Below, one piece after another: positions 1 through 64,000 of a DNA stretch of 64,000 nt. A program made the translations under genes and the position numbers. Within the stretch, counting starts at the first letter, position 1. Every line of letters begins with the position of its first letter. The notes beneath the pieces are model-generated. The model saw only the letters and a program-made list of their open reading frames with translations, did not search any database and was not told where the DNA came from. The DNA lies in the sequence record KT895374.1, one strand, 5' to 3'.

Positions 1-1011
1 TTGACAGGTATGCCAATTAATACTGTAGAAACTTACAACGGCAGAGAAATGAATGTTACTACATATACAGTTCATACTGCTGTTAAAAAACTTTGGGAAG
101 CTAGTGATGCAGGTAAAATTCCTTTACTATTCCTAGATGAAATTAACCGTTCAGATATTGCTGTTCAACAAGAATTGATGCAAGTATTACTTACTAAAGA
201 AATCAACGGAAATCCTCTACCAGAAGAAACAATTATGGTAGCTGCTGGAAACCCAGACAGTGAAGATGATGAAGGTTTGGATTACCAAGTAAATACAATG
301 AACTATGCATTGCGTGATCGTTTTACTGAACTTACTCTTGAAGCAGATCCAGATGAATGGATTAAATGGGGATTGCAGTCTGTAGAAATGGAAATCAACG
401 GTAAGAATCAAAGTACTACAATGATTCACAAAGATATCATTGAGTATATTACTAATCATCCGACAAACTTAATTATTGTTAATGCTGATCAACAAGAAAA
501 GAATCCAACACCACGTTCTTGGGAACGTACCTCTGACGCTCTAAGATATTTTGAAAGTGAAATGAATCTAAACAATGAAGATGATCAAAAAGCATTATTA
601 GCAGTTATTCAGGGTAATATTGGTAGTAATATTGCTAGTGACTTTATTTCATTTAAGCTTAACAATGATCAACCAATGATTGATCCTGCTAGAATCATTG
701 ATAATAAAGATCTTGGTAAGGATGAAAAACTTCTAAAAGAAATTGAAGAAGAAACAATGATGCGTTTAAATCTTCTTTCAAGATATGTCTATATGTATAT
801 TGCTAAAAATTACAACAACTTCAATGATAAAAAATTAGATAACTATATCACATTTTTATCTTTGATCCCATCAGATCTTCTAATGGGTACTATCAGCGAT
901 ATCAAGAAAGATAAGTCAGAAGATGTTCGAAAAATCTTCTCTGAAAAACTAGTAACTAGTGATGAATTCATCAAGTTTGCTGGTGAAATTATTAACAGTG
1001 CTCAAAACTAA
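1..1011 (+). CDS. MoxR-family AAA+ ATPase (5' part outside window)
   Basis: Walker B LLFLDEINRS, AAGNP, ALRDRF and PTPRSWE motifs typical of MoxR/AAA_5 ATPases; Walker A lies upstream of the window; directly followed by a VWA gene. Confidence 0.85.
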   Translation: MTGMPINTVETYNGREMNVTTYTVHTAVKKLWEASDAGKIPLLFLDEINRSDIAVQQELMQVLLTKEINGNPLPEETIMVAAGNPDSEDDEGLDYQVNTMNYALRDRFTELTLEADPDEWIKWGLQSVEMEINGKNQSTTMIHKDIIEYITNHPTNLIIVNADQQEKNPTPRSWERTSDALRYFESEMNLNNEDDQKALLAVIQGNIGSNIASDFISFKLNNDQPMIDPARIIDNKDLGKDEKLLKEIEEETMMRLNLLSRYVYMYIAKNYNNFNDKKLDNYITFLSLIPSDLLMGTISDIKKDKSEDVRKIFSEKLVTSDEFIKFAGEIINSAQN

Positions 1012-1019
1012 ACTAGGAC

Positions 1020-2594
1020 GTGAATAGTTTGAATAAAAACCGAGTAGAAAGTAACGGGACAAGATTAGGTCTATACGAGGAAATAAAAAAGGTATATAAT
1101 CGTAAAGAATTAGTACCAGTGGAAGATTCTATTAAAAACACAAAAGAAATTAATAAGTACTTTTCACTTCTAATTACAAGTCTTATTCTTGAAAATGAAA
1201 ATGGCGAAAATAAATTTTTCGCCTTCTTCATGTCTAATCTAAGAAAAGAAATTGTACATGATCCAAAATTTGCACCTGCCGCAGTAAACTATGATGATCG
1301 AGCTAGAACATTTAATCTCTTTTTAAATCCATATAAAATGTTCTTATTTAGTGAAAAAGAAATTATTGCTGTTTTGATCCATGAATTACTTCATATTGCA
1401 AATAATCATATCTACAGATATCGAATTTTAAATTCTAGTGTAAGTTCAAAAGATATGCATAGAGTGAATATTGCAATGGATTGTGCAATTAACCAGTATA
1501 TTCCAAATTTACCAGACGGATTAATCACGCTAGATTATGTTAAAAAAGTAACTGAAATGCCTGATTTAGAAGCTAAGAGAGAATTTGAATACTACTATGA
1601 AATTCTAAAAGAAAAAGGCAAAGAGCAAGACAAAATGGAACAAGAAATGATGGATCAGTTAAAAGAAAAATTAAAAGAGCAAATGGAAGGAAACGATCAA
1701 GATAGTTCAGGTGAGGGAGAATCATCAGAAAATCAATCAGGTTCTGGACAACAAGGAGATGGATCTGAAGGAGAAAATTCTGAAAATGGTAAAGGATCAG
1801 GTGGTGGAAATCCAAATGAAATTACAGACGATGATGTTGACAGTAATGGTCAATTAAATCAATCAGGTAAAAATAAACGTTTATCTAATAGTCATGATCC
1901 TCATAGTCTTTGGAATGGTAATTCTTCTGAAAAAATGACTGAAAAAGAAATGAATGATATCATTCAAAAAATCTTAGAAGATTCTAGAGACAAAAATAAA
2001 GGGAATACACCATCTAACATTTCAGAAATTATTGCTAGATTGAAAATTCAACCAGAAATTCCGTGGCAAAAAATTCTTAAGAATAAGATTGGTAGCTTAA
2101 AAGTTCCTTATCGTAGGACTAATACAAGAAAAAACCGCAGACAACCACATAGAGCTGATATTCTTGGAAGAATGCCTGATAGGGAATGTAATATTACAGT
2201 AGCTATTGATATGTCAGGTTCAATGTCTGATAAAGAAGTTATGTGGGCATTTGGTGAAATTTTCTCCATTATCTCTGGACGTAAAAGTAAGATCACGGTA
2301 GTCCATTTTGATACTGAAGTTGGAAGTGTTTATCCTATCAAAGATAAACGAGATGTTGTTTTTAAGAGAGATAAAAGCGGTGGTACGTATTTCTCTCCAG
2401 CCATTAAATATATCAATGATAAAATTAAAAATAATGATATCACTATAGTATTTACCGATGGTTATGGAGAAGCTGAATTAGTTGAAAAGCCTAAATCTCA
2501 TGTAATCTGGGTTCTAACAGAAGGAAATCAAGGTGGAGGTTTATCTTTGAATAAACCATATGGTGAAGTTAGAAGCATTAAACCAAAAAAATAA
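1020..2594 (+). CDS. DUF2201-like metallopeptidase + VWA domain protein, MoxR partner
   Basis: HELLH (HExxH) then NIAMDCAIN; acidic G/S/N/Q-rich linker; C-terminal MIDAS DMSGS...GGT...VFTDG. Confidence 0.85.
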   Translation: MNSLNKNRVESNGTRLGLYEEIKKVYNRKELVPVEDSIKNTKEINKYFSLLITSLILENENGENKFFAFFMSNLRKEIVHDPKFAPAAVNYDDRARTFNLFLNPYKMFLFSEKEIIAVLIHELLHIANNHIYRYRILNSSVSSKDMHRVNIAMDCAINQYIPNLPDGLITLDYVKKVTEMPDLEAKREFEYYYEILKEKGKEQDKMEQEMMDQLKEKLKEQMEGNDQDSSGEGESSENQSGSGQQGDGSEGENSENGKGSGGGNPNEITDDDVDSNGQLNQSGKNKRLSNSHDPHSLWNGNSSEKMTEKEMNDIIQKILEDSRDKNKGNTPSNISEIIARLKIQPEIPWQKILKNKIGSLKVPYRRTNTRKNRRQPHRADILGRMPDRECNITVAIDMSGSMSDKEVMWAFGEIFSIISGRKSKITVVHFDTEVGSVYPIKDKRDVVFKRDKSGGTYFSPAIKYINDKIKNNDITIVFTDGYGEAELVEKPKSHVIWVLTEGNQGGGLSLNKPYGEVRSIKPKK

Positions 2595-2619
2595 GGACTT
2601 AATTGTCCTTATTTTTTTA
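2591..2619 (+). terminator. intrinsic terminator
   Basis: ATAAGGAC-ttaatt-GTCCTTAT hairpin followed by T-run. Confidence 0.8.
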
Positions 2620-2670
2620 TAAAAAATCAATTTAGGAGTTTAAAAAAGATGAAGTTGATTTTGGTTAATT

Positions 2671-3132
2671 ATGGAGGAATTATTAATGAAAAATTTTGAC
2701 AAGTATTCCGTTTTATATGATAATGAATTCCTTAAAATTATGGCTAAAGCAAAGGAAAGATCTGAAGAAGAAGATCAATTATTTATGCCATACTATCCAC
2801 CTGCAGATTTTGTTTTAACATTAATAGAAAAAGACGACCAGTATGATTTTTTAAAAGATTGGTTTTCAAAAGTTCCTGAAGTACATCATAAATTAATGGG
2901 TAATGGAATTATTGATATTCTAACAGATTTACAAATACAAGATGAGGATATTTTGAACACTAAAGGTAAAATTGATGAAAGAATATTTCATTATCTAGAA
3001 AGTATGGGTATTGATGATTTATGGGAGAGGCTTTCAAGTGGCTATGTTCATATGGACAAAGAATTTGCATTGACATATGAAGAATTCCTAGACTTATCAA
3101 TAGTTAATGATGTATTTGATATTAGCATTTAA
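2671..3132 (+). CDS. hypothetical acidic protein
   Basis: 153-aa ORF on coding strand; no recognised motif. Confidence 0.6.
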   Translation: MEELLMKNFDKYSVLYDNEFLKIMAKAKERSEEEDQLFMPYYPPADFVLTLIEKDDQYDFLKDWFSKVPEVHHKLMGNGIIDILTDLQIQDEDILNTKGKIDERIFHYLESMGIDDLWERLSSGYVHMDKEFALTYEEFLDLSIVNDVFDISI

Positions 3133-3164
3133 ATTATAAAAAATAAACTATTGGGGGAAATAAA

Positions 3165-3791
3165 ATGTCTGTAAAATTTAAACTTGGTGAAAATGTAATT
3201 GAATATGGAGATTGGACTAAACATCACAAAAAAATACCAATCCTAATTAAAAGCGAGTATTCTAATGGAAATGTTACTTGGTATTATAAGAATAATGAAG
3301 AACTGGAAAAATTTAATGATAAATTTATTACTAATCATGAAAAAGTATTTTATGAAGTTGGCAATAAGATTGAAGTGGATAACGTTAAAAATTTTTACTT
3401 ATCTATAAAAAATGCAGATTATAAAGGAAATAGGCTAAATAATTATACACCATGTGCATCAAATACCAAACAAGAAATCTTTATTAAATTGAAATTTTTA
3501 ATTGAAGATGATGTCCTTTATCTGGATTACAATTATAAAACTTCTGGAAACTATGCTACGTCATTTTATGATATGAATAACGTAGAAGATATTATTGAAA
3601 ATATTCTTGAGAAAGGACTATCAATTGAAGATGTAGGAATTCAAGATTTAGGAGATGGAATGTATAAGGTCAATGTGGTAAACCCTAAATCTGGTCCAAG
3701 CCAATATGAAATTGAAAAAGATGATCTCTTAAAATATTTTGTTGGAATTGAAATGTATAATTATGAAATGGACTATATCGATGAAAAATAA
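3165..3791 (+). CDS. hypothetical protein
   Basis: 208-aa ORF with GGGGG SD. Confidence 0.65.
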   Translation: MSVKFKLGENVIEYGDWTKHHKKIPILIKSEYSNGNVTWYYKNNEELEKFNDKFITNHEKVFYEVGNKIEVDNVKNFYLSIKNADYKGNRLNNYTPCASNTKQEIFIKLKFLIEDDVLYLDYNYKTSGNYATSFYDMNNVEDIIENILEKGLSIEDVGIQDLGDGMYKVNVVNPKSGPSQYEIEKDDLLKYFVGIEMYNYEMDYIDEK

Positions 3792-3803
3792 AGGAAGCAA
3801 AAT

Positions 3804-4061
3804 ATGGAATTAACAAAACTGTATATTTTAGAAGAATGTCTACCAAAAATCAATAATGAAACTAAAAAGGTTGATCTATTAAATTATGAAGGTGTAAGAG
3901 ATATTGGAGCATCTAATGTGAAGTTACATTCAGATGATGTTGCCGTTTTAGTTGATATTTCAAAAGCTAGTGAGATAGATGAGTCATATGAAAATAATCA
4001 ACCAGTTACATTCTATTGGTTTAGAGACGGAACTGAAATTCACCTTAGTGATAAAAAATAA
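3804..4061 (+). CDS. hypothetical protein
   Basis: 85-aa ORF with AAGGA SD, followed by terminator. Confidence 0.6.
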   Translation: MELTKLYILEECLPKINNETKKVDLLNYEGVRDIGASNVKLHSDDVAVLVDISKASEIDESYENNQPVTFYWFRDGTEIHLSDKK

Positions 4062-4063
4062 AT

Positions 4064-4103
4064 AAAAAGATTTGTCTAATAATTATTAGACAAATCTTTT
4101 TTT
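4064..4103 (+). terminator. intrinsic terminator
   Basis: AAAAAGATTTGTCTAAT-aatt-ATTAGACAAATCTTTTT perfect inverted repeat. Confidence 0.85.
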
Positions 4104-4128
4104 ATAAAAATATTATAGGGGGTCTAAT

Positions 4129-5385
4129 ATGATTAAGTTATTTAATTTAAATAGAATCGGCTTAAGAAAATCTTTTAATAATAATTCTTTAAAAGTTAAA
4201 AAAAGCTTTCTAAAAAAATTTAAAATTATAAATGAAAATAATAGTATAGATCTAATAAAGGATTCATTGTTTAAGATAATGTTAGAAAATAATAGTACAT
4301 ATTTAATACATCATAGCAATAGATTTAATACTATATTAGATGATAATGAAGAATTTCAAAATTATCTAAAAAATAATAACTTCCTAGATCAGTTAAATAG
4401 TACTATTAAGTGTAATAATATATTTTCTATTAATCAAGATACAATAGTTGTAAATATAGATTTTTATATAGAATTAATAATAAATCTAGAATATTTATCA
4501 GATGATACTTTTCTTTCATATGAAAGAGAAAATTCCTTTCAAAGATTAATGAATAGTTTAAAAATTAGAACAAATAATAACTGTCTATTAATTGAGATTT
4601 TAAATTTTTATATTTTTCATGAAATAATTAAAAAATTAATAGACAGTAATTTTAAACTAAATATCGTATCTCTTAATAGGAAAGAATTATTTTTAAGATA
4701 TAATAAATTAATTCTTAGAAAGGATTTATCTGTATTACCATTAAGTAATTTAGTAGATAATTTTGAAAAGTTTGAAGACATGGTAATCAATTATTATCAA
4801 AAGGAAAATAATAATTATGAAATTCAATCAGAATGGGCATTTAAGTTAGAGGAATTTCCTCTAAAGAGTATATACAGCATTAATAGTTTATTTTCAGAGG
4901 TTGCATTTAAATCTCTTAAAGGGAACTATGTAAATCTGTCGAATGATCCATTAATTAAAAATGAATCTGGAATAGAAAAATTTTATCAAAAAATAATTGA
5001 ATCTTTTAAAGAGAGATTATATAATGATGAAATTTACTTTAATAATTCACAAGAAAATGTTTGTCTTCTAAGTTTGATCCATCAATTAGGTACTCATAGT
5101 AAGTCTACAATAGGATATAAAGTAATTGACACTGATAAAGATCTATTTAAGCTTTATTTCTTTAGAACTCTGTTTATGTTTACAATGGAAATGATCTCTT
5201 ATTTTGAAGAAAATAATAGATTAGATAAACTTGATCTAGTAGAGAGAGCTTTAGCTAATGAATATTTTAAATCTTTTATCCAGTATGAAAAGTTTCAAGA
5301 CATTTTTGAAAAAAATAAAAGATTTGAAAACAGTTTTGATAGAGTTAAAAAATATAGAATAGTTAATAAATTAGAAGAAATATAA
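4129..5385 (+). CDS. hypothetical protein, C-tail group 1 (ends RIVNKLEEI)
   Basis: 418-aa N/I/K/F-rich ORF with GGGGG SD. Confidence 0.65.
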   Translation: MIKLFNLNRIGLRKSFNNNSLKVKKSFLKKFKIINENNSIDLIKDSLFKIMLENNSTYLIHHSNRFNTILDDNEEFQNYLKNNNFLDQLNSTIKCNNIFSINQDTIVVNIDFYIELIINLEYLSDDTFLSYERENSFQRLMNSLKIRTNNNCLLIEILNFYIFHEIIKKLIDSNFKLNIVSLNRKELFLRYNKLILRKDLSVLPLSNLVDNFEKFEDMVINYYQKENNNYEIQSEWAFKLEEFPLKSIYSINSLFSEVAFKSLKGNYVNLSNDPLIKNESGIEKFYQKIIESFKERLYNDEIYFNNSQENVCLLSLIHQLGTHSKSTIGYKVIDTDKDLFKLYFFRTLFMFTMEMISYFEENNRLDKLDLVERALANEYFKSFIQYEKFQDIFEKNKRFENSFDRVKKYRIVNKLEEI

Positions 5386-5441
5386 ATAGTAGAAGCTTAT
5401 ACAGTTCTATTATTTTTTTTTTATTTAAAATGAATTTTATC

Positions 5442-5453
5442 TATATATTATTA
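5442..5453 (+). promoter_or_regulatory. putative early promoter motif (ATATATTAT)
   Basis: TATATATTATTA between a terminator and the start of an accessory array; motif recurs at 11568, 15003, 23676, 27353, 39514, 43780, 58624 and 45147 (minus). Confidence 0.55.
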
Positions 5454-5483
5454 AATAGATTGAATGATTGAGGTGATATAATT

Positions 5484-6566
5484 ATGAAAGGAATAGAGAT
5501 AATAGATAATAGTGTTTTAATAAATGATAATTTTATTGATTACCATTTTTTGAATAATTACAATATTATAAGGGATGATATTATATGTAGATCAAAAGAG
5601 ATAGATATTTACAATGAAGAGAATATAAAAAAATATCCCTTATTAAATGTTGAGGTATCAGATATAAAGGATATTTTTAATAAAACTAACCATAAATACA
5701 AATTTGTATTTATGAAGGATGGTGTTTGTTATTTCAATTTAGACTTTTTTGATGGATTTCACATAAATATAAGAAGTGAAATATCTATACATTTGCCAAA
5801 CAGAGGTAATATTCATCGTGTATTAATAGCTTACAAACAATTATACTTATTAATCTTTGTTAATATAATTGAAGAAATGGAAAAAAGTAATATTGATTAT
5901 AATATTACTTTAGTGGGGAAAGATAATAATTTCTTAGTAAGGGAAACAGGTCACTATCAACTATGCATGTTCTATAATTTTATTAAACAACCAATGAGAA
6001 AACTAGTAAAGAAATATTATAAGGATAAAAATCGTAATAAATATGGTTTAAATCATCCTGAAATTGATTTTTTAGATTTTTCAATATTAACTTTAAATAA
6101 TTATACTCATGTTAGTAAAAAAGTAGAATACCTATTTGATATCTATAAAATATCAAATATTGATGAATACATGACAAATAATATCGCAATAGATAAATTT
6201 TTTGATGAGATATTAGAGGATTTAAAGAAAAGACTAGACTTAAATTTGCTGGATTTTGAAAAAGTATATGAAGAATATAAATTGGGAAGTATATTATTTA
6301 ATAATTCAAAACTAATAGCTCATCAAAAAGTTCATTCTTGGGATGTTCGAGACGCTTATGATAGAACTATTGTAAAAGGACTTCTACTATTGATTGAGTA
6401 TTATGAGAAGAATAGAAATCAAAAAGTTGTTGATAGGATTTATGAAATATTAGGTAATGATAGAATTTGGGAGAGTCTTAGTATTGATATAAATAACATA
6501 ATTCATAAAAAAAATTTAAAAAAGGTTGAAAAATTTAGAACCATAAATAAAATGAGGGATCTATAA
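5484..6566 (+). CDS. hypothetical protein, C-tail group 1 (ends RTINKMRDL)
   Basis: 360-aa ORF, GAGGTG SD. Confidence 0.65.
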   Translation: MKGIEIIDNSVLINDNFIDYHFLNNYNIIRDDIICRSKEIDIYNEENIKKYPLLNVEVSDIKDIFNKTNHKYKFVFMKDGVCYFNLDFFDGFHINIRSEISIHLPNRGNIHRVLIAYKQLYLLIFVNIIEEMEKSNIDYNITLVGKDNNFLVRETGHYQLCMFYNFIKQPMRKLVKKYYKDKNRNKYGLNHPEIDFLDFSILTLNNYTHVSKKVEYLFDIYKISNIDEYMTNNIAIDKFFDEILEDLKKRLDLNLLDFEKVYEEYKLGSILFNNSKLIAHQKVHSWDVRDAYDRTIVKGLLLLIEYYEKNRNQKVVDRIYEILGNDRIWESLSIDINNIIHKKNLKKVEKFRTINKMRDL

Positions 6567-7603
6567 TGAATGGCATCTTTATTAACGATGGTATTTTATC
6601 TATTGATGAAAATTGCATTCTTCCAGAAAATAAAAGAAAATTGAATGCAATATTAAAAATTGAGGGATACGAAAGTCTAACCTATGAAGTTAAAGAATTT
6701 AATGAAAACAATAAAAAGTCCAATTATATCACTCTTAAAGATGATAGGTTTATTATATCTTTTCACTATATACATTTTATAGTAAATAAAATAAGTTTAA
6801 GAAGAAGAGATATTCTTAAAGATATAGAAATTCTTCTCAATCTAAATATTTTATCATGTATTAAAGAGCTGGCAAAAAAGAAAATTATTATAGATTACCA
6901 TCAATATACGCCATCAGATATTGTATTAAATGCAAAGACAATAAACTTACTAGATAGTACTTTTGATTGGTTAAAGTATACTATCATTAATGATTATACT
7001 ATTGAAAATATTCAAAAAAGAAATAAAAAAATATTTAGTTGTAGCAAATATATTGATCTGGATTTGTACCGACATGATATAGATATTAGAGAAATTGATT
7101 TAGTAAGTAAAGACCTTGAATTTTTATATAAAGATCATAATTTATTAAATTATAGTATGGCTACTAAGGGTTATGATCTTAATGATAAGTTTTATATACA
7201 TCTAGAAAATTTAATTGAGGATCATAGAAAAAGAATAGAATTTGATGAGGAAATTTATAAATTTTCAACAAGTTACGGTTTTGATTTATTTCTTTATAAA
7301 AATGATAAGTTCTCTATAGCTTCAATTTATAATACAATAATACGAAATAATCATAATCTAGGAGATTTTCTTAAAAATATTATAAGAATATTATTAGGTG
7401 GATATCTAGAAAATATCATAGAATTTCATATAAAGAGAGATAGTTTAGATTTAATGGATGAAACAATTGAAAGATTAGTAGAATTAGAAAATTATGATAG
7501 TGAGAAATTACTTAATCTAGAAAAATATAATATTGATTTATATAAAGATTTTAATGTAATTTTAAATAAAAAAAGAACTATTAGAAATCTAAATAATCTT
7601 TAA
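6566..7603 (+). CDS. hypothetical protein, C-tail group 1 (ends RTIRNLNNL)
   Basis: 345-aa ORF, TAATG coupling; N-terminus MNGIFINDGILSIDEN resembles MKGIEIIDNSVLINDN of the preceding gene. Confidence 0.65.
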   Translation: MNGIFINDGILSIDENCILPENKRKLNAILKIEGYESLTYEVKEFNENNKKSNYITLKDDRFIISFHYIHFIVNKISLRRRDILKDIEILLNLNILSCIKELAKKKIIIDYHQYTPSDIVLNAKTINLLDSTFDWLKYTIINDYTIENIQKRNKKIFSCSKYIDLDLYRHDIDIREIDLVSKDLEFLYKDHNLLNYSMATKGYDLNDKFYIHLENLIEDHRKRIEFDEEIYKFSTSYGFDLFLYKNDKFSIASIYNTIIRNNHNLGDFLKNIIRILLGGYLENIIEFHIKRDSLDLMDETIERLVELENYDSEKLLNLEKYNIDLYKDFNVILNKKRTIRNLNNL

Positions 7604-7615
7604 GGAGATAAAAAT

Positions 7616-8938
7616 TTGAATAATATCTATAGCATTTTAATAAAAGAGGGATTTGGGATAAATTCTTTAAATGAAATTTACATTAATGATTTAGATAGTC
7701 TTCCATATATTGAAGATACTGAGCCAGTTAATGCATTGAAATATAATATCTATATAAATTTAAGAATATTAGAAAGTTTATTAAGAAATAGAAACCATAA
7801 TGATTGTTTAGAAATATTAAACGGTTCAAACACAATCTTTAAATTTGAAGATAATAAAATGGAATTTTTGATGGAAAATGTTTTCATTTTTAAAATTGAA
7901 GAAGAAAAGATTAAAGTGAATCTATTAAATTTAAGTCCTGATGAATTATCATCTGTTGATTTCGATATTAGAGCAAACTTTGTTAGAGTATTTAAAGAAC
8001 TTATTGGTGGTATGATTACCTACACTATTGCGATATTACATCAAATTGAAGAAATATACAATATACGATTAAAATTTGAATTATCTATTAATTCGCTTAA
8101 TCCATCTGATTTTCATAAATATTTTGCTAAATTATTTAATGTAGAAGGAGATATACCGTCATTATATAGAAATGATAAGTATGTAAAATATTCTTTAAAA
8201 ACCTTATCATTACTATATGATAAAAAGAAGTTTTCTAACTACTATCAAGATAGAAGTAATTCCAAAAAAGGTTATGGTATGTTTATACCTAAGAAAGAAT
8301 TAGGTTTAGAGTTGAAAAAACCGTATATGGATATCTTATATGCAAATGCCCAACAAACTAGTGATCAATTTATAAGATATATGAATAATGATTATATTAT
8401 GGAATCTTTGAAATATAATAGAAACTTATATAGTCGAAAAAATATAAAAGATTATTTTCAAAATTATATTGACGATTTAGAGGAAAGAATAAAATCTTTT
8501 GGCATTAAAGGCATAATAACTACTAAGAAAGGAACTCTTCCTAATAATTCTATTATTAAACTTTTACAAAGTTTTAATAATTATATAAAATTAAACAATC
8601 TAAATTATAATAATTTTTATAATGTAGACCATCATTCAGGATTTTATTCCCCACATGAGGGTGAAAAAGAATTTTTAACTGTTAGTTTATATGACTATTT
8701 TCAACTAGAATATCGAAAAGTTATATTTAAAACAATGTTAATTGTTTTAAAAGAACTAAATAAAGAAAAACTCTCTAATTATTCGATAAACTTAGAGAAA
8801 TATTTTCTATTTGCTCGTACACGATCAAATATCATAAAAAATGATTATGAAAGATTATTTTTAAAAGATCCTAAATTTAAAGAGAATATAGAAAATATTA
8901 ACAAACTAATAATTACAAATAAACTGAAAGAGTTATAG
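7616..8938 (+). CDS. hypothetical protein, C-tail group 1 (ends IITNKLKEL)
   Basis: 440-aa ORF, AAGGAG SD, TTG start. Confidence 0.65.
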   Translation: MNNIYSILIKEGFGINSLNEIYINDLDSLPYIEDTEPVNALKYNIYINLRILESLLRNRNHNDCLEILNGSNTIFKFEDNKMEFLMENVFIFKIEEEKIKVNLLNLSPDELSSVDFDIRANFVRVFKELIGGMITYTIAILHQIEEIYNIRLKFELSINSLNPSDFHKYFAKLFNVEGDIPSLYRNDKYVKYSLKTLSLLYDKKKFSNYYQDRSNSKKGYGMFIPKKELGLELKKPYMDILYANAQQTSDQFIRYMNNDYIMESLKYNRNLYSRKNIKDYFQNYIDDLEERIKSFGIKGIITTKKGTLPNNSIIKLLQSFNNYIKLNNLNYNNFYNVDHHSGFYSPHEGEKEFLTVSLYDYFQLEYRKVIFKTMLIVLKELNKEKLSNYSINLEKYFLFARTRSNIIKNDYERLFLKDPKFKENIENINKLIITNKLKEL

Positions 8939-8948
8939 GTGATATTAG

Positions 8949-9248
8949 ATGTTAATATTTAAAAACTTTGATCGATCAGATATTTTAAACTATAGTAAAG
9001 AAAATATTCAAAAATACGGTGATATATTCTATATTCTAGAAGAATCTATAAGTCATGATTTTGCCACATTTGCTATTGGTTTAATAGAAGATATATTAGA
9101 TAATGTAGAGCTAAATGAGTTACCAATAGAAAATATAGATAAAGATACAGTGCTGTATAAATATAATCTCACAGGTAATACAAATGTTTCAGACAATATT
9201 AATATAAAAACGTATATAAAATTAAAGGATGGTATAAATAATGAATAG
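8949..9248 (+). CDS. hypothetical protein
   Basis: 99-aa ORF, AGGTG SD. Confidence 0.55.
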   Translation: MLIFKNFDRSDILNYSKENIQKYGDIFYILEESISHDFATFAIGLIEDILDNVELNELPIENIDKDTVLYKYNLTGNTNVSDNINIKTYIKLKDGINNE

Positions 9249-10038
9249 AAAAAAATTATTAACTTTAGTATTAATTTTAGCTTTAGTAGTGACATCTTCT
9301 TTATTATTTAACAGTAAAGTAAAAGAATTAAATAGTGAAATCGTTACAAAGGAAAACACTATTAAAAATTATAAGAAAAAGTTAAAAAATATTAAGAATG
9401 ATGGAGATACTGTAAAGAAAAATAATAAAGAATTGAAGAAAGATATCAATACTTTAAAAGAAAATAATAAAAAACTAGTTAAAAAATTAGAACAATCTAA
9501 AATTGAAAATAATCTTCTACGGAAAGAAATTGACAAATTAAAAAATAAAGAAAAATTAAAACAGATTAAAGCATTTAAACAAGAAAAAGTAGAAACTAAG
9601 GTAAGTTGGAATCCTAATAATGTGACACAAAAATCAAACTTAGAGCCTAAATCTTTGGAGCAGTTCTTAAACAAGACTGCTTTAAAAGATTTAGGTTCTT
9701 CTTTTGTTCAAGCAGAAGAAACTTATGGAGTTAATGCAATCTTTTTAACATCTATTGTAGCTGAAGAAAGTGGCTGGGGTACATCTAATAGAGCTGTAAA
9801 TGATAATAATTTAACAGGTTATGCGGTATATAATGATTCTAGTGCAGGAAAGAAATTTTCTAGCAAACATGACAGCGTTATTTCCACAGCCAAACTTTTA
9901 AAAGAAAATTATATTAATGAAGGAAGAAAAGATATTAGATCAATTAATAAAAAATATACACCAGTAAATGGTTATAGTTGGTCTAATAATATTCAAACAA
10001 TTGGTAATAAAATCGAAAATGAAATTAATAAGTATTAG
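9241..10038 (+). CDS. membrane-anchored or secreted coiled-coil glucosaminidase (peptidoglycan hydrolase)
   Basis: N-terminal basic + hydrophobic signal, long K/E/N coiled coil, C-terminal AEETYGVNAIFLTSIVAEESGWGTS...NNLTG motif of the Glucosaminidase family. Confidence 0.8.
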   Translation: MNRKKLLTLVLILALVVTSSLLFNSKVKELNSEIVTKENTIKNYKKKLKNIKNDGDTVKKNNKELKKDINTLKENNKKLVKKLEQSKIENNLLRKEIDKLKNKEKLKQIKAFKQEKVETKVSWNPNNVTQKSNLEPKSLEQFLNKTALKDLGSSFVQAEETYGVNAIFLTSIVAEESGWGTSNRAVNDNNLTGYAVYNDSSAGKKFSSKHDSVISTAKLLKENYINEGRKDIRSINKKYTPVNGYSWSNNIQTIGNKIENEINKY

Positions 10039-10051
10039 GGGGTAATGTATA

Positions 10052-10363
10052 TTGTTTAATCTTAAGAAACCATGTAAAGATTGTCCATTTGTTAAAGGAA
10101 GTTCTACAAATACAACATTAATAGAAGGTAGACTGGATGGAATTAAATATGATCTTTTAAACAATCATACTTTTAGTTGTCATAAGACTGTTGATTATGA
10201 CAAAAATAATAAGAATAATGAACAACACTGTGTAGGAGCTATGTTATACTTGTATAAGGAGAATCGTCCTAACCAAATGATGAGAGTCGGTGAAAGATTA
10301 GGGTTTTTAGATGAAGATGAATTATTAGAGGGTTCTAAAGATACAGAGCTAGATTTAGATTAA
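10052..10363 (+). CDS. small Cys-rich putative Zn-binding protein
   Basis: PCKDCPF...FSCHKT...HCVGA motif pattern. Confidence 0.6.
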   Translation: MFNLKKPCKDCPFVKGSSTNTTLIEGRLDGIKYDLLNNHTFSCHKTVDYDKNNKNNEQHCVGAMLYLYKENRPNQMMRVGERLGFLDEDELLEGSKDTELDLD

Positions 10364-10387
10364 TAAATAAAAGGGGAATATAATCTA

Positions 10388-10753
10388 ATGACTATTTTAA
10401 AAAGACAAGTACCGACTTCTGAAGAAATCAAAGAAATGACTATTAAGATTCTTAATAAAACTTTAAATGTACTTAGAGAAAATAAAGACCATAAATTAAA
10501 GAAATTTTTGTCTACAGATAAAGTTAAAAAAATTAGATGGAAAATCAAAAGTAACTATACTCTAACTGAGGATGAAGAAAATCTACTAGTAATTATTCTT
10601 GAAAGATATTGTATTGGACATGATTACGGTGATGTGCCTATTATGGAGCATGAAGAACCTCTCTTTAGTTTAATTAAAAATATTTCTAATATATATTATA
10701 TCATTGAAACATACACTAATTTAACACCTTTAGAAGAAAAAAGTATTATTTAA
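10388..10753 (+). CDS. hypothetical protein
   Basis: 121-aa ORF, AGGGG SD. Confidence 0.55.
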   Translation: MTILKRQVPTSEEIKEMTIKILNKTLNVLRENKDHKLKKFLSTDKVKKIRWKIKSNYTLTEDEENLLVIILERYCIGHDYGDVPIMEHEEPLFSLIKNISNIYYIIETYTNLTPLEEKSII

Positions 10754-10771
10754 GGATGTGATTTAAATTAT

Positions 10772-10966
10772 ATGATTAAATTACTTATAGAACTGGGTGA
10801 TGAAGAAAATATTGATAATATTAGTAAAAATTATAGTATTGAATTTTATTCTTATCTATCAAACATTGCAGTAATTAGTCTAGAAGAAAAAGAAATAAAA
10901 GATATTCATAGTAAGATCAATATAAACTACTATGAAACAGAAAAGGGAAAGAGGTTTTTTAAATGA
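10772..10966 (+). CDS. small hypothetical protein
   Basis: 64-aa ORF, AAGGA SD. Confidence 0.5.
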   Translation: MIKLLIELGDEENIDNISKNYSIEFYSYLSNIAVISLEEKEIKDIHSKININYYETEKGKRFFK

Positions 10967-11127
10967 AAGAAATTCATTCAGATCTTTTTAAACTCCAACA
11001 ATATTTACTTAGTGTGGCAAAAACTCATGGTAAGGGTGATGAAACTAAATTAAGTAAAGATATTTATAAAGCTATGGATGATATTGATAAAATAAGAGAA
11101 AAATTAATAGAGAATGAAGAAAAATGA
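10963..11127 (+). CDS. small helical protein (54 aa, not in ORF track)
   Basis: MKEIHSDLFKLQQYLL...KLIENEEK; GAGGT SD and ATGA overlaps with both neighbours. Confidence 0.6.
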   Translation: MKEIHSDLFKLQQYLLSVAKTHGKGDETKLSKDIYKAMDDIDKIREKLIENEEK

Positions 11128-11513
11128 GTAAAGAAAAGAAAAAAGATATCATAGATCGTTTAGTGGTAGATTATATCAAGTATAAGGGTGAAGTAACGTA
11201 TACTGATATCAAAACATATGTAAATAGAAATATTAGAGACAGAGAAATTACTCCTGGAGATATTGGAAATTCTCTTAATAGGGTAATGAAAAGACATAAT
11301 ATAAAGAGAGTTTCACATGGTTTGTATACATACGAACCTACAGACAAAAAAGCCGAACAAAAAAGAAGATTTAAAATCATTGCAGACGAAACGATTGGGA
11401 AGTTATCTAGGCTTTCAGAGCAAATTCTTGAAGAAAAAGTTGATGAAAGAAACTATGTGGTAGAAAATAATATCAATCTTCTAATTAATTTATTAGAGGA
11501 TATGAAAAAGTAG
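11124..11513 (+). CDS. putative winged-helix DNA-binding protein
   Basis: EVTYTDIKTYV...ITPGDIGNSLNRVMKR..IKRVSHGLYTY wHTH-like pattern. Confidence 0.5.
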   Translation: MSKEKKKDIIDRLVVDYIKYKGEVTYTDIKTYVNRNIRDREITPGDIGNSLNRVMKRHNIKRVSHGLYTYEPTDKKAEQKRRFKIIADETIGKLSRLSEQILEEKVDERNYVVENNINLLINLLEDMKK

Positions 11514-11518
11514 TTTAT

Positions 11519-11550
11519 AAAGAAGGTGTATTCATACACCTTCTTTTTTT
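11519..11550 (+). terminator. intrinsic terminator
   Basis: AAGAAGGTGTA-ttca-TACACCTTCTT plus T-run. Confidence 0.85.
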
Positions 11551-11567
11551 ATAAGAAATAAATAAAT

Positions 11568-11580
11568 CTATATTATAAAA
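11568..11580 (+). promoter_or_regulatory. putative early promoter motif
   Basis: CTATATTATAAAA just after terminator and before six-gene array. Confidence 0.5.
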
Positions 11581-11614
11581 AAGATAAAATTATAAAAGGA
11601 GATAAAGGAAATAT

Positions 11615-12352
11615 ATGGACATTCAAGATTATGGTAAGATATTTAAGTATATGTTAGATAATTCTATAAAGGGAGGTCTTATATTTTCAGAAGTTTCAAA
11701 ATGGAAAGAATTTTATGAAAACTCGGAATTATTAGAATTATATAAAGACAAGGTTAATTGGCTGTCAGTAATTAAATATAATGAAGATTTTAATGAAACA
11801 ATGTTAAAAAAATATGAGGATTATGTCTTCACAGATTCTTATTGTGTCGCACATGTTTTTATTGATGAAAGAATTTCTGAAGATTTCTTTAAAGAAAAAC
11901 ATTTTAAAAGTCTAAATAGAGCTATTGATTATAGAATAGTTTTTACAGCGGATTCAAATAGAAGATTTTCTACTAAATTTTTAGAAGAAAATATCGATTT
12001 AATATTTAAGGATACTCCAATAAATAATGTTTCTGATATGAAAGATTTCATTAAAGAGCATAAATTTGAATTGAATATTAATATATTGAAAAAGCTAATA
12101 AAGATAAATCCGAAGATAACCGACATTATAATTAAAATGATAAAAACACTACCAGTAGATTTTCTAGAGGAGATTTTAAAAAGAGCAGGTTCAAAGAGAT
12201 GGGAATTGGTTGCTTTGCATCAAAAGATGGATGAAAAATTTATAATAGAATCACTAAAAAATAATAAATTTAAAATTAAATCAATTAAACTTAATAGACA
12301 AATTGAGAAAACTGACAAAATTAATGCTTTAATTGAGATGGATAGTTTATAA
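11615..12352 (+). CDS. paralog family 2 member (ends NALIEMDSL)
   Basis: shares YGKIFK, YKDKVNW, LPVDFL and W..V..HQKMDEKFI blocks with the next five ORFs. Confidence 0.7.
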   Translation: MDIQDYGKIFKYMLDNSIKGGLIFSEVSKWKEFYENSELLELYKDKVNWLSVIKYNEDFNETMLKKYEDYVFTDSYCVAHVFIDERISEDFFKEKHFKSLNRAIDYRIVFTADSNRRFSTKFLEENIDLIFKDTPINNVSDMKDFIKEHKFELNINILKKLIKINPKITDIIIKMIKTLPVDFLEEILKRAGSKRWELVALHQKMDEKFIIESLKNNKFKIKSIKLNRQIEKTDKINALIEMDSL

Positions 12353-12383
12353 TAAAAAAATAACTGTTAGGTGTTGAATTATT

Positions 12384-13268
12384 ATGATAACAGATTCAGA
12401 ATTAGGAATGTTGTTTAATGAAATTTTAGAAGATACAACAAATTATAATGATGAAATAATTTTAAGAGAGTTATCAAGAAGAAAAAACTTATATGAAAAT
12501 GATAAATTTTTAGAAAGATACGCAGATTTAATCTATTGGGATAAAGTATTAGAAGAATATCAAGATATGCCTATTTCTTTTGTAGAAAAATATAAAAAAT
12601 ATATATTCTCTACAGAAGAAAAAGAAGCTGAAAGACCTCCTCTTCTAATCTCTTTTCAACATAAAAACATCCCTGAAGAATACTTAGAGGAATATTTTGT
12701 TGATGAGAATGGATATATAATTTTTTTAACATTTACCGAACAAAGGGTTTTCAAATTTAGTTCAAAATTTATTGAAAGACATCTAGACCTTATAATCAAA
12801 ATATTAGAGGGCGAATTACCATATAACGGAGGACGTATGAAAGATTTTATAAGACTCTATGGAAATAAATTAACTCAAATTTCAGTTGATAAAATACTTA
12901 GAAAAAGACCAAAACTCTTAAATCAAATTTTAAAATATGTCCATTATCTACCGACAAAATTCCTAGATGAAATCAATAAGACTAGTCTAAGATGGAGTAT
13001 TTTATCAAAAAACCAAAGAATGAATGAAGAATTTATATTAAAAAATATAAAGAATATTGATATCAGTCATTTAATATATAATAGTCATATAGAAAGAAGT
13101 GATCTGATTGTAAGTCTAGAAGAAGAATATATCTTAAAAAATATAGATAATAAAGATTTTAGATATGACTTAATAGAAGGAACTTATAATGATGATCATT
13201 CTATATTATTATATCCTGTACATTTAACTGATAAAGTTAAAGCTATTCTTAAAATGTATGAACTATAG
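12384..13268 (+). CDS. paralog family 2 member (ends KVKAILKMYEL)
   Basis: shared family blocks. Confidence 0.7.
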   Translation: MITDSELGMLFNEILEDTTNYNDEIILRELSRRKNLYENDKFLERYADLIYWDKVLEEYQDMPISFVEKYKKYIFSTEEKEAERPPLLISFQHKNIPEEYLEEYFVDENGYIIFLTFTEQRVFKFSSKFIERHLDLIIKILEGELPYNGGRMKDFIRLYGNKLTQISVDKILRKRPKLLNQILKYVHYLPTKFLDEINKTSLRWSILSKNQRMNEEFILKNIKNIDISHLIYNSHIERSDLIVSLEEEYILKNIDNKDFRYDLIEGTYNDDHSILLYPVHLTDKVKAILKMYEL

Positions 13269-13277
13269 GAGGAAAAA

Positions 13278-14141
13278 ATGATTACTAATGAAGAATGTGG
13301 AGTTCTATTTAAGAAGGTAATAAATAGTGAAGAACTTGAACCTAGAGGAATTATTGATATTCTGTCAAGTAAAAAAGAAATACTTGAAAATGATAAATTT
13401 TTAGAAGAATTTGGCGATAAGCTTTCTTGGAATCAAATATTACATTATAAAAAAGACATCACAAATGAATTTATAGAAAAAAATGAAAAACATATATTTT
13501 CAGGAAATAGTCTTCATCATAATTCTCCTATAAGTATTGCTTTTAAGCATAAAGATATATCTGAAGTTTATTTAGAAAAATATTTTACAATAGAAAATCG
13601 AGAGCCAATTAGAATAGTTTTTGGCAACACTAGGAATGATAAATTTTCAGCTAAATTCATTGAAAGACATATTGATCTTATAATTGACTCTGTAGGGAGT
13701 GGTCTTTTAGGAAATTTTATTCAGCTATATAAAGGTAAGATTACTATAGTCTCATTGGATAGAATAATTAAGAGACGTCCAAGAATTTTACATACAATCT
13801 TAATGTGTGTAAATGATTTACCAGTAGAATTTTTAAATAAAATTAATAAAACTGAGACAAGATGGAGAACTATTGAAAATTTTCAAAGGATGGATGAAGA
13901 ATTTATTTTAAAAAATTTAGAAAAAGGTAAAATTGATATTGATCGTATTATAGTAAATCCTTATATTGAAAGAACAGAAAAAATATTAAAATTAGAAGAA
14001 AAATATATTTTAGAAAATATTAATGTTGAAAAATTTAGACATTACATTAAATCTGGATATAAAGGAGAATTGGAACTTGAGTATCTCCCAATTAAAAGAT
14101 CAGAAAAAGTTAAGAATGTACTTAAAATGTATGAATTGTAG
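13278..14141 (+). CDS. paralog family 2 member (ends KVKNVLKMYEL)
   Basis: shared family blocks; GGAGG SD. Confidence 0.7.
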   Translation: MITNEECGVLFKKVINSEELEPRGIIDILSSKKEILENDKFLEEFGDKLSWNQILHYKKDITNEFIEKNEKHIFSGNSLHHNSPISIAFKHKDISEVYLEKYFTIENREPIRIVFGNTRNDKFSAKFIERHIDLIIDSVGSGLLGNFIQLYKGKITIVSLDRIIKRRPRILHTILMCVNDLPVEFLNKINKTETRWRTIENFQRMDEEFILKNLEKGKIDIDRIIVNPYIERTEKILKLEEKYILENINVEKFRHYIKSGYKGELELEYLPIKRSEKVKNVLKMYEL

Positions 14142-14152
14142 GTGATTCTATA

Positions 14153-15001
14153 ATGGGTGAGCAAAATTATGAAGAATTATTTAGATATTTGTTAGATTAT
14201 GAGAAATCAAGATTTTATGACACAAAAGCATTATTTCGCTTTATATCAAGTAAAGAGATATTTTATAAAAATGAAAAATTTATGGAAGAATATAAAGATA
14301 AAATTCATTGGTCAACTTTATTAGAATATTACAAAGATATTCCAATTGATTTTATAGAAAAGTATAAGAATTACATCTTTAGTGCAAATTATGACCTTTC
14401 AAAAAATATGCCTTTATACTATGCTTTCAAGAATGGATCTATTCCTGATCATTATTTTGAAAGACATCATATAAATGCCTTGAGTGATTATGAAATTCGA
14501 GATATCTTTATTAATTTTGAAATTCAGGAATTAAGATCAAATTTTATAAATAAAAGTATAGATCTTATTATTGAGAGATTAAATTTTGAAGTGATTAAGA
14601 AAATGATATGGGTAAATTCTAAAATTTTTAATACTAGTTCATTAAATAAATTAATTAAAAAATTCCCTGATTTATTAGACGATATTCTAACTCATGTGAA
14701 TGAACTTTCTATTGAATTTTTAGATAGCATTTATAAAGATCGATTAACATGGATGCTTATTGGTGAAAATCAGAAAATGAATGAATCTTATATACTGGAG
14801 AATGTAGAAAATGGAAATTTAGATTTTAGATTCACACTAAATAATCATTTTATTGATAAGACTGAAAGAATTTTAGAAATGGAAGAAAAATTCATTTTAG
14901 AAAATTATTTTTCAGATAATAAAGAAATAACTATTGTATTAGACTCTGGAATCAAAAGAAGTAAAAAAATTAATACTTATATTAAAATGAAAGAATTATA
15001 A
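14153..15001 (+). CDS. paralog family 2 member (ends TYIKMKEL)
   Basis: shared family blocks. Confidence 0.7.
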   Translation: MGEQNYEELFRYLLDYEKSRFYDTKALFRFISSKEIFYKNEKFMEEYKDKIHWSTLLEYYKDIPIDFIEKYKNYIFSANYDLSKNMPLYYAFKNGSIPDHYFERHHINALSDYEIRDIFINFEIQELRSNFINKSIDLIIERLNFEVIKKMIWVNSKIFNTSSLNKLIKKFPDLLDDILTHVNELSIEFLDSIYKDRLTWMLIGENQKMNESYILENVENGNLDFRFTLNNHFIDKTERILEMEEKFILENYFSDNKEITIVLDSGIKRSKKINTYIKMKEL

Positions 15002-15002
15002 A

Positions 15003-15018
15003 ATATATATTATAAAAA
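15003..15018 (+). promoter_or_regulatory. putative early promoter motif
   Basis: ATATATATTATAAAAA in intergenic gap. Confidence 0.55.
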
Positions 15019-15054
15019 AGTATATGATATTTCAAGAGGAGGTTTAGAGTTTTA

Positions 15055-15981
15055 ATGGATAAAGATAAATATGGAAATTTATTTAAAATACTTCTAGATA
15101 ATAATATTAAGAAAGAAAATTACGATACAGACAATCAAAATTTATTTAGATATATATCTAAAATGGAAGAATTTTATAAAGATGAAGAATTTATGGGAGA
15201 ATATGCTGATCGAATTCATTGGGGGATTTTACTAATGAATTATACAGATATTCCTGATGAATTTGTGGAGAAGTATAAAAAATATATCTTTGCGCCAAGA
15301 TCACACAATAAATGGTATATCGACTATGAAGGGGAATATGGTTTTATATATCCCATTTATAGGGCTTTCATCCATAACAATGTATCAGAAAAATTTTTAG
15401 ATGATTATTTAAATAATCGTATTGATGTTGAAGAGAACTTTAAGATTGTTTGTTTGAATGCTCTTTCACTAGATCCAACTAGAGCCAATGAAAATCAAAA
15501 TAGAAGGGAATTCTCTAAGGAATTTATTGAAAAAAATGTGGAAACTATAATTAGTTATATTAATAAATATAAGGGTTCAGTAAATAACTTTTTAAGAATA
15601 AATAATAAAAGTTTTAATATGAATGCATTAGAAAAAATAATCAAAAGAAACCCTTTATATTTAAATTCAATATTAGCGAACATAAAAGATCTACCAGCGG
15701 ATTTTCTAAGAAAATGTATTAACACGAAAAAACGATGGGAGATCATATCCTACGAACAAAGTATGAGCGAGGATTTTGTTATCGAAAATATAGACCGTAT
15801 CACTATGAAAGGATTGATAAAAAATATTCATGTAAAACGGACTGAAAAAATTCTAAAGATTGAAGAAGATTATATTTTAAGAAACATAGAGGATAGGAAA
15901 TTAAGGGATATAATTCTCACTTATGAAGAAATTGAAAGAACTGAAAAAGTATTAGCTGCTGTTAAAATGTATGAACTATAA
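15055..15981 (+). CDS. paralog family 2 member (ends AAVKMYEL)
   Basis: shared family blocks; GAGGAGG SD. Confidence 0.7.
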   Translation: MDKDKYGNLFKILLDNNIKKENYDTDNQNLFRYISKMEEFYKDEEFMGEYADRIHWGILLMNYTDIPDEFVEKYKKYIFAPRSHNKWYIDYEGEYGFIYPIYRAFIHNNVSEKFLDDYLNNRIDVEENFKIVCLNALSLDPTRANENQNRREFSKEFIEKNVETIISYINKYKGSVNNFLRINNKSFNMNALEKIIKRNPLYLNSILANIKDLPADFLRKCINTKKRWEIISYEQSMSEDFVIENIDRITMKGLIKNIHVKRTEKILKIEEDYILRNIEDRKLRDIILTYEEIERTEKVLAAVKMYEL

Positions 15982-16001
15982 CTATAGAGGATTGAGAGTT
16001 T

Positions 16002-16925
16002 ATGAATGATAAAGAATACGGAAGATTATTTAAAACTTTATTAGATATTGAAAGCAAAGAAGAAGACAATAATAAACTAGTATTATTTAATAGAATATCT
16101 GAAATTGAGGAATTTTATCAAAATGAGGAATTTCTAGAGACCTATAAAGATAAAATTAATTGGGGAATTGTATTAATAAATTATAAACATATGCCAATTA
16201 AATTTATAGAAAGATTTAAGGATTATTTATTTTCTTATAAGTCATCTTTTGATGTTTCTCATGGTAATTTAAGACCTATATATAGAACTTTTCTCCATGA
16301 TAATGTTTCAGAAGATTTTTTAGAGGATTTAATCAATAGTAGTACGTCTCACTGGCAGTATCTAGAAGCTCTTGTATCAACGAATAGATCCCAGTACAGC
16401 TTAGATGTAAATCGAAGAGTTTTATCTGAAGCCTTCTTAGAAAGAAATTTGGAAAAGATAATTGAGAATATTGGAAAAACATCCACTATTGATGTGCGTG
16501 ACTTTATAGCAGTAAATTGTAAAAGTTTTAATATTAAAACAATATATAATTTAATTAGGTTATCACCAGAAAGTATCAAAACATTATTAATTTATAAAAA
16601 TGATTTACCCATAAGTTTTTTAGAGTATTTCTTAAAAAATTTTTCTGAGTTAAGTGACGAGTATAAATGGGGATTAATATCTGCTTATCAAAAAATGAGT
16701 GAAGAATTTATTTTTAATAATATAACAAATAAAAGTTACACTACCATAGGAAATTTTATACTTAACAAACATGTTGAAAGGACTGAGAAAATTCTAAAAT
16801 TAGAAGAAGAATTTATACTTAAAAATATAGATGATAATGATTTAAGAAATGCAGTAGTTGATTATCTTAAGGCTATTGAAAGAACTGAAAAAGTAATGAC
16901 TGCTATTAAAATGTATGAAATATAA
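16002..16925 (+). CDS. paralog family 2 member (ends TAIKMYEI)
   Basis: shared family blocks. Confidence 0.7.
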   Translation: MNDKEYGRLFKTLLDIESKEEDNNKLVLFNRISEIEEFYQNEEFLETYKDKINWGIVLINYKHMPIKFIERFKDYLFSYKSSFDVSHGNLRPIYRTFLHDNVSEDFLEDLINSSTSHWQYLEALVSTNRSQYSLDVNRRVLSEAFLERNLEKIIENIGKTSTIDVRDFIAVNCKSFNIKTIYNLIRLSPESIKTLLIYKNDLPISFLEYFLKNFSELSDEYKWGLISAYQKMSEEFIFNNITNKSYTTIGNFILNKHVERTEKILKLEEEFILKNIDDNDLRNAVVDYLKAIERTEKVMTAIKMYEI

Positions 16926-16951
16926 AATTAGGTAGAGGAGAATTAATTTAT

Positions 16952-17161
16952 ATGGCAATTATTAAACGAGACTATAATGAAGTACTAGTAGATAATATGA
17001 CACAATATTACGGTGAGGTTGTTAAATTCCGTGCAATTTTTAATGTACTAGATTCTTTAAAACCTATCCACCGTAGAATTCTTTTGGTAATGAATAATCA
17101 TAAATTTATTAATAGTAAACCACATGTTAAGTCTGCAAAAGTCACTGGGTTGGTCGTAGGT
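16952..17161 (+). CDS. gyrA: DNA gyrase subunit A, exon 1
   Basis: DSLKPIHRRIL...KSAKVTGLVVG matches GyrA N-terminus; frame breaks just before YHPHGD. Confidence 0.88.
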
Positions 17162-17524
17162 AATTAAGAGTTTTTACATTAAATTTAACTTAGTAAAAAT
17201 TCAATGCCGTCCTAGATAGTAATGTCTAGGATTATTATTGAGGTATAAAGCTGGAAGGGTTTAGTTATCCTAATCAGAACCGAAGGCTAGTTCTAAAAGG
17301 CTAGTCAGGGGCAACGCATAGGTATGTTGAAACTCATAATAATGAGAATATAATACAGGAAGAGAGAAACTTCTAACTCTATTAGACAGAGTTCCCACGA
17401 GACCTCAACTCCCTTTTTTAAGGGATGAAAAGATATGCTAGGCTGAATCGGAATTGACCGATTGATGAAAATGAGGGAAACCTCCAGAGGTTAAGATAAA
17501 AAGCTTAACGTTAATAACTAACCG
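17162..17524 (+). ncRNA. group I intron in gyrA (no ORF, ~363 nt)
   Basis: 5' exon ends in T, intron ends in G; P3 TTGAGGT(17238)/ACCTCAA(17402); P-like GCTGGAAG, Q-like AATCAGAACCGAAG; P7 CAACGCATA/AAGATATGC; removal restores GLVVG-EYHPHGD in frame. Confidence 0.85.
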
Positions 17525-19741
17525 GAATACCACCCACATGGCGATGCAAGTGTATATGATGCTTTAGTTAAAATGAACCAACCTTGGTATATGAATCACC
17601 CATTAATTGATAAGCATGGCAATTTCGGATCAGTCTATGGTGATGAAGCGGCTTCTCAAAGATATACAGAAGCGAGACTTTCTAAGTTTGCAGAAGATGT
17701 ACTTCTTTCAGATATGAGTAAAAGTACTGTAGATTTTATTCCTAACTTTGATAACACACTAGAGGAGCCTGTAGTTATGCCAGCAAAGCTCCCTTTAAAT
17801 CTAATTAACGGTAGTTTTGGTATCTCAGCAGGATTTGCCGCTAATATCCCACCTCATAATTTAAGAGAAGTAGTTAGTGAAACGATTAAATATATTGAAG
17901 ATGAAACTTATCAAATTAAATTGATGCCTGATTATCCTACTGGCGGCACTATTATTAATGGTAAAACCGTTGAAAAAGGTTATACAGAGGGTAATTCAAA
18001 AGTAGTTATTCAGTCGGATTTAGATATTGATGAGAAAAATCACAGATTAATTTTAAGATCAGTACCTTATATGAAATCATTAGATACTGTAGTTGAAAGT
18101 ATTCAAATTGCAAGTACTGATACTATTGTTAATGGTAAAAAAGTTCCAAAAGTTATTGAAGGTATTAAGAATATTAGAAATAAATCATCAAAAGGTAATA
18201 TTGAATTAATTATTGAAGTTAAAAAAGATTATGACCTTGATTTAATTAAAAATCAACTGTATGGATTTACTCACTGTCAGACAACTATTCCTTTCTCATT
18301 AATTGGCGTTAATGAAGGAGAATTTGAAGTTTATAAAAACGTTAATGAAATGGTTAAAGCTTGGTATGACTTTAGATCTGTTACTATTAGAAGAAAAATT
18401 ACTGAAAAAATTAAAAATTTAAAGTATAAAATTCATCTAAATAAAGGATTGCTAATTGCTCTCCATAAAAATAATATTGACCAAGTAATTAAAATTATTA
18501 GAGAAAGTTCTGATAAAAAGTCTATGATCCAGCAGTTTAAAGATCTATTCAATCTTGATGCAATTCAATCGGAATACATCATCAATTTAAAACTTTATCG
18601 TATTAATAATATTGAGGTAAAGGACTTAGAATCTGAAAATAATAAATTGGTGGATGAAGTAAATGATTTAGTACTCTATTTCAAAGAACCAAAGAGATTA
18701 AAAGATTTAATTATTAGTGAATTAAAAGAACTTTCTAAAAAATATGGTAAAGATAGAATTACAAAGATTTCTAATTCCCATGATCAAACAAAGAATGTAA
18801 AAGAGCAATTAATTCCTAATAGTAACCATACATTTATTTGTACTACTAAGTATATTAAGAAGTTAAAAGGTGACAACTTTAAGGTGCAGAAAAAAGGTGG
18901 AAAAGGGGTTGCCATTGGAAAATTAAAAGATGGTGATGTTCCATTAACAATTTTCAATGGGAATAATAAGGATAATCTTCTACTATTTACAGACAGTGGT
19001 AAAGTTTATTTAAGAAAAGGATATGAGATCTCTGGATGTGAATTACAAAACCTTGGATTTAGTTTAAGTTCTATTATTAAGGATGATAAACTTACCAACA
19101 TTATGGTATTAACTAATGAAGAAATGAATGATGATAATATTAGCATCCTGCTAGGTACAAAATTAAATAAAGTAAAGAAAGTTAATATCTCCGAATACAG
19201 AAATATTTCAAGTAATGGGATTATTGGTACAAAATTAAATGATGGAGATAATTTAATCTTTGCACAGAAGGTAAATAATAATACTGATAGTTCCTTAGTT
19301 GCAGTTACTAATTCTGGAACTACAATTAATGTATCGACTCATAATATTCCAGAAGTTTTAAGACCAACGTTTGGCAGTTCAATGTATGATAAGTCAGTAG
19401 TAGATAAGGGAGATCAAGTAGTATCTTATAGCTTAGTAACTGATGATGTTGAAACTTTATTCTTTATTACTAAGAATGGTCTTGGTAAAAGAGTAAAAAT
19501 TGAAGAATTCCCTGAACAGAATAGAGTTGGTAAAGGGAGAATTGGAATTAAAGTAAGAGAAGATGATTTTGTAGTGAAAGTTCTATCCTGTGATGATAAG
19601 GAAAACTTAAATATCATTTCAAATACAAATGTAATGTCTATTAACATTAATGATACTAGTATCCTTCTTAGACCAACATTTGGTAATACTATTAAAAAAT
19701 TAGGAAAAGATGAAGAAATCCTAGATGTGACTTTAGTTTAA
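17525..19741 (+). CDS. gyrA: DNA gyrase subunit A, exon 2 (spliced product ~808 aa)
   Basis: YHPHGDASVY, catalytic AASQRYTEARL, GyrA-box KVQKKGGKG, C-terminal beta-pinwheel repeats (ITKNGLGKRV, QNRVGKGRIG). Confidence 0.92.
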   Translation, partial: EYHPHGDASVYDALVKMNQPWYMNHPLIDKHGNFGSVYGDEAASQRYTEARLSKFAEDVLLSDMSKSTVDFIPNFDNTLEEPVVMPAKLPLNLINGSFGISAGFAANIPPHNLREVVSETIKYIEDETYQIKLMPDYPTGGTIINGKTVEKGYTEGNSKVVIQSDLDIDEKNHRLILRSVPYMKSLDTVVESIQIASTDTIVNGKKVPKVIEGIKNIRNKSSKGNIELIIEVKKDYDLDLIKNQLYGFTHCQTTIPFSLIGVNEGEFEVYKNVNEMVKAWYDFRSVTIRRKITEKIKNLKYKIHLNKGLLIALHKNNIDQVIKIIRESSDKKSMIQQFKDLFNLDAIQSEYIINLKLYRINNIEVKDLESENNKLVDEVNDLVLYFKEPKRLKDLIISELKELSKKYGKDRITKISNSHDQTKNVKEQLIPNSNHTFICTTKYIKKLKGDNFKVQKKGGKGVAIGKLKDGDVPLTIFNGNNKDNLLLFTDSGKVYLRKGYEISGCELQNLGFSLSSIIKDDKLTNIMVLTNEEMNDDNISILLGTKLNKVKKVNISEYRNISSNGIIGTKLNDGDNLIFAQKVNNNTDSSLVAVTNSGTTINVSTHNIPEVLRPTFGSSMYDKSVVDKGDQVVSYSLVTDDVETLFFITKNGLGKRVKIEEFPEQNRVGKGRIGIKVREDDFVVKVLSCDDKENLNIISNTNVMSININDTSILLRPTFGNTIKKLGKDEEILDVTLV

Positions 19742-19747
19742 AAATAA

Positions 19748-19786
19748 AAATATAGATACCTAATAAATAGGTATCTATATTTTTTT
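19748..19786 (+). terminator. intrinsic terminator
   Basis: AAATATAGATACCTA-ataaa-TAGGTATCTATATTT plus T-run. Confidence 0.85.
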
Positions 19787-19795
19787 AATGAAAGG

Positions 19796-20224
19796 ATGAA
19801 TAATTTGACTGGGGAATTTGAATTTAATGGTTTGAATTTTGATAGTATTAGTTTATATATTTCAGAGGAAAATAGTGTTTTAGAATATAAGTATAGTGAG
19901 GACACTAGCAAAATTCCTTTTACAGAAGATATAAGAGATATTTTAGTCAATTATTTTAAAGATACTGAAGGAAATGACTCCCTTGATAAGATAAGGAGAA
20001 TAATGAGTACTAGAAATTTATCAAAGTCCCTTAACAAATTTTTAAAATCTAAGGAATTGGAATTTTTAGAAATTGGTATAGAGTATATTTATTTTAATAG
20101 AGTTGATTTAAACATTAAAGGTAATAAATTAGGACTAGATATGATAATTATTTATAAAGAAAATGGAAAATATAAAGAGTTTATAGAAAAAGAAAAGATA
20201 AAAAACGATCTAAAAAAAATTTGA
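19796..20224 (+). CDS. hypothetical protein (ends KNDLKKI), head of family 3 array
   Basis: 142-aa ORF; true start may be TTG 19805. Confidence 0.6.
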   Translation: MNNLTGEFEFNGLNFDSISLYISEENSVLEYKYSEDTSKIPFTEDIRDILVNYFKDTEGNDSLDKIRRIMSTRNLSKSLNKFLKSKELEFLEIGIEYIYFNRVDLNIKGNKLGLDMIIIYKENGKYKEFIEKEKIKNDLKKI

Positions 20225-20247
20225 AATAAAAGAGGGGTTGTATTTAA

Positions 20248-20679
20248 TTGTCATATAACTATAAATTTCCAGCCATTAATGATAAAGATGTTATTTTTAT
20301 AAATAATGTCATAGGAATTAAGAAGAAAGCTGAAAACGAAGATTGTGTAGTTTATCAATTTAGTGTATGGGCTAAATTAGATCTTGAAGTTGATAATCTC
20401 CCAGAAATATATAAAAATATCTTTACTAAAATCAATAATTATAATGGTAATAGTATAGATTCTAGTAGATTTACTCTTGAGTATATTGAGAATAAACTTC
20501 AATGGTTTTTATTAGATAATAAAGACATAGTATCTTTATCCTTCATAGATAATTACAAAGATACAACAACATTATCACACATATATAATTACCATTTAAA
20601 TATTGAATTAGATAAGGATTCTGATTTAGCTAAAGAAACTGATCGGATTATAACAATTAAAAAATTAAGAGATATTTAA
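20248..20679 (+). CDS. paralog family 3 member (ends ITIKKLRDI)
   Basis: LPEIYKNIF...ETDRIIT blocks shared with neighbours. Confidence 0.7.
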   Translation: MSYNYKFPAINDKDVIFINNVIGIKKKAENEDCVVYQFSVWAKLDLEVDNLPEIYKNIFTKINNYNGNSIDSSRFTLEYIENKLQWFLLDNKDIVSLSFIDNYKDTTTLSHIYNYHLNIELDKDSDLAKETDRIITIKKLRDI

Positions 20680-20710
20680 TAATTAAAATAAGAATGGAGA
20701 TAGACTAATT

Positions 20711-21163
20711 ATGGAATTTTTTACACCTATAAATAATGTTTTTGGCATTAGGATAAATAAATATTTTGGTAGATTTACAGTTTGTGAGTTATATGTTGAG
20801 GGAGAATTAACTGATAAAGAGAATATTCCAGAATGCTTTAAAGAGATATTATTTTTAATTGAAAATTTTAGAGAAAGAGAAAAAGTATTTAATAAGAATA
20901 TTTCAAATGTTAACAGTTATGATAGAAAATATATTTACAATAATAATAAAATAATAAATATTAAAAAGACTTATGATATCATAGAGAAAAAATTAAATGA
21001 AGAATATTCTCATATTGATGGTCTATATTTGATAGAATTTAATAGAGAAGTTTATTTCAATGACTTTAGTCGCTATAAATTAAGATTTGTCACATCAAGA
21101 GAAAATGAAATTTACAAAGAAACGGAAAGATTAATAACTAGGGCTAAATTGGAGGAATTATAG
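20711..21163 (+). CDS. paralog family 3 member (ends ITRAKLEEL)
   Basis: shared blocks IPECFKEIL, TYDIIEKK, LIEFNRE, ETERLIT. Confidence 0.7.
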   Translation: MEFFTPINNVFGIRINKYFGRFTVCELYVEGELTDKENIPECFKEILFLIENFREREKVFNKNISNVNSYDRKYIYNNNKIINIKKTYDIIEKKLNEEYSHIDGLYLIEFNREVYFNDFSRYKLRFVTSRENEIYKETERLITRAKLEEL

Positions 21164-21573
21164 TGAATTTTTTATTTAAAGAAATAGATTCTAATAATAA
21201 AGTTTTATTTATTTTTAAGATTAGTAAAGAGTTGCGAGACTTTTCCAAATTTCCAAAACCCTATAATATAATATTTTCTTCAATATATAAAAGACAACAA
21301 AATCTTCATAATATTCTTTTAAAAGGAGCTACAGTAAGAGGAATTGAAATATGGGAAAATCTTATTGAAACTTTTTACAGAGATCTGGAAAGAGTTATAA
21401 ACAAAGAATTTTCAAATGAAAAAGACTTGCTTTCAATAAGTTTTAAAAATGAAGATAATTCCCATATCGTTAATTTTGGAGAATATACTATTTGTTTTAA
21501 TTTTAATAAAGAAAATAGTATTACAAAAGAAACCAGAGACTTTATAACTAAATTAAAATTGGGGGAACTATAA
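21163..21573 (+). CDS. paralog family 3 member (ends ITKLKLGEL)
   Basis: shared blocks; TAGTG coupling. Confidence 0.7.
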   Translation: MNFLFKEIDSNNKVLFIFKISKELRDFSKFPKPYNIIFSSIYKRQQNLHNILLKGATVRGIEIWENLIETFYRDLERVINKEFSNEKDLLSISFKNEDNSHIVNFGEYTICFNFNKENSITKETRDFITKLKLGEL

Positions 21574-21574
21574 C

Positions 21575-21982
21575 ATGAATAAGTTTTTTTCAATTAAGAA
21601 AATAAAAGAATTTGGGAATAACGTAGTTTATAGCATTTATGTAAATAGGGTTGATTTTGATAAACTATCAGAACTTTCTGGTTTTTATAAAATGGTTTTC
21701 TCAATCCTAGAAAGGGAGAGAAAAGATTTTGAATCCAATAGAAAATTAAGTTCAAAAAATCGCATTGATGTAACCGAAGTAAGGAAAACTTATAAATCGA
21801 TTGAAAATATATTAGACGTTACTCTTTCGCATAATGATGGTCTTGAATTAATAGAGTTTAGTGAAACCATGCCCCTCTCAGGCTTTGATTTCTATTCAAT
21901 ACGTCTTGTATTTCATAGAGAAAGTCTAATTGCTATGGAAACTAGGGATTTAATAACCAAATTAAAATTGGAGGAAATATAA
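21575..21982 (+). CDS. paralog family 3 member (ends ITKLKLEEI)
   Basis: shared blocks. Confidence 0.7.
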   Translation: MNKFFSIKKIKEFGNNVVYSIYVNRVDFDKLSELSGFYKMVFSILERERKDFESNRKLSSKNRIDVTEVRKTYKSIENILDVTLSHNDGLELIEFSETMPLSGFDFYSIRLVFHRESLIAMETRDLITKLKLEEI

Positions 21983-21983
21983 T

Positions 21984-22406
21984 ATGTGTAGTAAATTGTT
22001 AATTGAAAAAATAGAAGAATCTGAAGTGGAAATTGCTTATATTTTTGAAATAAGCAATATAATTAATTTCAAAATACTATCAGAATTCTATAAACCATTT
22101 TTCCAATTAATTGATAAATATAGAAGTAATTATCGAGAACATTATGGAAATTATACATATGACTTTAATGATGATGAATTTTTCTTTATTTATAAAATAT
22201 ATAATAAGTTATTTGATAAGATTGAAAAAGAGATTTATAAAAGGTTTGTAAGTAATAATACAGGTATAAAATCAATAAAATTTATGAGACGTGAGACTGA
22301 TATAACATTCTTTTCCTATAGCTTGATATTTAGATTTCATAGTAATAGTCCGTTAATTAAAGAAACTGAAAGATTAATAACACTATATAAGTTAGGAGAG
22401 ATATAA
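21984..22406 (+). CDS. paralog family 3 member (ends ITLYKLGEI)
   Basis: shared blocks. Confidence 0.7.
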   Translation: MCSKLLIEKIEESEVEIAYIFEISNIINFKILSEFYKPFFQLIDKYRSNYREHYGNYTYDFNDDEFFFIYKIYNKLFDKIEKEIYKRFVSNNTGIKSIKFMRRETDITFFSYSLIFRFHSNSPLIKETERLITLYKLGEI

Positions 22407-22407
22407 T

Positions 22408-22818
22408 ATGCGTTATAATCATCTTAATTTTTCAATCGAAAAGTTAAAAATATTTAAAGGTAAAGAATTATTTATTTTTAATATGTATCGCAGAGTGGAC
22501 TTAGAATATTTTCCAAATTTTTATAAAAATATATTTAATTTAATAAAAGGCTATCAGGAAAGATTCGATAAATATTTATATGAGGAAACTGAAATACATG
22601 GTGATATCGAAGATGCAATTTTTGATGAAATTTGTAAAGTATATGATGAAATTGAAAGGAAGATAAATCATTCTTCTGATATCCTAATAGAATTTGATAG
22701 AAAGCGTGTAGATATTTCATTTAGTACCTATAGTCTAAAATTTACCTTTAATGAGAATGATCCATCTATACAAGAAATAGATAAGCTTATAATTTTAAAT
22801 AAATTGGGGGAAATATAA
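22408..22818 (+). CDS. paralog family 3 member (ends IILNKLGEI)
   Basis: shared blocks. Confidence 0.7.
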   Translation: MRYNHLNFSIEKLKIFKGKELFIFNMYRRVDLEYFPNFYKNIFNLIKGYQERFDKYLYEETEIHGDIEDAIFDEICKVYDEIERKINHSSDILIEFDRKRVDISFSTYSLKFTFNENDPSIQEIDKLIILNKLGEI

Positions 22819-23220
22819 ATGCGTAATTCTTTTTCAGTTAAAAAGAAAAAAGAATTTGGCGAATATGTAGTGTATAAATTCTATGTAGATAAGATTAATC
22901 TAGAAAAACTCCCAGTCTTTTATAAAGAAGTATTTTCAATTATAGAAGAGAGTCGAAAAAATTTTAATTATGTTGATGAATATAGTTATTTTATTGAAAC
23001 TAATAAAGGGGATAATATAAGAGAAACTTATGATCTAATTGAAAATAAAATAACTGATAGGTTTTCTAAAGATAAAGACTTATGCTTGATTGAGATGGAT
23101 CGGGAAATGATACATGTTGATTTTAGTTATTATAAAGTACTTTTTATATTTAATAAGAGAAATCCAATCGTTTCAGAAACTGATAGGTTAATAACCAGAT
23201 TAAAATTAAAGGATATTTGA
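22819..23220 (+). CDS. paralog family 3 member (ends ITRLKLKDI)
   Basis: shared blocks. Confidence 0.7.
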   Translation: MRNSFSVKKKKEFGEYVVYKFYVDKINLEKLPVFYKEVFSIIEESRKNFNYVDEYSYFIETNKGDNIRETYDLIENKITDRFSKDKDLCLIEMDREMIHVDFSYYKVLFIFNKRNPIVSETDRLITRLKLKDI

Positions 23221-23223
23221 TAT

Positions 23224-23655
23224 ATGAGAGTAAATAATGGGCGCAATCTTATAAATAACTCTTATAAAATTAGTAATTATTTTATTTGTCAATTCGGTAA
23301 TCTATATAAACCTTTATGGTCAGAAGGTATATATTTGGATCAGATAACGGAGAATAAATTCTTTCCTTTTGGTTATGAAATAAAGAAAGAATATCAAAAA
23401 TGTATAATAGAAAATTGTACACAGATAGATTGTATTGAAAGAATAAATAATCTATTAAATTCAAAAAGAAAAGAATTTCTAAAGAAAGGTATTGTATCTA
23501 TTCAATTAGATTATATATCAGAACAAATAAGAGAAAAATCAAAAGATAAACAAATTAGTTTTGTTCTTACATTAATATATGAAGCTAATAGAAATAATAA
23601 GTATTATGTTGAACTAAAGAAACAAATGACAAAATATAAATTAGAAAGACTGTAG
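23224..23655 (+). CDS. diverged family 3-like protein (ends MTKYKLERL)
   Basis: similar size and C-terminal tail. Confidence 0.6.
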   Translation: MRVNNGRNLINNSYKISNYFICQFGNLYKPLWSEGIYLDQITENKFFPFGYEIKKEYQKCIIENCTQIDCIERINNLLNSKRKEFLKKGIVSIQLDYISEQIREKSKDKQISFVLTLIYEANRNNKYYVELKKQMTKYKLERL

Positions 23656-23675
23656 GTGTATCAAAATTATCCATT

Positions 23676-23690
23676 AAATATATATTATAG
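23676..23690 (+). promoter_or_regulatory. putative early promoter motif
   Basis: AAATATATATTATAG in intergenic gap. Confidence 0.55.
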
Positions 23691-23729
23691 AATTGATAAA
23701 TAAAAATCAAGACTATAATATAATTAAAG

Positions 23730-23924
23730 GTGGAATTTAAAATGAAAAGCACTTATAAGAATTTCTTTATGATTTTAGGAGTTATCTTTGCACTAATGAT
23801 TAGTTTTAGAATGGTGATATTTTTAATTAAATCTCCTATTGTTTTGATTATTATTATTTTAGTAGTTTTATACTTTATTGGTAAGGGTAAGGATATTAAA
23901 AGTGGTAAAAGGAAAAGAGTATGA
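23730..23924 (+). CDS. small two-TM membrane protein with basic C-tail
   Basis: two hydrophobic segments; KGKDIKSGKRKRV tail. Confidence 0.6.
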   Translation: MEFKMKSTYKNFFMILGVIFALMISFRMVIFLIKSPIVLIIIILVVLYFIGKGKDIKSGKRKRV

Positions 23925-24289
23925 TGGGAGGTCAAAAAGTTTCTGTATGTACAGAAGAATACAATGAATACAATATTATTGTAAGAAGTCTAGGCGATTT
24001 TATTAATAGTAAAGATACTTCTATAAAGTTGATTCCTTTTAGAGATCTTATTCTATCAATATTTAATAAATATCCAGATAGATTAAGAGATTTGTCAATT
24101 CGTAATTTTGATATATTTCAAGGAATGGTAAATAGAGATCTTGATGGAAAAATGGAAATTTATATAACGCCATCCGATGAACCCCAATTCATGGATCTTT
24201 GCATAAGTATAAACCAGAGCAGATTAACTGATAAAGAAATTAATGATATCTTGAATTTTAAGACATTATTGAAATTGGGAGAGTTGTAA
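23921..24289 (+). CDS. paralog family 3b member (ends KTLLKLGEL)
   Basis: EEYNEYNII..IPFRDLIL blocks shared with the next two ORFs. Confidence 0.65.
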   Translation: MMGGQKVSVCTEEYNEYNIIVRSLGDFINSKDTSIKLIPFRDLILSIFNKYPDRLRDLSIRNFDIFQGMVNRDLDGKMEIYITPSDEPQFMDLCISINQSRLTDKEINDILNFKTLLKLGEL

Positions 24290-24292
24290 ATA

Positions 24293-24692
24293 ATGGGGAA
24301 AACTTATAATAGTGTTAAAATTTTATTTGATGAATCTGAAGAGTATTATGATTTATTGGTGAAAGATATAGAATATTTCTTTAATATTAAAGAATATGGT
24401 GAAGAAAATCTTATTCGAGAAATTCCCTTCCGAAATGACATATTATTTGTGTTTAATCTTTTCCCATATGCACGTATGGAATTAGATTATTGTCAATATG
24501 CAGATCTTCAAACTTGTGTAAATAAAGAACTTCAGAATAGACATCATGAAAAAATATCAGTGAAAATAGGTCCAAACAGTTATAATTTTTCATTAGCTCT
24601 AAAGATTCGTTATTATAAAAAAAAATTTAGCCGTAGAAGACCATGATGAAATTAAAAAATTTATGACATCTCTTAACCTATCATCATTATAA
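24293..24692 (+). pseudogene. family 3b member frameshifted at an A9 run (24617-24625)
   Basis: as written stops at 24646 (KKKFSRRRP); removing one A extends it to KKNLAVEDHDEIKKFMTSLNLSSL-stop at 24692, family-like tail, immediately before the next SD. Confidence 0.65.
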
Positions 24693-24712
24693 TTAAAAGG
24701 AGTTGTAACTAT

Positions 24713-25093
24713 ATGGAAAGTTTATCAGTGAATGAAAATGAAGATTATTATTCTATCTTTTATGATAATTTTATATCATTAATGGTTAACGATAATAAAA
24801 GTATGCACAAGATTTTCCCTTTTAGAGATCGATTATTAAAAGGTTTTGAACTAGCTAATAAAAAAATGGAAGAGGGTAGGAGTGTAGTTAGTATAGATAC
24901 TTTTTATGAGATAGCACTTAATAAGTCTCTAAGAGATGATAAAGTATCTAATAAAATTAGGGTTGCTTTGTCCCCTACAGTATTATCTAGAAATATAATT
25001 ATAACTGTATTTATTGATAGGAAAAATTTAGAAGAAGATGAGTTGGAGACTATCAATAGATTTAAAAGTATTACATATTTAGAAAAAATCTAA
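24713..25093 (+). CDS. paralog family 3b member (ends KSITYLEKI)
   Basis: NEDYYSIF..FPFRDRLL blocks; AAGGAG SD. Confidence 0.65.
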   Translation: MESLSVNENEDYYSIFYDNFISLMVNDNKSMHKIFPFRDRLLKGFELANKKMEEGRSVVSIDTFYEIALNKSLRDDKVSNKIRVALSPTVLSRNIIITVFIDRKNLEEDELETINRFKSITYLEKI

Positions 25094-25112
25094 TATGGGG
25101 GAGTGAATCAAA

Positions 25113-25634
25113 ATGGAATATTCACTAAAAGATTTAATTAATAATGGTTTAGAGGTTACATGGGAGACTGTTTATGTAGGAAGTGAAAGAGGAATTCTCA
25201 AATATAATGACCTAGAAGATTTTGCTACTGATTATTTAAATAAAAATAAAAATTGTGATAATCAACTAATTTTAAACTTATCTTGGGGAGATTTCAATAG
25301 AGAAAATCTTGATGGGGAATTATATAATGTATTAAAGAGTTTAGACTGTAAGGTTATAATGGAACATTCAGACCAATGGAATAAAGAATTAAGAAAGTGG
25401 AGATATTCTAAACTAGTCTATTTAAATAGTAAGTATAAGGAAGATTTTGATCTTTTGTTAGATAGTATTTATAAAGTTTATGCTGATTTTGATTATCATC
25501 CAGATATGTTAGACTTTATCCATTATATGAATAATCCTGTAAAAGAACTATCTAAAGAAGAAAATCAAAAGAATTTAGTAATGACGTTTAGAGAATTTTT
25601 GGATAAAGAAAAATTGGAATTGCAAAATAAATAA
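25113..25634 (+). CDS. DUF2247-like protein (putative polymorphic-toxin immunity-like)
   Basis: TWETVYVG...KWRYSKL...YADFDYHPDMLDFIHYM pattern recalled for DUF2247. Confidence 0.55.
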   Translation: MEYSLKDLINNGLEVTWETVYVGSERGILKYNDLEDFATDYLNKNKNCDNQLILNLSWGDFNRENLDGELYNVLKSLDCKVIMEHSDQWNKELRKWRYSKLVYLNSKYKEDFDLLLDSIYKVYADFDYHPDMLDFIHYMNNPVKELSKEENQKNLVMTFREFLDKEKLELQNK

Positions 25635-25697
25635 GGAAAGAATATCTTAATAAAAATAAAGAAATAAAAACTATTTAATGAAACTAAAAGGATAGGA

Positions 25698-26021
25698 ATG
25701 ATAAAAATGAAAAGTATCAAACTAAAAAATTTATTTGAGAACGTTGCTATGTATATTACAATTATTGTTTTTGCATTGGCAGTAACTGTATTATTTGTAG
25801 AATTTTCAAAAGGTGTAATTGCGGCTAAACAATTTTCTGGTACTGAAAAAGTCGCTGTAGAGGTTGAGAGTGGACAAACTGTTTGGGATATTGCAAAAGA
25901 ATATAAAAATGAAAAAGTAGATTATGACTCAATGGTTAAAGAAATTAAAAGTATTAACAATTTAAATGATAATAGCACTATCAATGTTGGTGAAATTATC
26001 TATGTTCCAAAAATGAAATAA
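25698..26021 (+). CDS. TM + LysM protein, YneA-like cell division suppressor
   Basis: single TM helix followed by LysM VEVESGQTVWDIAKEY...IKSINNL...INVGEIIYVP; 107 aa, YneA architecture. Confidence 0.7.
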   Translation: MIKMKSIKLKNLFENVAMYITIIVFALAVTVLFVEFSKGVIAAKQFSGTEKVAVEVESGQTVWDIAKEYKNEKVDYDSMVKEIKSINNLNDNSTINVGEIIYVPKMK

Positions 26022-26028
26022 ATAAGAG

Positions 26029-26066
26029 AAATAGATAAATCATTATGATTTATCTATTTTTTTTTT
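26029..26066. terminator. bidirectional terminator between convergent genes
   Basis: AAATAGATAAATCA-tta-TGATTTATCTATTT plus T-run. Confidence 0.8.
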
Positions 26067-27295
26067 GTACTATATAAGAAATTGGTTACATTTCCAATGC
26101 CTAGAAAGCTATGAACCTCTTTTATTTTTTTCATATTAAAATCATCATTCTTAATTAATTCATCTATTTCAGCTATTTGATTTAATAACTCTTTTCGATC
26201 TGATGAACTCTTAGTATTTTTAACTTCTCTCATTAATGCTTGTCTGGCTAAGATTATTCTTTTATAATCTGATGGTTGGAAGTTTACAAATAAAAGAAGT
26301 GATGCAATTTTTAAATTAACAATTTCCGTAGCCAAGATAGCTGGTTTATCAATATCCACAGTTCTATAATTTTTATCCTTAATTAATGTTTTAACTAGAT
26401 CAACACTATAACCATAAGATATTGCAAAATCATCCGCAAACTTTTCAGAATCATATTTTTTTGAAAGCACTACAGCATTTATAAAACTGCCAATATATGA
26501 TGTTGTCAGATAATAAGGATTGATTAGATTTTTTGGACTTGATAAATTATTACTAACAAATTTACCAAGATAACCTAAAGGACTTGTAATATAGGGTATT
26601 TTCCGATCAAGATTTTTTAAAAAGCTATAATATTTTTTGGAAAATGTATCTGATGATTTTTTATTAGCGTCACTTTTAAGATTATATTTTGGGAAGAATA
26701 TTCTAGTTAGAGAGGATAAAAACTTTGAACTAAAATCATACATGTTAAGTGTATAGATAATTTTATTTTTTCCAGTAGAGGTTTTAAATAATTTAAAATT
26801 ATCAAATACTTTTATAAGGCTTCCAATACCATAGGTTGCATTAAATCCTGACTTTAACACTTCCTCTAGTTTTCTTCTTTCAAAAAATAAATGTCCTACC
26901 TCATGCATAATCATTGACATAATTTCTTGAGGGTTTCTCTCTTCAATAGAGAATCTACTAATAATAATTAAGACATTATCATTTATTTGGTCTTTAAATC
27001 TAATTCCTTTATTTGTTTTAACTATATTAAAAGACTTTACTTTGAGAATATCTTTTAGTGGCATATAACTTTCTACCGATGCAAATAAATATGGCTTTTC
27101 ATTAATCTTTAATTCCACATTCTTAATATTAAATTTAGATTGTAGAATTTCATTAATTCTTTTAATCTCTTGGCTTTCTGAAAAACTTTTAATTTTTTCA
27201 GAATTTTCTTTTAGGCTACTAATTAAATCCTCACATTCTCTTAATAAAGAGTCTTTGCTATAGTAATCTTCATTTAGTTTATTTTTATTAATCAT
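26054..27295 (-). CDS. zincin-like metallopeptidase-motif protein, probable virion protein
   Basis: IMHEVGH (HExxH) and downstream EKFADDFAISYGY; late promoter motif upstream. Confidence 0.6.
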   Translation of the reverse strand: MINKNKLNEDYYSKDSLLRECEDLISSLKENSEKIKSFSESQEIKRINEILQSKFNIKNVELKINEKPYLFASVESYMPLKDILKVKSFNIVKTNKGIRFKDQINDNVLIIISRFSIEERNPQEIMSMIMHEVGHLFFERRKLEEVLKSGFNATYGIGSLIKVFDNFKLFKTSTGKNKIIYTLNMYDFSSKFLSSLTRIFFPKYNLKSDANKKSSDTFSKKYYSFLKNLDRKIPYITSPLGYLGKFVSNNLSSPKNLINPYYLTTSYIGSFINAVVLSKKYDSEKFADDFAISYGYSVDLVKTLIKDKNYRTVDIDKPAILATEIVNLKIASLLLFVNFQPSDYKRIILARQALMREVKNTKSSSDRKELLNQIAEIDELIKNDDFNMKKIKEVHSFLGIGNVTNFLYSTKKK

Positions 27296-27321
27296 GCTAT
27301 ATATTCCTCTCTAATCCATAT

Positions 27322-27333
27322 TAATATGATGTT
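27322..27333 (-). promoter_or_regulatory. putative late (nvRNAP) promoter AACA-N6-TA
   Basis: reverse complement reads AACA-TCATAT-TA, ~27 nt upstream of start at 27295. Confidence 0.55.
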
Positions 27334-27352
27334 CAAAATAATTATAAAGTTA

Positions 27353-27367
27353 GATATATATTATAAA
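27353..27367 (+). promoter_or_regulatory. putative early promoter motif
   Basis: GATATATATTATAAA ahead of the Trp-repeat array. Confidence 0.55.
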
Positions 27368-27378
27368 TAAAATCTAAT

Positions 27379-27828
27379 ATGATAGTAGGTGCTATTAAAT
27401 TGGTAAAGAAATATTTTGACCTTACAATAGAGAAACATATTGAGGAAAAGGGTATTGATCAGGTAGATTGGGATGAAATAGTATTTTTTAAGCTATCAGA
27501 GGAATTTATAGAAAAATATGCTGACAATTTTAACTGGTCTATGATTTTAAAATATCAAAGAGTTTCAGAAGAATTTGTTGATAGAAACAAAGACAGAATT
27601 AAAAGAACTGGGTGGAGGTATTTTTCTATGAAGGAGTTTCTAACTGAAGATTTCATAAGGAGAAACTTTTCTAATCTTGACAAACATGCTATATCAATCT
27701 GTCAAAAATTGTCAGAAAAATTTATAATTGATCATTATGAATTTTTAGATTTTGAATATCTCCAACAAAATGAACATGTTCAGATTACTGATAGAATAAA
27801 AACTCTATTTAGTCTAAAGGAGATATAG
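27379..27828 (+). CDS. 23-aa Trp-repeat protein (ends TLFSLKEI)
   Basis: W..I...Q.LSEEFI repeats. Confidence 0.75.
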   Translation: MIVGAIKLVKKYFDLTIEKHIEEKGIDQVDWDEIVFFKLSEEFIEKYADNFNWSMILKYQRVSEEFVDRNKDRIKRTGWRYFSMKEFLTEDFIRRNFSNLDKHAISICQKLSEKFIIDHYEFLDFEYLQQNEHVQITDRIKTLFSLKEI

Positions 27829-27833
27829 AATAT

Positions 27834-28391
27834 ATGAGTATTAAAATGAAGTCTAAACAAGAAAGATTCCTAGATTATATGAATTTCAGAGTATTTAAAA
27901 ATCAAAGTGAATTAGAAGAAAGAATAGAAAAAAAGGGAAAGAGGTCTGTTAATTGGGATTCCGTATCATCTGACAGTAAATTATTTTTAAGTGAATCATT
28001 CATAGAAGAGTATATCGATGATTTAAATATGATTAAGATTTCAAAAAATCAGACTTTAAGTAAAGATTTTATTGATAAATACAAGCATAAAATGAATATA
28101 TTTGCTTTAAATAATTTAGTTATGTACCAAAAAGTATCAGAAGATTTTTTAAGAAGTTATGCTTTTTCATTAAATTGGGAATATGTGTCGGAGTGTCAAA
28201 AGCTATCAGAGACTTTTATAGAAGAGTTTCATGATTTAGTTGATTGGTGTCGTATAGGTGAAAATCAAAAATTATCTGAAGAATTCCTAATTAAACACAT
28301 GAGTAGATTATCTCTAAAAGATTTAGAAGAAAACCCAAACATTACCTTAAGTGAAAAAATAAAAATCCTCTTTAAAATTAGTGAGGTTTAG
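27834..28391 (+). CDS. 23-aa Trp-repeat protein (ends ILFKISEV)
   Basis: W..V...QKLSE.FI repeats. Confidence 0.75.
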   Translation: MSIKMKSKQERFLDYMNFRVFKNQSELEERIEKKGKRSVNWDSVSSDSKLFLSESFIEEYIDDLNMIKISKNQTLSKDFIDKYKHKMNIFALNNLVMYQKVSEDFLRSYAFSLNWEYVSECQKLSETFIEEFHDLVDWCRIGENQKLSEEFLIKHMSRLSLKDLEENPNITLSEKIKILFKISEV

Positions 28392-28393
28392 TT

Positions 28394-28954
28394 ATGAGCA
28401 AGTTTGAAAATGAAATTTATATAGAGGAAAAAGTTAAAAATGGTAGTATGAGTACATTTCATTGGATGGATATTTCAATCTATCAAAAACTGTCAGAAGA
28501 ATTCATTGAAAAATATGCAGATAAATTAGATTGGTTGTCCATTAGTCAGTATCAGGTATTGTCGGAAAAATTTATTGAAAGATATACTGATAAATTAAAT
28601 TGGATAAATATTTGTCGACATCAAAAGTTATCTGAAAAATTCATGCAAAAACATAGAGATAAAATAAACTGGAGTTTAATATGCATGCATCAAAAGTTAT
28701 CTGAAGAATTCATAGATCGACATAGTGAAGTATTCAATTGGAGATTAATTTCTGAATATCAAAAACTGTCAGAAGAATTCATTTTAAAAAATCATGATAA
28801 AGTTAACTGGGTTTATTTATCTATTAAACAGAAACTTTCTGAAAAATTTATATTTGATCACATAGATAAACTAGATATTGGTCTCCTATCAGATAATCCA
28901 AATATTGAAAAAACTGAAAAATTAAAAACATTATTTAAATTAGGAGAATTATAA
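28394..28954 (+). CDS. 23-aa Trp-repeat protein, six clean repeats (ends TLFKLGEL)
   Basis: WxxISxYQKLSEEFIEKYADKLD unit x6. Confidence 0.8.
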   Translation: MSKFENEIYIEEKVKNGSMSTFHWMDISIYQKLSEEFIEKYADKLDWLSISQYQVLSEKFIERYTDKLNWINICRHQKLSEKFMQKHRDKINWSLICMHQKLSEEFIDRHSEVFNWRLISEYQKLSEEFILKNHDKVNWVYLSIKQKLSEKFIFDHIDKLDIGLLSDNPNIEKTEKLKTLFKLGEL

Positions 28955-28957
28955 ACT

Positions 28958-29461
28958 ATGAATGATAATTATATACTAATGGAAAATATTAAAAAGCGTA
29001 TAGAAGAAAATGGTTTTGAATCAACCAATTGGGATACAATTCTTTCACAATATAGCAAATTAGAACCTATTATTGAATTGTATATAGAAAAATTTAATAA
29101 AAGTCATTGGATTTTAATTTCAGGAGGACAAGACTTATCCGAAAAATTTATAGAAAAATATAAAGATAAAATAGAGTGGACGAGGTTTTCCCAATTTAGT
29201 ATTTTAGATGAATCTATAATTGAAAAATATTGCGATTTAGTTGATTGGTGGTGCATATCTACCTATCAAAATTTATCTGAAGAATTTATTAAAAAATATT
29301 TTAATAAGCTTGATGTAAGAGGAATTTCATACCATCAAAATTTATCTGAAGAATTTATTATTAATAATATTGATAAATTAGATATTAATATGTTAAAACT
29401 AAATCCTTTAATAGATATTACTAATAAGGTAGATACAATTTTTAAACTCAAGGAGATTTGA
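28958..29461 (+). CDS. 23-aa Trp-repeat protein (ends TIFKLKEI)
   Basis: repeats; 27-nt DNA duplication 69 nt apart (29265 and 29334). Confidence 0.75.
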   Translation: MNDNYILMENIKKRIEENGFESTNWDTILSQYSKLEPIIELYIEKFNKSHWILISGGQDLSEKFIEKYKDKIEWTRFSQFSILDESIIEKYCDLVDWWCISTYQNLSEEFIKKYFNKLDVRGISYHQNLSEEFIINNIDKLDINMLKLNPLIDITNKVDTIFKLKEI

Positions 29462-30078
29462 TTATGAATGATGATGCTAAAGTAGAAAGACTAGTTAATA
29501 GTGTTAAAGATCAGGGATGGATAGTTGCCCCTTTGTTTTACAATCTATCCGAGGAATTTATTGAAAAAAATAAAGACAAATTGGATTGGAAATCAGTATG
29601 TCAATATCAAAGGTTATCAGAGTCCTTTATAGAAAATCATTTAGAATATATTGTGTGGGATTTGATAGTTAAGTACCAAAATTTATCAGAATCTTTTATG
29701 GAAAAGTATGCAAGTTTTTTAAATTGGGAATACGTTGTTAAATATCAAACGATATCAGAATCTTTTATGGAAAAAAATCGTCACATGTTAGATTGGGATG
29801 ATATTGTTCGTTATTGTGATTTATCAGAAAAATTTATGAGTCGAAATAGTAATGAATTTGACTGGGATTTAATTGTTAGACACCAAAATCTTTCAGAACT
29901 CTTTATGGAAAATAATTCCGAATTGATTGATTGGAGCTTAGTTGGTAGATGTCAAGAGATATCAGAAGAGTTCATAATTAAAAATATTGAAAAATTAGAT
30001 ATTGATTCATTAGAATCAAATTACAATGCTGTTATAACAGAAAAAATAGAAACTATATTCAAACTTAAAGATTTATAA
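29458..30078 (+). CDS. 23-aa Trp-repeat protein (ends TIFKLKDL)
   Basis: W..IV+YQ.LSE.FME repeats. Confidence 0.8.
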   Translation: MIMNDDAKVERLVNSVKDQGWIVAPLFYNLSEEFIEKNKDKLDWKSVCQYQRLSESFIENHLEYIVWDLIVKYQNLSESFMEKYASFLNWEYVVKYQTISESFMEKNRHMLDWDDIVRYCDLSEKFMSRNSNEFDWDLIVRHQNLSELFMENNSELIDWSLVGRCQEISEEFIIKNIEKLDIDSLESNYNAVITEKIETIFKLKDL

Positions 30079-30106
30079 AATAGGTCTTACCAGATCTATT
30101 TTTTTT
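30078..30106 (+). terminator. intrinsic terminator closing the Trp-repeat array
   Basis: AAATAGGTCT-tacc-AGATCTATTT plus T-run. Confidence 0.75.
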
Positions 30107-30109
30107 CTC

Positions 30110-30121
30110 AACAATCTATTA
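30110..30121 (+). promoter_or_regulatory. putative late promoter AACA-ATCTAT-TA
   Basis: matches AR9 nvRNAP late consensus AACA-N6-T(A/G); directly after terminator. Confidence 0.6.
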
Positions 30122-30137
30122 TTAAATCAGATAGAAA

Positions 30138-31313
30138 GTGTGTTTATTAATGGAAAATAAAATATTAGTTAGTAACTTAGAGATTCCTTTCAGACATTTT
30201 ACTAAAGAACCAATAAAAGAAAAAAAGCTTTCTACACACATTAAGAATTTTGTAGACAAGAATAATAATTCATTATTAGCGAGTACTCCAGTTGATCGAC
30301 TTTATTTTACCGATGATGATAAAGAAATCGTTTTTAAATTAACTGAAGTAGATAAAAAGGATATTAAAGATATTATTAAAAAAACCCCACATATTAAATC
30401 ATCTTGGGAAATTGTAAATGATCCTTTTAATATTGCAACAATTATGTTGGTTCGAGAATATTCAATTCAAAAAAATAAAGAAATGTTACATTTGACATTA
30501 CTTTATTTTACTTTATCACGCTACAGTTCTCTTCATTATAAGTATTATAAAAAATTCTTACCAAATAAAAATATAATGGCACATACACTTAATAACTTAA
30601 ATAATAAGTTTTTATTTAAGAAATATGGTGTTATCATTAAGGCTCTCGAACATACTATGTTAAAAAATCATGAGAGCTATGAAAAAATGCTTATTAGGGG
30701 TAATGACGATGATATTGTTAATTATCTAATGTATTTAGCTTCTAGACTTAATAACTTAATGAAGAACTTTTATAATGAATATGATAAGAGTTATAAGAAT
30801 AAGAGTTATTTAAATACTGAAAAAGATAGTAATGATGAAGATAATTATTATGAAGCTGATAATGTTTCTCTTATGATCAGTAGAACCACAACTGATGTTG
30901 TTAATAAATTTTATTCTGGATCTATTGATAATAAATTACTAAGATTTTCTGCCAAATTCAATGATGCTAGCCCAATTACACTAGAAAGAGCTATCCATAG
31001 TATTAGGAAAAATGAAAAAAATAAATTAAATGAATTGGTTCAGACTATTCTTCAAACTTACCTATTAGATGGGAAAAATAGTTTTGAAAGTATTAGTTCA
31101 AGAAAATTTACTATCTATTGTATATCTATTTATTCTAAGAGTAATACTAAAGATCCTAATATCATTAAGATTAAAAAACTTCTTGATTATTTCTTAAAAA
31201 ATAATAGTGATAAATATAGTGATACAGAAAGAGAAGCAACTCGAATTAATTATAGAAAAGCATTTTATTTTTATATTGTATTACTTATTCAAAGTTCTCA
31301 AGTAAAGAAGTAA
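30138..31313 (+). CDS. helical hypothetical protein (late)
   Basis: 391-aa ORF behind late motif; no recognised domain. Confidence 0.65.
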   Translation: MCLLMENKILVSNLEIPFRHFTKEPIKEKKLSTHIKNFVDKNNNSLLASTPVDRLYFTDDDKEIVFKLTEVDKKDIKDIIKKTPHIKSSWEIVNDPFNIATIMLVREYSIQKNKEMLHLTLLYFTLSRYSSLHYKYYKKFLPNKNIMAHTLNNLNNKFLFKKYGVIIKALEHTMLKNHESYEKMLIRGNDDDIVNYLMYLASRLNNLMKNFYNEYDKSYKNKSYLNTEKDSNDEDNYYEADNVSLMISRTTTDVVNKFYSGSIDNKLLRFSAKFNDASPITLERAIHSIRKNEKNKLNELVQTILQTYLLDGKNSFESISSRKFTIYCISIYSKSNTKDPNIIKIKKLLDYFLKNNSDKYSDTEREATRINYRKAFYFYIVLLIQSSQVKK

Positions 31314-31327
31314 TTTCTTTACTTGAG

Positions 31328-31339
31328 AACATTATATTA
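31328..31339 (+). promoter_or_regulatory. putative late promoter AACA-TTATAT-TA
   Basis: follows hairpin at ~31300-31324; heads the 31.4-39.5 kb operon. Confidence 0.6.
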
Positions 31340-31366
31340 AAATTATATAATTTGAGAGGTGATTAA

Positions 31367-31720
31367 ATGTCAAACAGTACTGTAAAAGGCTGGGAAGATA
31401 AAATTAATTGGGAGGACAGATCTTCCCTAGATGACAATAATGCTTCTTCTATTACAGTTGCGCCTGAAGAACCAGTAAAAATAGTTAAAGATAGTGAAAC
31501 AGGACTTGTAAAGAAATTTATCTTTGGTAACATGAAACGTATTGAAGAAGGAGAAGCTGCAGTTTTATGGTCTCAAGAACTAATTCGAGATGAAAATAAT
31601 GCAGTAACAGGAATTCTTACAACTAGAGCTAATGGTGTTCAAACTCTAGAAAAATTTATAAGAGAGAATGGAGAATTCATAGGAACTGAACTTGAGTACC
31701 TTGAGGGAGGAGGAAGTTAA
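31367..31720 (+). CDS. hypothetical late protein
   Basis: 117 aa, GAGAGG SD. Confidence 0.6.
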   Translation: MSNSTVKGWEDKINWEDRSSLDDNNASSITVAPEEPVKIVKDSETGLVKKFIFGNMKRIEEGEAAVLWSQELIRDENNAVTGILTTRANGVQTLEKFIRENGEFIGTELEYLEGGGS

Positions 31721-32415
31721 TGTCAATAGCTAGTTATATTATTAACTTTGATGAACTTGCTCAATATATAACAAAGAGTATAAATGAATCTGATATCCAA
31801 TTGACTGTGGGGGATGTAACACTAGACTCTTCTTCCATATCTATTAACACTGACAAAATAGATGAGATCTTAAAATCTATGAGTACTAAGTTAAACAGGG
31901 TTTCAGATAATACTTTACTTATAAATGATACTGTAAAAAATATTATTGAAAATATCACTATAAGTTCTACAAACAGAGATGCTTATTTAAAGGAATTAGA
32001 TCAAAAATTATCTAGTATCATAACTAATTCATTAGATATATATAATCTAGTAAAGAAAATAAATGATAAATTATTATCAAACGATGGTTTTCAAACTACT
32101 GTAGGTAATATCTTAGAAGTTCCTTCTTCTGATGGAAAATTTACCAAGAGAATTAAATTTGATAAGGATTATTCATTAGCAGGGGTTTCCATTTCACAGT
32201 CAGCATGGAATAATGGAGACTATTGGTTGTTGAAAATTGGAGACATTACTATATTTAATAATATTTATACAAAACTTCAAGGTGAATATAAGAAATTATA
32301 TAATACTATTCCAGTGCCAAAAGGTAGTGAAATAGTATTAGAATATAATAATCCAAGTGGAAATAGTAAGAGTGTCTGGTTTGACTATGAACTTTTAGAA
32401 ATAAAGGCTGATTAG
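31720..32415 (+). CDS. putative virion protein, paralog trio A
   Basis: MSIASYIINFDEL N-terminus; beta-rich C-terminal domain ending VWFDYE. Confidence 0.6.
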   Translation: MSIASYIINFDELAQYITKSINESDIQLTVGDVTLDSSSISINTDKIDEILKSMSTKLNRVSDNTLLINDTVKNIIENITISSTNRDAYLKELDQKLSSIITNSLDIYNLVKKINDKLLSNDGFQTTVGNILEVPSSDGKFTKRIKFDKDYSLAGVSISQSAWNNGDYWLLKIGDITIFNNIYTKLQGEYKKLYNTIPVPKGSEIVLEYNNPSGNSKSVWFDYELLEIKAD

Positions 32416-32416
32416 T

Positions 32417-33091
32417 ATGACAATAAGAAAAGTAATTAATTATCAAGAGTCTGCTGAATTTATCAGACAAGGTATTAATGATTCTAGATTTAAGATTAAA
32501 TTAGATGAGATTACATTTGATATTACTGATGTTACCTTAAATCCTATAAATACTAATAATATTTTACAAGAAATTATTGATAAAAATAAAAATTTTAATG
32601 AAAATCTTGAATTATTAAAAATTAATTTAGATGATTTTAATTTTGATATATTTAATTTAGATGATTTATCAATTAAAAAGAGTTTAGAAAATTTATTAAA
32701 GATTGAAAAAGATACTAATAATCTACTAGATGATATTGCTAAAATAGATAACAAAGAAGGTCTCAGCTTTATAAAAGGATGTCAATATTTAGTACCTCCT
32801 ACTCAAGATGATCATATTTTTATTGAAAAAATAGATGATAACATAGAAATAAATGGATTAACTTTTTCTGAAATAGGATGGAAACATAATGATTCTTTTA
32901 GTTTAGTAGTTAATAATAGAGCTTATTTAGATAATATTTTTACTAAAGAGATAAATGAGTATCGGAAATTTAATAAGACTATAAAATTGTCAAAAAATAG
33001 CCCGATAAAATTTATCTTTCATAATAATAGTGGTAATTACCATCAGATTTGGGTTGATTATGAGTATACTATTATTGAAAGGAATGAATAA
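32417..33091 (+). CDS. putative virion protein, paralog trio A
   Basis: similar layout ending IWVDYE. Confidence 0.6.
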   Translation: MTIRKVINYQESAEFIRQGINDSRFKIKLDEITFDITDVTLNPINTNNILQEIIDKNKNFNENLELLKINLDDFNFDIFNLDDLSIKKSLENLLKIEKDTNNLLDDIAKIDNKEGLSFIKGCQYLVPPTQDDHIFIEKIDDNIEINGLTFSEIGWKHNDSFSLVVNNRAYLDNIFTKEINEYRKFNKTIKLSKNSPIKFIFHNNSGNYHQIWVDYEYTIIERNE

Positions 33092-33093
33092 TA

Positions 33094-33783
33094 GTGTCCT
33101 TAGCTTCTTATATTATAGATAGAGAAGAACTTTATAATATTATACAAACAGTTATTTCTGAATCATCTATAAAAGCTGATCTAGTTGGAATTCAAGCCCC
33201 AGAAGCTACTATTGATGTGAATCTAGATAGTTTTGATGGAAATATAGAAGAAATTGATAGCTTAATAAGTTATCAATCTAGTACATTTAATGATATTTAT
33301 GGTATAGTTAATTCTATATTGAGTAAATATGTAACATTTACTAGTGATAGAGAAAAATATATTTATGATATTACAAAATTAATCATAAATATTGGAAATG
33401 AGAGAAAAAAGACTAAAGAAATCTTAGAAAAATTAGCATCAAAAGAAAATATTGATAATAATTTATTTAAGGTTAGAGGATATTCTAGGGAAATACCTGA
33501 TAGTGATGGTAAATTTTTTATTAGTGTTCCTTTTAGTAGAGAATGTCTAATCAAATCTATAACTGTATATCAGACAGATTACAACTATAATGATTATTGG
33601 GATTTTACTGTTGATAATAAAAAAATAATGTCTAATATATCTTCAAAATATTCAATTGATACTAAAAGAATTAATGGTCAATTAAAAGTTGATTCTACCA
33701 CGACTAACAATATAGTTTTTTATAATATGAGTAAAAAAAAGAAAACTATATATTATGATATAAATTATTTAGAATTAAATTAG
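33094..33783 (+). CDS. putative virion protein, paralog trio A
   Basis: MSLASYIIDREEL N-terminus; EIPDSDGKF matches EVPSSDGKF of 31720 gene. Confidence 0.6.
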   Translation: MSLASYIIDREELYNIIQTVISESSIKADLVGIQAPEATIDVNLDSFDGNIEEIDSLISYQSSTFNDIYGIVNSILSKYVTFTSDREKYIYDITKLIINIGNERKKTKEILEKLASKENIDNNLFKVRGYSREIPDSDGKFFISVPFSRECLIKSITVYQTDYNYNDYWDFTVDNKKIMSNISSKYSIDTKRINGQLKVDSTTTNNIVFYNMSKKKKTIYYDINYLELN

Positions 33784-33817
33784 GGAAAGGGGGAAGCTGT
33801 TTAACAGCGTCCTTAAT

Positions 33818-34837
33818 ATGGCTACAGTAGATTATAATTTACGAGATAATGATAAGTTTTATTATGTAGAAGGTTCTACAACCGTTAATAATATGATTTC
33901 AACAATTGCTAAAGAATTAACAGTTAATCCACCAACGACTTATCGTTGGAAATTAGAATTTCCTGCAAATGCAGATGATATTGAGAATAAGATTATTCTT
34001 TCAACAATTACTACTTTTAATAAAAAATTTTATTTACAGGTAGCAAGAGGTAAGGCAGACGCAAACAATGTTTTACCTATTACTTATGTAAATATGAATA
34101 TTGGCACTTCTTTAAATGAGACTAAGGATGGTCTAGTTGAAGGGGAAGTTTCTCCAACTACTAAATTGTCTTGGTATAAAGAAAGTATCGATTCAAGCAT
34201 TAAAGGTTGGCTTCCAGTATCATATTGGATCAATGTGACTAAAGATGCAGTCAATATGGTATTCCGTGGAGATCCTTCAGCAGATAATAACCCTTATACA
34301 AAGTTCTTAATTAGTTATGCATATATTGGTAGTCTATCTAAACTAGATAGTGAACAGGAAGATGATGTTGATTACAACTTTGGTATTACTACATCTTCTT
34401 CAACTGAACCAGAATATACTAATATGTATGGACCAAGAACAGGTACAGGTGTTACTGATTTCTGTATGATTGCTAATAGAATTGGTTTACCGTATCAGCC
34501 ACATTATACTGGTTTCTACTCGACTAACCCATTTATGGATAAGTTCAATATTGAAGGTTCTAGATGGAATCACTCTAAGCACCAGTTTGATAAGGTTACT
34601 ATTGTTCATCCAGTCGATATGGAACGTGGTTATCTTCAAAACGTATTATCAGGTGATGGATCAGCTCTTGATGATAACTCTAAATTAGTATATAAAGAAA
34701 AGACTAAAGAACAACAAATGTATAAAAAATTCCAAATTACTGCACCATTTAGCTTGATTAATAACTCTGCAAACGTTAAGCATTGTGTTGCAATCCGTTG
34801 TTATAATCCAGATGAGGTAATTAAAGTAGAAGAATAA
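33818..34837 (+). CDS. putative virion structural protein
   Basis: 339 aa, G/T/P/Y-rich beta-type composition, in late operon. Confidence 0.5.
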   Translation: MATVDYNLRDNDKFYYVEGSTTVNNMISTIAKELTVNPPTTYRWKLEFPANADDIENKIILSTITTFNKKFYLQVARGKADANNVLPITYVNMNIGTSLNETKDGLVEGEVSPTTKLSWYKESIDSSIKGWLPVSYWINVTKDAVNMVFRGDPSADNNPYTKFLISYAYIGSLSKLDSEQEDDVDYNFGITTSSSTEPEYTNMYGPRTGTGVTDFCMIANRIGLPYQPHYTGFYSTNPFMDKFNIEGSRWNHSKHQFDKVTIVHPVDMERGYLQNVLSGDGSALDDNSKLVYKEKTKEQQMYKKFQITAPFSLINNSANVKHCVAIRCYNPDEVIKVEE

Positions 34838-34851
34838 GAAGGTGTGTTGAT

Positions 34852-37116
34852 ATGTTCATTCAACGACTGTCTTATAGAACAGGTATTCCTTTTTTTAGCC
34901 ATGAGTTTTATTATACAGTTAGTTATTATCTAACAAAATCCTCATCAGTCTTTTTAAAGATTGATGAGGAAAATAAAACTTTAGTTCAAAAAGATGATCA
35001 AGTTCTTAAGAAACTTTATAAAGATTATAAAATTGATAGAAACAATTTTTTAAAACTAGAAAAAATCTATGATATGATTACTATAAATAAAAATAAAAAA
35101 GTAGAGAATTATGATTACTGGGAGATTCATAAGTCTCAAACTAAAATCAATTTAAATACTCTTAAGGATAAGATATTTGAGATTGATAATGGAAAATTAT
35201 TAGAAAAACCTTTAATAAAATTTAGTATTGATGGATTAAGTAAAGATCTATCTGATATTTTTTTTCCTGTAATTAATATAGATGATAATTTAATACTTGA
35301 AACTGAGAAAATAAAAAGTTTTGATATAGATGGTAGTTTAATACTATCTAATAATAAAATAAAAACTATTAAAGAACCTAATAGTAATAAGATACTAAGT
35401 TTTAAAGAATTGATTTTAATAGATAAAAGAAATAAAACTGAACTTGATCTAGATGCCTCAAAATTATATAGTAATATACGATCATATAAAAGTTATGATC
35501 ATTTAAAAAGCATGGATACTCCTAAAATTGATAAAAACAAAAATCCATATTTTAATAATTTAATTAGTACTAGAGGAAATCTAATTAAGAATCCAATAAT
35601 ATATATGGATAATAATACATTGAAAGATATATATTTAACAAATAAAATTAACCACTATGAATTTAAGGAAAAAATAGAGAAAATTTCAAAAGAATATGAT
35701 AGATATTTATTGGATAGACAAATAAATAGGAGAGATATAGAGATTCTAGATAGTTTAAATTTGCTTGATAATAAAAGTTTTAAAAATATTAGTATTCATG
35801 ATAACGATAATGCAGTATTTAATAAAACATTAAAAGATATTGATATTTTAAGCCATGAATATTTCTTAAATTATATAAAATTTTTTGATGTAGAAGTTAA
35901 AAAACATACTGACTTTTTATCTAAGATATTAAAGGGTAATATAGACCTATATAAAAAAGGTTTACTGTTAGATAATGTTGGTATTTTAAAGTCTTTAGGA
36001 GATTTTAAAGTTTATAAAAAACTTATTAACTCTAATATCAATAAATTTAATTATAATGATTCGAATTTCTTTGTTCGTAAATCTATCTTAAATGAATTAT
36101 CTATAAAAGAAAAAAATATTAAGATAAATAAAATTCTAACTAATCCTATTAGTAAATCTTCCAATAAATTTTTACATGAAGAAATTGCTAAATTAAATGT
36201 TAATAAAAATAATAATTTATTAAGTTTAGAATTAAGAGGTAATCTTTTAATATCTGATAAAAAATTCTATTTAGGGAATAATCCATTTAATAAATTAGAA
36301 AATATTCATGATAATAGAATTTTAGATATATACGATGATTATAAATTAATAAATGATCTTCCAAATAAATTCAACCTAAATTATTATATATTAGACAGTA
36401 TTAGTAATTTAGATAATAGGAAATCACTAAGTATTAACGGCGATAAAAAAATATCAATGAAAAATAGTACAGATTTCCTAAAGATATATAAAAAATGGTG
36501 GTTTCTAAAGAGTTTAGGGTTAAAAGATAATATAAATATACCTTTTATAGATTATCCATATGAAACTAATCCCGTAATGGGAATTGGTAAACATCCAATT
36601 CAAGAATTTAAAGACGTTGGATTTGAAGATATTGAAGTTAGTTTAGAGATTGTAATAGAGATGATAAATCTTGTTCTTCATTTCTGGCATAAGTCCTATA
36701 ATGAAATTAATAGAGGTTTAGGTGACGAAATATCTCAAGGATTAATGAGAGTTCTATATCAATGGTTTAATCTTGAAACCTCTCAAGAAGAGATAGAAGA
36801 AAAAGAAAGTAAAGAAGAATATGAGAGAGTAATTCAGTGGATTAGATGGGAAACTGAAAAAATTTATTTTCTATATAAAAAGGATGTAGAAAACAAATTA
36901 ATATTTAATGGTAACTATTATATGGAAATTTTAGTTAAAAATTTAACACACTTTATAGAAGATCACTATTACATGATTATCCCTAAATATAAATCTCTAT
37001 TAAAGATGGATAGTATGAGAGCTATTATGGGTGATGATCCACAAGGGGATATTGTCAAAGATAACCCTGATAAGATTAAAGGTAATAGAGATTATACCTT
37101 AGAAAGTGGAATTTGA
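34852..37116 (+). CDS. large protein with degenerate ~16-17-aa N/K/I/L repeats, putative virion protein
   Basis: 754 aa; central low-complexity repeats, helical C-terminal domain. Confidence 0.55.
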   Translation: MFIQRLSYRTGIPFFSHEFYYTVSYYLTKSSSVFLKIDEENKTLVQKDDQVLKKLYKDYKIDRNNFLKLEKIYDMITINKNKKVENYDYWEIHKSQTKINLNTLKDKIFEIDNGKLLEKPLIKFSIDGLSKDLSDIFFPVINIDDNLILETEKIKSFDIDGSLILSNNKIKTIKEPNSNKILSFKELILIDKRNKTELDLDASKLYSNIRSYKSYDHLKSMDTPKIDKNKNPYFNNLISTRGNLIKNPIIYMDNNTLKDIYLTNKINHYEFKEKIEKISKEYDRYLLDRQINRRDIEILDSLNLLDNKSFKNISIHDNDNAVFNKTLKDIDILSHEYFLNYIKFFDVEVKKHTDFLSKILKGNIDLYKKGLLLDNVGILKSLGDFKVYKKLINSNINKFNYNDSNFFVRKSILNELSIKEKNIKINKILTNPISKSSNKFLHEEIAKLNVNKNNNLLSLELRGNLLISDKKFYLGNNPFNKLENIHDNRILDIYDDYKLINDLPNKFNLNYYILDSISNLDNRKSLSINGDKKISMKNSTDFLKIYKKWWFLKSLGLKDNINIPFIDYPYETNPVMGIGKHPIQEFKDVGFEDIEVSLEIVIEMINLVLHFWHKSYNEINRGLGDEISQGLMRVLYQWFNLETSQEEIEEKESKEEYERVIQWIRWETEKIYFLYKKDVENKLIFNGNYYMEILVKNLTHFIEDHYYMIIPKYKSLLKMDSMRAIMGDDPQGDIVKDNPDKIKGNRDYTLESGI

Positions 37117-37131
37117 GAGGAGATATTTTAA

Positions 37132-37398
37132 ATGGGTATTGAATATAGTTCAATTGAAAGTTCTAAAAGTAGCTTCAAACAACCAAGACAAAAAATATGG
37201 GGAGTTTTTACTCGTCCAAAATCCACTAATGCTGGAGACACTTGGGAGCTAGTTAAAATGTCAAATGATATTGAAGAAGCTAAAGAAGCAGTTAGGGAAT
37301 GGTTAAACAATCCCCCTACAACTCAAGGAGTTAAAACTGGATTAGATAATGTTATTCTATGTGAAATTGCACCAATTTCTAGCAGAATTGAGGTTTAA
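37132..37398 (+). CDS. RQKxWGVF family protein, trio B
   Basis: SSFKQPRQKIWGVF...WEL...GLDNVILCE. Confidence 0.65.
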   Translation: MGIEYSSIESSKSSFKQPRQKIWGVFTRPKSTNAGDTWELVKMSNDIEEAKEAVREWLNNPPTTQGVKTGLDNVILCEIAPISSRIEV

Positions 37399-37403
37399 TT
37401 ATT

Positions 37404-38093
37404 ATGGGTAGATTTGATTCAGTAACTTATAAATCGTTAGCTAATGAAGAAAATAGCTTTAGACACCCTCGTCAAAAGATGTGGGGTGTCTTTCTTATGA
37501 GCGATTATGATGAAAAAGAAGTCGATGAGCCAAATGGTCTTAATTATAATTCAGATACCTCTATTGAAATCAATAAAGCTTTATCTCAAATGTATCCTGA
37601 TAATTTATTATATAATATGCTTTTTGATATTGCTATTGATGATGGAACTGGTGTAGAAAATCTTGATTATTACGGTAAAGGCGGTATTGTACTTGATGGT
37701 TTTAATCCTGAATATGCGCCAGTAGGAAATACTACTCCCGATGGAGATAAAATTAAATCATTTAGTTTTAGAGGTGGTAGCTCAAAAGGTCTAGTTATTG
37801 TTAACGACCGTAAGCTTCCAGATAGCACCTATACAAAGAATTTTAAGACATATAAAGTCTATAAAAAAGAAAGAGTTACAGTAGTTGACAAAGCAAATTT
37901 CTATTATTATTTTAAACTTCTTAAGACTGCTAGTTGGGAATTAATAGAAATTACAAATGATTATAATAAAGCAAAAGAAAAATACAGGGAATGGATTGTA
38001 AGTCCAGATTATAATTCAGGAAGACCAAAAGCAGGTTCAGACAGTATTATTTTAACAGAAATCGTTCCTTCTGATGTAGTGACTGAACTTTAA
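37404..38093 (+). CDS. RQKxWGVF family protein with large internal insertion, trio B
   Basis: same N- and C-terminal blocks separated by ~130-140 extra residues. Confidence 0.65.
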   Translation: MGRFDSVTYKSLANEENSFRHPRQKMWGVFLMSDYDEKEVDEPNGLNYNSDTSIEINKALSQMYPDNLLYNMLFDIAIDDGTGVENLDYYGKGGIVLDGFNPEYAPVGNTTPDGDKIKSFSFRGGSSKGLVIVNDRKLPDSTYTKNFKTYKVYKKERVTVVDKANFYYYFKLLKTASWELIEITNDYNKAKEKYREWIVSPDYNSGRPKAGSDSIILTEIVPSDVVTEL

Positions 38094-38110
38094 GAAATTA
38101 GGTGAATTAA

Positions 38111-38404
38111 ATGATTAAAAAAAGAGATGGAATCCTTTTTAAAGCTTCCTATCTTGGTGGAGAAAGTAGTTTTAAACAACCAAGACAAAAAATATGGGGA
38201 GTCTTTGTGGTAGATATTGAAAAAACTAAAGATACTACAAAAAAATGGAAACTGATTGAAGCTACAAATGATTATGAAAAAGCCAAAACAACATTTAATG
38301 AGTGGCTGAGAGAACCTGAAAGCGATGAACTAAAATTTACAGGCTTAGATAATATTATCTTAACAGAGCTTCTACCTGCAGATATTACAAGTTCTAAATT
38401 CTAA
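38111..38404 (+). CDS. RQKxWGVF family protein, trio B
   Basis: SSFKQPRQKIWGVF...WKL...GLDNIILTE. Confidence 0.65.
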   Translation: MIKKRDGILFKASYLGGESSFKQPRQKIWGVFVVDIEKTKDTTKKWKLIEATNDYEKAKTTFNEWLREPESDELKFTGLDNIILTELLPADITSSKF

Positions 38405-38411
38405 TTTTAAA

Positions 38412-39473
38412 TTGGTAAGGAGTTCCTTTATGGACTTCTTACCAATAATTATATTTAAGGAGCAATTTAATATGTCTTTAGTTAAAATTAAAGAGGGTTT
38501 AATTGAATCTGATAATTTTTATATGTATAGCGATTTTGATAACTTCATTGGAGGAGCAGGTTATTATAGAAATGAAAATGGATTCTTTATGGAAACTTCT
38601 GAATTGATTGAAAGAGAGTTTTTATTTGAAGAGTTTGTTGTTCAAATAAAAAAAGAAACATGGGATAATTTTAAAAGTGGAGATAGTTTTGTTTTCTTTA
38701 TACAAGATAAAATTGATCAATATGGTATTGAAGAGAATTTTGATGAACAGGATTCAAAGCCATACTATAAAATAATTTTTAATAATAATTATCTACAAAC
38801 ATATATCTCTGATGATGGTAAGGAATGGACCAATATAGGTGGAGTTCATTTAGATGATTCAAAAATAATTAAACAAGGATTTATGAGAAATGGAGATAAT
38901 GTTTTAAAATTAGAAGAATATATTTTAGCTTCTGATCCTTACTTAACATTGAAAAACTTACCTGAAGAATCATATGCTAAACTTCTTGATTCAGAAGGAA
39001 ATATTATAATCGAAAAAGACACAGATTCAGAGGGTATATGTAAAATTTTTCTTAATTATTTTGGTACAGATTTTAATGTAGAAATATACGATAAAAATGA
39101 CCAAATTATTGAAAATAAAATAATAGATCGGCTTAATTACGGAGATACTTATTTATTGTGTGAATATGATTTTGAAATTATTTATAAGGATCAAGTTTTA
39201 AATAATGACAAAAGAACTTTACTTAATAGTAATTCTCTTATTCAAGAGATCATATTAAAAAATAAATCTGATGTAGTCTATAATAATTTAGAGATTAAAA
39301 TAGAAGGCAATGATAATGTTTTTATTAGTTTAAGCAATAACGACAATAATCCTAATAATTCATTATTATTAGATAGTTTAGACTCTAAAGAAGAAATAAG
39401 TCTTTTTATTTATTTAGATAAAAAATATAATAATGACTATTTATATAATAAGTTTAATTTAATGATAATTTAA
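38412..39473 (+). CDS. hypothetical beta-rich late protein
   Basis: 353 aa; YISDDGKEWTNIG loop; true start may be an internal ATG. Confidence 0.55.
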   Translation: MVRSSFMDFLPIIIFKEQFNMSLVKIKEGLIESDNFYMYSDFDNFIGGAGYYRNENGFFMETSELIEREFLFEEFVVQIKKETWDNFKSGDSFVFFIQDKIDQYGIEENFDEQDSKPYYKIIFNNNYLQTYISDDGKEWTNIGGVHLDDSKIIKQGFMRNGDNVLKLEEYILASDPYLTLKNLPEESYAKLLDSEGNIIIEKDTDSEGICKIFLNYFGTDFNVEIYDKNDQIIENKIIDRLNYGDTYLLCEYDFEIIYKDQVLNNDKRTLLNSNSLIQEIILKNKSDVVYNNLEIKIEGNDNVFISLSNNDNNPNNSLLLDSLDSKEEISLFIYLDKKYNNDYLYNKFNLMII

Positions 39474-39513
39474 AATATATATAATAAATATAGTATCTAA
39501 ATACTATATTTAT

Positions 39514-39523
39514 TATATATTAC
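39514..39523 (+). promoter_or_regulatory. putative early promoter TATATATTAC
   Basis: contains phiKZ-type early motif TATATTAC; overlaps end of perfect hairpin 39483-39514. Confidence 0.5.
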
Positions 39524-39536
39524 ATAGGGAGGTTTT

Positions 39537-39710
39537 ATTATATTTACTATATTTCTTTATATCCTATCTTTAATAATTTTAATAAACTGTGTTGCCAATA
39601 ATAGGAAGATTAGTACAGGAAAAATAAGAAAAGTAGTTAATTTAGCTCTTTTAATTCTAATAATTATTGATATTTTAGGTTTAATAATTTTTATTATTTA
39701 TTATTTTTAA
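39537..39710 (+). CDS. small two-TM membrane protein with ATT/ATA start (not in ORF track)
   Basis: GGGAGG SD at 39527-39532; open frame IIFTIFLYILSLIILINCVANNRKISTGKIRKVVNLALLILIIIDILGLIIFIIYYF. Confidence 0.5.
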   Translation: MIFTIFLYILSLIILINCVANNRKISTGKIRKVVNLALLILIIIDILGLIIFIIYYF

Positions 39711-39730
39711 AATTCTCGGAGGTAATAAAT

Positions 39731-39898
39731 TTGTCTTCAACAATTATTGGAGGTTTATTAGTCACTGTTTATTTATTAATAATGGTATATGTAATGATGT
39801 ATAAGATAGAAAAAGAAAAGATTAGAAAAATATCGTTTTTTATGAAAACTACATCATTAATTTATTTTATCTTAATATTAATAAATATACTTAATTAA
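39731..39898 (+). CDS. small two-TM membrane protein (55 aa, not in ORF track)
   Basis: GGAGG SD, TTG start; MSSTIIGGLLVTVYLLIMVYVMMYKIEKEKIRKISFFMKTTSLIYFILILINILN. Confidence 0.6.
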   Translation: MSSTIIGGLLVTVYLLIMVYVMMYKIEKEKIRKISFFMKTTSLIYFILILINILN

Positions 39899-39922
39899 AA
39901 AATTAATATAGGGGGTTATTGA

Positions 39923-40114
39923 TTGCTAACTGGCGAAGAATTGTTCTTTGGGTTATTAGGTACAGTTTTATTAGGTACATGCATAGGCACATTTTTTTAT
40001 TTATTACTGGAAACAATATTCTATTTTATAGAAAAAATTGGTAAATCAGTAATATCCATTAGTTTTACAATATTTTTACTAGTATCGGTAGTATTATTAA
40101 TTATATTTAGTTAG
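39923..40114 (+). CDS. small two-TM membrane protein (63 aa)
   Basis: GGGGG SD, TTG start, two hydrophobic segments. Confidence 0.6.
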   Translation: MLTGEELFFGLLGTVLLGTCIGTFFYLLLETIFYFIEKIGKSVISISFTIFLLVSVVLLIIFS

Positions 40115-40117
40115 GAA

Positions 40118-40711
40118 GTGTACATCATGGAAAGAGATAAAACAAAGGATCGAATTGAAGTAGCAAATAAATTAAGAAGTTCATTAAATGGATTATTTTC
40201 ATTATTTAGAACTGATAATAATTTAGAAGCTTTAAAGACATCAATTGATATGGAAAAAATTATTAAAATTAATGGTTTTTCAATTGAATATTCAACAGAT
40301 AAAGAAAATAAAATTACAAGAGCTAACAAAATTGTTGATGGAAAAATTGAGAGAGAAAAAGAAAGAAGTATCGGTAAAGAATATTCACATCTTCTTTCAA
40401 AAAATAGAGGTAATTCAGAGCAAATTATTGTATATAATGTAGATCTAGAAGAAATTGGGATTTCAAAAAGAAACACATATCTAAATAATAAAGGTAATAC
40501 CTTAAGATATACGGTAACTTATATTAAAAAAGATAATAATGTTGGTAAAACTGCATGGTATGCTAATTGTTGTAAACAGTTTACAACTTTTGATGAATTT
40601 GAGGATTATATTGCCGAGAGTAGTCTCTTTGGATATGATGAACTAGACTCTTTTACAAAAGAAAAAATTGAAAACTACAAAAAGAAACTTAATAGACTTG
40701 TAAATGCATAA
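40118..40711 (+). CDS. hypothetical protein
   Basis: 197-aa ORF. Confidence 0.6.
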   Translation: MYIMERDKTKDRIEVANKLRSSLNGLFSLFRTDNNLEALKTSIDMEKIIKINGFSIEYSTDKENKITRANKIVDGKIEREKERSIGKEYSHLLSKNRGNSEQIIVYNVDLEEIGISKRNTYLNNKGNTLRYTVTYIKKDNNVGKTAWYANCCKQFTTFDEFEDYIAESSLFGYDELDSFTKEKIENYKKKLNRLVNA

Positions 40712-40757
40712 ATAAAGTTCATAGAGATTTAATTTCTCTATGAACTTTATTTTTTTT
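40710..40757. terminator. bidirectional terminator
   Basis: AAATAAAGTTCATAGAGA-tttaatt-TCTCTATGAACTTTATTT between convergent genes. Confidence 0.85.
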
Positions 40758-41453
40758 TTAGATGTTTTCAACTACATTAAAACCTAATTCTTCTGCGTAT
40801 TTTCTATTAAACTCTTCATCTAGGTGCATACAATATACAAGATTTCTGTTTTTAGTTATAATGCTATTTAGCTTATTGATGGATAAATGTACATTACCAT
40901 CATAATCAAGGGAGCAAGTATCTTGATAGAAATAATTATATTTTCCATTATTAAGATTACTTATAATATTTTCTGGAATCTCACTACAGTCTCCACTATA
41001 ATAAATATTCTTATCATTATAATTAATTTCCAATGCAAAACTATTTACTTCTGGTGTATGTTTAACTGGAATCATTTTTAGTTTTAATTCATTATTCAAA
41101 TTTAGTTTTTTATTTGTTAAAATTGTATTATATAATTCACTACTAATTCCCATATTTTCTAAGATCCGTAAAATATAAGAATTTTCCACATGAGTTATTA
41201 TTTTTAACTTTTTATTCATTACATAATAAAGATAAAAGACTAAATCTCCAAGAGATCCTATATGATCAGGATGTGTATGTGTAATGGCTACATACACATC
41301 ATCATAATTATCTAAAGTATTTTTTTCTTTTAACCTACTAAAAACGGTACTACCGCAATCGATTAAAAAAAGATCTTTTTTTAGACTTAGGAAAGCACTA
41401 TTATTACCTAATTCTGTATTAAATGCACTCCCACTACCTATAAAATTTAGCAT
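40758..41453 (-). CDS. MBL-fold metallo-hydrolase (RNase Z / Apyc1-like clade)
   Basis: IGSGSAF, LIDCG, ITHTHPDHIG (HxHxDH), VKH, YSGD, VH, MH motifs. Confidence 0.85.
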   Translation of the reverse strand: MLNFIGSGSAFNTELGNNSAFLSLKKDLFLIDCGSTVFSRLKEKNTLDNYDDVYVAITHTHPDHIGSLGDLVFYLYYVMNKKLKIITHVENSYILRILENMGISSELYNTILTNKKLNLNNELKLKMIPVKHTPEVNSFALEINYNDKNIYYSGDCSEIPENIISNLNNGKYNYFYQDTCSLDYDGNVHLSINKLNSIITKNRNLVYCMHLDEEFNRKYAEELGFNVVENI

Positions 41454-41462
41454 ATAGTCTCC

Positions 41463-43685
41463 TTATGAATAGAATACCTTCACATGTCCATTTTTAATTA
41501 CTAGTGTTCCATTTTCATTTGTAAAAGTATAATTTTCTTTTTTATCTACATCCAAACCACTCCACCAAGTACCAGTTAGAACTTTTGCCATTTTAAGGGT
41601 ATTGATTTGAATTTTAGATTTGATAATTTTAGCTTTAGTTGATTTAAGCATATCTTTTAAAGCTTCTAGTGTTTCTTTTTCACTTGGACTATTTTCCTCA
41701 ATATTATTGATTAGTGAAATAGCTCTTTGCATTGCTTTAATCGGTTCATTAATTTTTTTCTTTCCTTCAATAACATCTTCTACTTTTGGTAGAGAAGACC
41801 ATCCTTTTAATGTGAATTCTAATAAACGACTTTCATAAAAGTCTTGTTCGCTAGATTCCTTTACAACTCGATCTACACCTTTATATTCAAGTCTAGAATT
41901 TAATCCATGATTTTCTAAAACTTTAATTTGTTCAGCATTATATGTTTTAAATTCTTCTGTCTTTTTCATATTATAATTCTTATTCTCTTTTTGCTTAATA
42001 AAGTAATTTAATACCTTCTGTTTTGCTTTTTGTTCATTAATAAATTTAACAAGATTTAAAATATCCTCCACATTGCTTTGTTTAGCTTGCTGTCTGTTAA
42101 TAATAGGTAATTTAGTTAAATCAATATGGAAATAAATACTAGTATCTTCTTCAAAATCATTAGTTTCCTTAATTAAATCCTCAATGTTTTGACTCTTCAG
42201 AATCTTAATTAGTTCACTGCCAAATTTTTTATCAGTTACAAATTTAATTTCCTTGATATTTAGTGTTCCATCTTTAATAATAGTTTGAGTTCTATAGATT
42301 GATGATTTAATTTCTTTTGGCAGATCAACTCTTTTTGCTTCAATAGGGTTAATTGATACCTTACCCTCAATTTTATATCGAATACTCATATTCAAATGTT
42401 TTTCATTAAATTCTAAGCTGTTAGAAAAAGGTGTTAAGATTGCTTTATCTAACTTCTTAAATAAATTAAATTCATCATTTACTTTTTTACCGATTCGATT
42501 ATAATCCCCAACTGGGATATACATAGCAGAGCTATCAGATGCTAATAATTGAATAAGATCCATTACTGAAAAAGCATCATCTTTAGGTAGATAATTCTCA
42601 TCAGCTTCACCTTTTAAATACCTTAATTTATTAGAAAAGATTGCTTTTCTGATATTCTCTAGATGATCTTTTCGTTGTGAAGGAGTAAATGCATTAATTT
42701 GAGAGTCAATAAGATTAATATCTTTAATATTAGATGATAAAACATCTAAACATTCTTCATGGTTATCATTATAATAATATTCATAAGCTAAGGTATATAA
42801 AAGATTATTTAATGTAGTTTTAGGAATTTTCTTTTCAATATCTTCAGTTTTAAATGTTTCTTCATTAATTTTAAATTCTCCTTCAGTATCTAATAATAAG
42901 AAGAATTGATTTTTAATATTATCAATAGTTTTTAGTTCCATAGAATCTGATTTTAATTTACTTAACTTACTAGTAAGATATACAATTTCAGCACCATCAG
43001 AAGATAATGAAACACTTTCTCTTTTCATACCAGAGATGTTCTCATAAACTCTAGTAAAGATTTCAGAGTAATCTTTAATATTATCAGAGTGGAACATTCT
43101 ACCAAATGAAGACTTTTCTGACATCATTTTTAATAGTTCTTCATTATAGTATGATCCATAACCAATAGTATTAATGGCTAATACATCTTCACTTAGTAAT
43201 TTAATAAATTCTTCAATCTTAGAGTTTTCATAACTGATATCATTGACTACTGGCACACCATCAGTAAATAGAGTTACAGTAAAATTAGGACAAATGACTC
43301 TTAGATCTTCTACAATTTTATAGGAGTCTTCTAACGGTTTAGAAAAACAAGTAGTTCCATTTACCGAATTTCTTTTTGATTCTAGAAATTTTTTAATATC
43401 GTCTCTATCTCTAGCTGATTTTCCTTTTAATAGAACTTCAGAGGAATCAGAGAATAAAATTACAGAAATTAAATCTTCTTCATGCATTACTTCTAATGTA
43501 TCAATTACATTATCAATCAGTCCATTAAAATCATTATACATAGAGTAAGATCTATCTAAAATATGAATATGATGATTTCGTTCTACTTCGATTTTTTCTT
43601 CCTTTACTTCTTCATCCTTATAGTTAATAGCGACTACAGTTTTTTCTTTTTTGCCAATTTTTAGTTTAGTTTTATAAAAATTCAT
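41463..43685 (-). CDS. large VWA-domain protein
   Basis: N-terminal MIDAS ILDRSYSM...GTT...LFTDG...TIGYG; ~500-aa unknown C-terminal region. Confidence 0.75.
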   Translation of the reverse strand: MNFYKTKLKIGKKEKTVVAINYKDEEVKEEKIEVERNHHIHILDRSYSMYNDFNGLIDNVIDTLEVMHEEDLISVILFSDSSEVLLKGKSARDRDDIKKFLESKRNSVNGTTCFSKPLEDSYKIVEDLRVICPNFTVTLFTDGVPVVNDISYENSKIEEFIKLLSEDVLAINTIGYGSYYNEELLKMMSEKSSFGRMFHSDNIKDYSEIFTRVYENISGMKRESVSLSSDGAEIVYLTSKLSKLKSDSMELKTIDNIKNQFFLLLDTEGEFKINEETFKTEDIEKKIPKTTLNNLLYTLAYEYYYNDNHEECLDVLSSNIKDINLIDSQINAFTPSQRKDHLENIRKAIFSNKLRYLKGEADENYLPKDDAFSVMDLIQLLASDSSAMYIPVGDYNRIGKKVNDEFNLFKKLDKAILTPFSNSLEFNEKHLNMSIRYKIEGKVSINPIEAKRVDLPKEIKSSIYRTQTIIKDGTLNIKEIKFVTDKKFGSELIKILKSQNIEDLIKETNDFEEDTSIYFHIDLTKLPIINRQQAKQSNVEDILNLVKFINEQKAKQKVLNYFIKQKENKNYNMKKTEEFKTYNAEQIKVLENHGLNSRLEYKGVDRVVKESSEQDFYESRLLEFTLKGWSSLPKVEDVIEGKKKINEPIKAMQRAISLINNIEENSPSEKETLEALKDMLKSTKAKIIKSKIQINTLKMAKVLTGTWWSGLDVDKKENYTFTNENGTLVIKNGHVKVFYS

Positions 43686-43713
43686 AACAACTCTCCTCCA
43701 AAATATTCATTTA

Positions 43714-43725
43714 CAATTTAGTGTT
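43714..43725 (-). promoter_or_regulatory. putative late promoter AACA-CTAAAT-TG
   Basis: upstream of GGAGGAG SD of the VWA gene. Confidence 0.45.
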
Positions 43726-43779
43726 TCTTATTTTCCCCAAAAAATAAGAAAATACACATCTGTATTGAATATATTGGAT

Positions 43780-43795
43780 AAATATATATTATATA
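43780..43795 (+). promoter_or_regulatory. putative early promoter motif
   Basis: AAATATATATTATATA. Confidence 0.55.
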
Positions 43796-43835
43796 AGAGA
43801 AAAGATAATATAATAAGGGAAGAGGAGTTTTTGGT

Positions 43836-44546
43836 ATGACTGAACTAATATTTGAAATAAGAAACAAAAACAACTACAATTTTTCGGTTACTAGAAATGA
43901 AAGAGGACTAGCCTATTCAAAAGTTATTTTATTTGATCAAGGGATTAGTAGTACAAAGAATGATGGGGTATTTCAATATAACCATGAAATATTAGAGAAT
44001 CTAGACATTAACTTTTTAGATGAAGGGTATGAAATAACAAGAAATGAGGAATTAAATTTTCTTCATGAAGGAACAGATTTAATTTATAATGATGGTTTTT
44101 ATTTTAAATTATTTCTTTTTGATTCTATCGTTAGTAGTTATTCAGATGAAATGGAAAAGGTTTGTTCATGTGATTTAGATTTAATCTTTATTGATAGTCT
44201 AGAAATTGATGTAGACAATAAAGAGTATACTTTGATTATTTCAAGCGAAAAAGTAATTGATGGTAGAGTAAATATTGATCCTTCAAAAATAAATTATGAT
44301 TTTGATGATTTAATTCTAAAAATAAACAACGTTAGTGAAGAAATGGTAAATACTATTTCCCTTAGAATTATGTCATATAATGATATTTATCATACGAACG
44401 GACCAATTCTAATCAAAGACTCACCAAGATTTTTTAAAGTTTCAACAAAAATTGAAAATGTAAAAAATCATTATGTTAAAAACTACCTAGAAAATATCAA
44501 ACAAAAAGAATTTAAGAATTATTTTCTTATTGATAAAATCTTATAA
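43836..44546 (+). CDS. hypothetical acidic protein
   Basis: 236 aa, GAGGAG SD. Confidence 0.6.
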   Translation: MTELIFEIRNKNNYNFSVTRNERGLAYSKVILFDQGISSTKNDGVFQYNHEILENLDINFLDEGYEITRNEELNFLHEGTDLIYNDGFYFKLFLFDSIVSSYSDEMEKVCSCDLDLIFIDSLEIDVDNKEYTLIISSEKVIDGRVNIDPSKINYDFDDLILKINNVSEEMVNTISLRIMSYNDIYHTNGPILIKDSPRFFKVSTKIENVKNHYVKNYLENIKQKEFKNYFLIDKIL

Positions 44547-44550
44547 AATA

Positions 44551-44591
44551 AAAAAAAAATAACCTAAAGTTTATTAGGTTATTTTTTTTTT
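44551..44591. terminator. bidirectional terminator
   Basis: A-run AATAACCTAA-agttta-TTAGGTTATT T-run. Confidence 0.85.
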
Positions 44592-45101
44592 TTATAAAAA
44601 TCCTTTTCTCATAGATAATAATAAGGCTTGTGCTGTGAAATAATGAAGACATCCATTATTTAATAAAAACATTACTTCTTCTCTATTAAAAAATCCTACT
44701 TGACCAATTTCATTTTCCTGTGGGATAATTGTATTATAATCAAAGTTATCTTTTAATTTAGCAATGTAAACAGAACATCTCTTCATAAAAGGTTCTCCAT
44801 CAAGAATAAAATACTTTTCAATATCGTCTAATTTTTTAAACTTCCTAATATTGTTCCTAGTAACATTAAATTCCTCTTTTAATTCTCTAATAGCACAATC
44901 TTCTAAACTTTCATTCTCTTCTATTTTTCCACTGGGTAATGTCCACTTAGCTTTAAGAATACCCTCATCAATTAATCTTAAAGTTTCTTCCTTTAAATCA
45001 ATTTTTGTACCTAATAATACTTGTTTATTTTCATTAATAATAACTGTAGAGCATTGAATAAATAAATTATTCTTAGGTCTTACTTTCTCTTTTAATAACA
45101 T
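44592..45101 (-). CDS. Nudix hydrolase
   Basis: Nudix box PSGKIEENESLEDCAIRELKEEFNV. Confidence 0.88.
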   Translation of the reverse strand: MLLKEKVRPKNNLFIQCSTVIINENKQVLLGTKIDLKEETLRLIDEGILKAKWTLPSGKIEENESLEDCAIRELKEEFNVTRNNIRKFKKLDDIEKYFILDGEPFMKRCSVYIAKLKDNFDYNTIIPQENEIGQVGFFNREEVMFLLNNGCLHYFTAQALLLSMRKGFL

Positions 45102-45248
45102 CTTTAAATTCCCCTTTTATTTTTTTTCTTTTTTTATATCTATTAAATAATATATATTTTTAGTTTATATTATTTTTTTTTACACTAAATACATTATTAT
45201 ATTTATGTTAGTTATCTTTATATTTTTTATAAAAAATATTTTTCAATT

Positions 45249-45260
45249 AACATAAATATA
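45249..45260 (+). promoter_or_regulatory. putative late promoter AACA-TAAATA-TA
   Basis: upstream of PhoH gene. Confidence 0.4.
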
Positions 45261-45319
45261 ATATTTTCTTTTAGTATTACCCTTTTAAAATAATATGACA
45301 AAAGAAAAGAGGAAATTAA

Positions 45320-46726
45320 TTGGTAAAAAACTATGTATTAGATACTAACGTATTAGCTCATCATCCTGAATCAATTTATTCTTTTCAAGAACATAATGTA
45401 TATATTCCTGAAGGAGTTATTGAAGAGTTAGATAATCTTAAAAAAGATAAAGGTGAATTAGGTTATAACGTTAGAAAAGTAATTAACTATTTAGATAAAA
45501 TCAGAGGAGAAGGTAAGAACTTTTTAGAAGGTATCGATCTAGAAAGTGGTGGTAAATTATTTATCTTACCTAATGTTACTACATCTACTTTATCTATTAT
45601 GCGTTCATCATGGGATAGTAAAAAAATAGATAACCAAATCATTGAATCGACTCTTTATTTAAAAGAAAATAGTGAAAATGAAACAATTCTAGTAAGTAAA
45701 GACACTATTATTCGAATTAAATCAGATATGCATGAATTAAAATCAGAAGACTATCAAAATGATATGGTAGAAGAATTAGACAAACAGTATACTGGTCGTA
45801 TGACTGTTTATATTGATAGTGAAGATCTTGATTCATTTTTTGAAAATGGTGAATTATCCTTAGTTAATGAAGATAATGAACTTATTACTATGTATAATGA
45901 GCAATCTGAATTAATAAATTCCCTTCAAACATTTACTGAAAATCAATATATAACATTATTAGCTATTAGTCCTCAAGGTAAAAGCGCATTAGGTTTTTAT
46001 ACTGATGGATTTTTTAAGAAGTTAGTATTTGAAAACGCTCATCCTTTTGGAATTACAGGGAAAAATTCAGGTCAAATTTTTGCTATTGATGCTTTACTTC
46101 ATTCAGCTGAAACTAATCCATTAGTTATTTTAAAAGGTCCAGCTGGTACAGCTAAAACATTCCTAACAATAGCATCTGGTCTTCATAGAGTTATGGATAA
46201 AGAAGAGAAAGAATATCGAAAAATTTTAGTTGCAAGACCTAATATTTTAATGGATGAAGACTTAGGATACCTTCCAGGATCTGAACAAGAAAAAATTATG
46301 CCATTAATGAGACCTATCTTTGATAATCTAGAAGGAATTGTAGATAGTGATAAATCTAGATACGATAATGAAGATCAGCTTAACGATAAAATTAATGAGA
46401 TTTTTGATAGAGGTCTTATTCAGTTTGAAGCTATGGGTTATTTTAGAGGTCGTTCAATTGTTAAGCAGTTCATTTTTATTGATGAAGCTCAAAATATTAC
46501 CCCTAAGACAATGAAAGGTATTTTATCTCGTGCAGGTGAGGGTACTAAAATTGTAATTGCGGGAGATCCACAACAGGTTGATCATCCTTATTTAAATGAG
46601 ACTGTAAATGGATTATCTTATGCTTCTGAAAAGATGAAAGGTAGCAGTTATTGTAAACAGGTAACTTTTACTTCAGATGAATGTCAACGTTCTGAATTAG
46701 CACAAGAAGTTAGCGAAAGATTGTAA
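45320..46726 (+). CDS. phoH: PIN domain + PhoH ATPase (PhoH2/YlaK-like)
   Basis: N-terminal PIN YVLDTNVL...PEGVIEELD; Walker A GPAGTAKT; YFRGRSI, FIDEAQN, LSRAGEGTKIVIAGDPQQVD. Confidence 0.9.
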   Translation: MVKNYVLDTNVLAHHPESIYSFQEHNVYIPEGVIEELDNLKKDKGELGYNVRKVINYLDKIRGEGKNFLEGIDLESGGKLFILPNVTTSTLSIMRSSWDSKKIDNQIIESTLYLKENSENETILVSKDTIIRIKSDMHELKSEDYQNDMVEELDKQYTGRMTVYIDSEDLDSFFENGELSLVNEDNELITMYNEQSELINSLQTFTENQYITLLAISPQGKSALGFYTDGFFKKLVFENAHPFGITGKNSGQIFAIDALLHSAETNPLVILKGPAGTAKTFLTIASGLHRVMDKEEKEYRKILVARPNILMDEDLGYLPGSEQEKIMPLMRPIFDNLEGIVDSDKSRYDNEDQLNDKINEIFDRGLIQFEAMGYFRGRSIVKQFIFIDEAQNITPKTMKGILSRAGEGTKIVIAGDPQQVDHPYLNETVNGLSYASEKMKGSSYCKQVTFTSDECQRSELAQEVSERL

Positions 46727-46764
46727 AAATTTAGATTTGGAGCCATATTAATCCTTTTTTATTG

Positions 46765-46776
46765 AACAATATATTG
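46765..46776 (+). promoter_or_regulatory. putative late promoter AACA-ATATAT-TG
   Basis: consensus match in intergenic gap. Confidence 0.55.
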
Positions 46777-46808
46777 GGAGAGATTTACTAGTAAGGGAGA
46801 ATTAACTT

Positions 46809-47246
46809 ATGGCTTCACTTCTTATTGAGGAAACCTTCTTGTTTAATTTAGTCGAAGGTTCTAAACCAGAAATTAACTTAGAAAAAGAGAATCAGTTAAA
46901 AGAGAAAAGTAGGAAAGTTATTAAAAGTGTTAGTAAAAATGAAACTATTATTTTTAGAGCTGTAGACATAGGAAATAGAATTGACATCAAGATTGTTGGA
47001 ATTGATAAAAATAATAATGAAAGAACCTTAGAAACTGTTAGTAATGTATTTAAGAAAGATTCAAACTATAACTCAAGTAATATAATCGAAGTATCACTTA
47101 GACTGGGAAATGAATTTAAAAAAGTGTTTGATAAATGCTTTAATGGAAATAAATCTCTTATAAAATTATTAGATTTCTATTTTACTTATCATGATGATAA
47201 TAGAGCTTTAAATTTAAATACCTCTAAGTGGGAAAAAATTAATTAA
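46809..47246 (+). CDS. hypothetical late protein
   Basis: 145 aa, AAGGGAG SD. Confidence 0.6.
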   Translation: MASLLIEETFLFNLVEGSKPEINLEKENQLKEKSRKVIKSVSKNETIIFRAVDIGNRIDIKIVGIDKNNNERTLETVSNVFKKDSNYNSSNIIEVSLRLGNEFKKVFDKCFNGNKSLIKLLDFYFTYHDDNRALNLNTSKWEKIN

Positions 47247-47273
47247 CATATAAAATTCAAGTATCAAACTTTA

Positions 47274-47311
47274 AAAATATATAAATGGGCAAAAGTCCAT
47301 TTATATATTTT
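47274..47311 (+). terminator. intrinsic terminator
   Basis: AAAATATATAAATGG-gcaaaagt-CCATTTATATATTTT. Confidence 0.75.
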
Positions 47312-47317
47312 ATTAAA

Positions 47318-47329
47318 AACAATCTAATA
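47318..47329 (+). promoter_or_regulatory. putative late promoter AACA-ATCTAA-TA
   Basis: immediately upstream of the vRNAP gene. Confidence 0.55.
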
Positions 47330-47339
47330 AAATATATAA

Positions 47340-48470
47340 ATGGAGAGGATAAATAATATGCTTATTGATAATATTGAGTCTAATTATCTAACCAAATTAG
47401 ATAAAAAAGATTTTCGAAAAATTATTATTGAAAAATCATGTAATAAAGATTTAATTAAGCAACTTTCAGAAAAATATAATATTTCCAATGATGTATTATA
47501 CCTAGTTTCTTTAAATTATACTTGTGAAAAAGTTAAGATGGAAAATTTACTATATGATATTGAAAAAATTCTAGAGGATTACCACTTAGAAAGAGATAAT
47601 TTCTTTATGGTAAGAAATCAATCAAATTTATACACTAATATTGCCCATGACTTATTTAATGAGAGTTTAAATTCTGTTGATACTGCACTATGCTATAATT
47701 TTTGGAAAAACTCAATTAATGAAGAAAATGATTTAGATACCTTTAAAAAATCATATAGTGATCTTAAAAATCATTTTAATCCCTTTATAGTGGAAGATAA
47801 ATTCAATACATCATTCTTTAGAGAGAGAAATAAAGAAAATTACGAAAAATCATTTAATGCTCTTAAAGAAGATACCATTAAAGAATTTACTAAAATGATG
47901 GTTAAAATTGGTTTATTAGAAATAAATAATGATGAATCTCTATTTGAATACATTGAGAAACCTAATCAGTTTGTTAAAGAAAAAGAAGTTATTAATGAAT
48001 CTGCTGATTTAGTTTTAGAAGATAAAGAAGTATTCAATGAAGACCTTGCACCTAAAAATAATAAAACTAAAAGACAGAAAATTGAAGCTCTTATTACAAA
48101 AGTAATTTCTACTCTTGACGTTACAGGATTAAATACTAATAAGTATAAAAAATTCTTTGGTAAAATGACAGATAGTCAATTTGATCAATATATGAGAAAG
48201 TTTTTAAAAGATGAAGATGAGAATTTTTATTTAGAAATTTTACCTAATAAAAATGAGCCTTCACTGGAGCAACTTAATAAGGCTTTGGATATATTAAAAG
48301 TTCCTATGAATGAGTATTTATATCTTAAACATGACGGTCATAAGGATGATCCAATTCGAACAGCTTATAAAGTACCTATTGGGTATATTACAGTTCGAAG
48401 GGTACAACAGATTTTAAGTAAGAAAAATACCTACTCACTTGATATTAGTCAACGAAATATGAAAACGGGT
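47340..48470 (+). CDS. virion RNA polymerase beta subunit C-terminal fragment (phiKZ gp149-like), exon 1
   Basis: LDVTGLNTNKYKKFFGKMTDSQF...ITVRRVQQILSKK...RNMKTG pattern; long unassigned N-terminal region. Confidence 0.7.
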
Positions 48471-48586
48471 TAATTTGGCTCACTTCTATAGTAATATAGA
48501 TGTTAAAAGTTCTTTAATTTCTGGGAACTCCTTAGAATTCTAATTTATTAGAAATTGGACAATCAGAAGCGAAGATTAATAAATCT

Positions 48587-48598
48587 AACAATCTATTA
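48587..48598 (+). promoter_or_regulatory. intron-internal late promoter AACA-ATCTAT-TA
   Basis: ~22 nt upstream of the endonuclease start; identical to the motif at 30110. Confidence 0.6.
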
Positions 48599-48619
48599 AA
48601 TAAATAGGTTAAGTTAGAG

Positions 48620-49546
48620 GTGAATGTTATGGAAAATTTTTCAAACAAAGTTAATAGTTTAGATGAAAATTTTATTTTTATCGAAGGAGATTATACAAGT
48701 TTTAAAGATACTAAAATAAAAGTCATGCATAGAAATTGTAAAAGTGTCTTTGAAATTAAGTATAAGAGTTTTAAAAGAAGGCAAAAATGCCCTAATTGTT
48801 TACCAAATAGAAAATCAAACTTAGACGAATTTAAAAGAAAATTATCAGATTATAGTAAAGGGAAAATTATAGTTTTAGATGATAATTATAAAAATAATAG
48901 AACTCCTTTAATGGTTATGGGTAGAGATTGTGGACATAAATGGTCTTCCAGACCTGATAATCTCTTAAAAGGTCATGGATGTCCAAAATGTAATGGTGGA
49001 TCAAGAATAAATCATGAAGATTTTATTTTTGAGGTTAATAGATTAACTAATAATGAATATGAAGTTATTGGTAGTTATATCAATAATAAGACTAAAATAA
49101 CCTTAAGACATAAAATTTGTGATAATAATTGGGAAGTAACACCATTGAACTTTATTCATAATTATACAAGGTGTCCATTTTGTAAGAAAACATCTAAAGG
49201 GGAATCAGCTATAATAGATTGGTTGGATAAAAATAAATTCGACTATGAAAGAGAATTTACTATTGATAAGTGTAAAAATAAGAATAAACTAAGGTTTGAT
49301 TTTATGGTTAAAATAGACGATATATTTTGTCTAATTGAATTTGATGGTAAACAGCATTTTAAAACTGGTGGTTTCTTTGATGAAGAATATATGTCAAAAA
49401 TAAAAAATAATGACCTAATAAAAAATAATTTTTGTCAAAAAAATAACATTCCCTTATTAAGAATAAATTATTTAGAAATAAATAATATAGACAATATTCT
49501 TGATAAATTTATTAATAACGTTCAACGACTATCGAAAGCTTATTAA
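48620..49546 (+). CDS. intron-encoded homing endonuclease (Zn-ribbon repeats + PD-(D/E)xK/Vsr-like nuclease)
   Basis: three CxxC-bearing repeats (HRNC..CPNC, RDCGH..CPKC, HKIC..CPFC) then KGE..EREF..RFDF..IEFDGKQHF..KNNFC..IPLLRI; 3' end overlaps intron R element. Confidence 0.8.
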   Translation: MNVMENFSNKVNSLDENFIFIEGDYTSFKDTKIKVMHRNCKSVFEIKYKSFKRRQKCPNCLPNRKSNLDEFKRKLSDYSKGKIIVLDDNYKNNRTPLMVMGRDCGHKWSSRPDNLLKGHGCPKCNGGSRINHEDFIFEVNRLTNNEYEVIGSYINNKTKITLRHKICDNNWEVTPLNFIHNYTRCPFCKKTSKGESAIIDWLDKNKFDYEREFTIDKCKNKNKLRFDFMVKIDDIFCLIEFDGKQHFKTGGFFDEEYMSKIKNNDLIKNNFCQKNNIPLLRINYLEINNIDNILDKFINNVQRLSKAY

Positions 49547-49691
49547 TAAGTGAGTAGAGTACACTGTAAGCGATTGACAGTGGAAACAGGAACTATCCTA
49601 CTGGGATAAAGATATAGTCTAATCTTATGGGAAACCATAAGCAGTTCATTAGGGAACGTATTAATGTGTAGCGACATTAATAGAATATACG

Positions 49692-50012
49692 CAAGTTACA
49701 GGAGATTCACAGGTTGCTAAGATCAACCAAACAGAATCTTATTCAATGATTGCTATCGGCGCAAATGAAGGTCTTAAAGAGTTTTTAGGACCACGAGCTG
49801 ATTCACAGGTATCTAAAATGGATATGTATAAAAATATTAGTATGTACGGTTATACTAAATTAGAAGAGCTTTCTAGAGATATTACTGAAAATCAAACTCT
49901 AAATACTTTGTATATCAGTCTAATGGGTGCAGGTCTATCTAATGATCTATTGAAGGAAGATATTTCTAAAGAAGATTTAGAAAAGAAAATTCTTAAACAA
50001 ATCAATAAATAA
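49692..50012 (+). CDS. virion RNAP beta C-terminal fragment, exon 2 (spliced ~483 aa)
   Basis: QVTGDSQVAKINQTESYSMIAIGANEGLKEFLGPRAD continues the gp149-like pattern. Confidence 0.7.
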   Translation, partial: QVTGDSQVAKINQTESYSMIAIGANEGLKEFLGPRADSQVSKMDMYKNISMYGYTKLEELSRDITENQTLNTLYISLMGAGLSNDLLKEDISKEDLEKKILKQINK

Positions 50013-50026
50013 AATTATACTCTGAG

Positions 50027-50485
50027 GTGACAATTTTGTCTAAAAAAGTTATTTATACTAAAAGTGATTTTAAAGCAAATTTCGTGAGATCTACTCTTCT
50101 ATTTGAAACTAATAAGCTAGAGTCTCATAAACCTGAAACACTATTAGTTAGCAAAAGTCTAAAAACCAATTATACAGTTTTTGATGCACATATTGATGGT
50201 CTTTCTAATAATTTAGGTGGAGCACAATGTCATTTCTTTATTGATTCAGTTGGAGATATTTATGAAGCTCTTGATTCATTATCAGCTTCATCTAGAGGTA
50301 AAGGATTAATTGTCGTTACTATTGAATGTAATTCTAAAGATGATTTAAAAGAGCCTCAAATTGAATCTTTAAAAGAGTTAGCTGAAAAATTAAATGAAGA
50401 TTTATCAATTAAAGCATTAAAACTAGATTCTGGTTTAACAAAAGATAATTTCCCAGTTAAAGAAATTGAAAACTTATTAAAATAA
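50027..50485 (+). CDS. degenerate Amidase_2-like protein
   Basis: CHFFIDSVGDIYE...IVVTIE...QIESLKELAEKL resembles amidase fold; no clear Zn-ligand HxT motif. Confidence 0.45.
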   Translation: MTILSKKVIYTKSDFKANFVRSTLLFETNKLESHKPETLLVSKSLKTNYTVFDAHIDGLSNNLGGAQCHFFIDSVGDIYEALDSLSASSRGKGLIVVTIECNSKDDLKEPQIESLKELAEKLNEDLSIKALKLDSGLTKDNFPVKEIENLLK

Positions 50486-50490
50486 TAAAT

Positions 50491-50534
50491 AAAATAGAAA
50501 TGTCATTTATTTTTGAATGACATTTCTATTTTTT
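50491..50534 (+). terminator. intrinsic terminator
   Basis: AAAATAGAAATGTCATT...AATGACATTTCTATTTT. Confidence 0.85.
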
Positions 50535-50538
50535 ATTG

Positions 50539-50550
50539 AACAAAATAATA
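50539..50550 (+). promoter_or_regulatory. putative late promoter AACA-AAATAA-TA
   Basis: directly after terminator. Confidence 0.55.
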
Positions 50551-50586
50551 GTTCCCAAATAAGAAAGAAAGGATGATTAAAAAATA

Positions 50587-51567
50587 ATGGGCGACAAGCA
50601 TAGAATAACCTTAAACATTCTAACTCTAGTTGCTTTTGTAATGACAGCGGTTGTTCTAGGTTTAGGAAATTATACAATTAACATAGCAAATTCCACTAAA
50701 GACGAATTAAATAAATCTGTAGAAATGCAAAATCGTCAATACGCTAGGAATTTCTTATTATATTTAAATGATCGATTAACTCAAGATGTAGAGAATAAAA
50801 AAGTTAATGTTAATGATGATAATGACCTAATTAAATGGGCATCAGATAACCTTAGAACAACAAAGTCAGATTCAACTTATGCTAGTTTTTCAATGATTAA
50901 AGTAAGATTTGATAATGAGAAAAATGATTTAGTTGGAGATTATCTCTGGAGTTCATCTGCTAGTTTGTCATCCCCTATTGATAGTACAATTAGGGAATCT
51001 AGAGGGAGATCAACTCTAGACATTATTATTGATCAGAAGAGGGCTAAAGATTATTTTAGTTCACAAAACAGTAAACTCTCAAAATCAAATATCTTAACCT
51101 ATAAAGAATTAAGGGATAATGAACTTTATGGGCAGAAGACTATTAAAGAATTACTTGATAAGAAGATTGTCCGTTTCAAAAATCCAGAACAGGTTCAAAA
51201 AGCTCTAGATGAAATGTATCAGGGAACTATTACAAAAAATAATGATACTTATACTTGGCTTTCTAACCTTAATGATAAAAGTAGATATCTTATTGAATGG
51301 ACTACCGTTCCTTCAGAATCTAGTATTGGACTAAATAACGAACAAAAAACAATTAAAGGTTTTATTAACCCAGAATATAAGAGATTGGTAATTGTTACCG
51401 CTATGGATAGTGCTTATATTAAGAAATCTTTTGAAGATCAATTTACTGAATTAAATTCAGTTATTCAATATGTGAGAATTTTCACAATATTATTTGTACT
51501 ATTTGTAATTGGGATTTTAGTTTATTGTACTTGGTTACTTTATCATCCTGCTAAAAAGAAAAAATAA
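50587..51567 (+). CDS. two-TM membrane protein with ~260-aa extracytoplasmic domain
   Basis: hydrophobic helices at both ends, KKKK cytoplasmic tail. Confidence 0.7.
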   Translation: MGDKHRITLNILTLVAFVMTAVVLGLGNYTINIANSTKDELNKSVEMQNRQYARNFLLYLNDRLTQDVENKKVNVNDDNDLIKWASDNLRTTKSDSTYASFSMIKVRFDNEKNDLVGDYLWSSSASLSSPIDSTIRESRGRSTLDIIIDQKRAKDYFSSQNSKLSKSNILTYKELRDNELYGQKTIKELLDKKIVRFKNPEQVQKALDEMYQGTITKNNDTYTWLSNLNDKSRYLIEWTTVPSESSIGLNNEQKTIKGFINPEYKRLVIVTAMDSAYIKKSFEDQFTELNSVIQYVRIFTILFVLFVIGILVYCTWLLYHPAKKKK

Positions 51568-51592
51568 TAGAGAAGGAGCAATGTAGAGGCAT

Positions 51593-52033
51593 ATGAACCA
51601 TAATGATGATTTAGTTAAAATTTTATGGCTTATTGTTATCAGCTTCTTTTCTGCTTTTGCAAAGGAATTAAATGATAGAGCAAAAGATCCAAAAGTAACC
51701 TTTCTCCTTTTTATATCTGAGGTATTATTAAATGGTGTTTGTGGGGCAATTACAGGAATACTCATGTTTAACTTAACTGACAACATTTATACTGTGTCGG
51801 CTGTAGCGGCTATTGGGGGTCTTATGGGAATGAGTTTTCTTAAACAAGTATTGAAGATAGTACTTCTTTATATCACTAGTCTTAAGAATATTAAATTAGA
51901 AGACCTCCAAAAAGTTAACTTAGGCGATGAGGATGATAAAAAAGAGGAAAATAAAAGTGGTGGTCAAATTGCTCAAGATCAAAATACAAAGGCAGTAGAG
52001 AAAGATAATGAGAAAACCACAGACACCGAATAA
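51593..52033 (+). CDS. putative holin (LydA-like)
   Basis: three hydrophobic segments with small-residue motifs (GVCGAITG, AAIGGLMG) and charged C-tail. Confidence 0.55.
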   Translation: MNHNDDLVKILWLIVISFFSAFAKELNDRAKDPKVTFLLFISEVLLNGVCGAITGILMFNLTDNIYTVSAVAAIGGLMGMSFLKQVLKIVLLYITSLKNIKLEDLQKVNLGDEDDKKEENKSGGQIAQDQNTKAVEKDNEKTTDTE

Positions 52034-52149
52034 ATTTACAAGTATCAAATTTAAATATATAGAGGTAATCAAGGTTACTAAACTAAGTTTTGGTTCATAG
52101 AAAACTTATTTTAATAATCTTGATTACTTTTATTTTTATGAAAATTCCT

Positions 52150-52161
52150 AACAGTTAATTG
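52150..52161 (+). promoter_or_regulatory. putative late promoter AACA-GTTAAT-TG
   Basis: upstream of RecA-like gene. Confidence 0.45.
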
Positions 52162-52200
52162 TTATTTTATAAAACTAAGAAACTTGGGGGAGAAATTTAT

Positions 52201-53481
52201 ATGACACTAGATTTAACTGGATTTATTAAAGATATGATTAAAAAAGAAAAGCTTGGAGAAGAAGCAAGATTTGTACCATCTTATAGGACTGGACTAGACG
52301 CTCTAGATTATCGTATTGGTAAATATGATGAAGGAGAAAAAGTTATCGGTTTAGAAGGTGGTAAAATTGTTACGGTTATTGGTAAATCAGGTGTTGGTAA
52401 AACTTCTATGGTAATCGATATTGCAAAAAATATTGTAGATCCATTTAAATATAGTAATATTATTCATCTAGATTATGAGCGTTCAACATCTATGTCTCGT
52501 ATTAGACAGGTAACTGGATGGAGTACAGAAAAAGCTGAGAGTAAATATATTCTGTTGAATAGAGAAATCTACAGTGATACTCTTTTCCAACTTATTAAAA
52601 AGACAGCTAGAATGAAGGTTGAAAAATTTAATGAATTGAAAATTGATACTGGTAAAGTAGATAATGACGGAAATCCAATTTTTGTTCTTCCTCCTACTGT
52701 TATTATTGTAGACTCTTGGGCTTTACTTACCCCAAAAGAACTTGATGAAAAGGATGAACTATCAGGTTCTATGACTGCTGCAGCAATTGCAAAAACAAAT
52801 AACCAAATTATGAAGAGATCTGTTTCTGAATTAGAGAGAGGAAATATTATGCTTCTGGTAATTAACCATATTAACCAGAAAATTGATATTAATCCAATGC
52901 AGAAGACTCAAGCACAGGTTAACTATATGAAACAAGATGAGTCTATTCCTGGAGGTGGTTCAGCAATCTACCTAGCTAATACTCTAATTAAGTTAGTAGC
53001 TTCCTCCAAACTAGAAAAAGATAAAGATTTTGGTATTAAAGGATTTAAAGTTAATATTGAAATTCTTAAATCACGTTCTAATGAAGCAGGATCTAAAGTT
53101 GAGACTATTTACAGTCAAGAGAAAGGTTATCAAAATACTCTAACTAGCTTTAACTTACTTAAACCATATTTAAAAGGTAATGGTCGTGCTTATTATTATG
53201 AAGAATTACCTGATGTTAAATTTACTCAAAAGAACTTTGAAGAAAAATATAACTCAATCCCTGAATTAAAAGAAGTATTTGATAAAAAAGTTGATGAAGT
53301 ATTATCAGAATATTTATCTGGTGAGAGCGATCCTTTCTTAAATGAACCAGAAGATGGATTTAATATTATTGAGGAATTAGCTGATGGTTATTTTCTAGTA
53401 GAAGATCCAAAAACAAAAGAGCAGTTTAGATATGATCAAAAAACTGGTGAAGCTACACCTATTGAAGTAGAAAAAGGTTAA
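52201..53481 (+). CDS. RecA/UvsX-like recombinase ATPase
   Basis: Walker A GKSGVGKTS, LDYER, Walker B IIVDS, INHINQK, PGGGSAIYLANTLIKL, KSR; GGGGGAG SD before ATG 52201. Confidence 0.8.
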   Translation: MTLDLTGFIKDMIKKEKLGEEARFVPSYRTGLDALDYRIGKYDEGEKVIGLEGGKIVTVIGKSGVGKTSMVIDIAKNIVDPFKYSNIIHLDYERSTSMSRIRQVTGWSTEKAESKYILLNREIYSDTLFQLIKKTARMKVEKFNELKIDTGKVDNDGNPIFVLPPTVIIVDSWALLTPKELDEKDELSGSMTAAAIAKTNNQIMKRSVSELERGNIMLLVINHINQKIDINPMQKTQAQVNYMKQDESIPGGGSAIYLANTLIKLVASSKLEKDKDFGIKGFKVNIEILKSRSNEAGSKVETIYSQEKGYQNTLTSFNLLKPYLKGNGRAYYYEELPDVKFTQKNFEEKYNSIPELKEVFDKKVDEVLSEYLSGESDPFLNEPEDGFNIIEELADGYFLVEDPKTKEQFRYDQKTGEATPIEVEKG

Positions 53482-53498
53482 TAATAAATAAATTATAT

Positions 53499-53545
53499 TT
53501 TGAGATAATATTCTATTAATTTAGAATATTATCTCAAAGAGTTTT
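53499..53545 (+). terminator. long hairpin / probable terminator
   Basis: TTTGAGATAATATTCTA-ttaatt-TAGAATATTATCTCAAA. Confidence 0.6.
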
Positions 53546-53693
53546 TTAAATATTTAATATAATAATGTTAGTAAATAATGTTGGAAAGGTAAAAGAAATT
53601 ATGTAAAAATAAAGTATATGGAGGTAGATAATTTTTAATTTAGAAATATATAAATTGCGTATTTTATTATCAATTAGGGGGATTAATAAGTAA

Positions 53694-54801
53694 ATGAATG
53701 ATATTAATGAAATTAAGAATGAGGATTATGAAAACTCACATCGATTTCTAGCAGAAGAAGTTTTAATTCCAAACGCAAATAAAACAGACGCTAACAGATC
53801 AACTATGTTTTGTTCACATCTAGCACAAGCTATTACATTAAAACATTCAGAACCACCTTTGGTCTATACTAACTTTGAAAATCAAGTAGGGCAACATTCA
53901 ACTGTAGGATATAAAAAAGCAAATGCAAACTATCAGGTAATTAAAAAGATTAATAAAAACAGATACAATTATATCATGATTGTACAAAATACAGAAACTA
54001 AAGAGTATCATTATTTCAATAGAAATGAATGTGAATGGTTGACTGAACATTATGGGTTTAAATGGAATAATGAATTAATTGATTCATTAGAGGAAGAAGA
54101 CATCTTAGAGACCGATGATGTTCTATACAGAAATGACTGTTATGATGAAAATATGAACTTTGGTTATGGTGTAAATCTAAATGCTGTTTATTTCACATAT
54201 GCAAACCAAACGTTAGAAGATGCTTGTGTTATCTCTGAATCAGCCGCTAAAAAGTTAACAAGCTATAGTGTTAAAAAACTAGAAGTTACTGTTAACACAA
54301 ATGATATCTTGTTAAATCTTTATGGTGACGATGTAGAATATAAGTGTTTCCCTGATCTTGGAGAGGAAATTAAGAATCAGATTATTACAGCTAGAAGACG
54401 AGTTAATTATGAAACAATGATCTATGAGTTGAAAAATACTAAAGATCTAAAAGAAAATGACACACCTTTTTATACAGATGGTAAGATTGTTGACATTGAA
54501 ATCTTCTCTAATATGGATGAAGAGGAACTAGAAAAACAAACATACAATAGTCAGATTAAAAAATACATTAGAATGCAGGATAAGTATTCAAAAGAAATTT
54601 ACACTGAATTAAAAGATATTGTAGAGAATAAATCAAATAAAATTTCTGATGAATTGATTCATCTCTATAATAATCATAAAAAGCGTATTGATGAAAATTC
54701 AGTATTTGTTCACCAGAAGAGTGAATTCAATGGGTTTATTATTCACTTTACTGTTTTAGAAGAGGAAGCCTTGAATAAGGGTTCAAAAATTACGGGGAGA
54801 T
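53694..54801 (+). CDS. non-virion RNAP beta subunit C-terminal fragment (AR9 gp089 / phiKZ gp71-73-like), exon 1
   Basis: NRSTMFCSHLAQA, GVNLNAVY...TLEDACVISES, KGSKITGR (beta GDK..GRHGNKG motif). Confidence 0.85.
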
Positions 54802-55098
54802 TTGTTTCTGGGTCTCCGTATAGTAGTGATACTATACTAGAAATTTCTCTAACTGCTGGAACATCCTATATTTTATAGGACAATCAGCATCCAAGCCTCT
54901 TTTAGAGGAAGGTTCAACGACTATCGAAAGTCTATTAATAAATAGATTAGTAGAGTACACTGTAAGCGATTGACAGTGGAAATGGGAAACTCTCTTTTTA
55001 GAGATGAAGATATAGTCTCATCTATATGGTAACATATAGCAGTTCATAAGAGAACGCATTAGATAGTAGCGTATCTAGTGGAAGGTGTAATTATAGTG
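54802..55098 (+). ncRNA. group I intron 1 of nvRNAP beta (297 nt, no ORF)
   Basis: P1 exon GGAGAU with IGS GUCUCC (54812-17, U.G at splice site); P10 GTTTCTGG with exon-2 TCGGGAAC; P AACTGCTGGAA, Q AATCAGCATCCAAG, R GTTCAACGACTA, S AAGATATAGTCT; ends in G. Confidence 0.9.
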
Positions 55099-55112
55099 TC
55101 GGGAACAAGGGT
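55099..55112 (+). CDS. nvRNAP beta exon 2 (14-nt micro-exon completing F-G-N-K-G)
   Basis: T+TC GGG AAC AAG GGT restores KITGRFGNKG. Confidence 0.88.
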
Positions 55113-55197
55113 AAGCTAATAATGCCCCATTATACAGTAATGTATAATTGCAAACCTCTTTAACTGCTGGAAATCCAAATAATTTTACACCCAAGTA

Positions 55198-55209
55198 AAC
55201 ATTAAATTA
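55198..55209 (+). promoter_or_regulatory. intron-internal late promoter AACA-TTAAAT-TA
   Basis: ~24 nt upstream of the LAGLIDADG start. Confidence 0.55.
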
Positions 55210-55232
55210 ATAAAATTTAATGAGGTGTAATT

Positions 55233-55922
55233 ATGGACAATCAGCATCCAAGCTTATTAGTTAATGAAGATGAGTGTTTTCAATTATTGATTGGTACTTT
55301 ATTAGGAGATTCTACAATTGAAAAGAAGAATAGATCAATAGTAAATACACAGTCAATAATTCATAGAGATTATGTAGAAATGAAATATAATATTTTTAAA
55401 AAATATTATAAGGTTGGAGTTTTGGGAGAAAGTAAAAACTGGGGAACAAACCCAAAAGAAGAGTTAAGAGTGGGTATTAGATATAGAATTTGGGATAAAG
55501 AACTATCAAATAAAATTGAAAGAATTATGTTTGATGAAAACCATAAGAGAATTATTCCAAATGATTTAAATATAATTACACCATTAACTCTTTTATTTTG
55601 GTATTTAGATGATGGAGCATTTATTGTTAGAGATAACGGCAAATATATTAGAAGAAGTTTAAGAATTGGATTGAAATCTTTTAGTGATGAAAGTATACTG
55701 AGACTGATAGATTATTTAAAAGAAAAGTATGATATTTCCTTTAGGGCAGAATATGATAAAGGTAGAAATACTATTTTAAAAATCTGTATGGAATCAGTAA
55801 AAGAGATTGCTAAATTCTTAGAATTAATGTATCCATTTTATAATTATATCCCAAAGAGCCTTAATTATAAATTTCAACCATATTTCAAAGAAACTCATTT
55901 ATCTCATCTTAATCTAGTCTAA
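55233..55922 (+). CDS. intron-encoded LAGLIDADG homing endonuclease (LAGLIDADG_2 type)
   Basis: QLLIGTLLGDS and LTLLFWYLDDG motifs; GAGGTG SD. Confidence 0.85.
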   Translation: MDNQHPSLLVNEDECFQLLIGTLLGDSTIEKKNRSIVNTQSIIHRDYVEMKYNIFKKYYKVGVLGESKNWGTNPKEELRVGIRYRIWDKELSNKIERIMFDENHKRIIPNDLNIITPLTLLFWYLDDGAFIVRDNGKYIRRSLRIGLKSFSDESILRLIDYLKEKYDISFRAEYDKGRNTILKICMESVKEIAKFLELMYPFYNYIPKSLNYKFQPYFKETHLSHLNLV

Positions 55923-56098
55923 CTAATAAGAAGGTTCAACGACTATCGAAAGCATAGGTTTATAAGGGATTATGAACTGAATAAGCGAGTAGAGTACACT
56001 ATATATTATAGTGGAAAAGGGAGGTATCCTATCTATCTAGACCAGATATATAGGATAATGATATAGTCTGATCCTCATAGTAATATGAGAAAATTATG

Positions 56099-56194
56099 GT
56101 TATTAGCGAAATCGTACCAGATGATAAAATGCCTACTGTTCAAGAAGGTAAATTTAAGGGATTGAAAGCTGATATTGCTTTGAATCCGTTGGGT
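56099..56194 (+). CDS. nvRNAP beta exon 3 (96 nt)
   Basis: VISEIVPDDKMPTVQEGKFKGLKADIALNPLG, matching beta VIS.I.P..DMP...DI.LNPLG. Confidence 0.9.
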
Positions 56195-56482
56195 AATAAA
56201 ATGCCCAACTAAAACTCTCTTAACTGCTGGAAACTCTTTAGAGACTTTAGTACCTATTGGTAATAATCTAAAGTATTAGACAATCAGCATCCAAGCTCCT
56301 TTAGGAGAAGGTTCAACGACTATCGAAAGCTTATCAATAAGTGAGTAGAGTACAATACAAGTGTATTGGAAACAGAGAGTACTCTTAGAGTAAAGATATA
56401 GTCTCAACTCTAAAGAAATTTAGAGGATTCTATTTCATTATAGAATCGTAATCAAAGTGACGTTTGATTGCAAAGATAATTG
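56195..56482 (+). ncRNA. group I intron 3 of nvRNAP beta (288 nt, no ORF)
   Basis: 7-bp P1 GUUGGGU/GCCCAAC; P, Q, R, S motifs; ends in G. Confidence 0.9.
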
Positions 56483-57232
56483 GTTTTTAATAGGCTAAAC
56501 CCAAGTCAACTTATAGAACAGGAGCTAAACTGGATATCCAAACATATCCGAAAATATATTGAAGAAGAACAAGACCTTTCTAAGAAAGAAGAAATCTTAT
56601 TAGATTATCTTCAAGTGGTAAACAAAGAAGAAACAGAAATAATGAAAGAGTATATTAGCCATCTAGATAATAATCAGAAGGAAGAATTCTTTAATGAGTT
56701 AGTAGAAAAAGGTATTCCTATCTGTCAGAAACCCTTCTTTGATAATGTGGGTCTAGATGAACTATTCGCTCTTTATGAGAAATATGACGATATTGATTAT
56801 TTCAACTGTGAGGGAATTACTACACCGCTGATTATCGGAGAACTTTATTTCTTACGTCTTAAGCACGAACCCCAGAGTAAGTTCTCAGCAAGAAGTACAT
56901 CATTTATGAACTTAAGAAATCTACCTGCTAAGTCTAAGAGTTATAAAGAAAATAAAGAATTGCACTCCAAGACACCTGTAAGACTAGGTAATATGGAGAT
57001 TTCAAACTTAAGTCTAGTTAATGATATGGAACCTATTATGAATATGCTTAACTCATATTCTAATAATAAAACTAATAGAAGAGAATTAATTACACAACTC
57101 CTTACTGGAAATCCTTTTGATCCTGAAATTGAGTATACTGATATGGAATCCAACACAAGTAAAATTCTTAAAGCTCTAATGACTGGTCTTGGATTAAAAA
57201 TTGAAGATACTAATTCTGATGAAGAAGAATAA
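56483..57232 (+). CDS. nvRNAP beta exon 4 (spliced total 1968 nt, 655 aa)
   Basis: VFNRLNPSQLIE, RLKHEPQSKFSARS, PVRLGNMEISNL correspond to beta NPLGV.SR.N.GQ, KL.H....K.HARS, QRFGEME. Confidence 0.88.
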   Translation, partial: VFNRLNPSQLIEQELNWISKHIRKYIEEEQDLSKKEEILLDYLQVVNKEETEIMKEYISHLDNNQKEEFFNELVEKGIPICQKPFFDNVGLDELFALYEKYDDIDYFNCEGITTPLIIGELYFLRLKHEPQSKFSARSTSFMNLRNLPAKSKSYKENKELHSKTPVRLGNMEISNLSLVNDMEPIMNMLNSYSNNKTNRRELITQLLTGNPFDPEIEYTDMESNTSKILKALMTGLGLKIEDTNSDEEE

Positions 57233-57283
57233 ATAAAAATATAAAACACTTATTACATTCCTATTATATGGAATGTAATAAGT

Positions 57284-57775
57284 TTGTTTATTTACAAGGG
57301 ACGTGGAGAAATGTTTACTATTCAACAAGTATGGTCGGTCGGTAGCTTACTATTTCCTTATGAAAATATGAAAGATGCAAACGAACATTCAAAAGAAGGT
57401 AAATATCATATAGAAAGAAGATATGTTCTTACTCCTCCTGATTTTTATTTATTAGAAACTATAGATCGAAAGGATATAAAATGTATTGTGGCTAAGAATT
57501 TAAAGACAGCTAGAAAATTATTAGAAATGGGGAAACTAACTATGATAGTTCATAAAATTAATAGTATTGAAGAAGAAATTAATAAATTTAAGGAAACTCA
57601 AGAATATCTAGAGAATGAAAATCATCAACAGGATGTTAAGTATATTGAATATGCAATTAAAAAGATTAGAGAATCTGAAATGCAGTATCTACTTATTTTT
57701 AAAACTACTGCAATGCTAACGTATTCAGAAACATTATCAAAAATTCTAGAAGAAAATCAATTAAAGGTAGTTTAA
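57284..57775 (+). CDS. hypothetical protein
   Basis: 163-aa ORF; start may be ATG 57310. Confidence 0.55.
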   Translation: MFIYKGRGEMFTIQQVWSVGSLLFPYENMKDANEHSKEGKYHIERRYVLTPPDFYLLETIDRKDIKCIVAKNLKTARKLLEMGKLTMIVHKINSIEEEINKFKETQEYLENENHQQDVKYIEYAIKKIRESEMQYLLIFKTTAMLTYSETLSKILEENQLKVV

Positions 57776-57982
57776 AAAAGAAGACTATTTCAATTCAAAG
57801 TCAAAAACCCGAAACAAATACACGAATATTATCATGTATTTGTTTCGGTAAAAACATATAAACTATTGAGGATTAATTTATTGTTCTATTAAATTTAATT
57901 ATAAAATGTAAAAGTAATAAAGTTATAAGTATTTAGACTATTAAAAGAAAAACTAAAAACTACTAGGAAGAAGGTTATTATT

Positions 57983-58096
57983 ATGATGGATACTATTTTT
58001 GGCTTTGCTATTGGAATTGCTTTCACATTGGTTTGCTTTCTAACAATTTATGTTTGTAATATATATTCTCAGAGGGGAAATAAAATTGAAAAATAA
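57983..58096 (+). CDS. 37-aa single-TM microprotein (not in ORF track)
   Basis: MMDTIFGFAIGIAFTLVCFLTIYVCNIYSQRGNKIEK; AAGG SD; overlaps the next gene start. Confidence 0.45.
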   Translation: MMDTIFGFAIGIAFTLVCFLTIYVCNIYSQRGNKIEK

Positions 58097-58466
58097 TCAA
58101 ATATATGAAAATGGAATAGAAATACCAGACGATAAAGGTAATAAAGTTTTCAATAGGGTTAGGATTAAATGTAGAAAAGAGGATCTAAAGCTATTAACTG
58201 ATAGATACAGAACAGCAGTAGAAGAATTTTCTCTTGATGAGAATAAGAACTATCAATGGGAAATAAGTGTTATTAAAAGTCCTGCTTTAAGATCTGGTAG
58301 TAGGTTAAGACTTATCAGTGAGGACGGTAATAAGTTATATTATCAAAACGTTTCATATAGTTATGATAATAATTTAAAAAAGCTTAGAATGATAAAATTA
58401 ATCAAATTATTAAAGAGACCTAACAAAAATACGCTATCAGGTCTTTATGGATTCTTCACATTCTGA
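58086..58466 (+). CDS. hypothetical basic protein
   Basis: ORF-track frame 58050-58466; GAGGGG SD favours TTG at 58086. Confidence 0.55.
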   Translation: MKNNQIYENGIEIPDDKGNKVFNRVRIKCRKEDLKLLTDRYRTAVEEFSLDENKNYQWEISVIKSPALRSGSRLRLISEDGNKLYYQNVSYSYDNNLKKLRMIKLIKLLKRPNKNTLSGLYGFFTF

Positions 58467-58623
58467 TATAATTTTTACAAAAAATAATACTATAGCTAAC
58501 AATTAGCTATAGTATTATTTGAAAAATGGGAGAGATTACTTATTAATAAACTTAGTAGATAAATTTTTTTTATCTACTATAATATTATTTTGTTTAGTAC
58601 ATAAGTAATTTTTAATAAAGTTT

Positions 58624-58640
58624 AAATATATATTATAAAA
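58624..58640 (+). promoter_or_regulatory. putative early promoter motif
   Basis: AAATATATATTATAAAA. Confidence 0.55.
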
Positions 58641-58668
58641 AAGAATAATTAAAAAGGAAGGTGTTAAT

Positions 58669-58929
58669 TTGGTAAAACCCACAGGTTATTTGAGTGAATT
58701 TGGCGAACTTCTTTTTCAATCAGATAATGAGAAAACCTACAAAAAGTTAAATCTATTTAAAAGGTTATTTTGTAAACATCCAAAGATTGTAAAAGGGTAT
58801 TGGACTACAGGAGGAGGAATTTCTTCTACTGATTATGACGTAAAATACTGTACAAAATGTGGAAAAATTAAGGATGTAAAATCATTTACTGGTCATAAAA
58901 GAAAAATTATTTTTAATAAATTTAAATAG
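58669..58929 (+). CDS. small basic protein with CxH/CxxC motifs
   Basis: FCKH...YCTKCGK. Confidence 0.55.
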   Translation: MVKPTGYLSEFGELLFQSDNEKTYKKLNLFKRLFCKHPKIVKGYWTTGGGISSTDYDVKYCTKCGKIKDVKSFTGHKRKIIFNKFK

Positions 58930-58945
58930 GAAGAAGGATATTATA

Positions 58946-60976
58946 TTGGAAACTATTCAAGCAACAATTTTTAAATTAAAAAATAAAAAATCTGTTAGTA
59001 ATGAAGAAATGAATGATATTGAATCTATTTTAGAAGATGCTTCAAAAAGTTATTACAATACTTCAGATCTGTTGATGACCGATGATGAATATGATGCTCT
59101 TGCTAGGGAATTTAAACGTCTAGGTGGAGTTCTAAAAGTTGGTGCTGAACCGCCAAAAGATAAAGGTACAATTAATGTTGAACATGATTTTGCAGAATTA
59201 GTAGGAACATTAGATAAAGCGAACCATGTATATATTAAGGATTCTAATGATCCAGCAAAGAAAAGTGTAGAAGAATGGATTAAATGGATTTCAGCTAAAT
59301 TACCTAAAAATAAAAGTTTTTCTTTAGGAATTAGTTTTAAGTTTGATGGTAATTCAATTGTAGTTGAATATAAGGATGGTAAAGTATTAAAGGCTTTAAC
59401 TCGTGGTAGAAACGGTCAAGGAATGGATTTAACTCATGTATTTAAAGATCACACTATTGTAAGTAAAGAAAATGTTGGAATTAAATATGAAGTTGTCATC
59501 TCATGGGAAAATTATAGAAAATTAATTGAAGACACTGGACTCTCATATGCTAATCCGAGATCACTAGTGTCTGGTAAATTAGGTGATGATAATGCTTATC
59601 AATATTATAAGTATATGGAATTAGTACCATTATGGGTAAAACTTAAAGATAAAAATATGGATCGTGAAAAACAAATTGAATTTATTGAAGAAAATTTTGG
59701 AGAAGATAATAGTTTATTAGGCGAATATACAATTGTTGAAGATGTTGAAGGAGAAGACTATGATCATTTCATTCAACATCTAAAAGAATTCTATGATAAT
59801 TACACTAATGAACGTTACAATTTACCACATATGATTGATGGCTTGGTTATTGAGGTAATTGAAGAGGATGTTAGACAAGCTTTAGGTTATGCTGATGATC
59901 AACCAAGATGGGCAATTGCTCTAAAATTTCCATCATTAAAGGCTAAGTCTAGAGTAACTAATTTTGATTTTACACTTGGTCCATCAGGAATTATTACGCC
60001 TAGAGTTTGGTATGAGCCAGTTGATTTTAATGGATCAATTCATACTAAACAGTCACTACAAAACTATAAGAGATTTGCAGAATTAAAATTAGGTATTGGT
60101 AGTGACATTATTGTTTCTTATAGTAATGATGTATTAACCTATATCTCTAAAGATATGGATTCTAATAAAGAAGTAGAACCTTATCCATTTACTAATGAAT
60201 GTCCTGTTTGTAAAGGTGATGTAGTTATTGGTGAATCAGGTGCATTTGCTTATTGTGATAACAATGCATGTGAAGGTAAAGTTGTAGGTCGTGTTCAAAA
60301 TTATTTAACAAAGATGGACATTAAAGGTATTAAAGATTCTACTCTAGAAAAATTAATGCTGTCTGGTCTATTAAATGGTATTACTGATCTATATACGATG
60401 GATTATTCAAAAATTGCAAGTATTGAAGGTCTAGGATTAACTACTGGAATTAATATCAAAACTGCAATTAATTCTAAAGTTCCTTATGATTATGAAATTG
60501 CAGGAGCATTAGGAATTAATAGTTTCTCAATCACTAAATCTAAAGAATTATTTAGACACTTCAGTTTGAAAAATTTAATGGAACGATTATTTGAAGATAG
60601 ACAAAAATTAATTGAAGAAATTAAAGATATTGAAGGCTTTTCAGAAATTACTGCAAGTTATATTACTGATGGTTTAGAAGCTAATGAAGAAGTAGTCTCA
60701 TTTTTATTAAGCAGAGAACATAAAGTATTAGCGGATGAAGTTGTTCAAAGTAATGATGATAAACCACTCAAAATCGTATTCACTAATTTTAGAGATGAAA
60801 TGATGCAATTTGAATTAGAAAAGCGTGGACATAAGATTACTAGTAGTGTATCTGGTAAGACAGACGTAGTAGTTTGTCCTGATGTTAATGGAAATACTGT
60901 CAAAATTAAAACTGCAAAAGCAAAAGGAATTAGAGTCGTAAATGTAGAGGACTTTAAAAAAGAAATGGGATTATAG
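58946..60976 (+). CDS. ligA: NAD-dependent DNA ligase
   Basis: YYNTSDLLMTDDEYD, adenylation KFDG, ALTRGRNG, IDGLV, PRWAIALKF, OB fold, C4 Zn finger CPVC..CDNNAC, HhH, C-terminal BRCT (SSVSGKTDVVV). Confidence 0.95.
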   Translation: METIQATIFKLKNKKSVSNEEMNDIESILEDASKSYYNTSDLLMTDDEYDALAREFKRLGGVLKVGAEPPKDKGTINVEHDFAELVGTLDKANHVYIKDSNDPAKKSVEEWIKWISAKLPKNKSFSLGISFKFDGNSIVVEYKDGKVLKALTRGRNGQGMDLTHVFKDHTIVSKENVGIKYEVVISWENYRKLIEDTGLSYANPRSLVSGKLGDDNAYQYYKYMELVPLWVKLKDKNMDREKQIEFIEENFGEDNSLLGEYTIVEDVEGEDYDHFIQHLKEFYDNYTNERYNLPHMIDGLVIEVIEEDVRQALGYADDQPRWAIALKFPSLKAKSRVTNFDFTLGPSGIITPRVWYEPVDFNGSIHTKQSLQNYKRFAELKLGIGSDIIVSYSNDVLTYISKDMDSNKEVEPYPFTNECPVCKGDVVIGESGAFAYCDNNACEGKVVGRVQNYLTKMDIKGIKDSTLEKLMLSGLLNGITDLYTMDYSKIASIEGLGLTTGINIKTAINSKVPYDYEIAGALGINSFSITKSKELFRHFSLKNLMERLFEDRQKLIEEIKDIEGFSEITASYITDGLEANEEVVSFLLSREHKVLADEVVQSNDDKPLKIVFTNFRDEMMQFELEKRGHKITSSVSGKTDVVVCPDVNGNTVKIKTAKAKGIRVVNVEDFKKEMGL

Positions 60977-60981
60977 AAAGG

Positions 60982-61266
60982 TTGATTAATTTGTTAAGCA
61001 AAAAAGAATATGAAACTCTAAAAAAATTAATAAGAGTTATATATGATGAAACAGTATTTGATAAAGATAATGGAACTTCTATCTCTTTAAATAGCAATAT
61101 TGGTTTTGGTGAAACAATAGAGTTATATAAAGATGATGGAGGATATGTAATGTTAACAAAAGATTTAGATTCAGACCAGCCAGACAAATATTTTTGTACG
61201 AAAAGATTTAAAAGACTAGAAGAAAAATTAGCTTTAACCCTTGTTAAAAGAGAAGCTATTAATTAA
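60982..61266 (+). CDS. hypothetical protein
   Basis: 94 aa, AAAGG SD, TTG start. Confidence 0.55.
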   Translation: MINLLSKKEYETLKKLIRVIYDETVFDKDNGTSISLNSNIGFGETIELYKDDGGYVMLTKDLDSDQPDKYFCTKRFKRLEEKLALTLVKREAIN

Positions 61267-61271
61267 AAAAA

Positions 61272-61313
61272 AAAATAAGAAATGGGGATTTCAAAATTCC
61301 TATTTCTTATTTT
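61272..61313 (+). terminator. intrinsic terminator
   Basis: AAAATAAGAAATGGGGA...TTCCTATTTCTTATTTT. Confidence 0.75.
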
Positions 61314-61332
61314 AAAAAGGAGATATTTATAG

Positions 61333-61815
61333 ATGTTAGAATTATTTCGTAATGTCTTTTTTAATAATGGCTATACTATAACAAAATCAAGTAAAGATAA
61401 TACAATGATTAATTATAAAAATCCAAATAAACGCTATTCTGTAGATTGCTTGTTCACCTATGATTGTATTGTTAATCTATATATAAATATTATGGAAAAA
61501 GAAGTCGTGGTGGTAAAGAACCGTCAGTCTAAAAAATTTATTTTATTTTTTTACAATGAAGAAAATAGATTTCTTTATAATGAAATTAATGAAGATCAAT
61601 TGACTGAGATATTAGACGACTTAGTAAAAAATGATTTTGAGCTTAAGGATTATTCAAAAATTGAAAAAAATGAATCTACACACTTTAATACTTATGTTAA
61701 AATACTAATCAATAATAATGAAGTAAATAATAAAGCGGCAAAGTATTATTTAGATAACAAATATGAAAGTCTTAGTAAAGAAAATATTGCAAAATTAAAA
61801 CTGTTATTAATTTGA
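61333..61815 (+). CDS. paralog family 5 member (ends KENIAKLKLLLI)
   Basis: shared layout and C-tail with the next four ORFs. Confidence 0.7.
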   Translation: MLELFRNVFFNNGYTITKSSKDNTMINYKNPNKRYSVDCLFTYDCIVNLYINIMEKEVVVVKNRQSKKFILFFYNEENRFLYNEINEDQLTEILDDLVKNDFELKDYSKIEKNESTHFNTYVKILINNNEVNNKAAKYYLDNKYESLSKENIAKLKLLLI

Positions 61816-61831
61816 AAGGGGAAATTAATAA

Positions 61832-62332
61832 ATGTTTGATGATATAGTACATGTCTTAAATATGAGAGGATATTTTTTAAATAAAAAATATAGTAGTGAT
61901 AAAAATTACTATTTCTATAATTCAAATGATTATTGTATAAAGGTATCTAAATATACAACTAATGTTATAGTTGGAATTAAATTTTATAACCATTCTCACC
62001 TAATAGAAATCATTCAAGATAAAAATGAAAAATATCATTTTTCTATTAATCAGAATAATGGATCTCTTTTGGATGAATTTAATTTTAATAAAGATTTTTC
62101 AGGAGTTATAAAATTAATAGATGCTATATTAACTAATACTTACAAAGAAAATATTACATCTAAAGAAGAATATGAAAAAAACCTATATAAATTTCGCAAT
62201 ATAGAAATAAAAACTAGAATAGAAAAAAATGATATAAGTGGAAAACAAGCCGAAGAAATGTTAAGTAGTTATCTGCATATTCGAATTATTAATGAGGAAA
62301 ATAAAACTAAATTAAGATTATTAACAATATAG
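61832..62332 (+). CDS. paralog family 5 member (ends EENKTKLRLLTI)
   Basis: shared C-tail. Confidence 0.7.
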   Translation: MFDDIVHVLNMRGYFLNKKYSSDKNYYFYNSNDYCIKVSKYTTNVIVGIKFYNHSHLIEIIQDKNEKYHFSINQNNGSLLDEFNFNKDFSGVIKLIDAILTNTYKENITSKEEYEKNLYKFRNIEIKTRIEKNDISGKQAEEMLSSYLHIRIINEENKTKLRLLTI

Positions 62333-62345
62333 GTGGTTATTTGAC

Positions 62346-62888
62346 ATGACTGATATCTTTCAATCTATTCAAAATCAAATAATAAAAAAAGGATTTACTA
62401 AGAATGAAAATAATTCATATGTAAAAGTAGACTTAGATAGTGCTCAAATTATCTCATTTGAAAAAACAGATATCGGATCAGTAATTAAGATTAATTATCG
62501 TGATGATAAAAAATTTAAGTTAGTAAAAAATTTAGTTATACACATTTATAAAAAAGAAGAAAAAATATCTTACCATATTCATAAATATGATTATAGGAAT
62601 AGTACAATAAAAGAGTATTTTTATCTGAAAAAATCAATTATCGAGTTTCAAAATATGATTTTAAAAATTATTTTAGAAGATGGATTTTTAGATAAAAATA
62701 AGTCCTCTAATAAAAATGAGCCACCTAATGAAGAGATTGAATTTATAAATTTAGAAGTTAAGTTGAAAATAGATAATAATATTTATGACTATGATAATGC
62801 TAAATTTGTTTTAGAAATGTTTGCTGAAGGGGATAATCCCATTCTTAATAAAGAAAATGAAACTAAATTAAGATTGCTAATTATGTAA
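62346..62888 (+). CDS. paralog family 5 member (ends KENETKLRLLIM)
   Basis: shared C-tail. Confidence 0.7.
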   Translation: MTDIFQSIQNQIIKKGFTKNENNSYVKVDLDSAQIISFEKTDIGSVIKINYRDDKKFKLVKNLVIHIYKKEEKISYHIHKYDYRNSTIKEYFYLKKSIIEFQNMILKIILEDGFLDKNKSSNKNEPPNEEIEFINLEVKLKIDNNIYDYDNAKFVLEMFAEGDNPILNKENETKLRLLIM

Positions 62889-62891
62889 AAT

Positions 62892-63446
62892 TTGAGGGTG
62901 ATAAAATTGCAAGATTATATTGTTGAAGTCTTAGAAAATTTAGGCTATCGATTAAGAGTAAATCACTGGGATAAGGGTATTCCAAAAAAATCATACAGGA
63001 AAGGTAAAAGGAGTAAATCAATATTTGTTACTCTAGAAAAATCAACATGTTTTAAAGACATGATCTTGATTCAATATGTTAGAGATAATAGTCAATGTAG
63101 AAAATTTATACATGTTGATGCTTATGAAAAAGATAAAAAATATTATTTTAAAATAAAAATACATGATAGAGAAATGAATAAAGTGCCCACAAAGTATTAC
63201 TTTGATAAATCAATTAATGAAACTATAAGCATATTAACAGATGTTTTAAAAGGTAAACATGAATTAATTTTAGAATCTCATAAAGATGAAAAAAGTGAAA
63301 TCTTTTTAGATAATTTAAAAATAGAATTATATTTGGAGAATAATATTATGAATATTAACAATGCTAAAGTACTTATTAAATATGATGAAAAAAAGAAGAA
63401 TCTATCTGAAGAAAATAGAACTAAATTAAAATTACTAATGGTGTAG
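62892..63446 (+). CDS. paralog family 5 member (ends EENRTKLKLLMV)
   Basis: shared C-tail. Confidence 0.7.
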   Translation: MRVIKLQDYIVEVLENLGYRLRVNHWDKGIPKKSYRKGKRSKSIFVTLEKSTCFKDMILIQYVRDNSQCRKFIHVDAYEKDKKYYFKIKIHDREMNKVPTKYYFDKSINETISILTDVLKGKHELILESHKDEKSEIFLDNLKIELYLENNIMNINNAKVLIKYDEKKKNLSEENRTKLKLLMV

Positions 63447-63460
63447 AGGATGAATTAACC

Positions 63461-63976
63461 TTGTTAAATATAATAGAAAGTTTTTTAAAAGAAAAAGACT
63501 ATGATATACGTTATCTTACAAAAGAGAAAATTTTATTAAAAAAATCGGGTGAAAGAGATACTACTATAGAAAAATCTAAACAGTTTAAGTATTACGATCT
63601 TTTAAGAATAGAAACTATGAATTATGATGGATCCTATTATTATGATATTAATACCATTGAAATCATTAATAGAAATCAAAAATATAATTTTCTTATAAAA
63701 AATTATGAATTTTTTAAAGAAAAATATTTCTTTGATAAATCTTTAGATGATGTATTAATTTCTATTTTAAATGTTATGAAGGATAAACAAGAACTAGATA
63801 AACATATAGGGCATGGTTATAATGATCTAGATGCACGTAAATTTATGAATTTAAAAGTTTCTAATCAAATAGATAAAGAAGGTTTATCAATAGGTCCTTT
63901 AATTATTGATGCCTATCTTAGGGAACCTAAAATTAATGAAGAAAATAAAACCAAGTTAAAAATGTTGATATTATAG
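63461..63976 (+). CDS. paralog family 5 member (ends EENKTKLKMLIL)
   Basis: shared C-tail. Confidence 0.7.
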   Translation: MLNIIESFLKEKDYDIRYLTKEKILLKKSGERDTTIEKSKQFKYYDLLRIETMNYDGSYYYDINTIEIINRNQKYNFLIKNYEFFKEKYFFDKSLDDVLISILNVMKDKQELDKHIGHGYNDLDARKFMNLKVSNQIDKEGLSIGPLIIDAYLREPKINEENKTKLKMLIL

Positions 63977-64000
63977 GGGGATGTTTGAAATGGAGAATTT

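Follow-up and report, generated by a model that had tools for sequence, protein, structure and literature searches.

The window analysed here is a stretch of 64,000 nucleotides, bases 62001-126000 of KT895374.1, from Bacillus phage vB_BpuM-BpSp (BpSp), an AR9/PBS1-like jumbo phage. Coordinates are those of the window unless the record is named, and all features listed lie on the + strand. About one fifth of BpSp genes share one short C-terminal helix; they belong to six or more early-gene families whose bodies are unrelated. No description of this shared tail was found in the literature searched, in agreement with the initial annotation, which knew of none.

The first tailed array, group 1 (gp088-gp091, 4129..8938; phrog_13583), consists of four ORFs of 345-440 aa, at 4129-5385, 5484-6566, 6566-7603 and 7616-8938, each with the tail. 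Trp-repeat units are absent, and comparison of the bodies with those of the other tailed families detected no homology. Upstream, at 1..2594, lie a gene for an AAA ATPase, truncated at the window start, and one for a metallopeptidase fused to a VWA-like domain (Pfam: AAA_5, weak; DUF2201_N, DUF2201 and VWA), so that the MoxR-VWA pair proposed initially as a partner of the tail is present as a MoxR-type AAA gene and a metallopeptidase-VWA gene. The gene order matches that of AR9 (g028, g029, then g030 onward). The AR9 homologues of group 1, g030, g031 and g034-g036, have tails of equal length, and conservation covers the last ~100 residues and reaches further by tblastn.

Two arrays encode solenoid proteins. 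Family 2 (gp099-gp104, 11615..16925) comprises six ORFs of 245-308 aa, divergent Trp-repeat solenoids with the tail, which match phrog_3532 over their full length and keep one to three repeat units per protein. The Trp-repeat array (gp123-gp127, 27379..30078) comprises five ORFs of 149-206 aa, also of phrog_3532, in which three to seven units of 23 residues are followed by the tail. These two had been annotated as separate families, a division that does not hold: with a hhalign probability of 97.2% between their bodies and the same PHROG, they form one alpha-solenoid superfamily.

Family 3 (gp107-gp115, 19796..23655; phrog_13736) has nine tailed ORFs of 133-150 aa. When 1.84 billion representative proteins were searched, no relatives were found besides the nine paralogues themselves, and by this search it is apparently an orphan, known from BpSp alone. 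Family 3b is represented by gp117 (23921..24289; 122 aa, tail score 6.0), which has no match in Pfam or PHROG and whose body resembles that of gp118 only. The latter (24293..24646), a gp117 paralogue by BLAST, lacks the tail (end score -19.7); near its 3' end a tail-like 14-mer lies in another frame with a stop directly after it, and gp118 is a copy broken by a single frameshift. The next gene, gp119 (24713..25093; 126 aa), has a weak tail variant, listed as such initially too, with an end score of -2.0, below threshold, and is doubtful as a tail bearer. Far downstream, the array gp165-gp169 (61333..63976, record 123333) has five ORFs of 160-184 aa with a tail variant carrying Leu at -6 and -3, and runs on beyond the window as gp171-gp173; neither repeat units nor body homology to other tailed families was found in it. 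In body-only profile comparisons, probabilities were at most 1.4% for group 1, family 3 and 3b and at most 6% for the array at record 131730. Thus, as far as sequence comparison reaches, group 1, family 3, 3b and the arrays at record 123333 and 131730 appear to have unrelated bodies.

Most of these arrays had been placed behind an early-type promoter, and matches to the AR9 early promoter consensus, which includes a G after six further bases (PMC5312081), bear this out. Upstream of the AAA ATPase gene, at record position 61673, a perfect match heads the whole group 1 run, within which a weaker match with two mismatches (5439..5458) lies upstream of gp089. Others are located 45 nt upstream of the family 2 array (11564..11583; one mismatch, the G after six bases included), between genes of that array upstream of gp103, 48 nt before the next start (15001..15020; perfect), upstream of gp116-gp119 (23676..23695; perfect), 21 nt upstream of the Trp-repeat array (27352..27371; one mismatch) and at the head of the run containing a ligase gene and the 61333-63976 array (58624..58643; perfect). 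Among the detected virion proteins there was no product of a tailed gene.

Frequency and anatomy of the C-terminal module

How common is the ending? In 4129-30078, 40 ORFs were called without overlap, and 19 of them end strictly in K-[LM]-x-[ED]-[ILV]-stop, as against 0 of the 47 other ORFs of the window. Once the weaker endings listed in the initial annotation are added, the set amounts to 26 ORFs (four of group 1, six of family 2, nine of family 3, two of 3b and five of the Trp-repeat array). Its count of about 27 tagged proteins in this range is therefore nearly matched, while its five-residue motif, its range limits and its separation of family 2 from the Trp-repeat family need revision. 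Across the BpSp genome the strict ending occurs in 26 of 323 ORFs against 0.2-0.3 expected: 0.16 from the internal frequency of the motif (38 in 75,792 positions; binomial P ~2e-48, a value inflated by paralogy), 0.23 from C-terminal composition and a mean of 0.27, with a maximum of 3, when the last 15 residues were shuffled in 2000 rounds. Looser versions end ~68 ORFs genome-wide, always on the + strand, in 61333-63976 and five other genome regions as well as in 4129-30078. A motif-free test counted pairs of proteins with BLAST-unrelated bodies whose last 14 residues are similar at BLOSUM62 >= 25, with the 14-mer 41-54 residues from the end as control; it gave 114 pairs versus 5 in BpSp, 10 versus 2 in LPJP1 and 1 versus 2 in AR9, where there is thus no cross-family signal. 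A shared ending on dissimilar proteins is therefore real, and its confinement to the C-terminus is confirmed by a profile search with the last 22 residues, which found essentially zero true internal copies.

What was called a 'tag' is a conserved module spanning the last ~26 residues, in which an amphipathic helix of 11-15 residues comes after a turn and extends to the carboxyl end. The short turn often holds Asn and Pro. Thirteen residues from the end, Thr, Asp or Ser, the classical helix N-cap residues, occupies 83% of solenoid tails, with acidic residues next to it. Positions shared across families are Thr at -8 (50-78%), Lys/Arg at -5 (~60-100%), Leu/Met at -4 and a hydrophobic last residue, the first two recurrent in all families. 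In 9 of 10 families, conservation is higher in the tail than in the body (in the 61333-63976 family, identity is 0.51 versus 0.20), and the protein end nearly always coincides with the motif. On a matrix built from solenoid tails only, the tails of the 61333-63976 array score 4.3-16.1 and those of group 1 score 3.3 to 11.2, as against -7.7 to 6.9 in AR9 (4 versus 6 sequences); the BpSp group 1 values rank at least in the top 1% of other C-termini.

In every member of the Trp-repeat array, and in most other solenoid members with detectable units, 26-27 residues separate the last repeat unit from the stop. In 5 of the 6 family 2 proteins, a second, internal tail-like segment lies ~50 residues before the end, as seen in the alignment and the profile search. 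An AlphaFold model of 28394-28954 (mean pLDDT 96.1) consists of helices 6-7 residues long, with the tail forming a helix at 175-185 (pLDDT 95-98); a solved structural relative of the 23-residue Trp-containing repeat was not found. In phage G and Listeria phage LPJP1, the Trp-repeat proteins have a comparable end helix at a fixed distance past the last repeat, whereas homologues from metagenomes and an E. coli jumbo phage have other C-terminal domains in its place. The native setting of the module is the Trp-repeat alpha-solenoid family, in its Firmicute jumbo-phage branch. Besides the solenoids, five or more BpSp early-gene families whose bodies are unrelated end in it.

The model of 21984-22406, a family 3 member, is of a different kind, strand-strand-helix-helix-strand-strand-helix, with the tail as helix 124-138 (pLDDT 86, pTM 0.80; the tail helix falls from 93 to 77, the value of the last ten residues), and independent public models of four paralogues superpose on it over their full length (TM 0.66-0.88). 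Despite the difference in predicted fold, one family 3 tail agrees with one solenoid tail at 11 of its last 20 residues. The claim that the tail sits on dissimilar bodies is thereby upheld, since body homology is undetectable and folds differ where modelled. Against a tag, the initial annotation had weighed one fold shared by all families with the tail as an integral packing helix; the confident helix is seen in both models, the single common fold is not.

Protein-level selection and the Shine-Dalgarno overlay

The tail codons often carry the Shine-Dalgarno (SD) sequence of the next gene. A GGAG-type purine core 6-12 nt before the next start falls within the last four codons at 15 of 17 junctions spaced <= 6 nt, compared with 2 of 52 others, and Glu/Asp stands at -2 in 14 of 17 such tails versus 15 of 52. 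In family 3, the next start follows within ~3 nt at seven junctions, with the SD inside the tail codons. Leu at -4 is encoded by TTG in 9 of 19 cases (1.5 expected). Much of Glu/Asp at -2 and of Gly/Glu/Lys at -3 is due to this overlap, so the initial view that SD overlap does not explain the tail fully is true of the core but allowed SD too small a share.

Could the 3' ends be conserved purely as nucleic acid, as the translation-initiation region of the next gene or as an RNA structure? Tight gene spacing does go strongly with an SD core within the last four codons, and Leu at -4 uses TTG more often than expected. However, [KR]-[LM]-x-x-hydrophobic-stop is kept where the overlap is absent: with the next gene far or missing, Lys/Arg at -5, Leu/Met/Ile at -4 (66 of 69) and a hydrophobic last residue (67 of 69) remain. 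Separate SDs are present downstream of the stops at 13268, 15981 and 16925, as had been annotated, and no gene starts within 59-98 nt of the stops at 5385 and 30078, where the annotated 'terminators' are weak hairpins with T runs, below scan criteria. The conserved stretch reaches at least 20 residues upstream of any SD, and no conserved RNA pairing was found at 11 junctions. Synonymous codons vary as elsewhere in the genome, codon identity at identical residues being 0.56 within families (0.53 expected from codon usage) and 0.54 between unrelated ones (0.52 expected), as expected if conservation is of amino acids rather than DNA. The tail is therefore kept by selection on the protein, and a nucleic-acid feature as sole cause, contradicted by persistence without an SD, codon variation and upstream conservation, is very improbable.

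Role of the tail helix and comparison with known systems

The best reading, which we hold with slightly better than even confidence, is a conserved structural cap helix with an SD overlay. In solenoids, the tail helix would close the hydrophobic face of the last repeat; its burial is suggested by the model confidence values. In families 3 and 3b and the arrays at record 123333 and 131730, all orphans, new bodies may have arisen within head-to-tail early arrays while the resident 3' end was kept, an event whose DNA trace would be gone, and the new fold would then have retained the helix for packing. Group 1 would have an ancestral terminal helix of its own, common to AR9, that resembles the pattern. 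A cap helix agrees with the C-terminal-only position, the fixed repeat-to-stop distance, the confident models of both folds, the N-cap residues, the comparable helix in phage G and LPJP1, and codon usage at expectation. Several observations fit it less well. Polar Thr at -8 and Lys/Arg at -5 recur, though mere packing on unrelated bodies need not keep them; the tail outconserves the body in most families and proteins nearly always stop at the motif; BpSp group 1 tails are nearer the solenoid pattern than those of AR9, in which tblastn gave no Trp-repeat match; and confidence drops over the last ten residues of the family 3 model.

Some of these observations would also suit a docking tag, the initial proposal, in which Thr(-8), Lys(-5), Leu/Met(-4) and the last residue with its free carboxylate form a common surface for one hub, feeding variable bodies into one pathway. 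The hub might be a host or phage protease, chaperone or adaptor, for example the AAA and VWA-metallopeptidase pair, whose genes lie directly 5' of group 1 in both BpSp and AR9, or the tails of other members. In favour of a common partner are the conserved polar positions on unrelated bodies and the group 1 tails, which in BpSp approach the pattern more closely than those of AR9 do, a comparison of only 4 with 6 sequences. Such a tag is also in line with the tail being most families' most conserved segment, the strict protein end, the sharing across families that is strong in BpSp and absent in AR9, the early-promoter runs and the absence of the products from detected virion proteins; on a helical-wheel reading, the positions of highest share (-8, -4, -1) would lie on another face than the family-specific hydrophobics. 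On the other hand, the solenoid tail is modelled with very high confidence as an ordered helix rather than a free peptide, SD overlap accounts for part of the pentapeptide, and helix capping for several conserved polar columns. A docking tag is thus a serious but rather unlikely alternative to the cap helix.

It is improbable that all tailed proteins form one very divergent superfamily of a single fold, with the tail as its slowest-evolving part and neither transfer nor convergence needed. Divergence is a continuum within the solenoids, some arrays retaining one detectable unit in ~230 residues, and several arrays are linked at hhalign probabilities of only 20-80%; but family 3 is modelled as alpha/beta with four strands while the solenoid is all-alpha, group 1 is conserved with AR9 despite the missing Trp-repeat match there, and the body-only probabilities are low. 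A membrane-targeting helix of the MinD/FtsA kind, taking early proteins to the cell membrane, would suit the C-terminal position of the helix, its amphipathic character, its Lys residues and its hydrophobic face, but membrane-targeting helices are usually unstructured in solution and on a flexible linker, whereas the tail directly follows the body with pLDDT above 90 and has a broad hydrophobic arc, as in buried helices, so that this role is highly unlikely.

Among known systems, translational coupling through an SD in the upstream 3' end is matched by the tightly spaced junctions, but accounts for -3, -2 and the TTG at -4 only and leaves the 20-residue helix and its persistence at array ends unexplained. 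The ssrA tag read by ClpXP and the nonpolar C-termini read by the PDZ domains of tail-specific proteases share the strict C-terminal position, hydrophobic last residue and free carboxylate; these signals are short and unstructured, whereas the BpSp end is part of a confidently modelled helix. Poxvirus ankyrin-repeat/PRANC (F-box-like) proteins are likewise large multigene families of big viruses, in which the alpha-helical repeat body varies and the very C-terminus carries a short, conserved helical element, a likeness by analogy, not homology. Pfam gave no ankyrin or PRANC/F-box match in BpSp tailed proteins, whose repeat is the Trp-containing 23-residue unit, whose module is ~26 rather than ~50 residues and also ends non-repeat bodies, and whose host has no SCF ligase.

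Family 2 and the Trp-repeat array belong to the multi-copy 'tryptophan repeat gene family' (phrog_3532), which BpSp has in common with the jumbo phages G and LPJP1. Their relatives in phage G and LPJP1 also have an amphipathic helix after the last repeat, in a version that differs per phage. In the comparison of BpSp, LPJP1 and AR9, sharing of the tail with unrelated families is strong in BpSp only, with a weak excess in LPJP1 and none in AR9. The capping ('solvating') helices of TPR and ankyrin proteins resemble the tail in standing at the array end only, a fixed distance past the last repeat, and in being longer and more amphipathic than the repeat helices. Such caps are normally specific to their repeat family, whereas the BpSp cap sequence also ends an alpha/beta family and several repeat-less ones.

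Extent and anatomy of the shared ending

The window is 100% identical to Bacillus phage vB_BpuM-BpSp (KT895374.1), its first base being base 62001 of the record. The BpSp genome (255,569 bp; genus Takahashivirus, AR9/PBS1 group) was called as 323 non-overlapping ORFs, and all genes of the initial finding are annotated in the record as 'hypothetical' or 'tryptophan repeat gene family protein'. The initial annotation had claimed a common C-terminal tail on the accessory proteins encoded between positions 4129 and 30078 of the window and its absence from the core and virion genes of the window. The strict form of this ending, K-[LM]-x-[ED]-[ILV]-stop, terminates 19 of the 40 ORFs in that interval (26 ORFs if the weaker endings named in that annotation are counted) and was found in none of the remaining ORFs of the window. 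Genome-wide it closes 26/323 ORFs, against 0.16 expected from its internal frequency, 0.23 from end composition and 0.27 on average in shuffled ends (maximum 3 in 2000). Because paralogy inflates the P values of motif counts, a motif-free test was added: among pairs with BLAST-unrelated bodies, the last 14 residues are alike in 114 pairs, compared with 5 for a control segment. The same test gave 1 versus 2 in AR9 (first 148 kb) and 10 versus 2 in the Listeria phage LPJP1. The shared ending is real, and the shuffle and composition expectations together with the pair test rule out chance or composition as its source.

Full-length hhalign between families is unable to score a 20-residue match; the best alignment of family 3 (gp107-gp115) with the Trp-repeat alpha-solenoid superfamily (phrog_3532) places tail on tail, with a P of only 0.026. 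For this reason a position matrix was trained on one superfamily, using the 45 solenoid tails only, and tested on the others, taking the 99.5th percentile of internal 14-mers as cut-off. It was passed by 41/45 solenoid proteins (leave-one-out) and, against an expectation of 1.3, by 27 of 261 non-solenoid ORFs; the 68 positive ORFs lie on the + strand without exception. The 27 comprise group 1 (gp088-gp091) and family 3 in full, gp117, eight ORFs of the array that starts at window 61333 (record 123333-128107), three further ORFs at record 131730-134151, and two singletons. Tail-like ends are also seen on the single-copy proteins gp074 (99 aa, record 55271-55570) and gp079 (400 aa, record 59285-60487), which have neither paralogues nor a family match.

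Counted column by column in each family, the conserved stretch exceeds five residues. Numbering back from the last residue, position -1 is hydrophobic in 98-100% of the members of every family (67/69 tails overall) and position -4 is Leu, Met or Ile in 98-100%, while at position -5 Lys reaches 60% in the solenoids and Lys or Arg 75-100% in the other families. The share of Thr at -8 is 62% in the solenoids, 78% in family 3, 75% in the window 61333 array and 50% in group 1. Farther upstream, -10 is hydrophobic in 75-100% in four of the five tabulated families, -13 holds Thr, Asp or Ser in 83% of the solenoids and Thr in 67% of family 3, and Asn and Pro are common from -20 to -17. Tail conservation exceeds body conservation in 9/10 families, and matches to a 22-residue profile of the ending are almost confined to C-termini, the exception being a duplicated tail in family 2 (gp099-gp104). 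Five proteins of this family (window 12384-16925) have a second, internal tail-like segment about 50 residues upstream of the end, and gp099 (11615-12352) terminates at the first tail-like copy, which suggests a tandem duplication of the module.

Bodies, relatives and early expression

When the last 25 residues were omitted, BLAST placed family 2 and the Trp-repeat array (gp123-gp127, 27379-30078) in a single cluster with 25 further ORFs. Body-only hhalign relates family 2 to the Trp-repeat array at 97.2%, and both match phrog_3532. The hallmark of this family is present in each, namely a tandemly repeated unit of about 23 residues with a near-invariant Trp, a Gln and a Leu-Ser-Glu-x-Phe core; such units recur in genome arrays at record 36760-49516, 139538-141525 and 180850-188148. 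From the last unit to the stop there are 26-27 residues in the Trp-repeat array and in most members with detectable units. Group 1, family 3, 3b (to which gp117 belongs) and the two arrays starting at record 123333 and 131730 contain no Trp-repeat unit. The claim that the tail is carried by dissimilar families stands for these groups, including the two arrays that were not part of it, but not for family 2 and the Trp-repeat array, which are homologous.

Group 1 corresponds to phrog_13583 and family 3 to phrog_13736. Among 1.84 billion representative proteins, family 3 has no relatives except its nine paralogues, and group 1 homologues were found by database searches in AR9/PBS1-like phages only (AR9 g030, g031 and g034-g036, plus a g033 fragment). 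The terminal helix of the AR9 proteins equals that of BpSp in length and differs in residues at -5, -8 and -9. AR9 g033 (L009 27020-27190), a 56-residue ORF immediately downstream of an annotated early promoter, aligns with AR9 group 1 proteins over their final ~55 residues, including the tail. None of the bodies was named by Pfam, NCBIfam, PDB sequence search or Foldseek against PDB and BFVD.

Trp-repeat proteins of phage G and LPJP1 likewise have a terminal amphipathic helix at a fixed distance past the last repeat, with a phage-specific ending; since LPJP1 has just 8 Trp-repeat proteins and its cross-family excess is small, it is a weak test of such a phage 'dialect'. In 1580 sampled database homologues and an E. 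coli Asteriusvirus member, other C-terminal domains (e.g., DUF7666) take the tail's place, and a Clostridium botulinum phage is among the matches. More than 1500 metagenomic proteins share the 23-residue repeat, fused to a beta-rich C-terminal domain or DUF7666 instead of the tail.

Several further features were observed. The head-to-tail array at window 61333-63976 (to record 128107), missing from the initial set, has eight paralogous members, of which five fall within the window, with bodies lacking any match and a tail version of its own with Leu at -6 and -3. The gp117 paralogue gp118 (24293-24646) ends in a basic stretch and has no tail; near its 3′ end a tail-like segment followed by a stop lies in a different reading frame, which suggests one frameshift, real or due to sequencing error. 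In AR9, gyrase A is annotated as joined from three pieces; gp105 (window 16952-17167) has 59% identity to the first exon, the downstream piece lies at 17573-19741, and BpSp gyrA thus appears to be split by about 405 nt, a gap in which no Rfam intron was matched. The stretch around the gene pieces for the RNA polymerase beta subunit has two group I introns (Rfam RF00028, 82-83 bits), at window 54789-55039 and 56154-56425.

The early-promoter consensus of AR9 consists of 13 bases, then six bases, then G (PMC5312081). With 0-1 mismatch it occurs at 45 sites in BpSp, 32 of them intergenic. Sites of this kind stand at the start of the gene runs that include group 1, 3b, the Trp-repeat array and the window 61333 array, of the run in which family 3 follows downstream of family 2, and of the runs with three out of four further solenoid arrays that were examined. 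This agrees with the early placement of the tagged arrays proposed at the outset. The 9-base core alone is not enriched in this AT-rich window (12 found, 11.8 expected), and only the full 13-base motif in an intergenic position is informative. The AR9 group 1 homologues likewise lie downstream of annotated early promoters. Of the 23 proteins listed in the published virion proteome of BpSp (PMC4870245), none bears the tail. The major virion structural protein gene is also preceded by an early-promoter-like motif (window 33744-33763, one mismatch); it deviates at the same single base as the motif before AR9 g057, which was inactive according to the AR9 transcription paper.

Codon usage and the overlay of Shine-Dalgarno sequences

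Synonymous codon choice at the four conserved positions in strict tails is roughly that of the whole genome, except for Leu at -4, which is encoded by TTG in 9/19 cases (1.5 expected). Where residues are identical, codon identity is 0.56 versus 0.53 expected within families and 0.54 versus 0.52 between unrelated families. As codon sharing is what codon usage predicts, the similarity is held at the amino-acid level, and the synonymous variation that had been proposed as a check indicates protein-level selection. Recent gene conversion of the 3′ ends is rejected on the same figures.

How much of the motif belongs to the next gene? A Shine-Dalgarno (SD) sequence was regarded as coupled when a purine-rich core lay 5-12 nt upstream of the next start and depended on gene spacing. 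A GGAG-type core lies within the last four codons of 15/17 tails whose next start is at most 6 nt away, compared with 2/52 others (P = 3e-11), and Glu/Asp at -2 follows the same division (14/17 versus 15/52, P = 1.5e-4). Lys/Arg at -5 shows a mild dependence only (16/17 versus 35/52, P = 0.03), and positions -4 and -1 are independent of spacing. The SD embedded in the upstream gene explains only part of the motif, in line with the initial annotation, which had also placed terminators after 5385 and 30078; a terminator scan confirmed neither.

Readings of the tail and comparison with known systems

The Trp-repeat protein at window 28394-28954, modeled from a 41-sequence alignment (mean pLDDT 96.1, pTM 0.85), is predicted to be an all-alpha solenoid of 15 regularly alternating helices, mostly of 6-7 residues. 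Its tail forms helix 175-185 (pLDDT 95-98), longer than the repeat helices. The family 3 member at 21984-22406, modeled from nine paralogues (mean pLDDT 86.2, pTM 0.80), has the order strand-strand-helix-helix-strand-strand-helix, the tail being helix 124-138, with pLDDT dropping from 93 to 77. The chain ends in a helix in both, at pLDDT 95 and 77, respectively. Foldseek found no PDB match for either model, PDB sequence search likewise gave no solved relative of the solenoid, and BFVD matches to the family 3 model were full-length paralogue models only. Judged from pLDDT only, the tail helix may be buried on the body.

The best-supported reading, which we consider somewhat more probable than its negation, is that the tail is a structural cap-helix module. 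This module is native to the phage solenoid family and also occurs on other early families, to which it probably passed with 3′ ends that stayed in place as new bodies arose in the arrays. Protein-level selection maintains it, and the SD of the next gene overlies its final codons.

The chief alternative is the docking tag of the initial annotation, by which variable bodies would be plugged into one common partner. The polar positions are conserved, the tail is the most conserved segment and the proteins end strictly at the motif; in addition, the solenoid-pattern score is higher in BpSp group 1 tails (3.3 to 11.2) than in those of AR9 (-7.7 to 6.9). However, no evidence of a partner was obtained and the helix is ordered and confidently predicted, so we regard docking as possible but doubtful. 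Rather unlikely is a phage-wide C-terminal address, by which about 68 early proteins of at least six unrelated families would present the same helix face to one hub and evolve in concert. The face (Thr at -8, Lys at -5, Leu/Met at -4 and the hydrophobic carboxyl end) would be exposed, candidates for the hub would include the conserved pair of AAA and VWA-metallopeptidase proteins and, on the host side, a protease or chaperone, and the variable binding bodies would form a library feeding a single pathway; group 1 tails would drift to the common pattern only in the phage with a large solenoid family. That all bodies belong to one hidden superfamily is improbable: body-only profile comparison with solenoids or with each other gave at most 1.4% for group 1, family 3 and 3b, and at most 6% for the record 131730 array. 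A purely nucleic-acid cause is very improbable, no conserved RNA pairing being found among 11 gene junctions, and a membrane-targeting helix is just as hard to credit, as no low-confidence linker precedes the helix in the solenoid or family 3 model.

The shared ending was supposed to be undescribed, and no description was found in the literature searched on BpSp, AR9 (other than its genome paper), phage G and Staphylococcus relatives or in a 2026 review. Jumbo phages have large early-gene blocks without known function. In BpSp about one-fifth of the genes form a single class recognizable by the last 14-26 residues, including families without relatives anywhere, which provides a handle for sorting jumbo-phage 'dark matter' and a worked example of overlapping translation signals shaping protein C-termini in tightly packed arrays. 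It also poses a concrete structural question, whether the conserved helix face is buried, as in an ordinary cap, or exposed, as a common docking system would have it; the latter, if true, would be the first modular system of variable body plus common terminal adaptor described in phage.

Among known systems, the poxvirus ankyrin/PRANC families resemble the tail proteins by analogy only, none of their defining features being present: in ten tail-bearing proteins Ank, PRANC and F-box gave no Pfam match at E ≤ 0.1 and no NCBIfam match. A phage-wide address would be the bacterial-virus counterpart of the poxvirus ankyrin/F-box arrangement. Degrons of the ssrA type or read by PDZ domains are unstructured peptides with a nonpolar end; the BpSp tails have a hydrophobic last residue in 67/69 cases, and their end is modeled as a helix. 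Helices of the MinD/FtsA type are amphipathic, unpacked and preceded by a flexible linker, whereas the BpSp models have no low-confidence linker. The arrangement works most like the C-terminal capping helix of a repeat protein, with which it shares a fixed place after the last repeat, occurrence at the array end only and a length exceeding that of the repeat helices.

Follow-up and report, generated by a model that had tools for sequence, protein, structure and literature searches.

In Bacillus phage vB_BpuM-BpSp (hereafter BpSp), the gene that encodes the C-terminal half of the beta subunit of the non-virion RNA polymerase (nvRNAP) is very probably split by three independent, adjacent, and selfish group I introns. 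The window analyzed is a stretch of 64,000 nucleotides from record KT895374.1. At this locus, the KT895374 annotation has four separate CDS (gp155 to gp158) and zero introns (Table 1), and no mention of introns was found in the BpSp papers that could be read. Three of these CDS, gp155, gp157, and gp158, belong to a single essential gene, and the fourth, gp156, encodes a homing endonuclease, which corrects the public BpSp genome record for these four entries. The three-intron arrangement in BpSp is genuine and missing from the public annotation, yet the same pattern is already present in related phages.

Table 1. Features of the split polymerase gene of BpSp and its surroundings (positions in the window).
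Feature	Position	Strand	GenBank CDS	Details
Terminator-like hairpin, upstream	53498–53539	+		Ends the upstream UvsX-like gene; bounds the start of the transcription-unit region
Exon 1	53694–54801	+	gp155 (exon 1 plus read-through into intron 1, stop at 54876–54878)	369 codons + 1 nt; ends ...GSKITGR + T; matches 7S00 chain C
Intron 1	54802–55098	+		297 nt, ORF-less, IA-like group I; P10 guide 54802–54811; P1 guide (IGS) 54812–54817; P4 54854–59/54884–89; P7 54917–23/55013–18; P7.1; P7.2; P9 with GUAA loop; omega-G 55098
Exon 2 (14-nt micro-exon)	55099–55112	+		TCGGGAACAAGGGT; codes (F)GNKG
Intron 2	55113–56098	+		986 nt, group I; ORF looped out of P6; P10 guide 55115–55123; IGS 55124–55127; P2 55129–35/55142–48; P3 55155–61/56017–24; P4 55165–70/55241–46; P7 55939–45/56064–69; P8; P9 (GUAA loop); omega-G 56098
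Homing endonuclease (in intron 2)	55233–55922	+	gp156 (hypothetical)	229 aa, double-motif LAGLIDADG, I-SceI-like
Exon 3	56099–56194	+	gp157 (hypothetical)	96 nt / 32 aa; VISEIVPDDKMP...ALNPLG
Intron 3	56195–56482	+		288 nt, ORF-less, IA-like group I; P10 guide 56198–56202; IGS 56203–56209; P3 56215–20/56374–79; P4 56225–30/56284–89; P7 56316–22/56399–404; omega-G 56482
Exon 4	56483–57232	+	gp158 (hypothetical)	VFNRLNPSQ... through stop
Terminator-like hairpin, downstream	57248–57283	+		3' of the polymerase gene

Gene Organization and the Restored Protein

The four exons, whose coordinates had been given exactly in the initial annotation, join into one ORF of 1968 nt (655 aa) that reads ...GSKITGR-FGNKG-VISEIVPDDKMP...NPLG-VFNRLNPSQ.... 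In the alignment with AR9 gp089, the uninterrupted nvRNAP beta C-terminal subunit, this protein has zero gaps at the junctions. The colinearity with AR9 gp089 and PDB 7S00 chain C extends over the full length, including the GxKxxGRxGNKG and NPLG motifs. Exon 1 corresponds to residues 1–369 and exon 4 to residues 407–652 of 7S00 chain C, and the 37 residues absent between them equal the five encoded by exon 2 with one nt of exon 1 plus the 32 of exon 3. The overall identity is about 69% over 654 aa to the AR9-type protein P0001, which is itself 99% identical to AR9 gp089. The junction peptides predicted from the joined ORF are ITGRFGNKGVISEIVPDDK and ...ALNPLGVFNR.

The sole GNKG-coding stretch between exons 1 and 3 is TCGGGAACAAGGGT, in agreement with the earlier assignment of this motif to the 14-nt exon. 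The role then given to its lysine, that of the NTP-binding residue, is not supported. By alignment arithmetic, the GNKG lysine equals K1073 of the E. coli beta subunit. The classic cross-linked lysine, K1065, corresponds to the lysine of GSK and lies in exon 1.

The four CDS of the GenBank record may also be read as a gene that is dead or made in pieces, with gp155, gp157, and gp158 as separate polypeptides or as remnants of a decaying pseudogene, and the RNAP subunits of jumbo phages are naturally split over several genes (PMC7598289). This reading is extremely improbable for BpSp, which is a propagated isolate (PMC4870245) with one copy of the nvRNAP beta C-terminal subunit gene according to a genome search. 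The GNKG motif lies in a 14-nt piece that is untranslatable alone, and the pieces occupy three different frames, yet they form a single frame when joined exactly at the U and omega-G sites. Moreover, Rfam-grade ribozymes are found in every gap, and the joined form is seen in nature.

Identity and Core Structure of the Introns

The presence of three side-by-side group I introns, as first proposed from the sequence, is supported. With the Rfam covariance model RF00028 (gathering score 50 bits), the matches at 54789–55039 (83.1 bits, intron 1) and 56154–56425 (82.0 bits, intron 3) are both full-length over model positions 1–253. For intron 2, the match is confined to the 3' half (56026–56088; 29.8 bits, E 3.7e-5, model positions 159–251) because a 690-nt ORF sits in P6. 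Without this ORF loop, intron 2 aligns with introns 1 and 3 across P2–P9 and keeps all core helices.

Each of the three introns contains the helices P3, P4, P7, and P8, with P7 strands ACGACTA/TAGTCT and P4 strands TGCTGG/TCAGCA. The core strands AAGGTTCAACGACTATCGAAAG and GATATAGTCT are also common to all three, and compensatory changes between the introns are found in P2, P3, P7.2, P8, and P9. Hairpins of the P7.1/P7.2 type are present between P7 and the P3 3' strand in intron 1 (54931–46 and 54958–78) and intron 3 (56329–42 and 56353–68), while intron 2 has P7.2 plus a longer element before it. These extra hairpins are the criterion for subgroup IA, and their assignment was made by inspection rather than with a subgroup-specific model.

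Two other origins of this arrangement were considered and rejected. An assembly artefact is at odds with the limited sequence sharing among the introns, which is restricted to short blocks of the core (at most 52 nt at 92%), and with the recurrence of the endonuclease piece in an independent sample. A twintron does not fit intervening pieces that code conserved residues (GNKG; VISE...NPLG) and occur in joined form, and the introns lie side by side.

Splice-Site Pairings and the 14-nt Exon

All 5' exons end in U and all introns end in G. The P1 helices are closed by U.G pairs at 54801/54812, 55112/55124, and 56194/56203, and the P10 stretches lie directly 5' of the guide G in all three introns. 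The P1 and P10 lengths are 6 and 10 bp in intron 1, 4 and 9 bp in intron 2, and 7 and 5 bp in intron 3. For introns 1, 2, and 3, respectively, the fraction of window positions with a P10 of this length or longer is 3e-4, 1.4e-4, and 8e-3, and the fraction of window T positions with such a P1 is 3e-3, 3e-3, and 5e-5. Both kinds of helix far exceed the lengths expected by chance. The U.G-closed P1 and the P10 anticipated in the initial annotation are thus present at three of three junctions, including the 9-bp P10 of intron 2. With 4 bp, the P1 of intron 2 is short.

These pairings suggest a mechanism in which a unit of about 3.6 kb would be transcribed and each ribozyme would then fold. Each internal guide would form two helices, P1 with the 3' end of the preceding exon, where a U.G pair marks the cut, and P10 with the 5' end of the following exon. 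The introns would then excise themselves by the usual two transesterifications, in three reactions that are probably independent, and produce the 1968-nt mRNA for the 655-aa subunit. The 14-nt exon would be a by-product of two separate invasions at neighboring sites within GSKITGRxGNKGV, the protein's most conserved motif.

Exon 2 is, as had been noted, the P10 partner of intron 1 and the P1 partner of intron 2. Its nt 1–10 pair with the P10 guide of intron 1 and its nt 11–14 with the IGS of intron 2, such that all 14 nt are claimed by guides. However, the ordered splicing that was derived from this double role is not implied, because the two pairings use separate nucleotides without overlap and are therefore compatible. 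Any order would have to arise from steric or folding effects. Such an ordered, ratchet-like process, in which the ribozymes flanking exon 2 could not both dock at once and subunit production would be stepwise, is possible but on balance doubtful. The guides leave no spacer between ribozymes of about 300 and 990 nt, and tandem group I modules splice stepwise in fungal mitochondria (PMC12308204), but base pairing forces no order, and a 21-nt exon at this motif is tolerated in phages of the MarsHill type. Slightly less probable still is the reading of exon 2 as a shared docking platform, whereby splicing by the two cores would need to be cooperative or follow a set order. If true, no independent group I ribozymes known from a viral protein-coding gene would be packed more tightly in nature.

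Among the possible exon-skipping products, the exon 1–exon 3 and exon 1–exon 4 joins lead to frameshifts; the exon 2–exon 4 join keeps the frame and loses 32 conserved residues. In the sole cross combination examined, by hand, the pairing between the P10 guide of intron 2 and the first bases of exon 4 amounts to only about 3 bp. Mispairing between introns could arise from the near-identical core strands that all three have. The fully base-paired 14-nt exon, with Rfam-grade ribozymes of near-identical core on both sides, offers a compact natural test case, which could reveal how neighboring group I introns manage to fold while avoiding both mispairing and exon skipping.

Introns 2 and 3 have the guide AAUGCCC in common, and their target sites are near-identical (GGGT/GTTATTA and GGGT/GTTTTTA; slashes indicate insertion sites here and below). 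One of these introns may therefore have originated from a relative of the other, via a jump across 96 nt to a glycine codon in a similar context. If true, such a jump would account for GGU-rich motifs as intron hot spots.

Joined Form in a Soil Metatranscriptome

A contig from a soil metatranscriptome reads GGGAACAAGGGT followed directly by the equivalents of 56099–56194 and 56483–56674, and its junctions at introns 2 and 3 are exactly as predicted. In this contig, 12 of the 14 nt of exon 2 are joined to exon 3, and the 288 nt of intron 3 are skipped exactly. The evidence covers the junctions of introns 2 and 3. The source is a relative about 96.5% identical to BpSp, not BpSp itself, and is known from four short assembled contigs only. 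A second contig of similar divergence covers the 3' end of the endonuclease and the core of intron 2. A second soil run resembles the same data filed twice. The joined form could also stem from an intron-free strain or from DNA carry-over into the RNA library.

Homing Endonuclease of Intron 2

The endonuclease ORF is preceded by a Shine-Dalgarno sequence (GAGGTG, 55222–55227), and its start codon falls within the P5 3' strand. The product matches Pfam PF03161 (LAGLIDADG_2) with 73.8 bits (cut-off 25) and I-SceI over residues 14–201 (E 4e-8), and contains the motifs ...LLGDS... and ...YLDDGA... with acidic residues. The gene is intact. With its own ribosome-binding site, the putative endonuclease most likely drives the homing of intron 2 into those alleles of co-infecting relatives that lack the intron. 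In contrast to intron 2, introns 1 and 3 are without an ORF.

In addition to selfish homing, though not in place of it, the endonuclease might serve as a weapon in competition by cutting the intron-free polymerase genes of co-infecting relatives. Its intact ORF, its separate ribosome-binding site, and its location inside an essential RNAP gene would suit this role, and the intron endonuclease of phiPA3 gp210 does exactly so in a jumbo-phage RNAP gene (PMC11620839). However, several bases differ at the target site of the relatives, and for BpSp this added role is rather unlikely.

Intron Hot Spot in Related Phages

The ten closest database relatives (64–70% identical) are uninterrupted through both motifs, as is the AR9 copy (g089/gp089); no relative with more than 70% protein identity was found in a set of 5.8 billion proteins. 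The intron content varies freely among sister phages. The orthologous gene is annotated in six pieces in Machias (five introns), four in MarsHill (three introns), and three in Madawaska, and the MarsHill gene includes a 21-nt exon, flanked by introns on both sides, at the motif that holds BpSp exon 2. Mini-exons are also described as regular in organelle genes (PMC10352661). The arrangement in BpSp, initially considered extreme for its three introns within ~110 coding nt, is therefore not unique.

Searches of IMG/VR and JGI metagenomes with single BpSp pieces as queries found zero loci, and an alignment query then found 31. In uncultured relatives, the interruptions fall in the same motifs as in BpSp. 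Interruptions at AR9 residues ~365–373 are found in Madawaska, Machias, MarsHill, PB50, and loci L030, L038, L039, L040, and L042, and those at residues ~411–414 in Internexus, L033, and L040. For Internexus, Madawaska, Machias, MarsHill, and PB50, the intron positions are based on tblastn breaks and sequence reading, because these introns are below the Rfam gathering threshold, at which none was detected in the five phages. Across the clade, the stretch within about 50 nt of GSKITGRxGNKGV contains at least six distinct insertion sites. Together, GSKITGRxGNKGV and NPLGVxNRLNPSQ form a recurrent landing zone for group I introns across this phage clade. The three new insertion sites of BpSp extend a hot spot that is already dense in the catalytic motifs of jumbo-phage RNA polymerases, which is useful for studying target choice and competition of selfish introns.

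The distribution also bears on the proposal that the three introns serve to time or regulate late transcription, by delaying or gating it. All three splicing events are needed to make the subunit, and an "on-switch" has been raised for phage introns generally (PMC11878797, discussion). Nevertheless, such a device is very improbable: the closest relatives and AR9 are intron-free at these sites, these relatives work without such a control, sister phages differ freely in intron content, a homing endonuclease in one intron is the mark of a selfish element, and conserved active-site codons are the expected target of a parasitic strategy (PMC12908238). The timing control suggested in the initial annotation has zero support. 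The BpSp introns are not a novel kind of element, and there is zero sign of a regulatory function.

Comparison With Other Systems

The most similar cases are the Staphylococcus phages MarsHill, Madawaska, and Machias, in which the orthologous gene has several group I introns each, with insertions in GSKIT.RYG.KG as in BpSp. The sites are a few bases apart (GS/K and YG/GKG in the Staphylococcus phages versus R-T/TC and GNKG/V in BpSp). Their introns are compact (~160–180 nt) and below the Rfam threshold, whereas BpSp introns 1 and 3 are above it. The exon between introns is shorter in BpSp (14 nt) than in MarsHill (21 nt), and the BpSp introns are unannotated. Internexus has one intron at VFNRLN/PSQ, 15–18 nt downstream of the BpSp intron 3 site. 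Group I introns are described in Bacillus phage AR9 and PBS1-like phages (Lavysh et al., 2016, as cited in 10.1101/2020.12.14.422802), which belong to the same genus as BpSp (Takahashivirus), but AR9 g089 is uninterrupted.

As in BpSp, three self-splicing group I introns occur in one gene, orf142, of bacteriophage Twort, for which exon skipping was seen (Landthaler and Shub, 1999, as cited in PMC11878797); unlike in BpSp, it is a tail tube gene. In the phiPA3 gp210 case (PMC11620839), a jumbo-phage gene for a multisubunit RNAP likewise has a group I intron with a homing endonuclease at a conserved position. It differs in that only one intron is present, the enzyme is an HNH nickase, and the gene belongs to the virion RNAP of a nucleus-forming Pseudomonas phage, whereas BpSp has three introns, a LAGLIDADG endonuclease, and a non-virion RNAP. 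Fungal mitochondrial genes also have exons of a few nt between self-splicing introns and adjacent group I modules (PMC10352661, PMC12308204). These are organelle genes and often maturase-dependent, in contrast to the RNAP gene of a bacterial virus in BpSp.

Exon Boundaries and the Restored Polymerase Subunit

The 3539-nt locus shows 100% identity with positions 115694–119232 of Bacillus phage vB_BpuM-BpSp (BpSp; KT895374.1), which is classed in the PBS1/AR9-like genus Takahashivirus and has a single copy of the polymerase gene. At this locus, the record contains four separate CDS, namely gp155 ("RNA polymerase beta subunit C-terminus") and gp156, gp157, and gp158 (hypothetical), with no intron annotation; the word "intron" is also absent from the BpSp proteome paper (PMC4870245). 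When joined, the four exons form one 655-aa frame of 1968 nt. The exon coordinates of the initial annotation are correct. In an alignment of the joined product with AR9 gp089, whose gene is uninterrupted, no junction shows a gap. In the AR9 non-virion RNA polymerase structure (PDB 7S00, chain C), residues 1–369 correspond to exon 1 and residues 407–652 to exon 4. The 37 residues between them are exactly those encoded by the spare nucleotide of exon 1 plus the 14-nt exon (5 codons) and by exon 3 (32 codons). The restored stretch matches the bacterial beta motif GDKxAGRHGNKGVISKI...NPLGVPSRMN. By the numbering of the alignment table, the GSK and GNKG lysines correspond to Escherichia coli K1065 and K1073, both of which line the active site. 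Between exons 1 and 3, TCGGGAACAAGGGT is the sole stretch that encodes GNKG.

Two other arrangements were rejected. A twintron is ruled out because the pieces between the introns encode conserved residues. A gene made in pieces is ruled out because the 14-nt exon is untranslatable alone, and because the frames differ and join only at the U and omega-G sites.

Part of the locus was also found in two soil runs (X1 and X2). One is a metatranscriptome, which contains a close BpSp relative (about 96–99% identity). The other, marked "DNA?", matches it exactly in size and contigs and is probably a duplicate entry of the same data. One 300-nt contig consists of GGGAACAAGGGT, followed by 56099–56194 and then 56483–56674, such that the exon 2/exon 3 and exon 3/exon 4 junctions are base-exact at about 96.5% identity. 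Another contig (96%) spans 55788–55989, covering the 3' end of the endonuclease gene and the intron 2 core, and two more contain parts of exon 1; none of the soil contigs at the locus covers the exon 1/exon 2 junction. This is what spliced mRNA and intron RNA of a close BpSp relative would look like. The joined contig could also come from an intron-free strain or from library DNA. It fixes the insertion boundaries in any case.

Features of the interrupted polymerase gene and of the fourth intron region. Shares are window positions (P10) or window T positions (P1) with a helix at least as long.
Feature	Position	P1	P1 share	P10	P10 share
Fourth intron, upstream gene part	47340–48473
Fourth intron (approximate limits)	~48474–49690
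Fourth intron ORF	48620–49546
Fourth intron, downstream gene part	about 49680–50012
Upstream terminator-like hairpin	53498–53539
Exon 1	53694–54801
Intron 1	54802–55098	6 bp (GGAGAU/GUCUCC)	3e-3	10 bp, exon 2 nt 1–10	3e-4
Exon 2 (14 nt)	55099–55112
Intron 2	55113–56098	4 bp (GGGU/GCCC)	3e-3	9 bp, exon 3 start	1.4e-4
GAGGTG	55222–55227
Endonuclease ORF	55233–55922
Exon 3	56099–56194
Intron 3	56195–56482	7 bp	5e-5	5 bp	8e-3
Exon 4	56483–57232
Downstream terminator-like hairpin	57248–57283

Intron Identity and the Intron 2 Endonuclease

The presence of three group I introns in the polymerase gene, as initially proposed, was borne out. The Rfam group I intron model matches 54789–55039 (83.1 bits) and 56154–56425 (82.0 bits) over its whole length, well above the gathering score of 50 bits. 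Relaxed thresholds gave a third match at 56026–56088 (29.8 bits, E 3.7e-5) to the 3' half of the model. Intron 2 has no single-unit score because its ORF is looped out of P6. Once this ORF-specific loop is removed, its P2, P3, P4, P5, P7, P7.2, P8, and P9 line up with those of introns 1 and 3. P4 and P7 are identical across the three introns, and P2, P3, P7.2, P8, and P9 differ on both strands with the pairs kept. By this comparison the introns are relatives and not recent copies, because the longest common block is 52 nt at 92%. In addition, 52–61 nt of intron 1 (54998–55058, from the P7 3' strand to P9.1) match unannotated or hypothetical stretches of Enterococcus phages EF1/EF5 and of "bajarodcaudo virus 1" from rodent faeces, both at 97–98% identity. 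The intron 1 core appears to be circulating among unrelated phages.

The intron 2 ORF, preceded by GAGGTG, encodes a LAGLIDADG_2 protein (73.8 bits; cut-off 25), of which residues 14–201 resemble I-SceI. This predicted endonuclease probably mediates homing of the intron and, by analogy with phiPA3 gp210 (PMC11620839), may harm co-infecting intron-free relatives. The endonuclease start and first eight codons (55233–55256) are conserved ribozyme sequence (P5 3', P4 3', and P6 5' strands). The start codon should therefore be hidden once intron 2 folds, so that endonuclease translation and splicing would be in competition.

Splice-Site Pairings

Each 5' exon ends with U and each intron with G, and P1 and P10 were located with a helix-walking script. 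As initially suggested, the micro-exon is partner to both neighbors, with nt 1–10 in P10 of intron 1 and nt 11–14 in P1 of intron 2. The further claim that this sharing implies ordered splicing does not follow, as different bases are used and the two helices are compatible on paper. With both formed, all 14 nt are paired without a spacer. An obligatory order would follow if two ribozyme cores could not dock side by side on these helices, but it seems rather doubtful. A transcript with exon 1 spliced directly to exon 3 or to exon 4 would be out of frame. One with exon 2 spliced to exon 4 would keep the frame with the loss of 32 conserved residues, and the exon 4 start pairs over only about 3 bp with the intron 2 P10 guide (by hand, for this combination alone).

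The exon frame runs into a stop after 77 nt in intron 1 (54876–54878, inside P5), 51 nt in intron 2 (55161–55163, past the P3 5' strand), and 18 nt in intron 3 (56210–56212). Ribosomes that trail the polymerase might thus interfere with the folding of introns 1 and 2 to a greater extent than with that of intron 3.

Insertion Sites in Related Phages

The arrangement is less extreme than was first thought, since the same gene is annotated as a join of three pieces in Madawaska, four in MarsHill, and six in Machias. It is uninterrupted in AR9, PBS1-type phages, PALS_2, SA1, and phiR1-37, as well as in the ten closest database relatives. In MarsHill (7048–7407 of its locus), compact introns of ~135 and ~180 nt (lengths read off the sequence) flank a 21-nt exon encoding K-I-T-T-R-Y-G, within the motif that BpSp introns 1 and 2 interrupt. 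In Machias (near 8921), an intron that carries an endonuclease is separated from the following intron by a small exon encoding KHEPSGKL. The compact introns of these two phages all stay below the Rfam threshold. Of the 31 IMG/VR relatives, five have an interruption at AR9 residues ~369–373 and two at ~411–414. Internexus has a single intron at VFNRL(N)|PSQ.

Insertion sites in BpSp and related loci (L-numbers).
Site	Found in
GS|K	MarsHill, PB50
R-T|xx	BpSp intron 1, L040
YG|(G/N)KG	Madawaska, Machias, MarsHill, L030, L039
GNKG|V	BpSp intron 2 only
NPLG|V	BpSp intron 3 only
Further downstream	Internexus, L033, L040

The sites differ at the base level, and the two catalytic motifs are therefore a hot spot that introns have entered independently many times. 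BpSp contributes two or three new insertion sites, and its 14-nt exon is the shortest inter-intron exon seen in this clade. Mini-exons of less than four codons "occur regularly" in organelles, where exon lengths down to 3 nt and even 1 nt are reported and tandem group I modules are described as splicing stepwise (PMC10352661, PMC12308204). Three introns in one phage gene, together with exon skipping, are attributed to Twort orf142 in a citation within PMC11878797.

In Listeria phage LPJP1 (5740–6162 of its locus), the annotated rpoB ends at AR9 residue ~575, and the rest (residues 577–664) follows ~420 nt further downstream, in another frame, where it is annotated as a hypothetical protein of its own. 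An intron missing from the annotation probably accounts for this break as well; L017, L020, and L033 have breaks at a similar position.

Origin and Spread

The unannotated BpSp introns belong to an already known kind of element, and the most economical reading is that of three selfish introns. Self-splicing is predicted to make them phenotypically silent, and they sit where imprecise loss would kill an essential enzyme, a general argument on selfish introns summarized in PMC12908238. The proposed timing control is not favored, given that sister phages differ freely in the introns they carry and that the closest genes without introns are intact. Introns 2 and 3 are preceded by GGGT and begin with AA..AAUGCCC (restored targets GGGT|GTTATTA and GGGT|GTTTTTA), and several introns of the relatives also follow a GGT glycine codon, with a GCC guide. 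These likenesses suggest that spread to look-alike GGU sites, through reverse splicing or off-target cleavage, may help to turn these glycine-rich motifs into a hot spot.

The region 47340–50012, annotated as separate hypothetical genes, contains a fourth group I intron related to the other three (about 48474–49690), which interrupts a gene homologous to the AR9/PBS1 "hydrolase" gene. It scores below the Rfam gathering score and shares a core strand at 49517–49538 (one mismatch) and GATATAGTCT at 49611–49620. Its ORF has CapR, DUF4379 zinc-finger, and DUF2726 domains and likely encodes a homing nuclease. Furthermore, the locus query matched five places in the BpSp record, and more copies of this intron family therefore lie outside the window.
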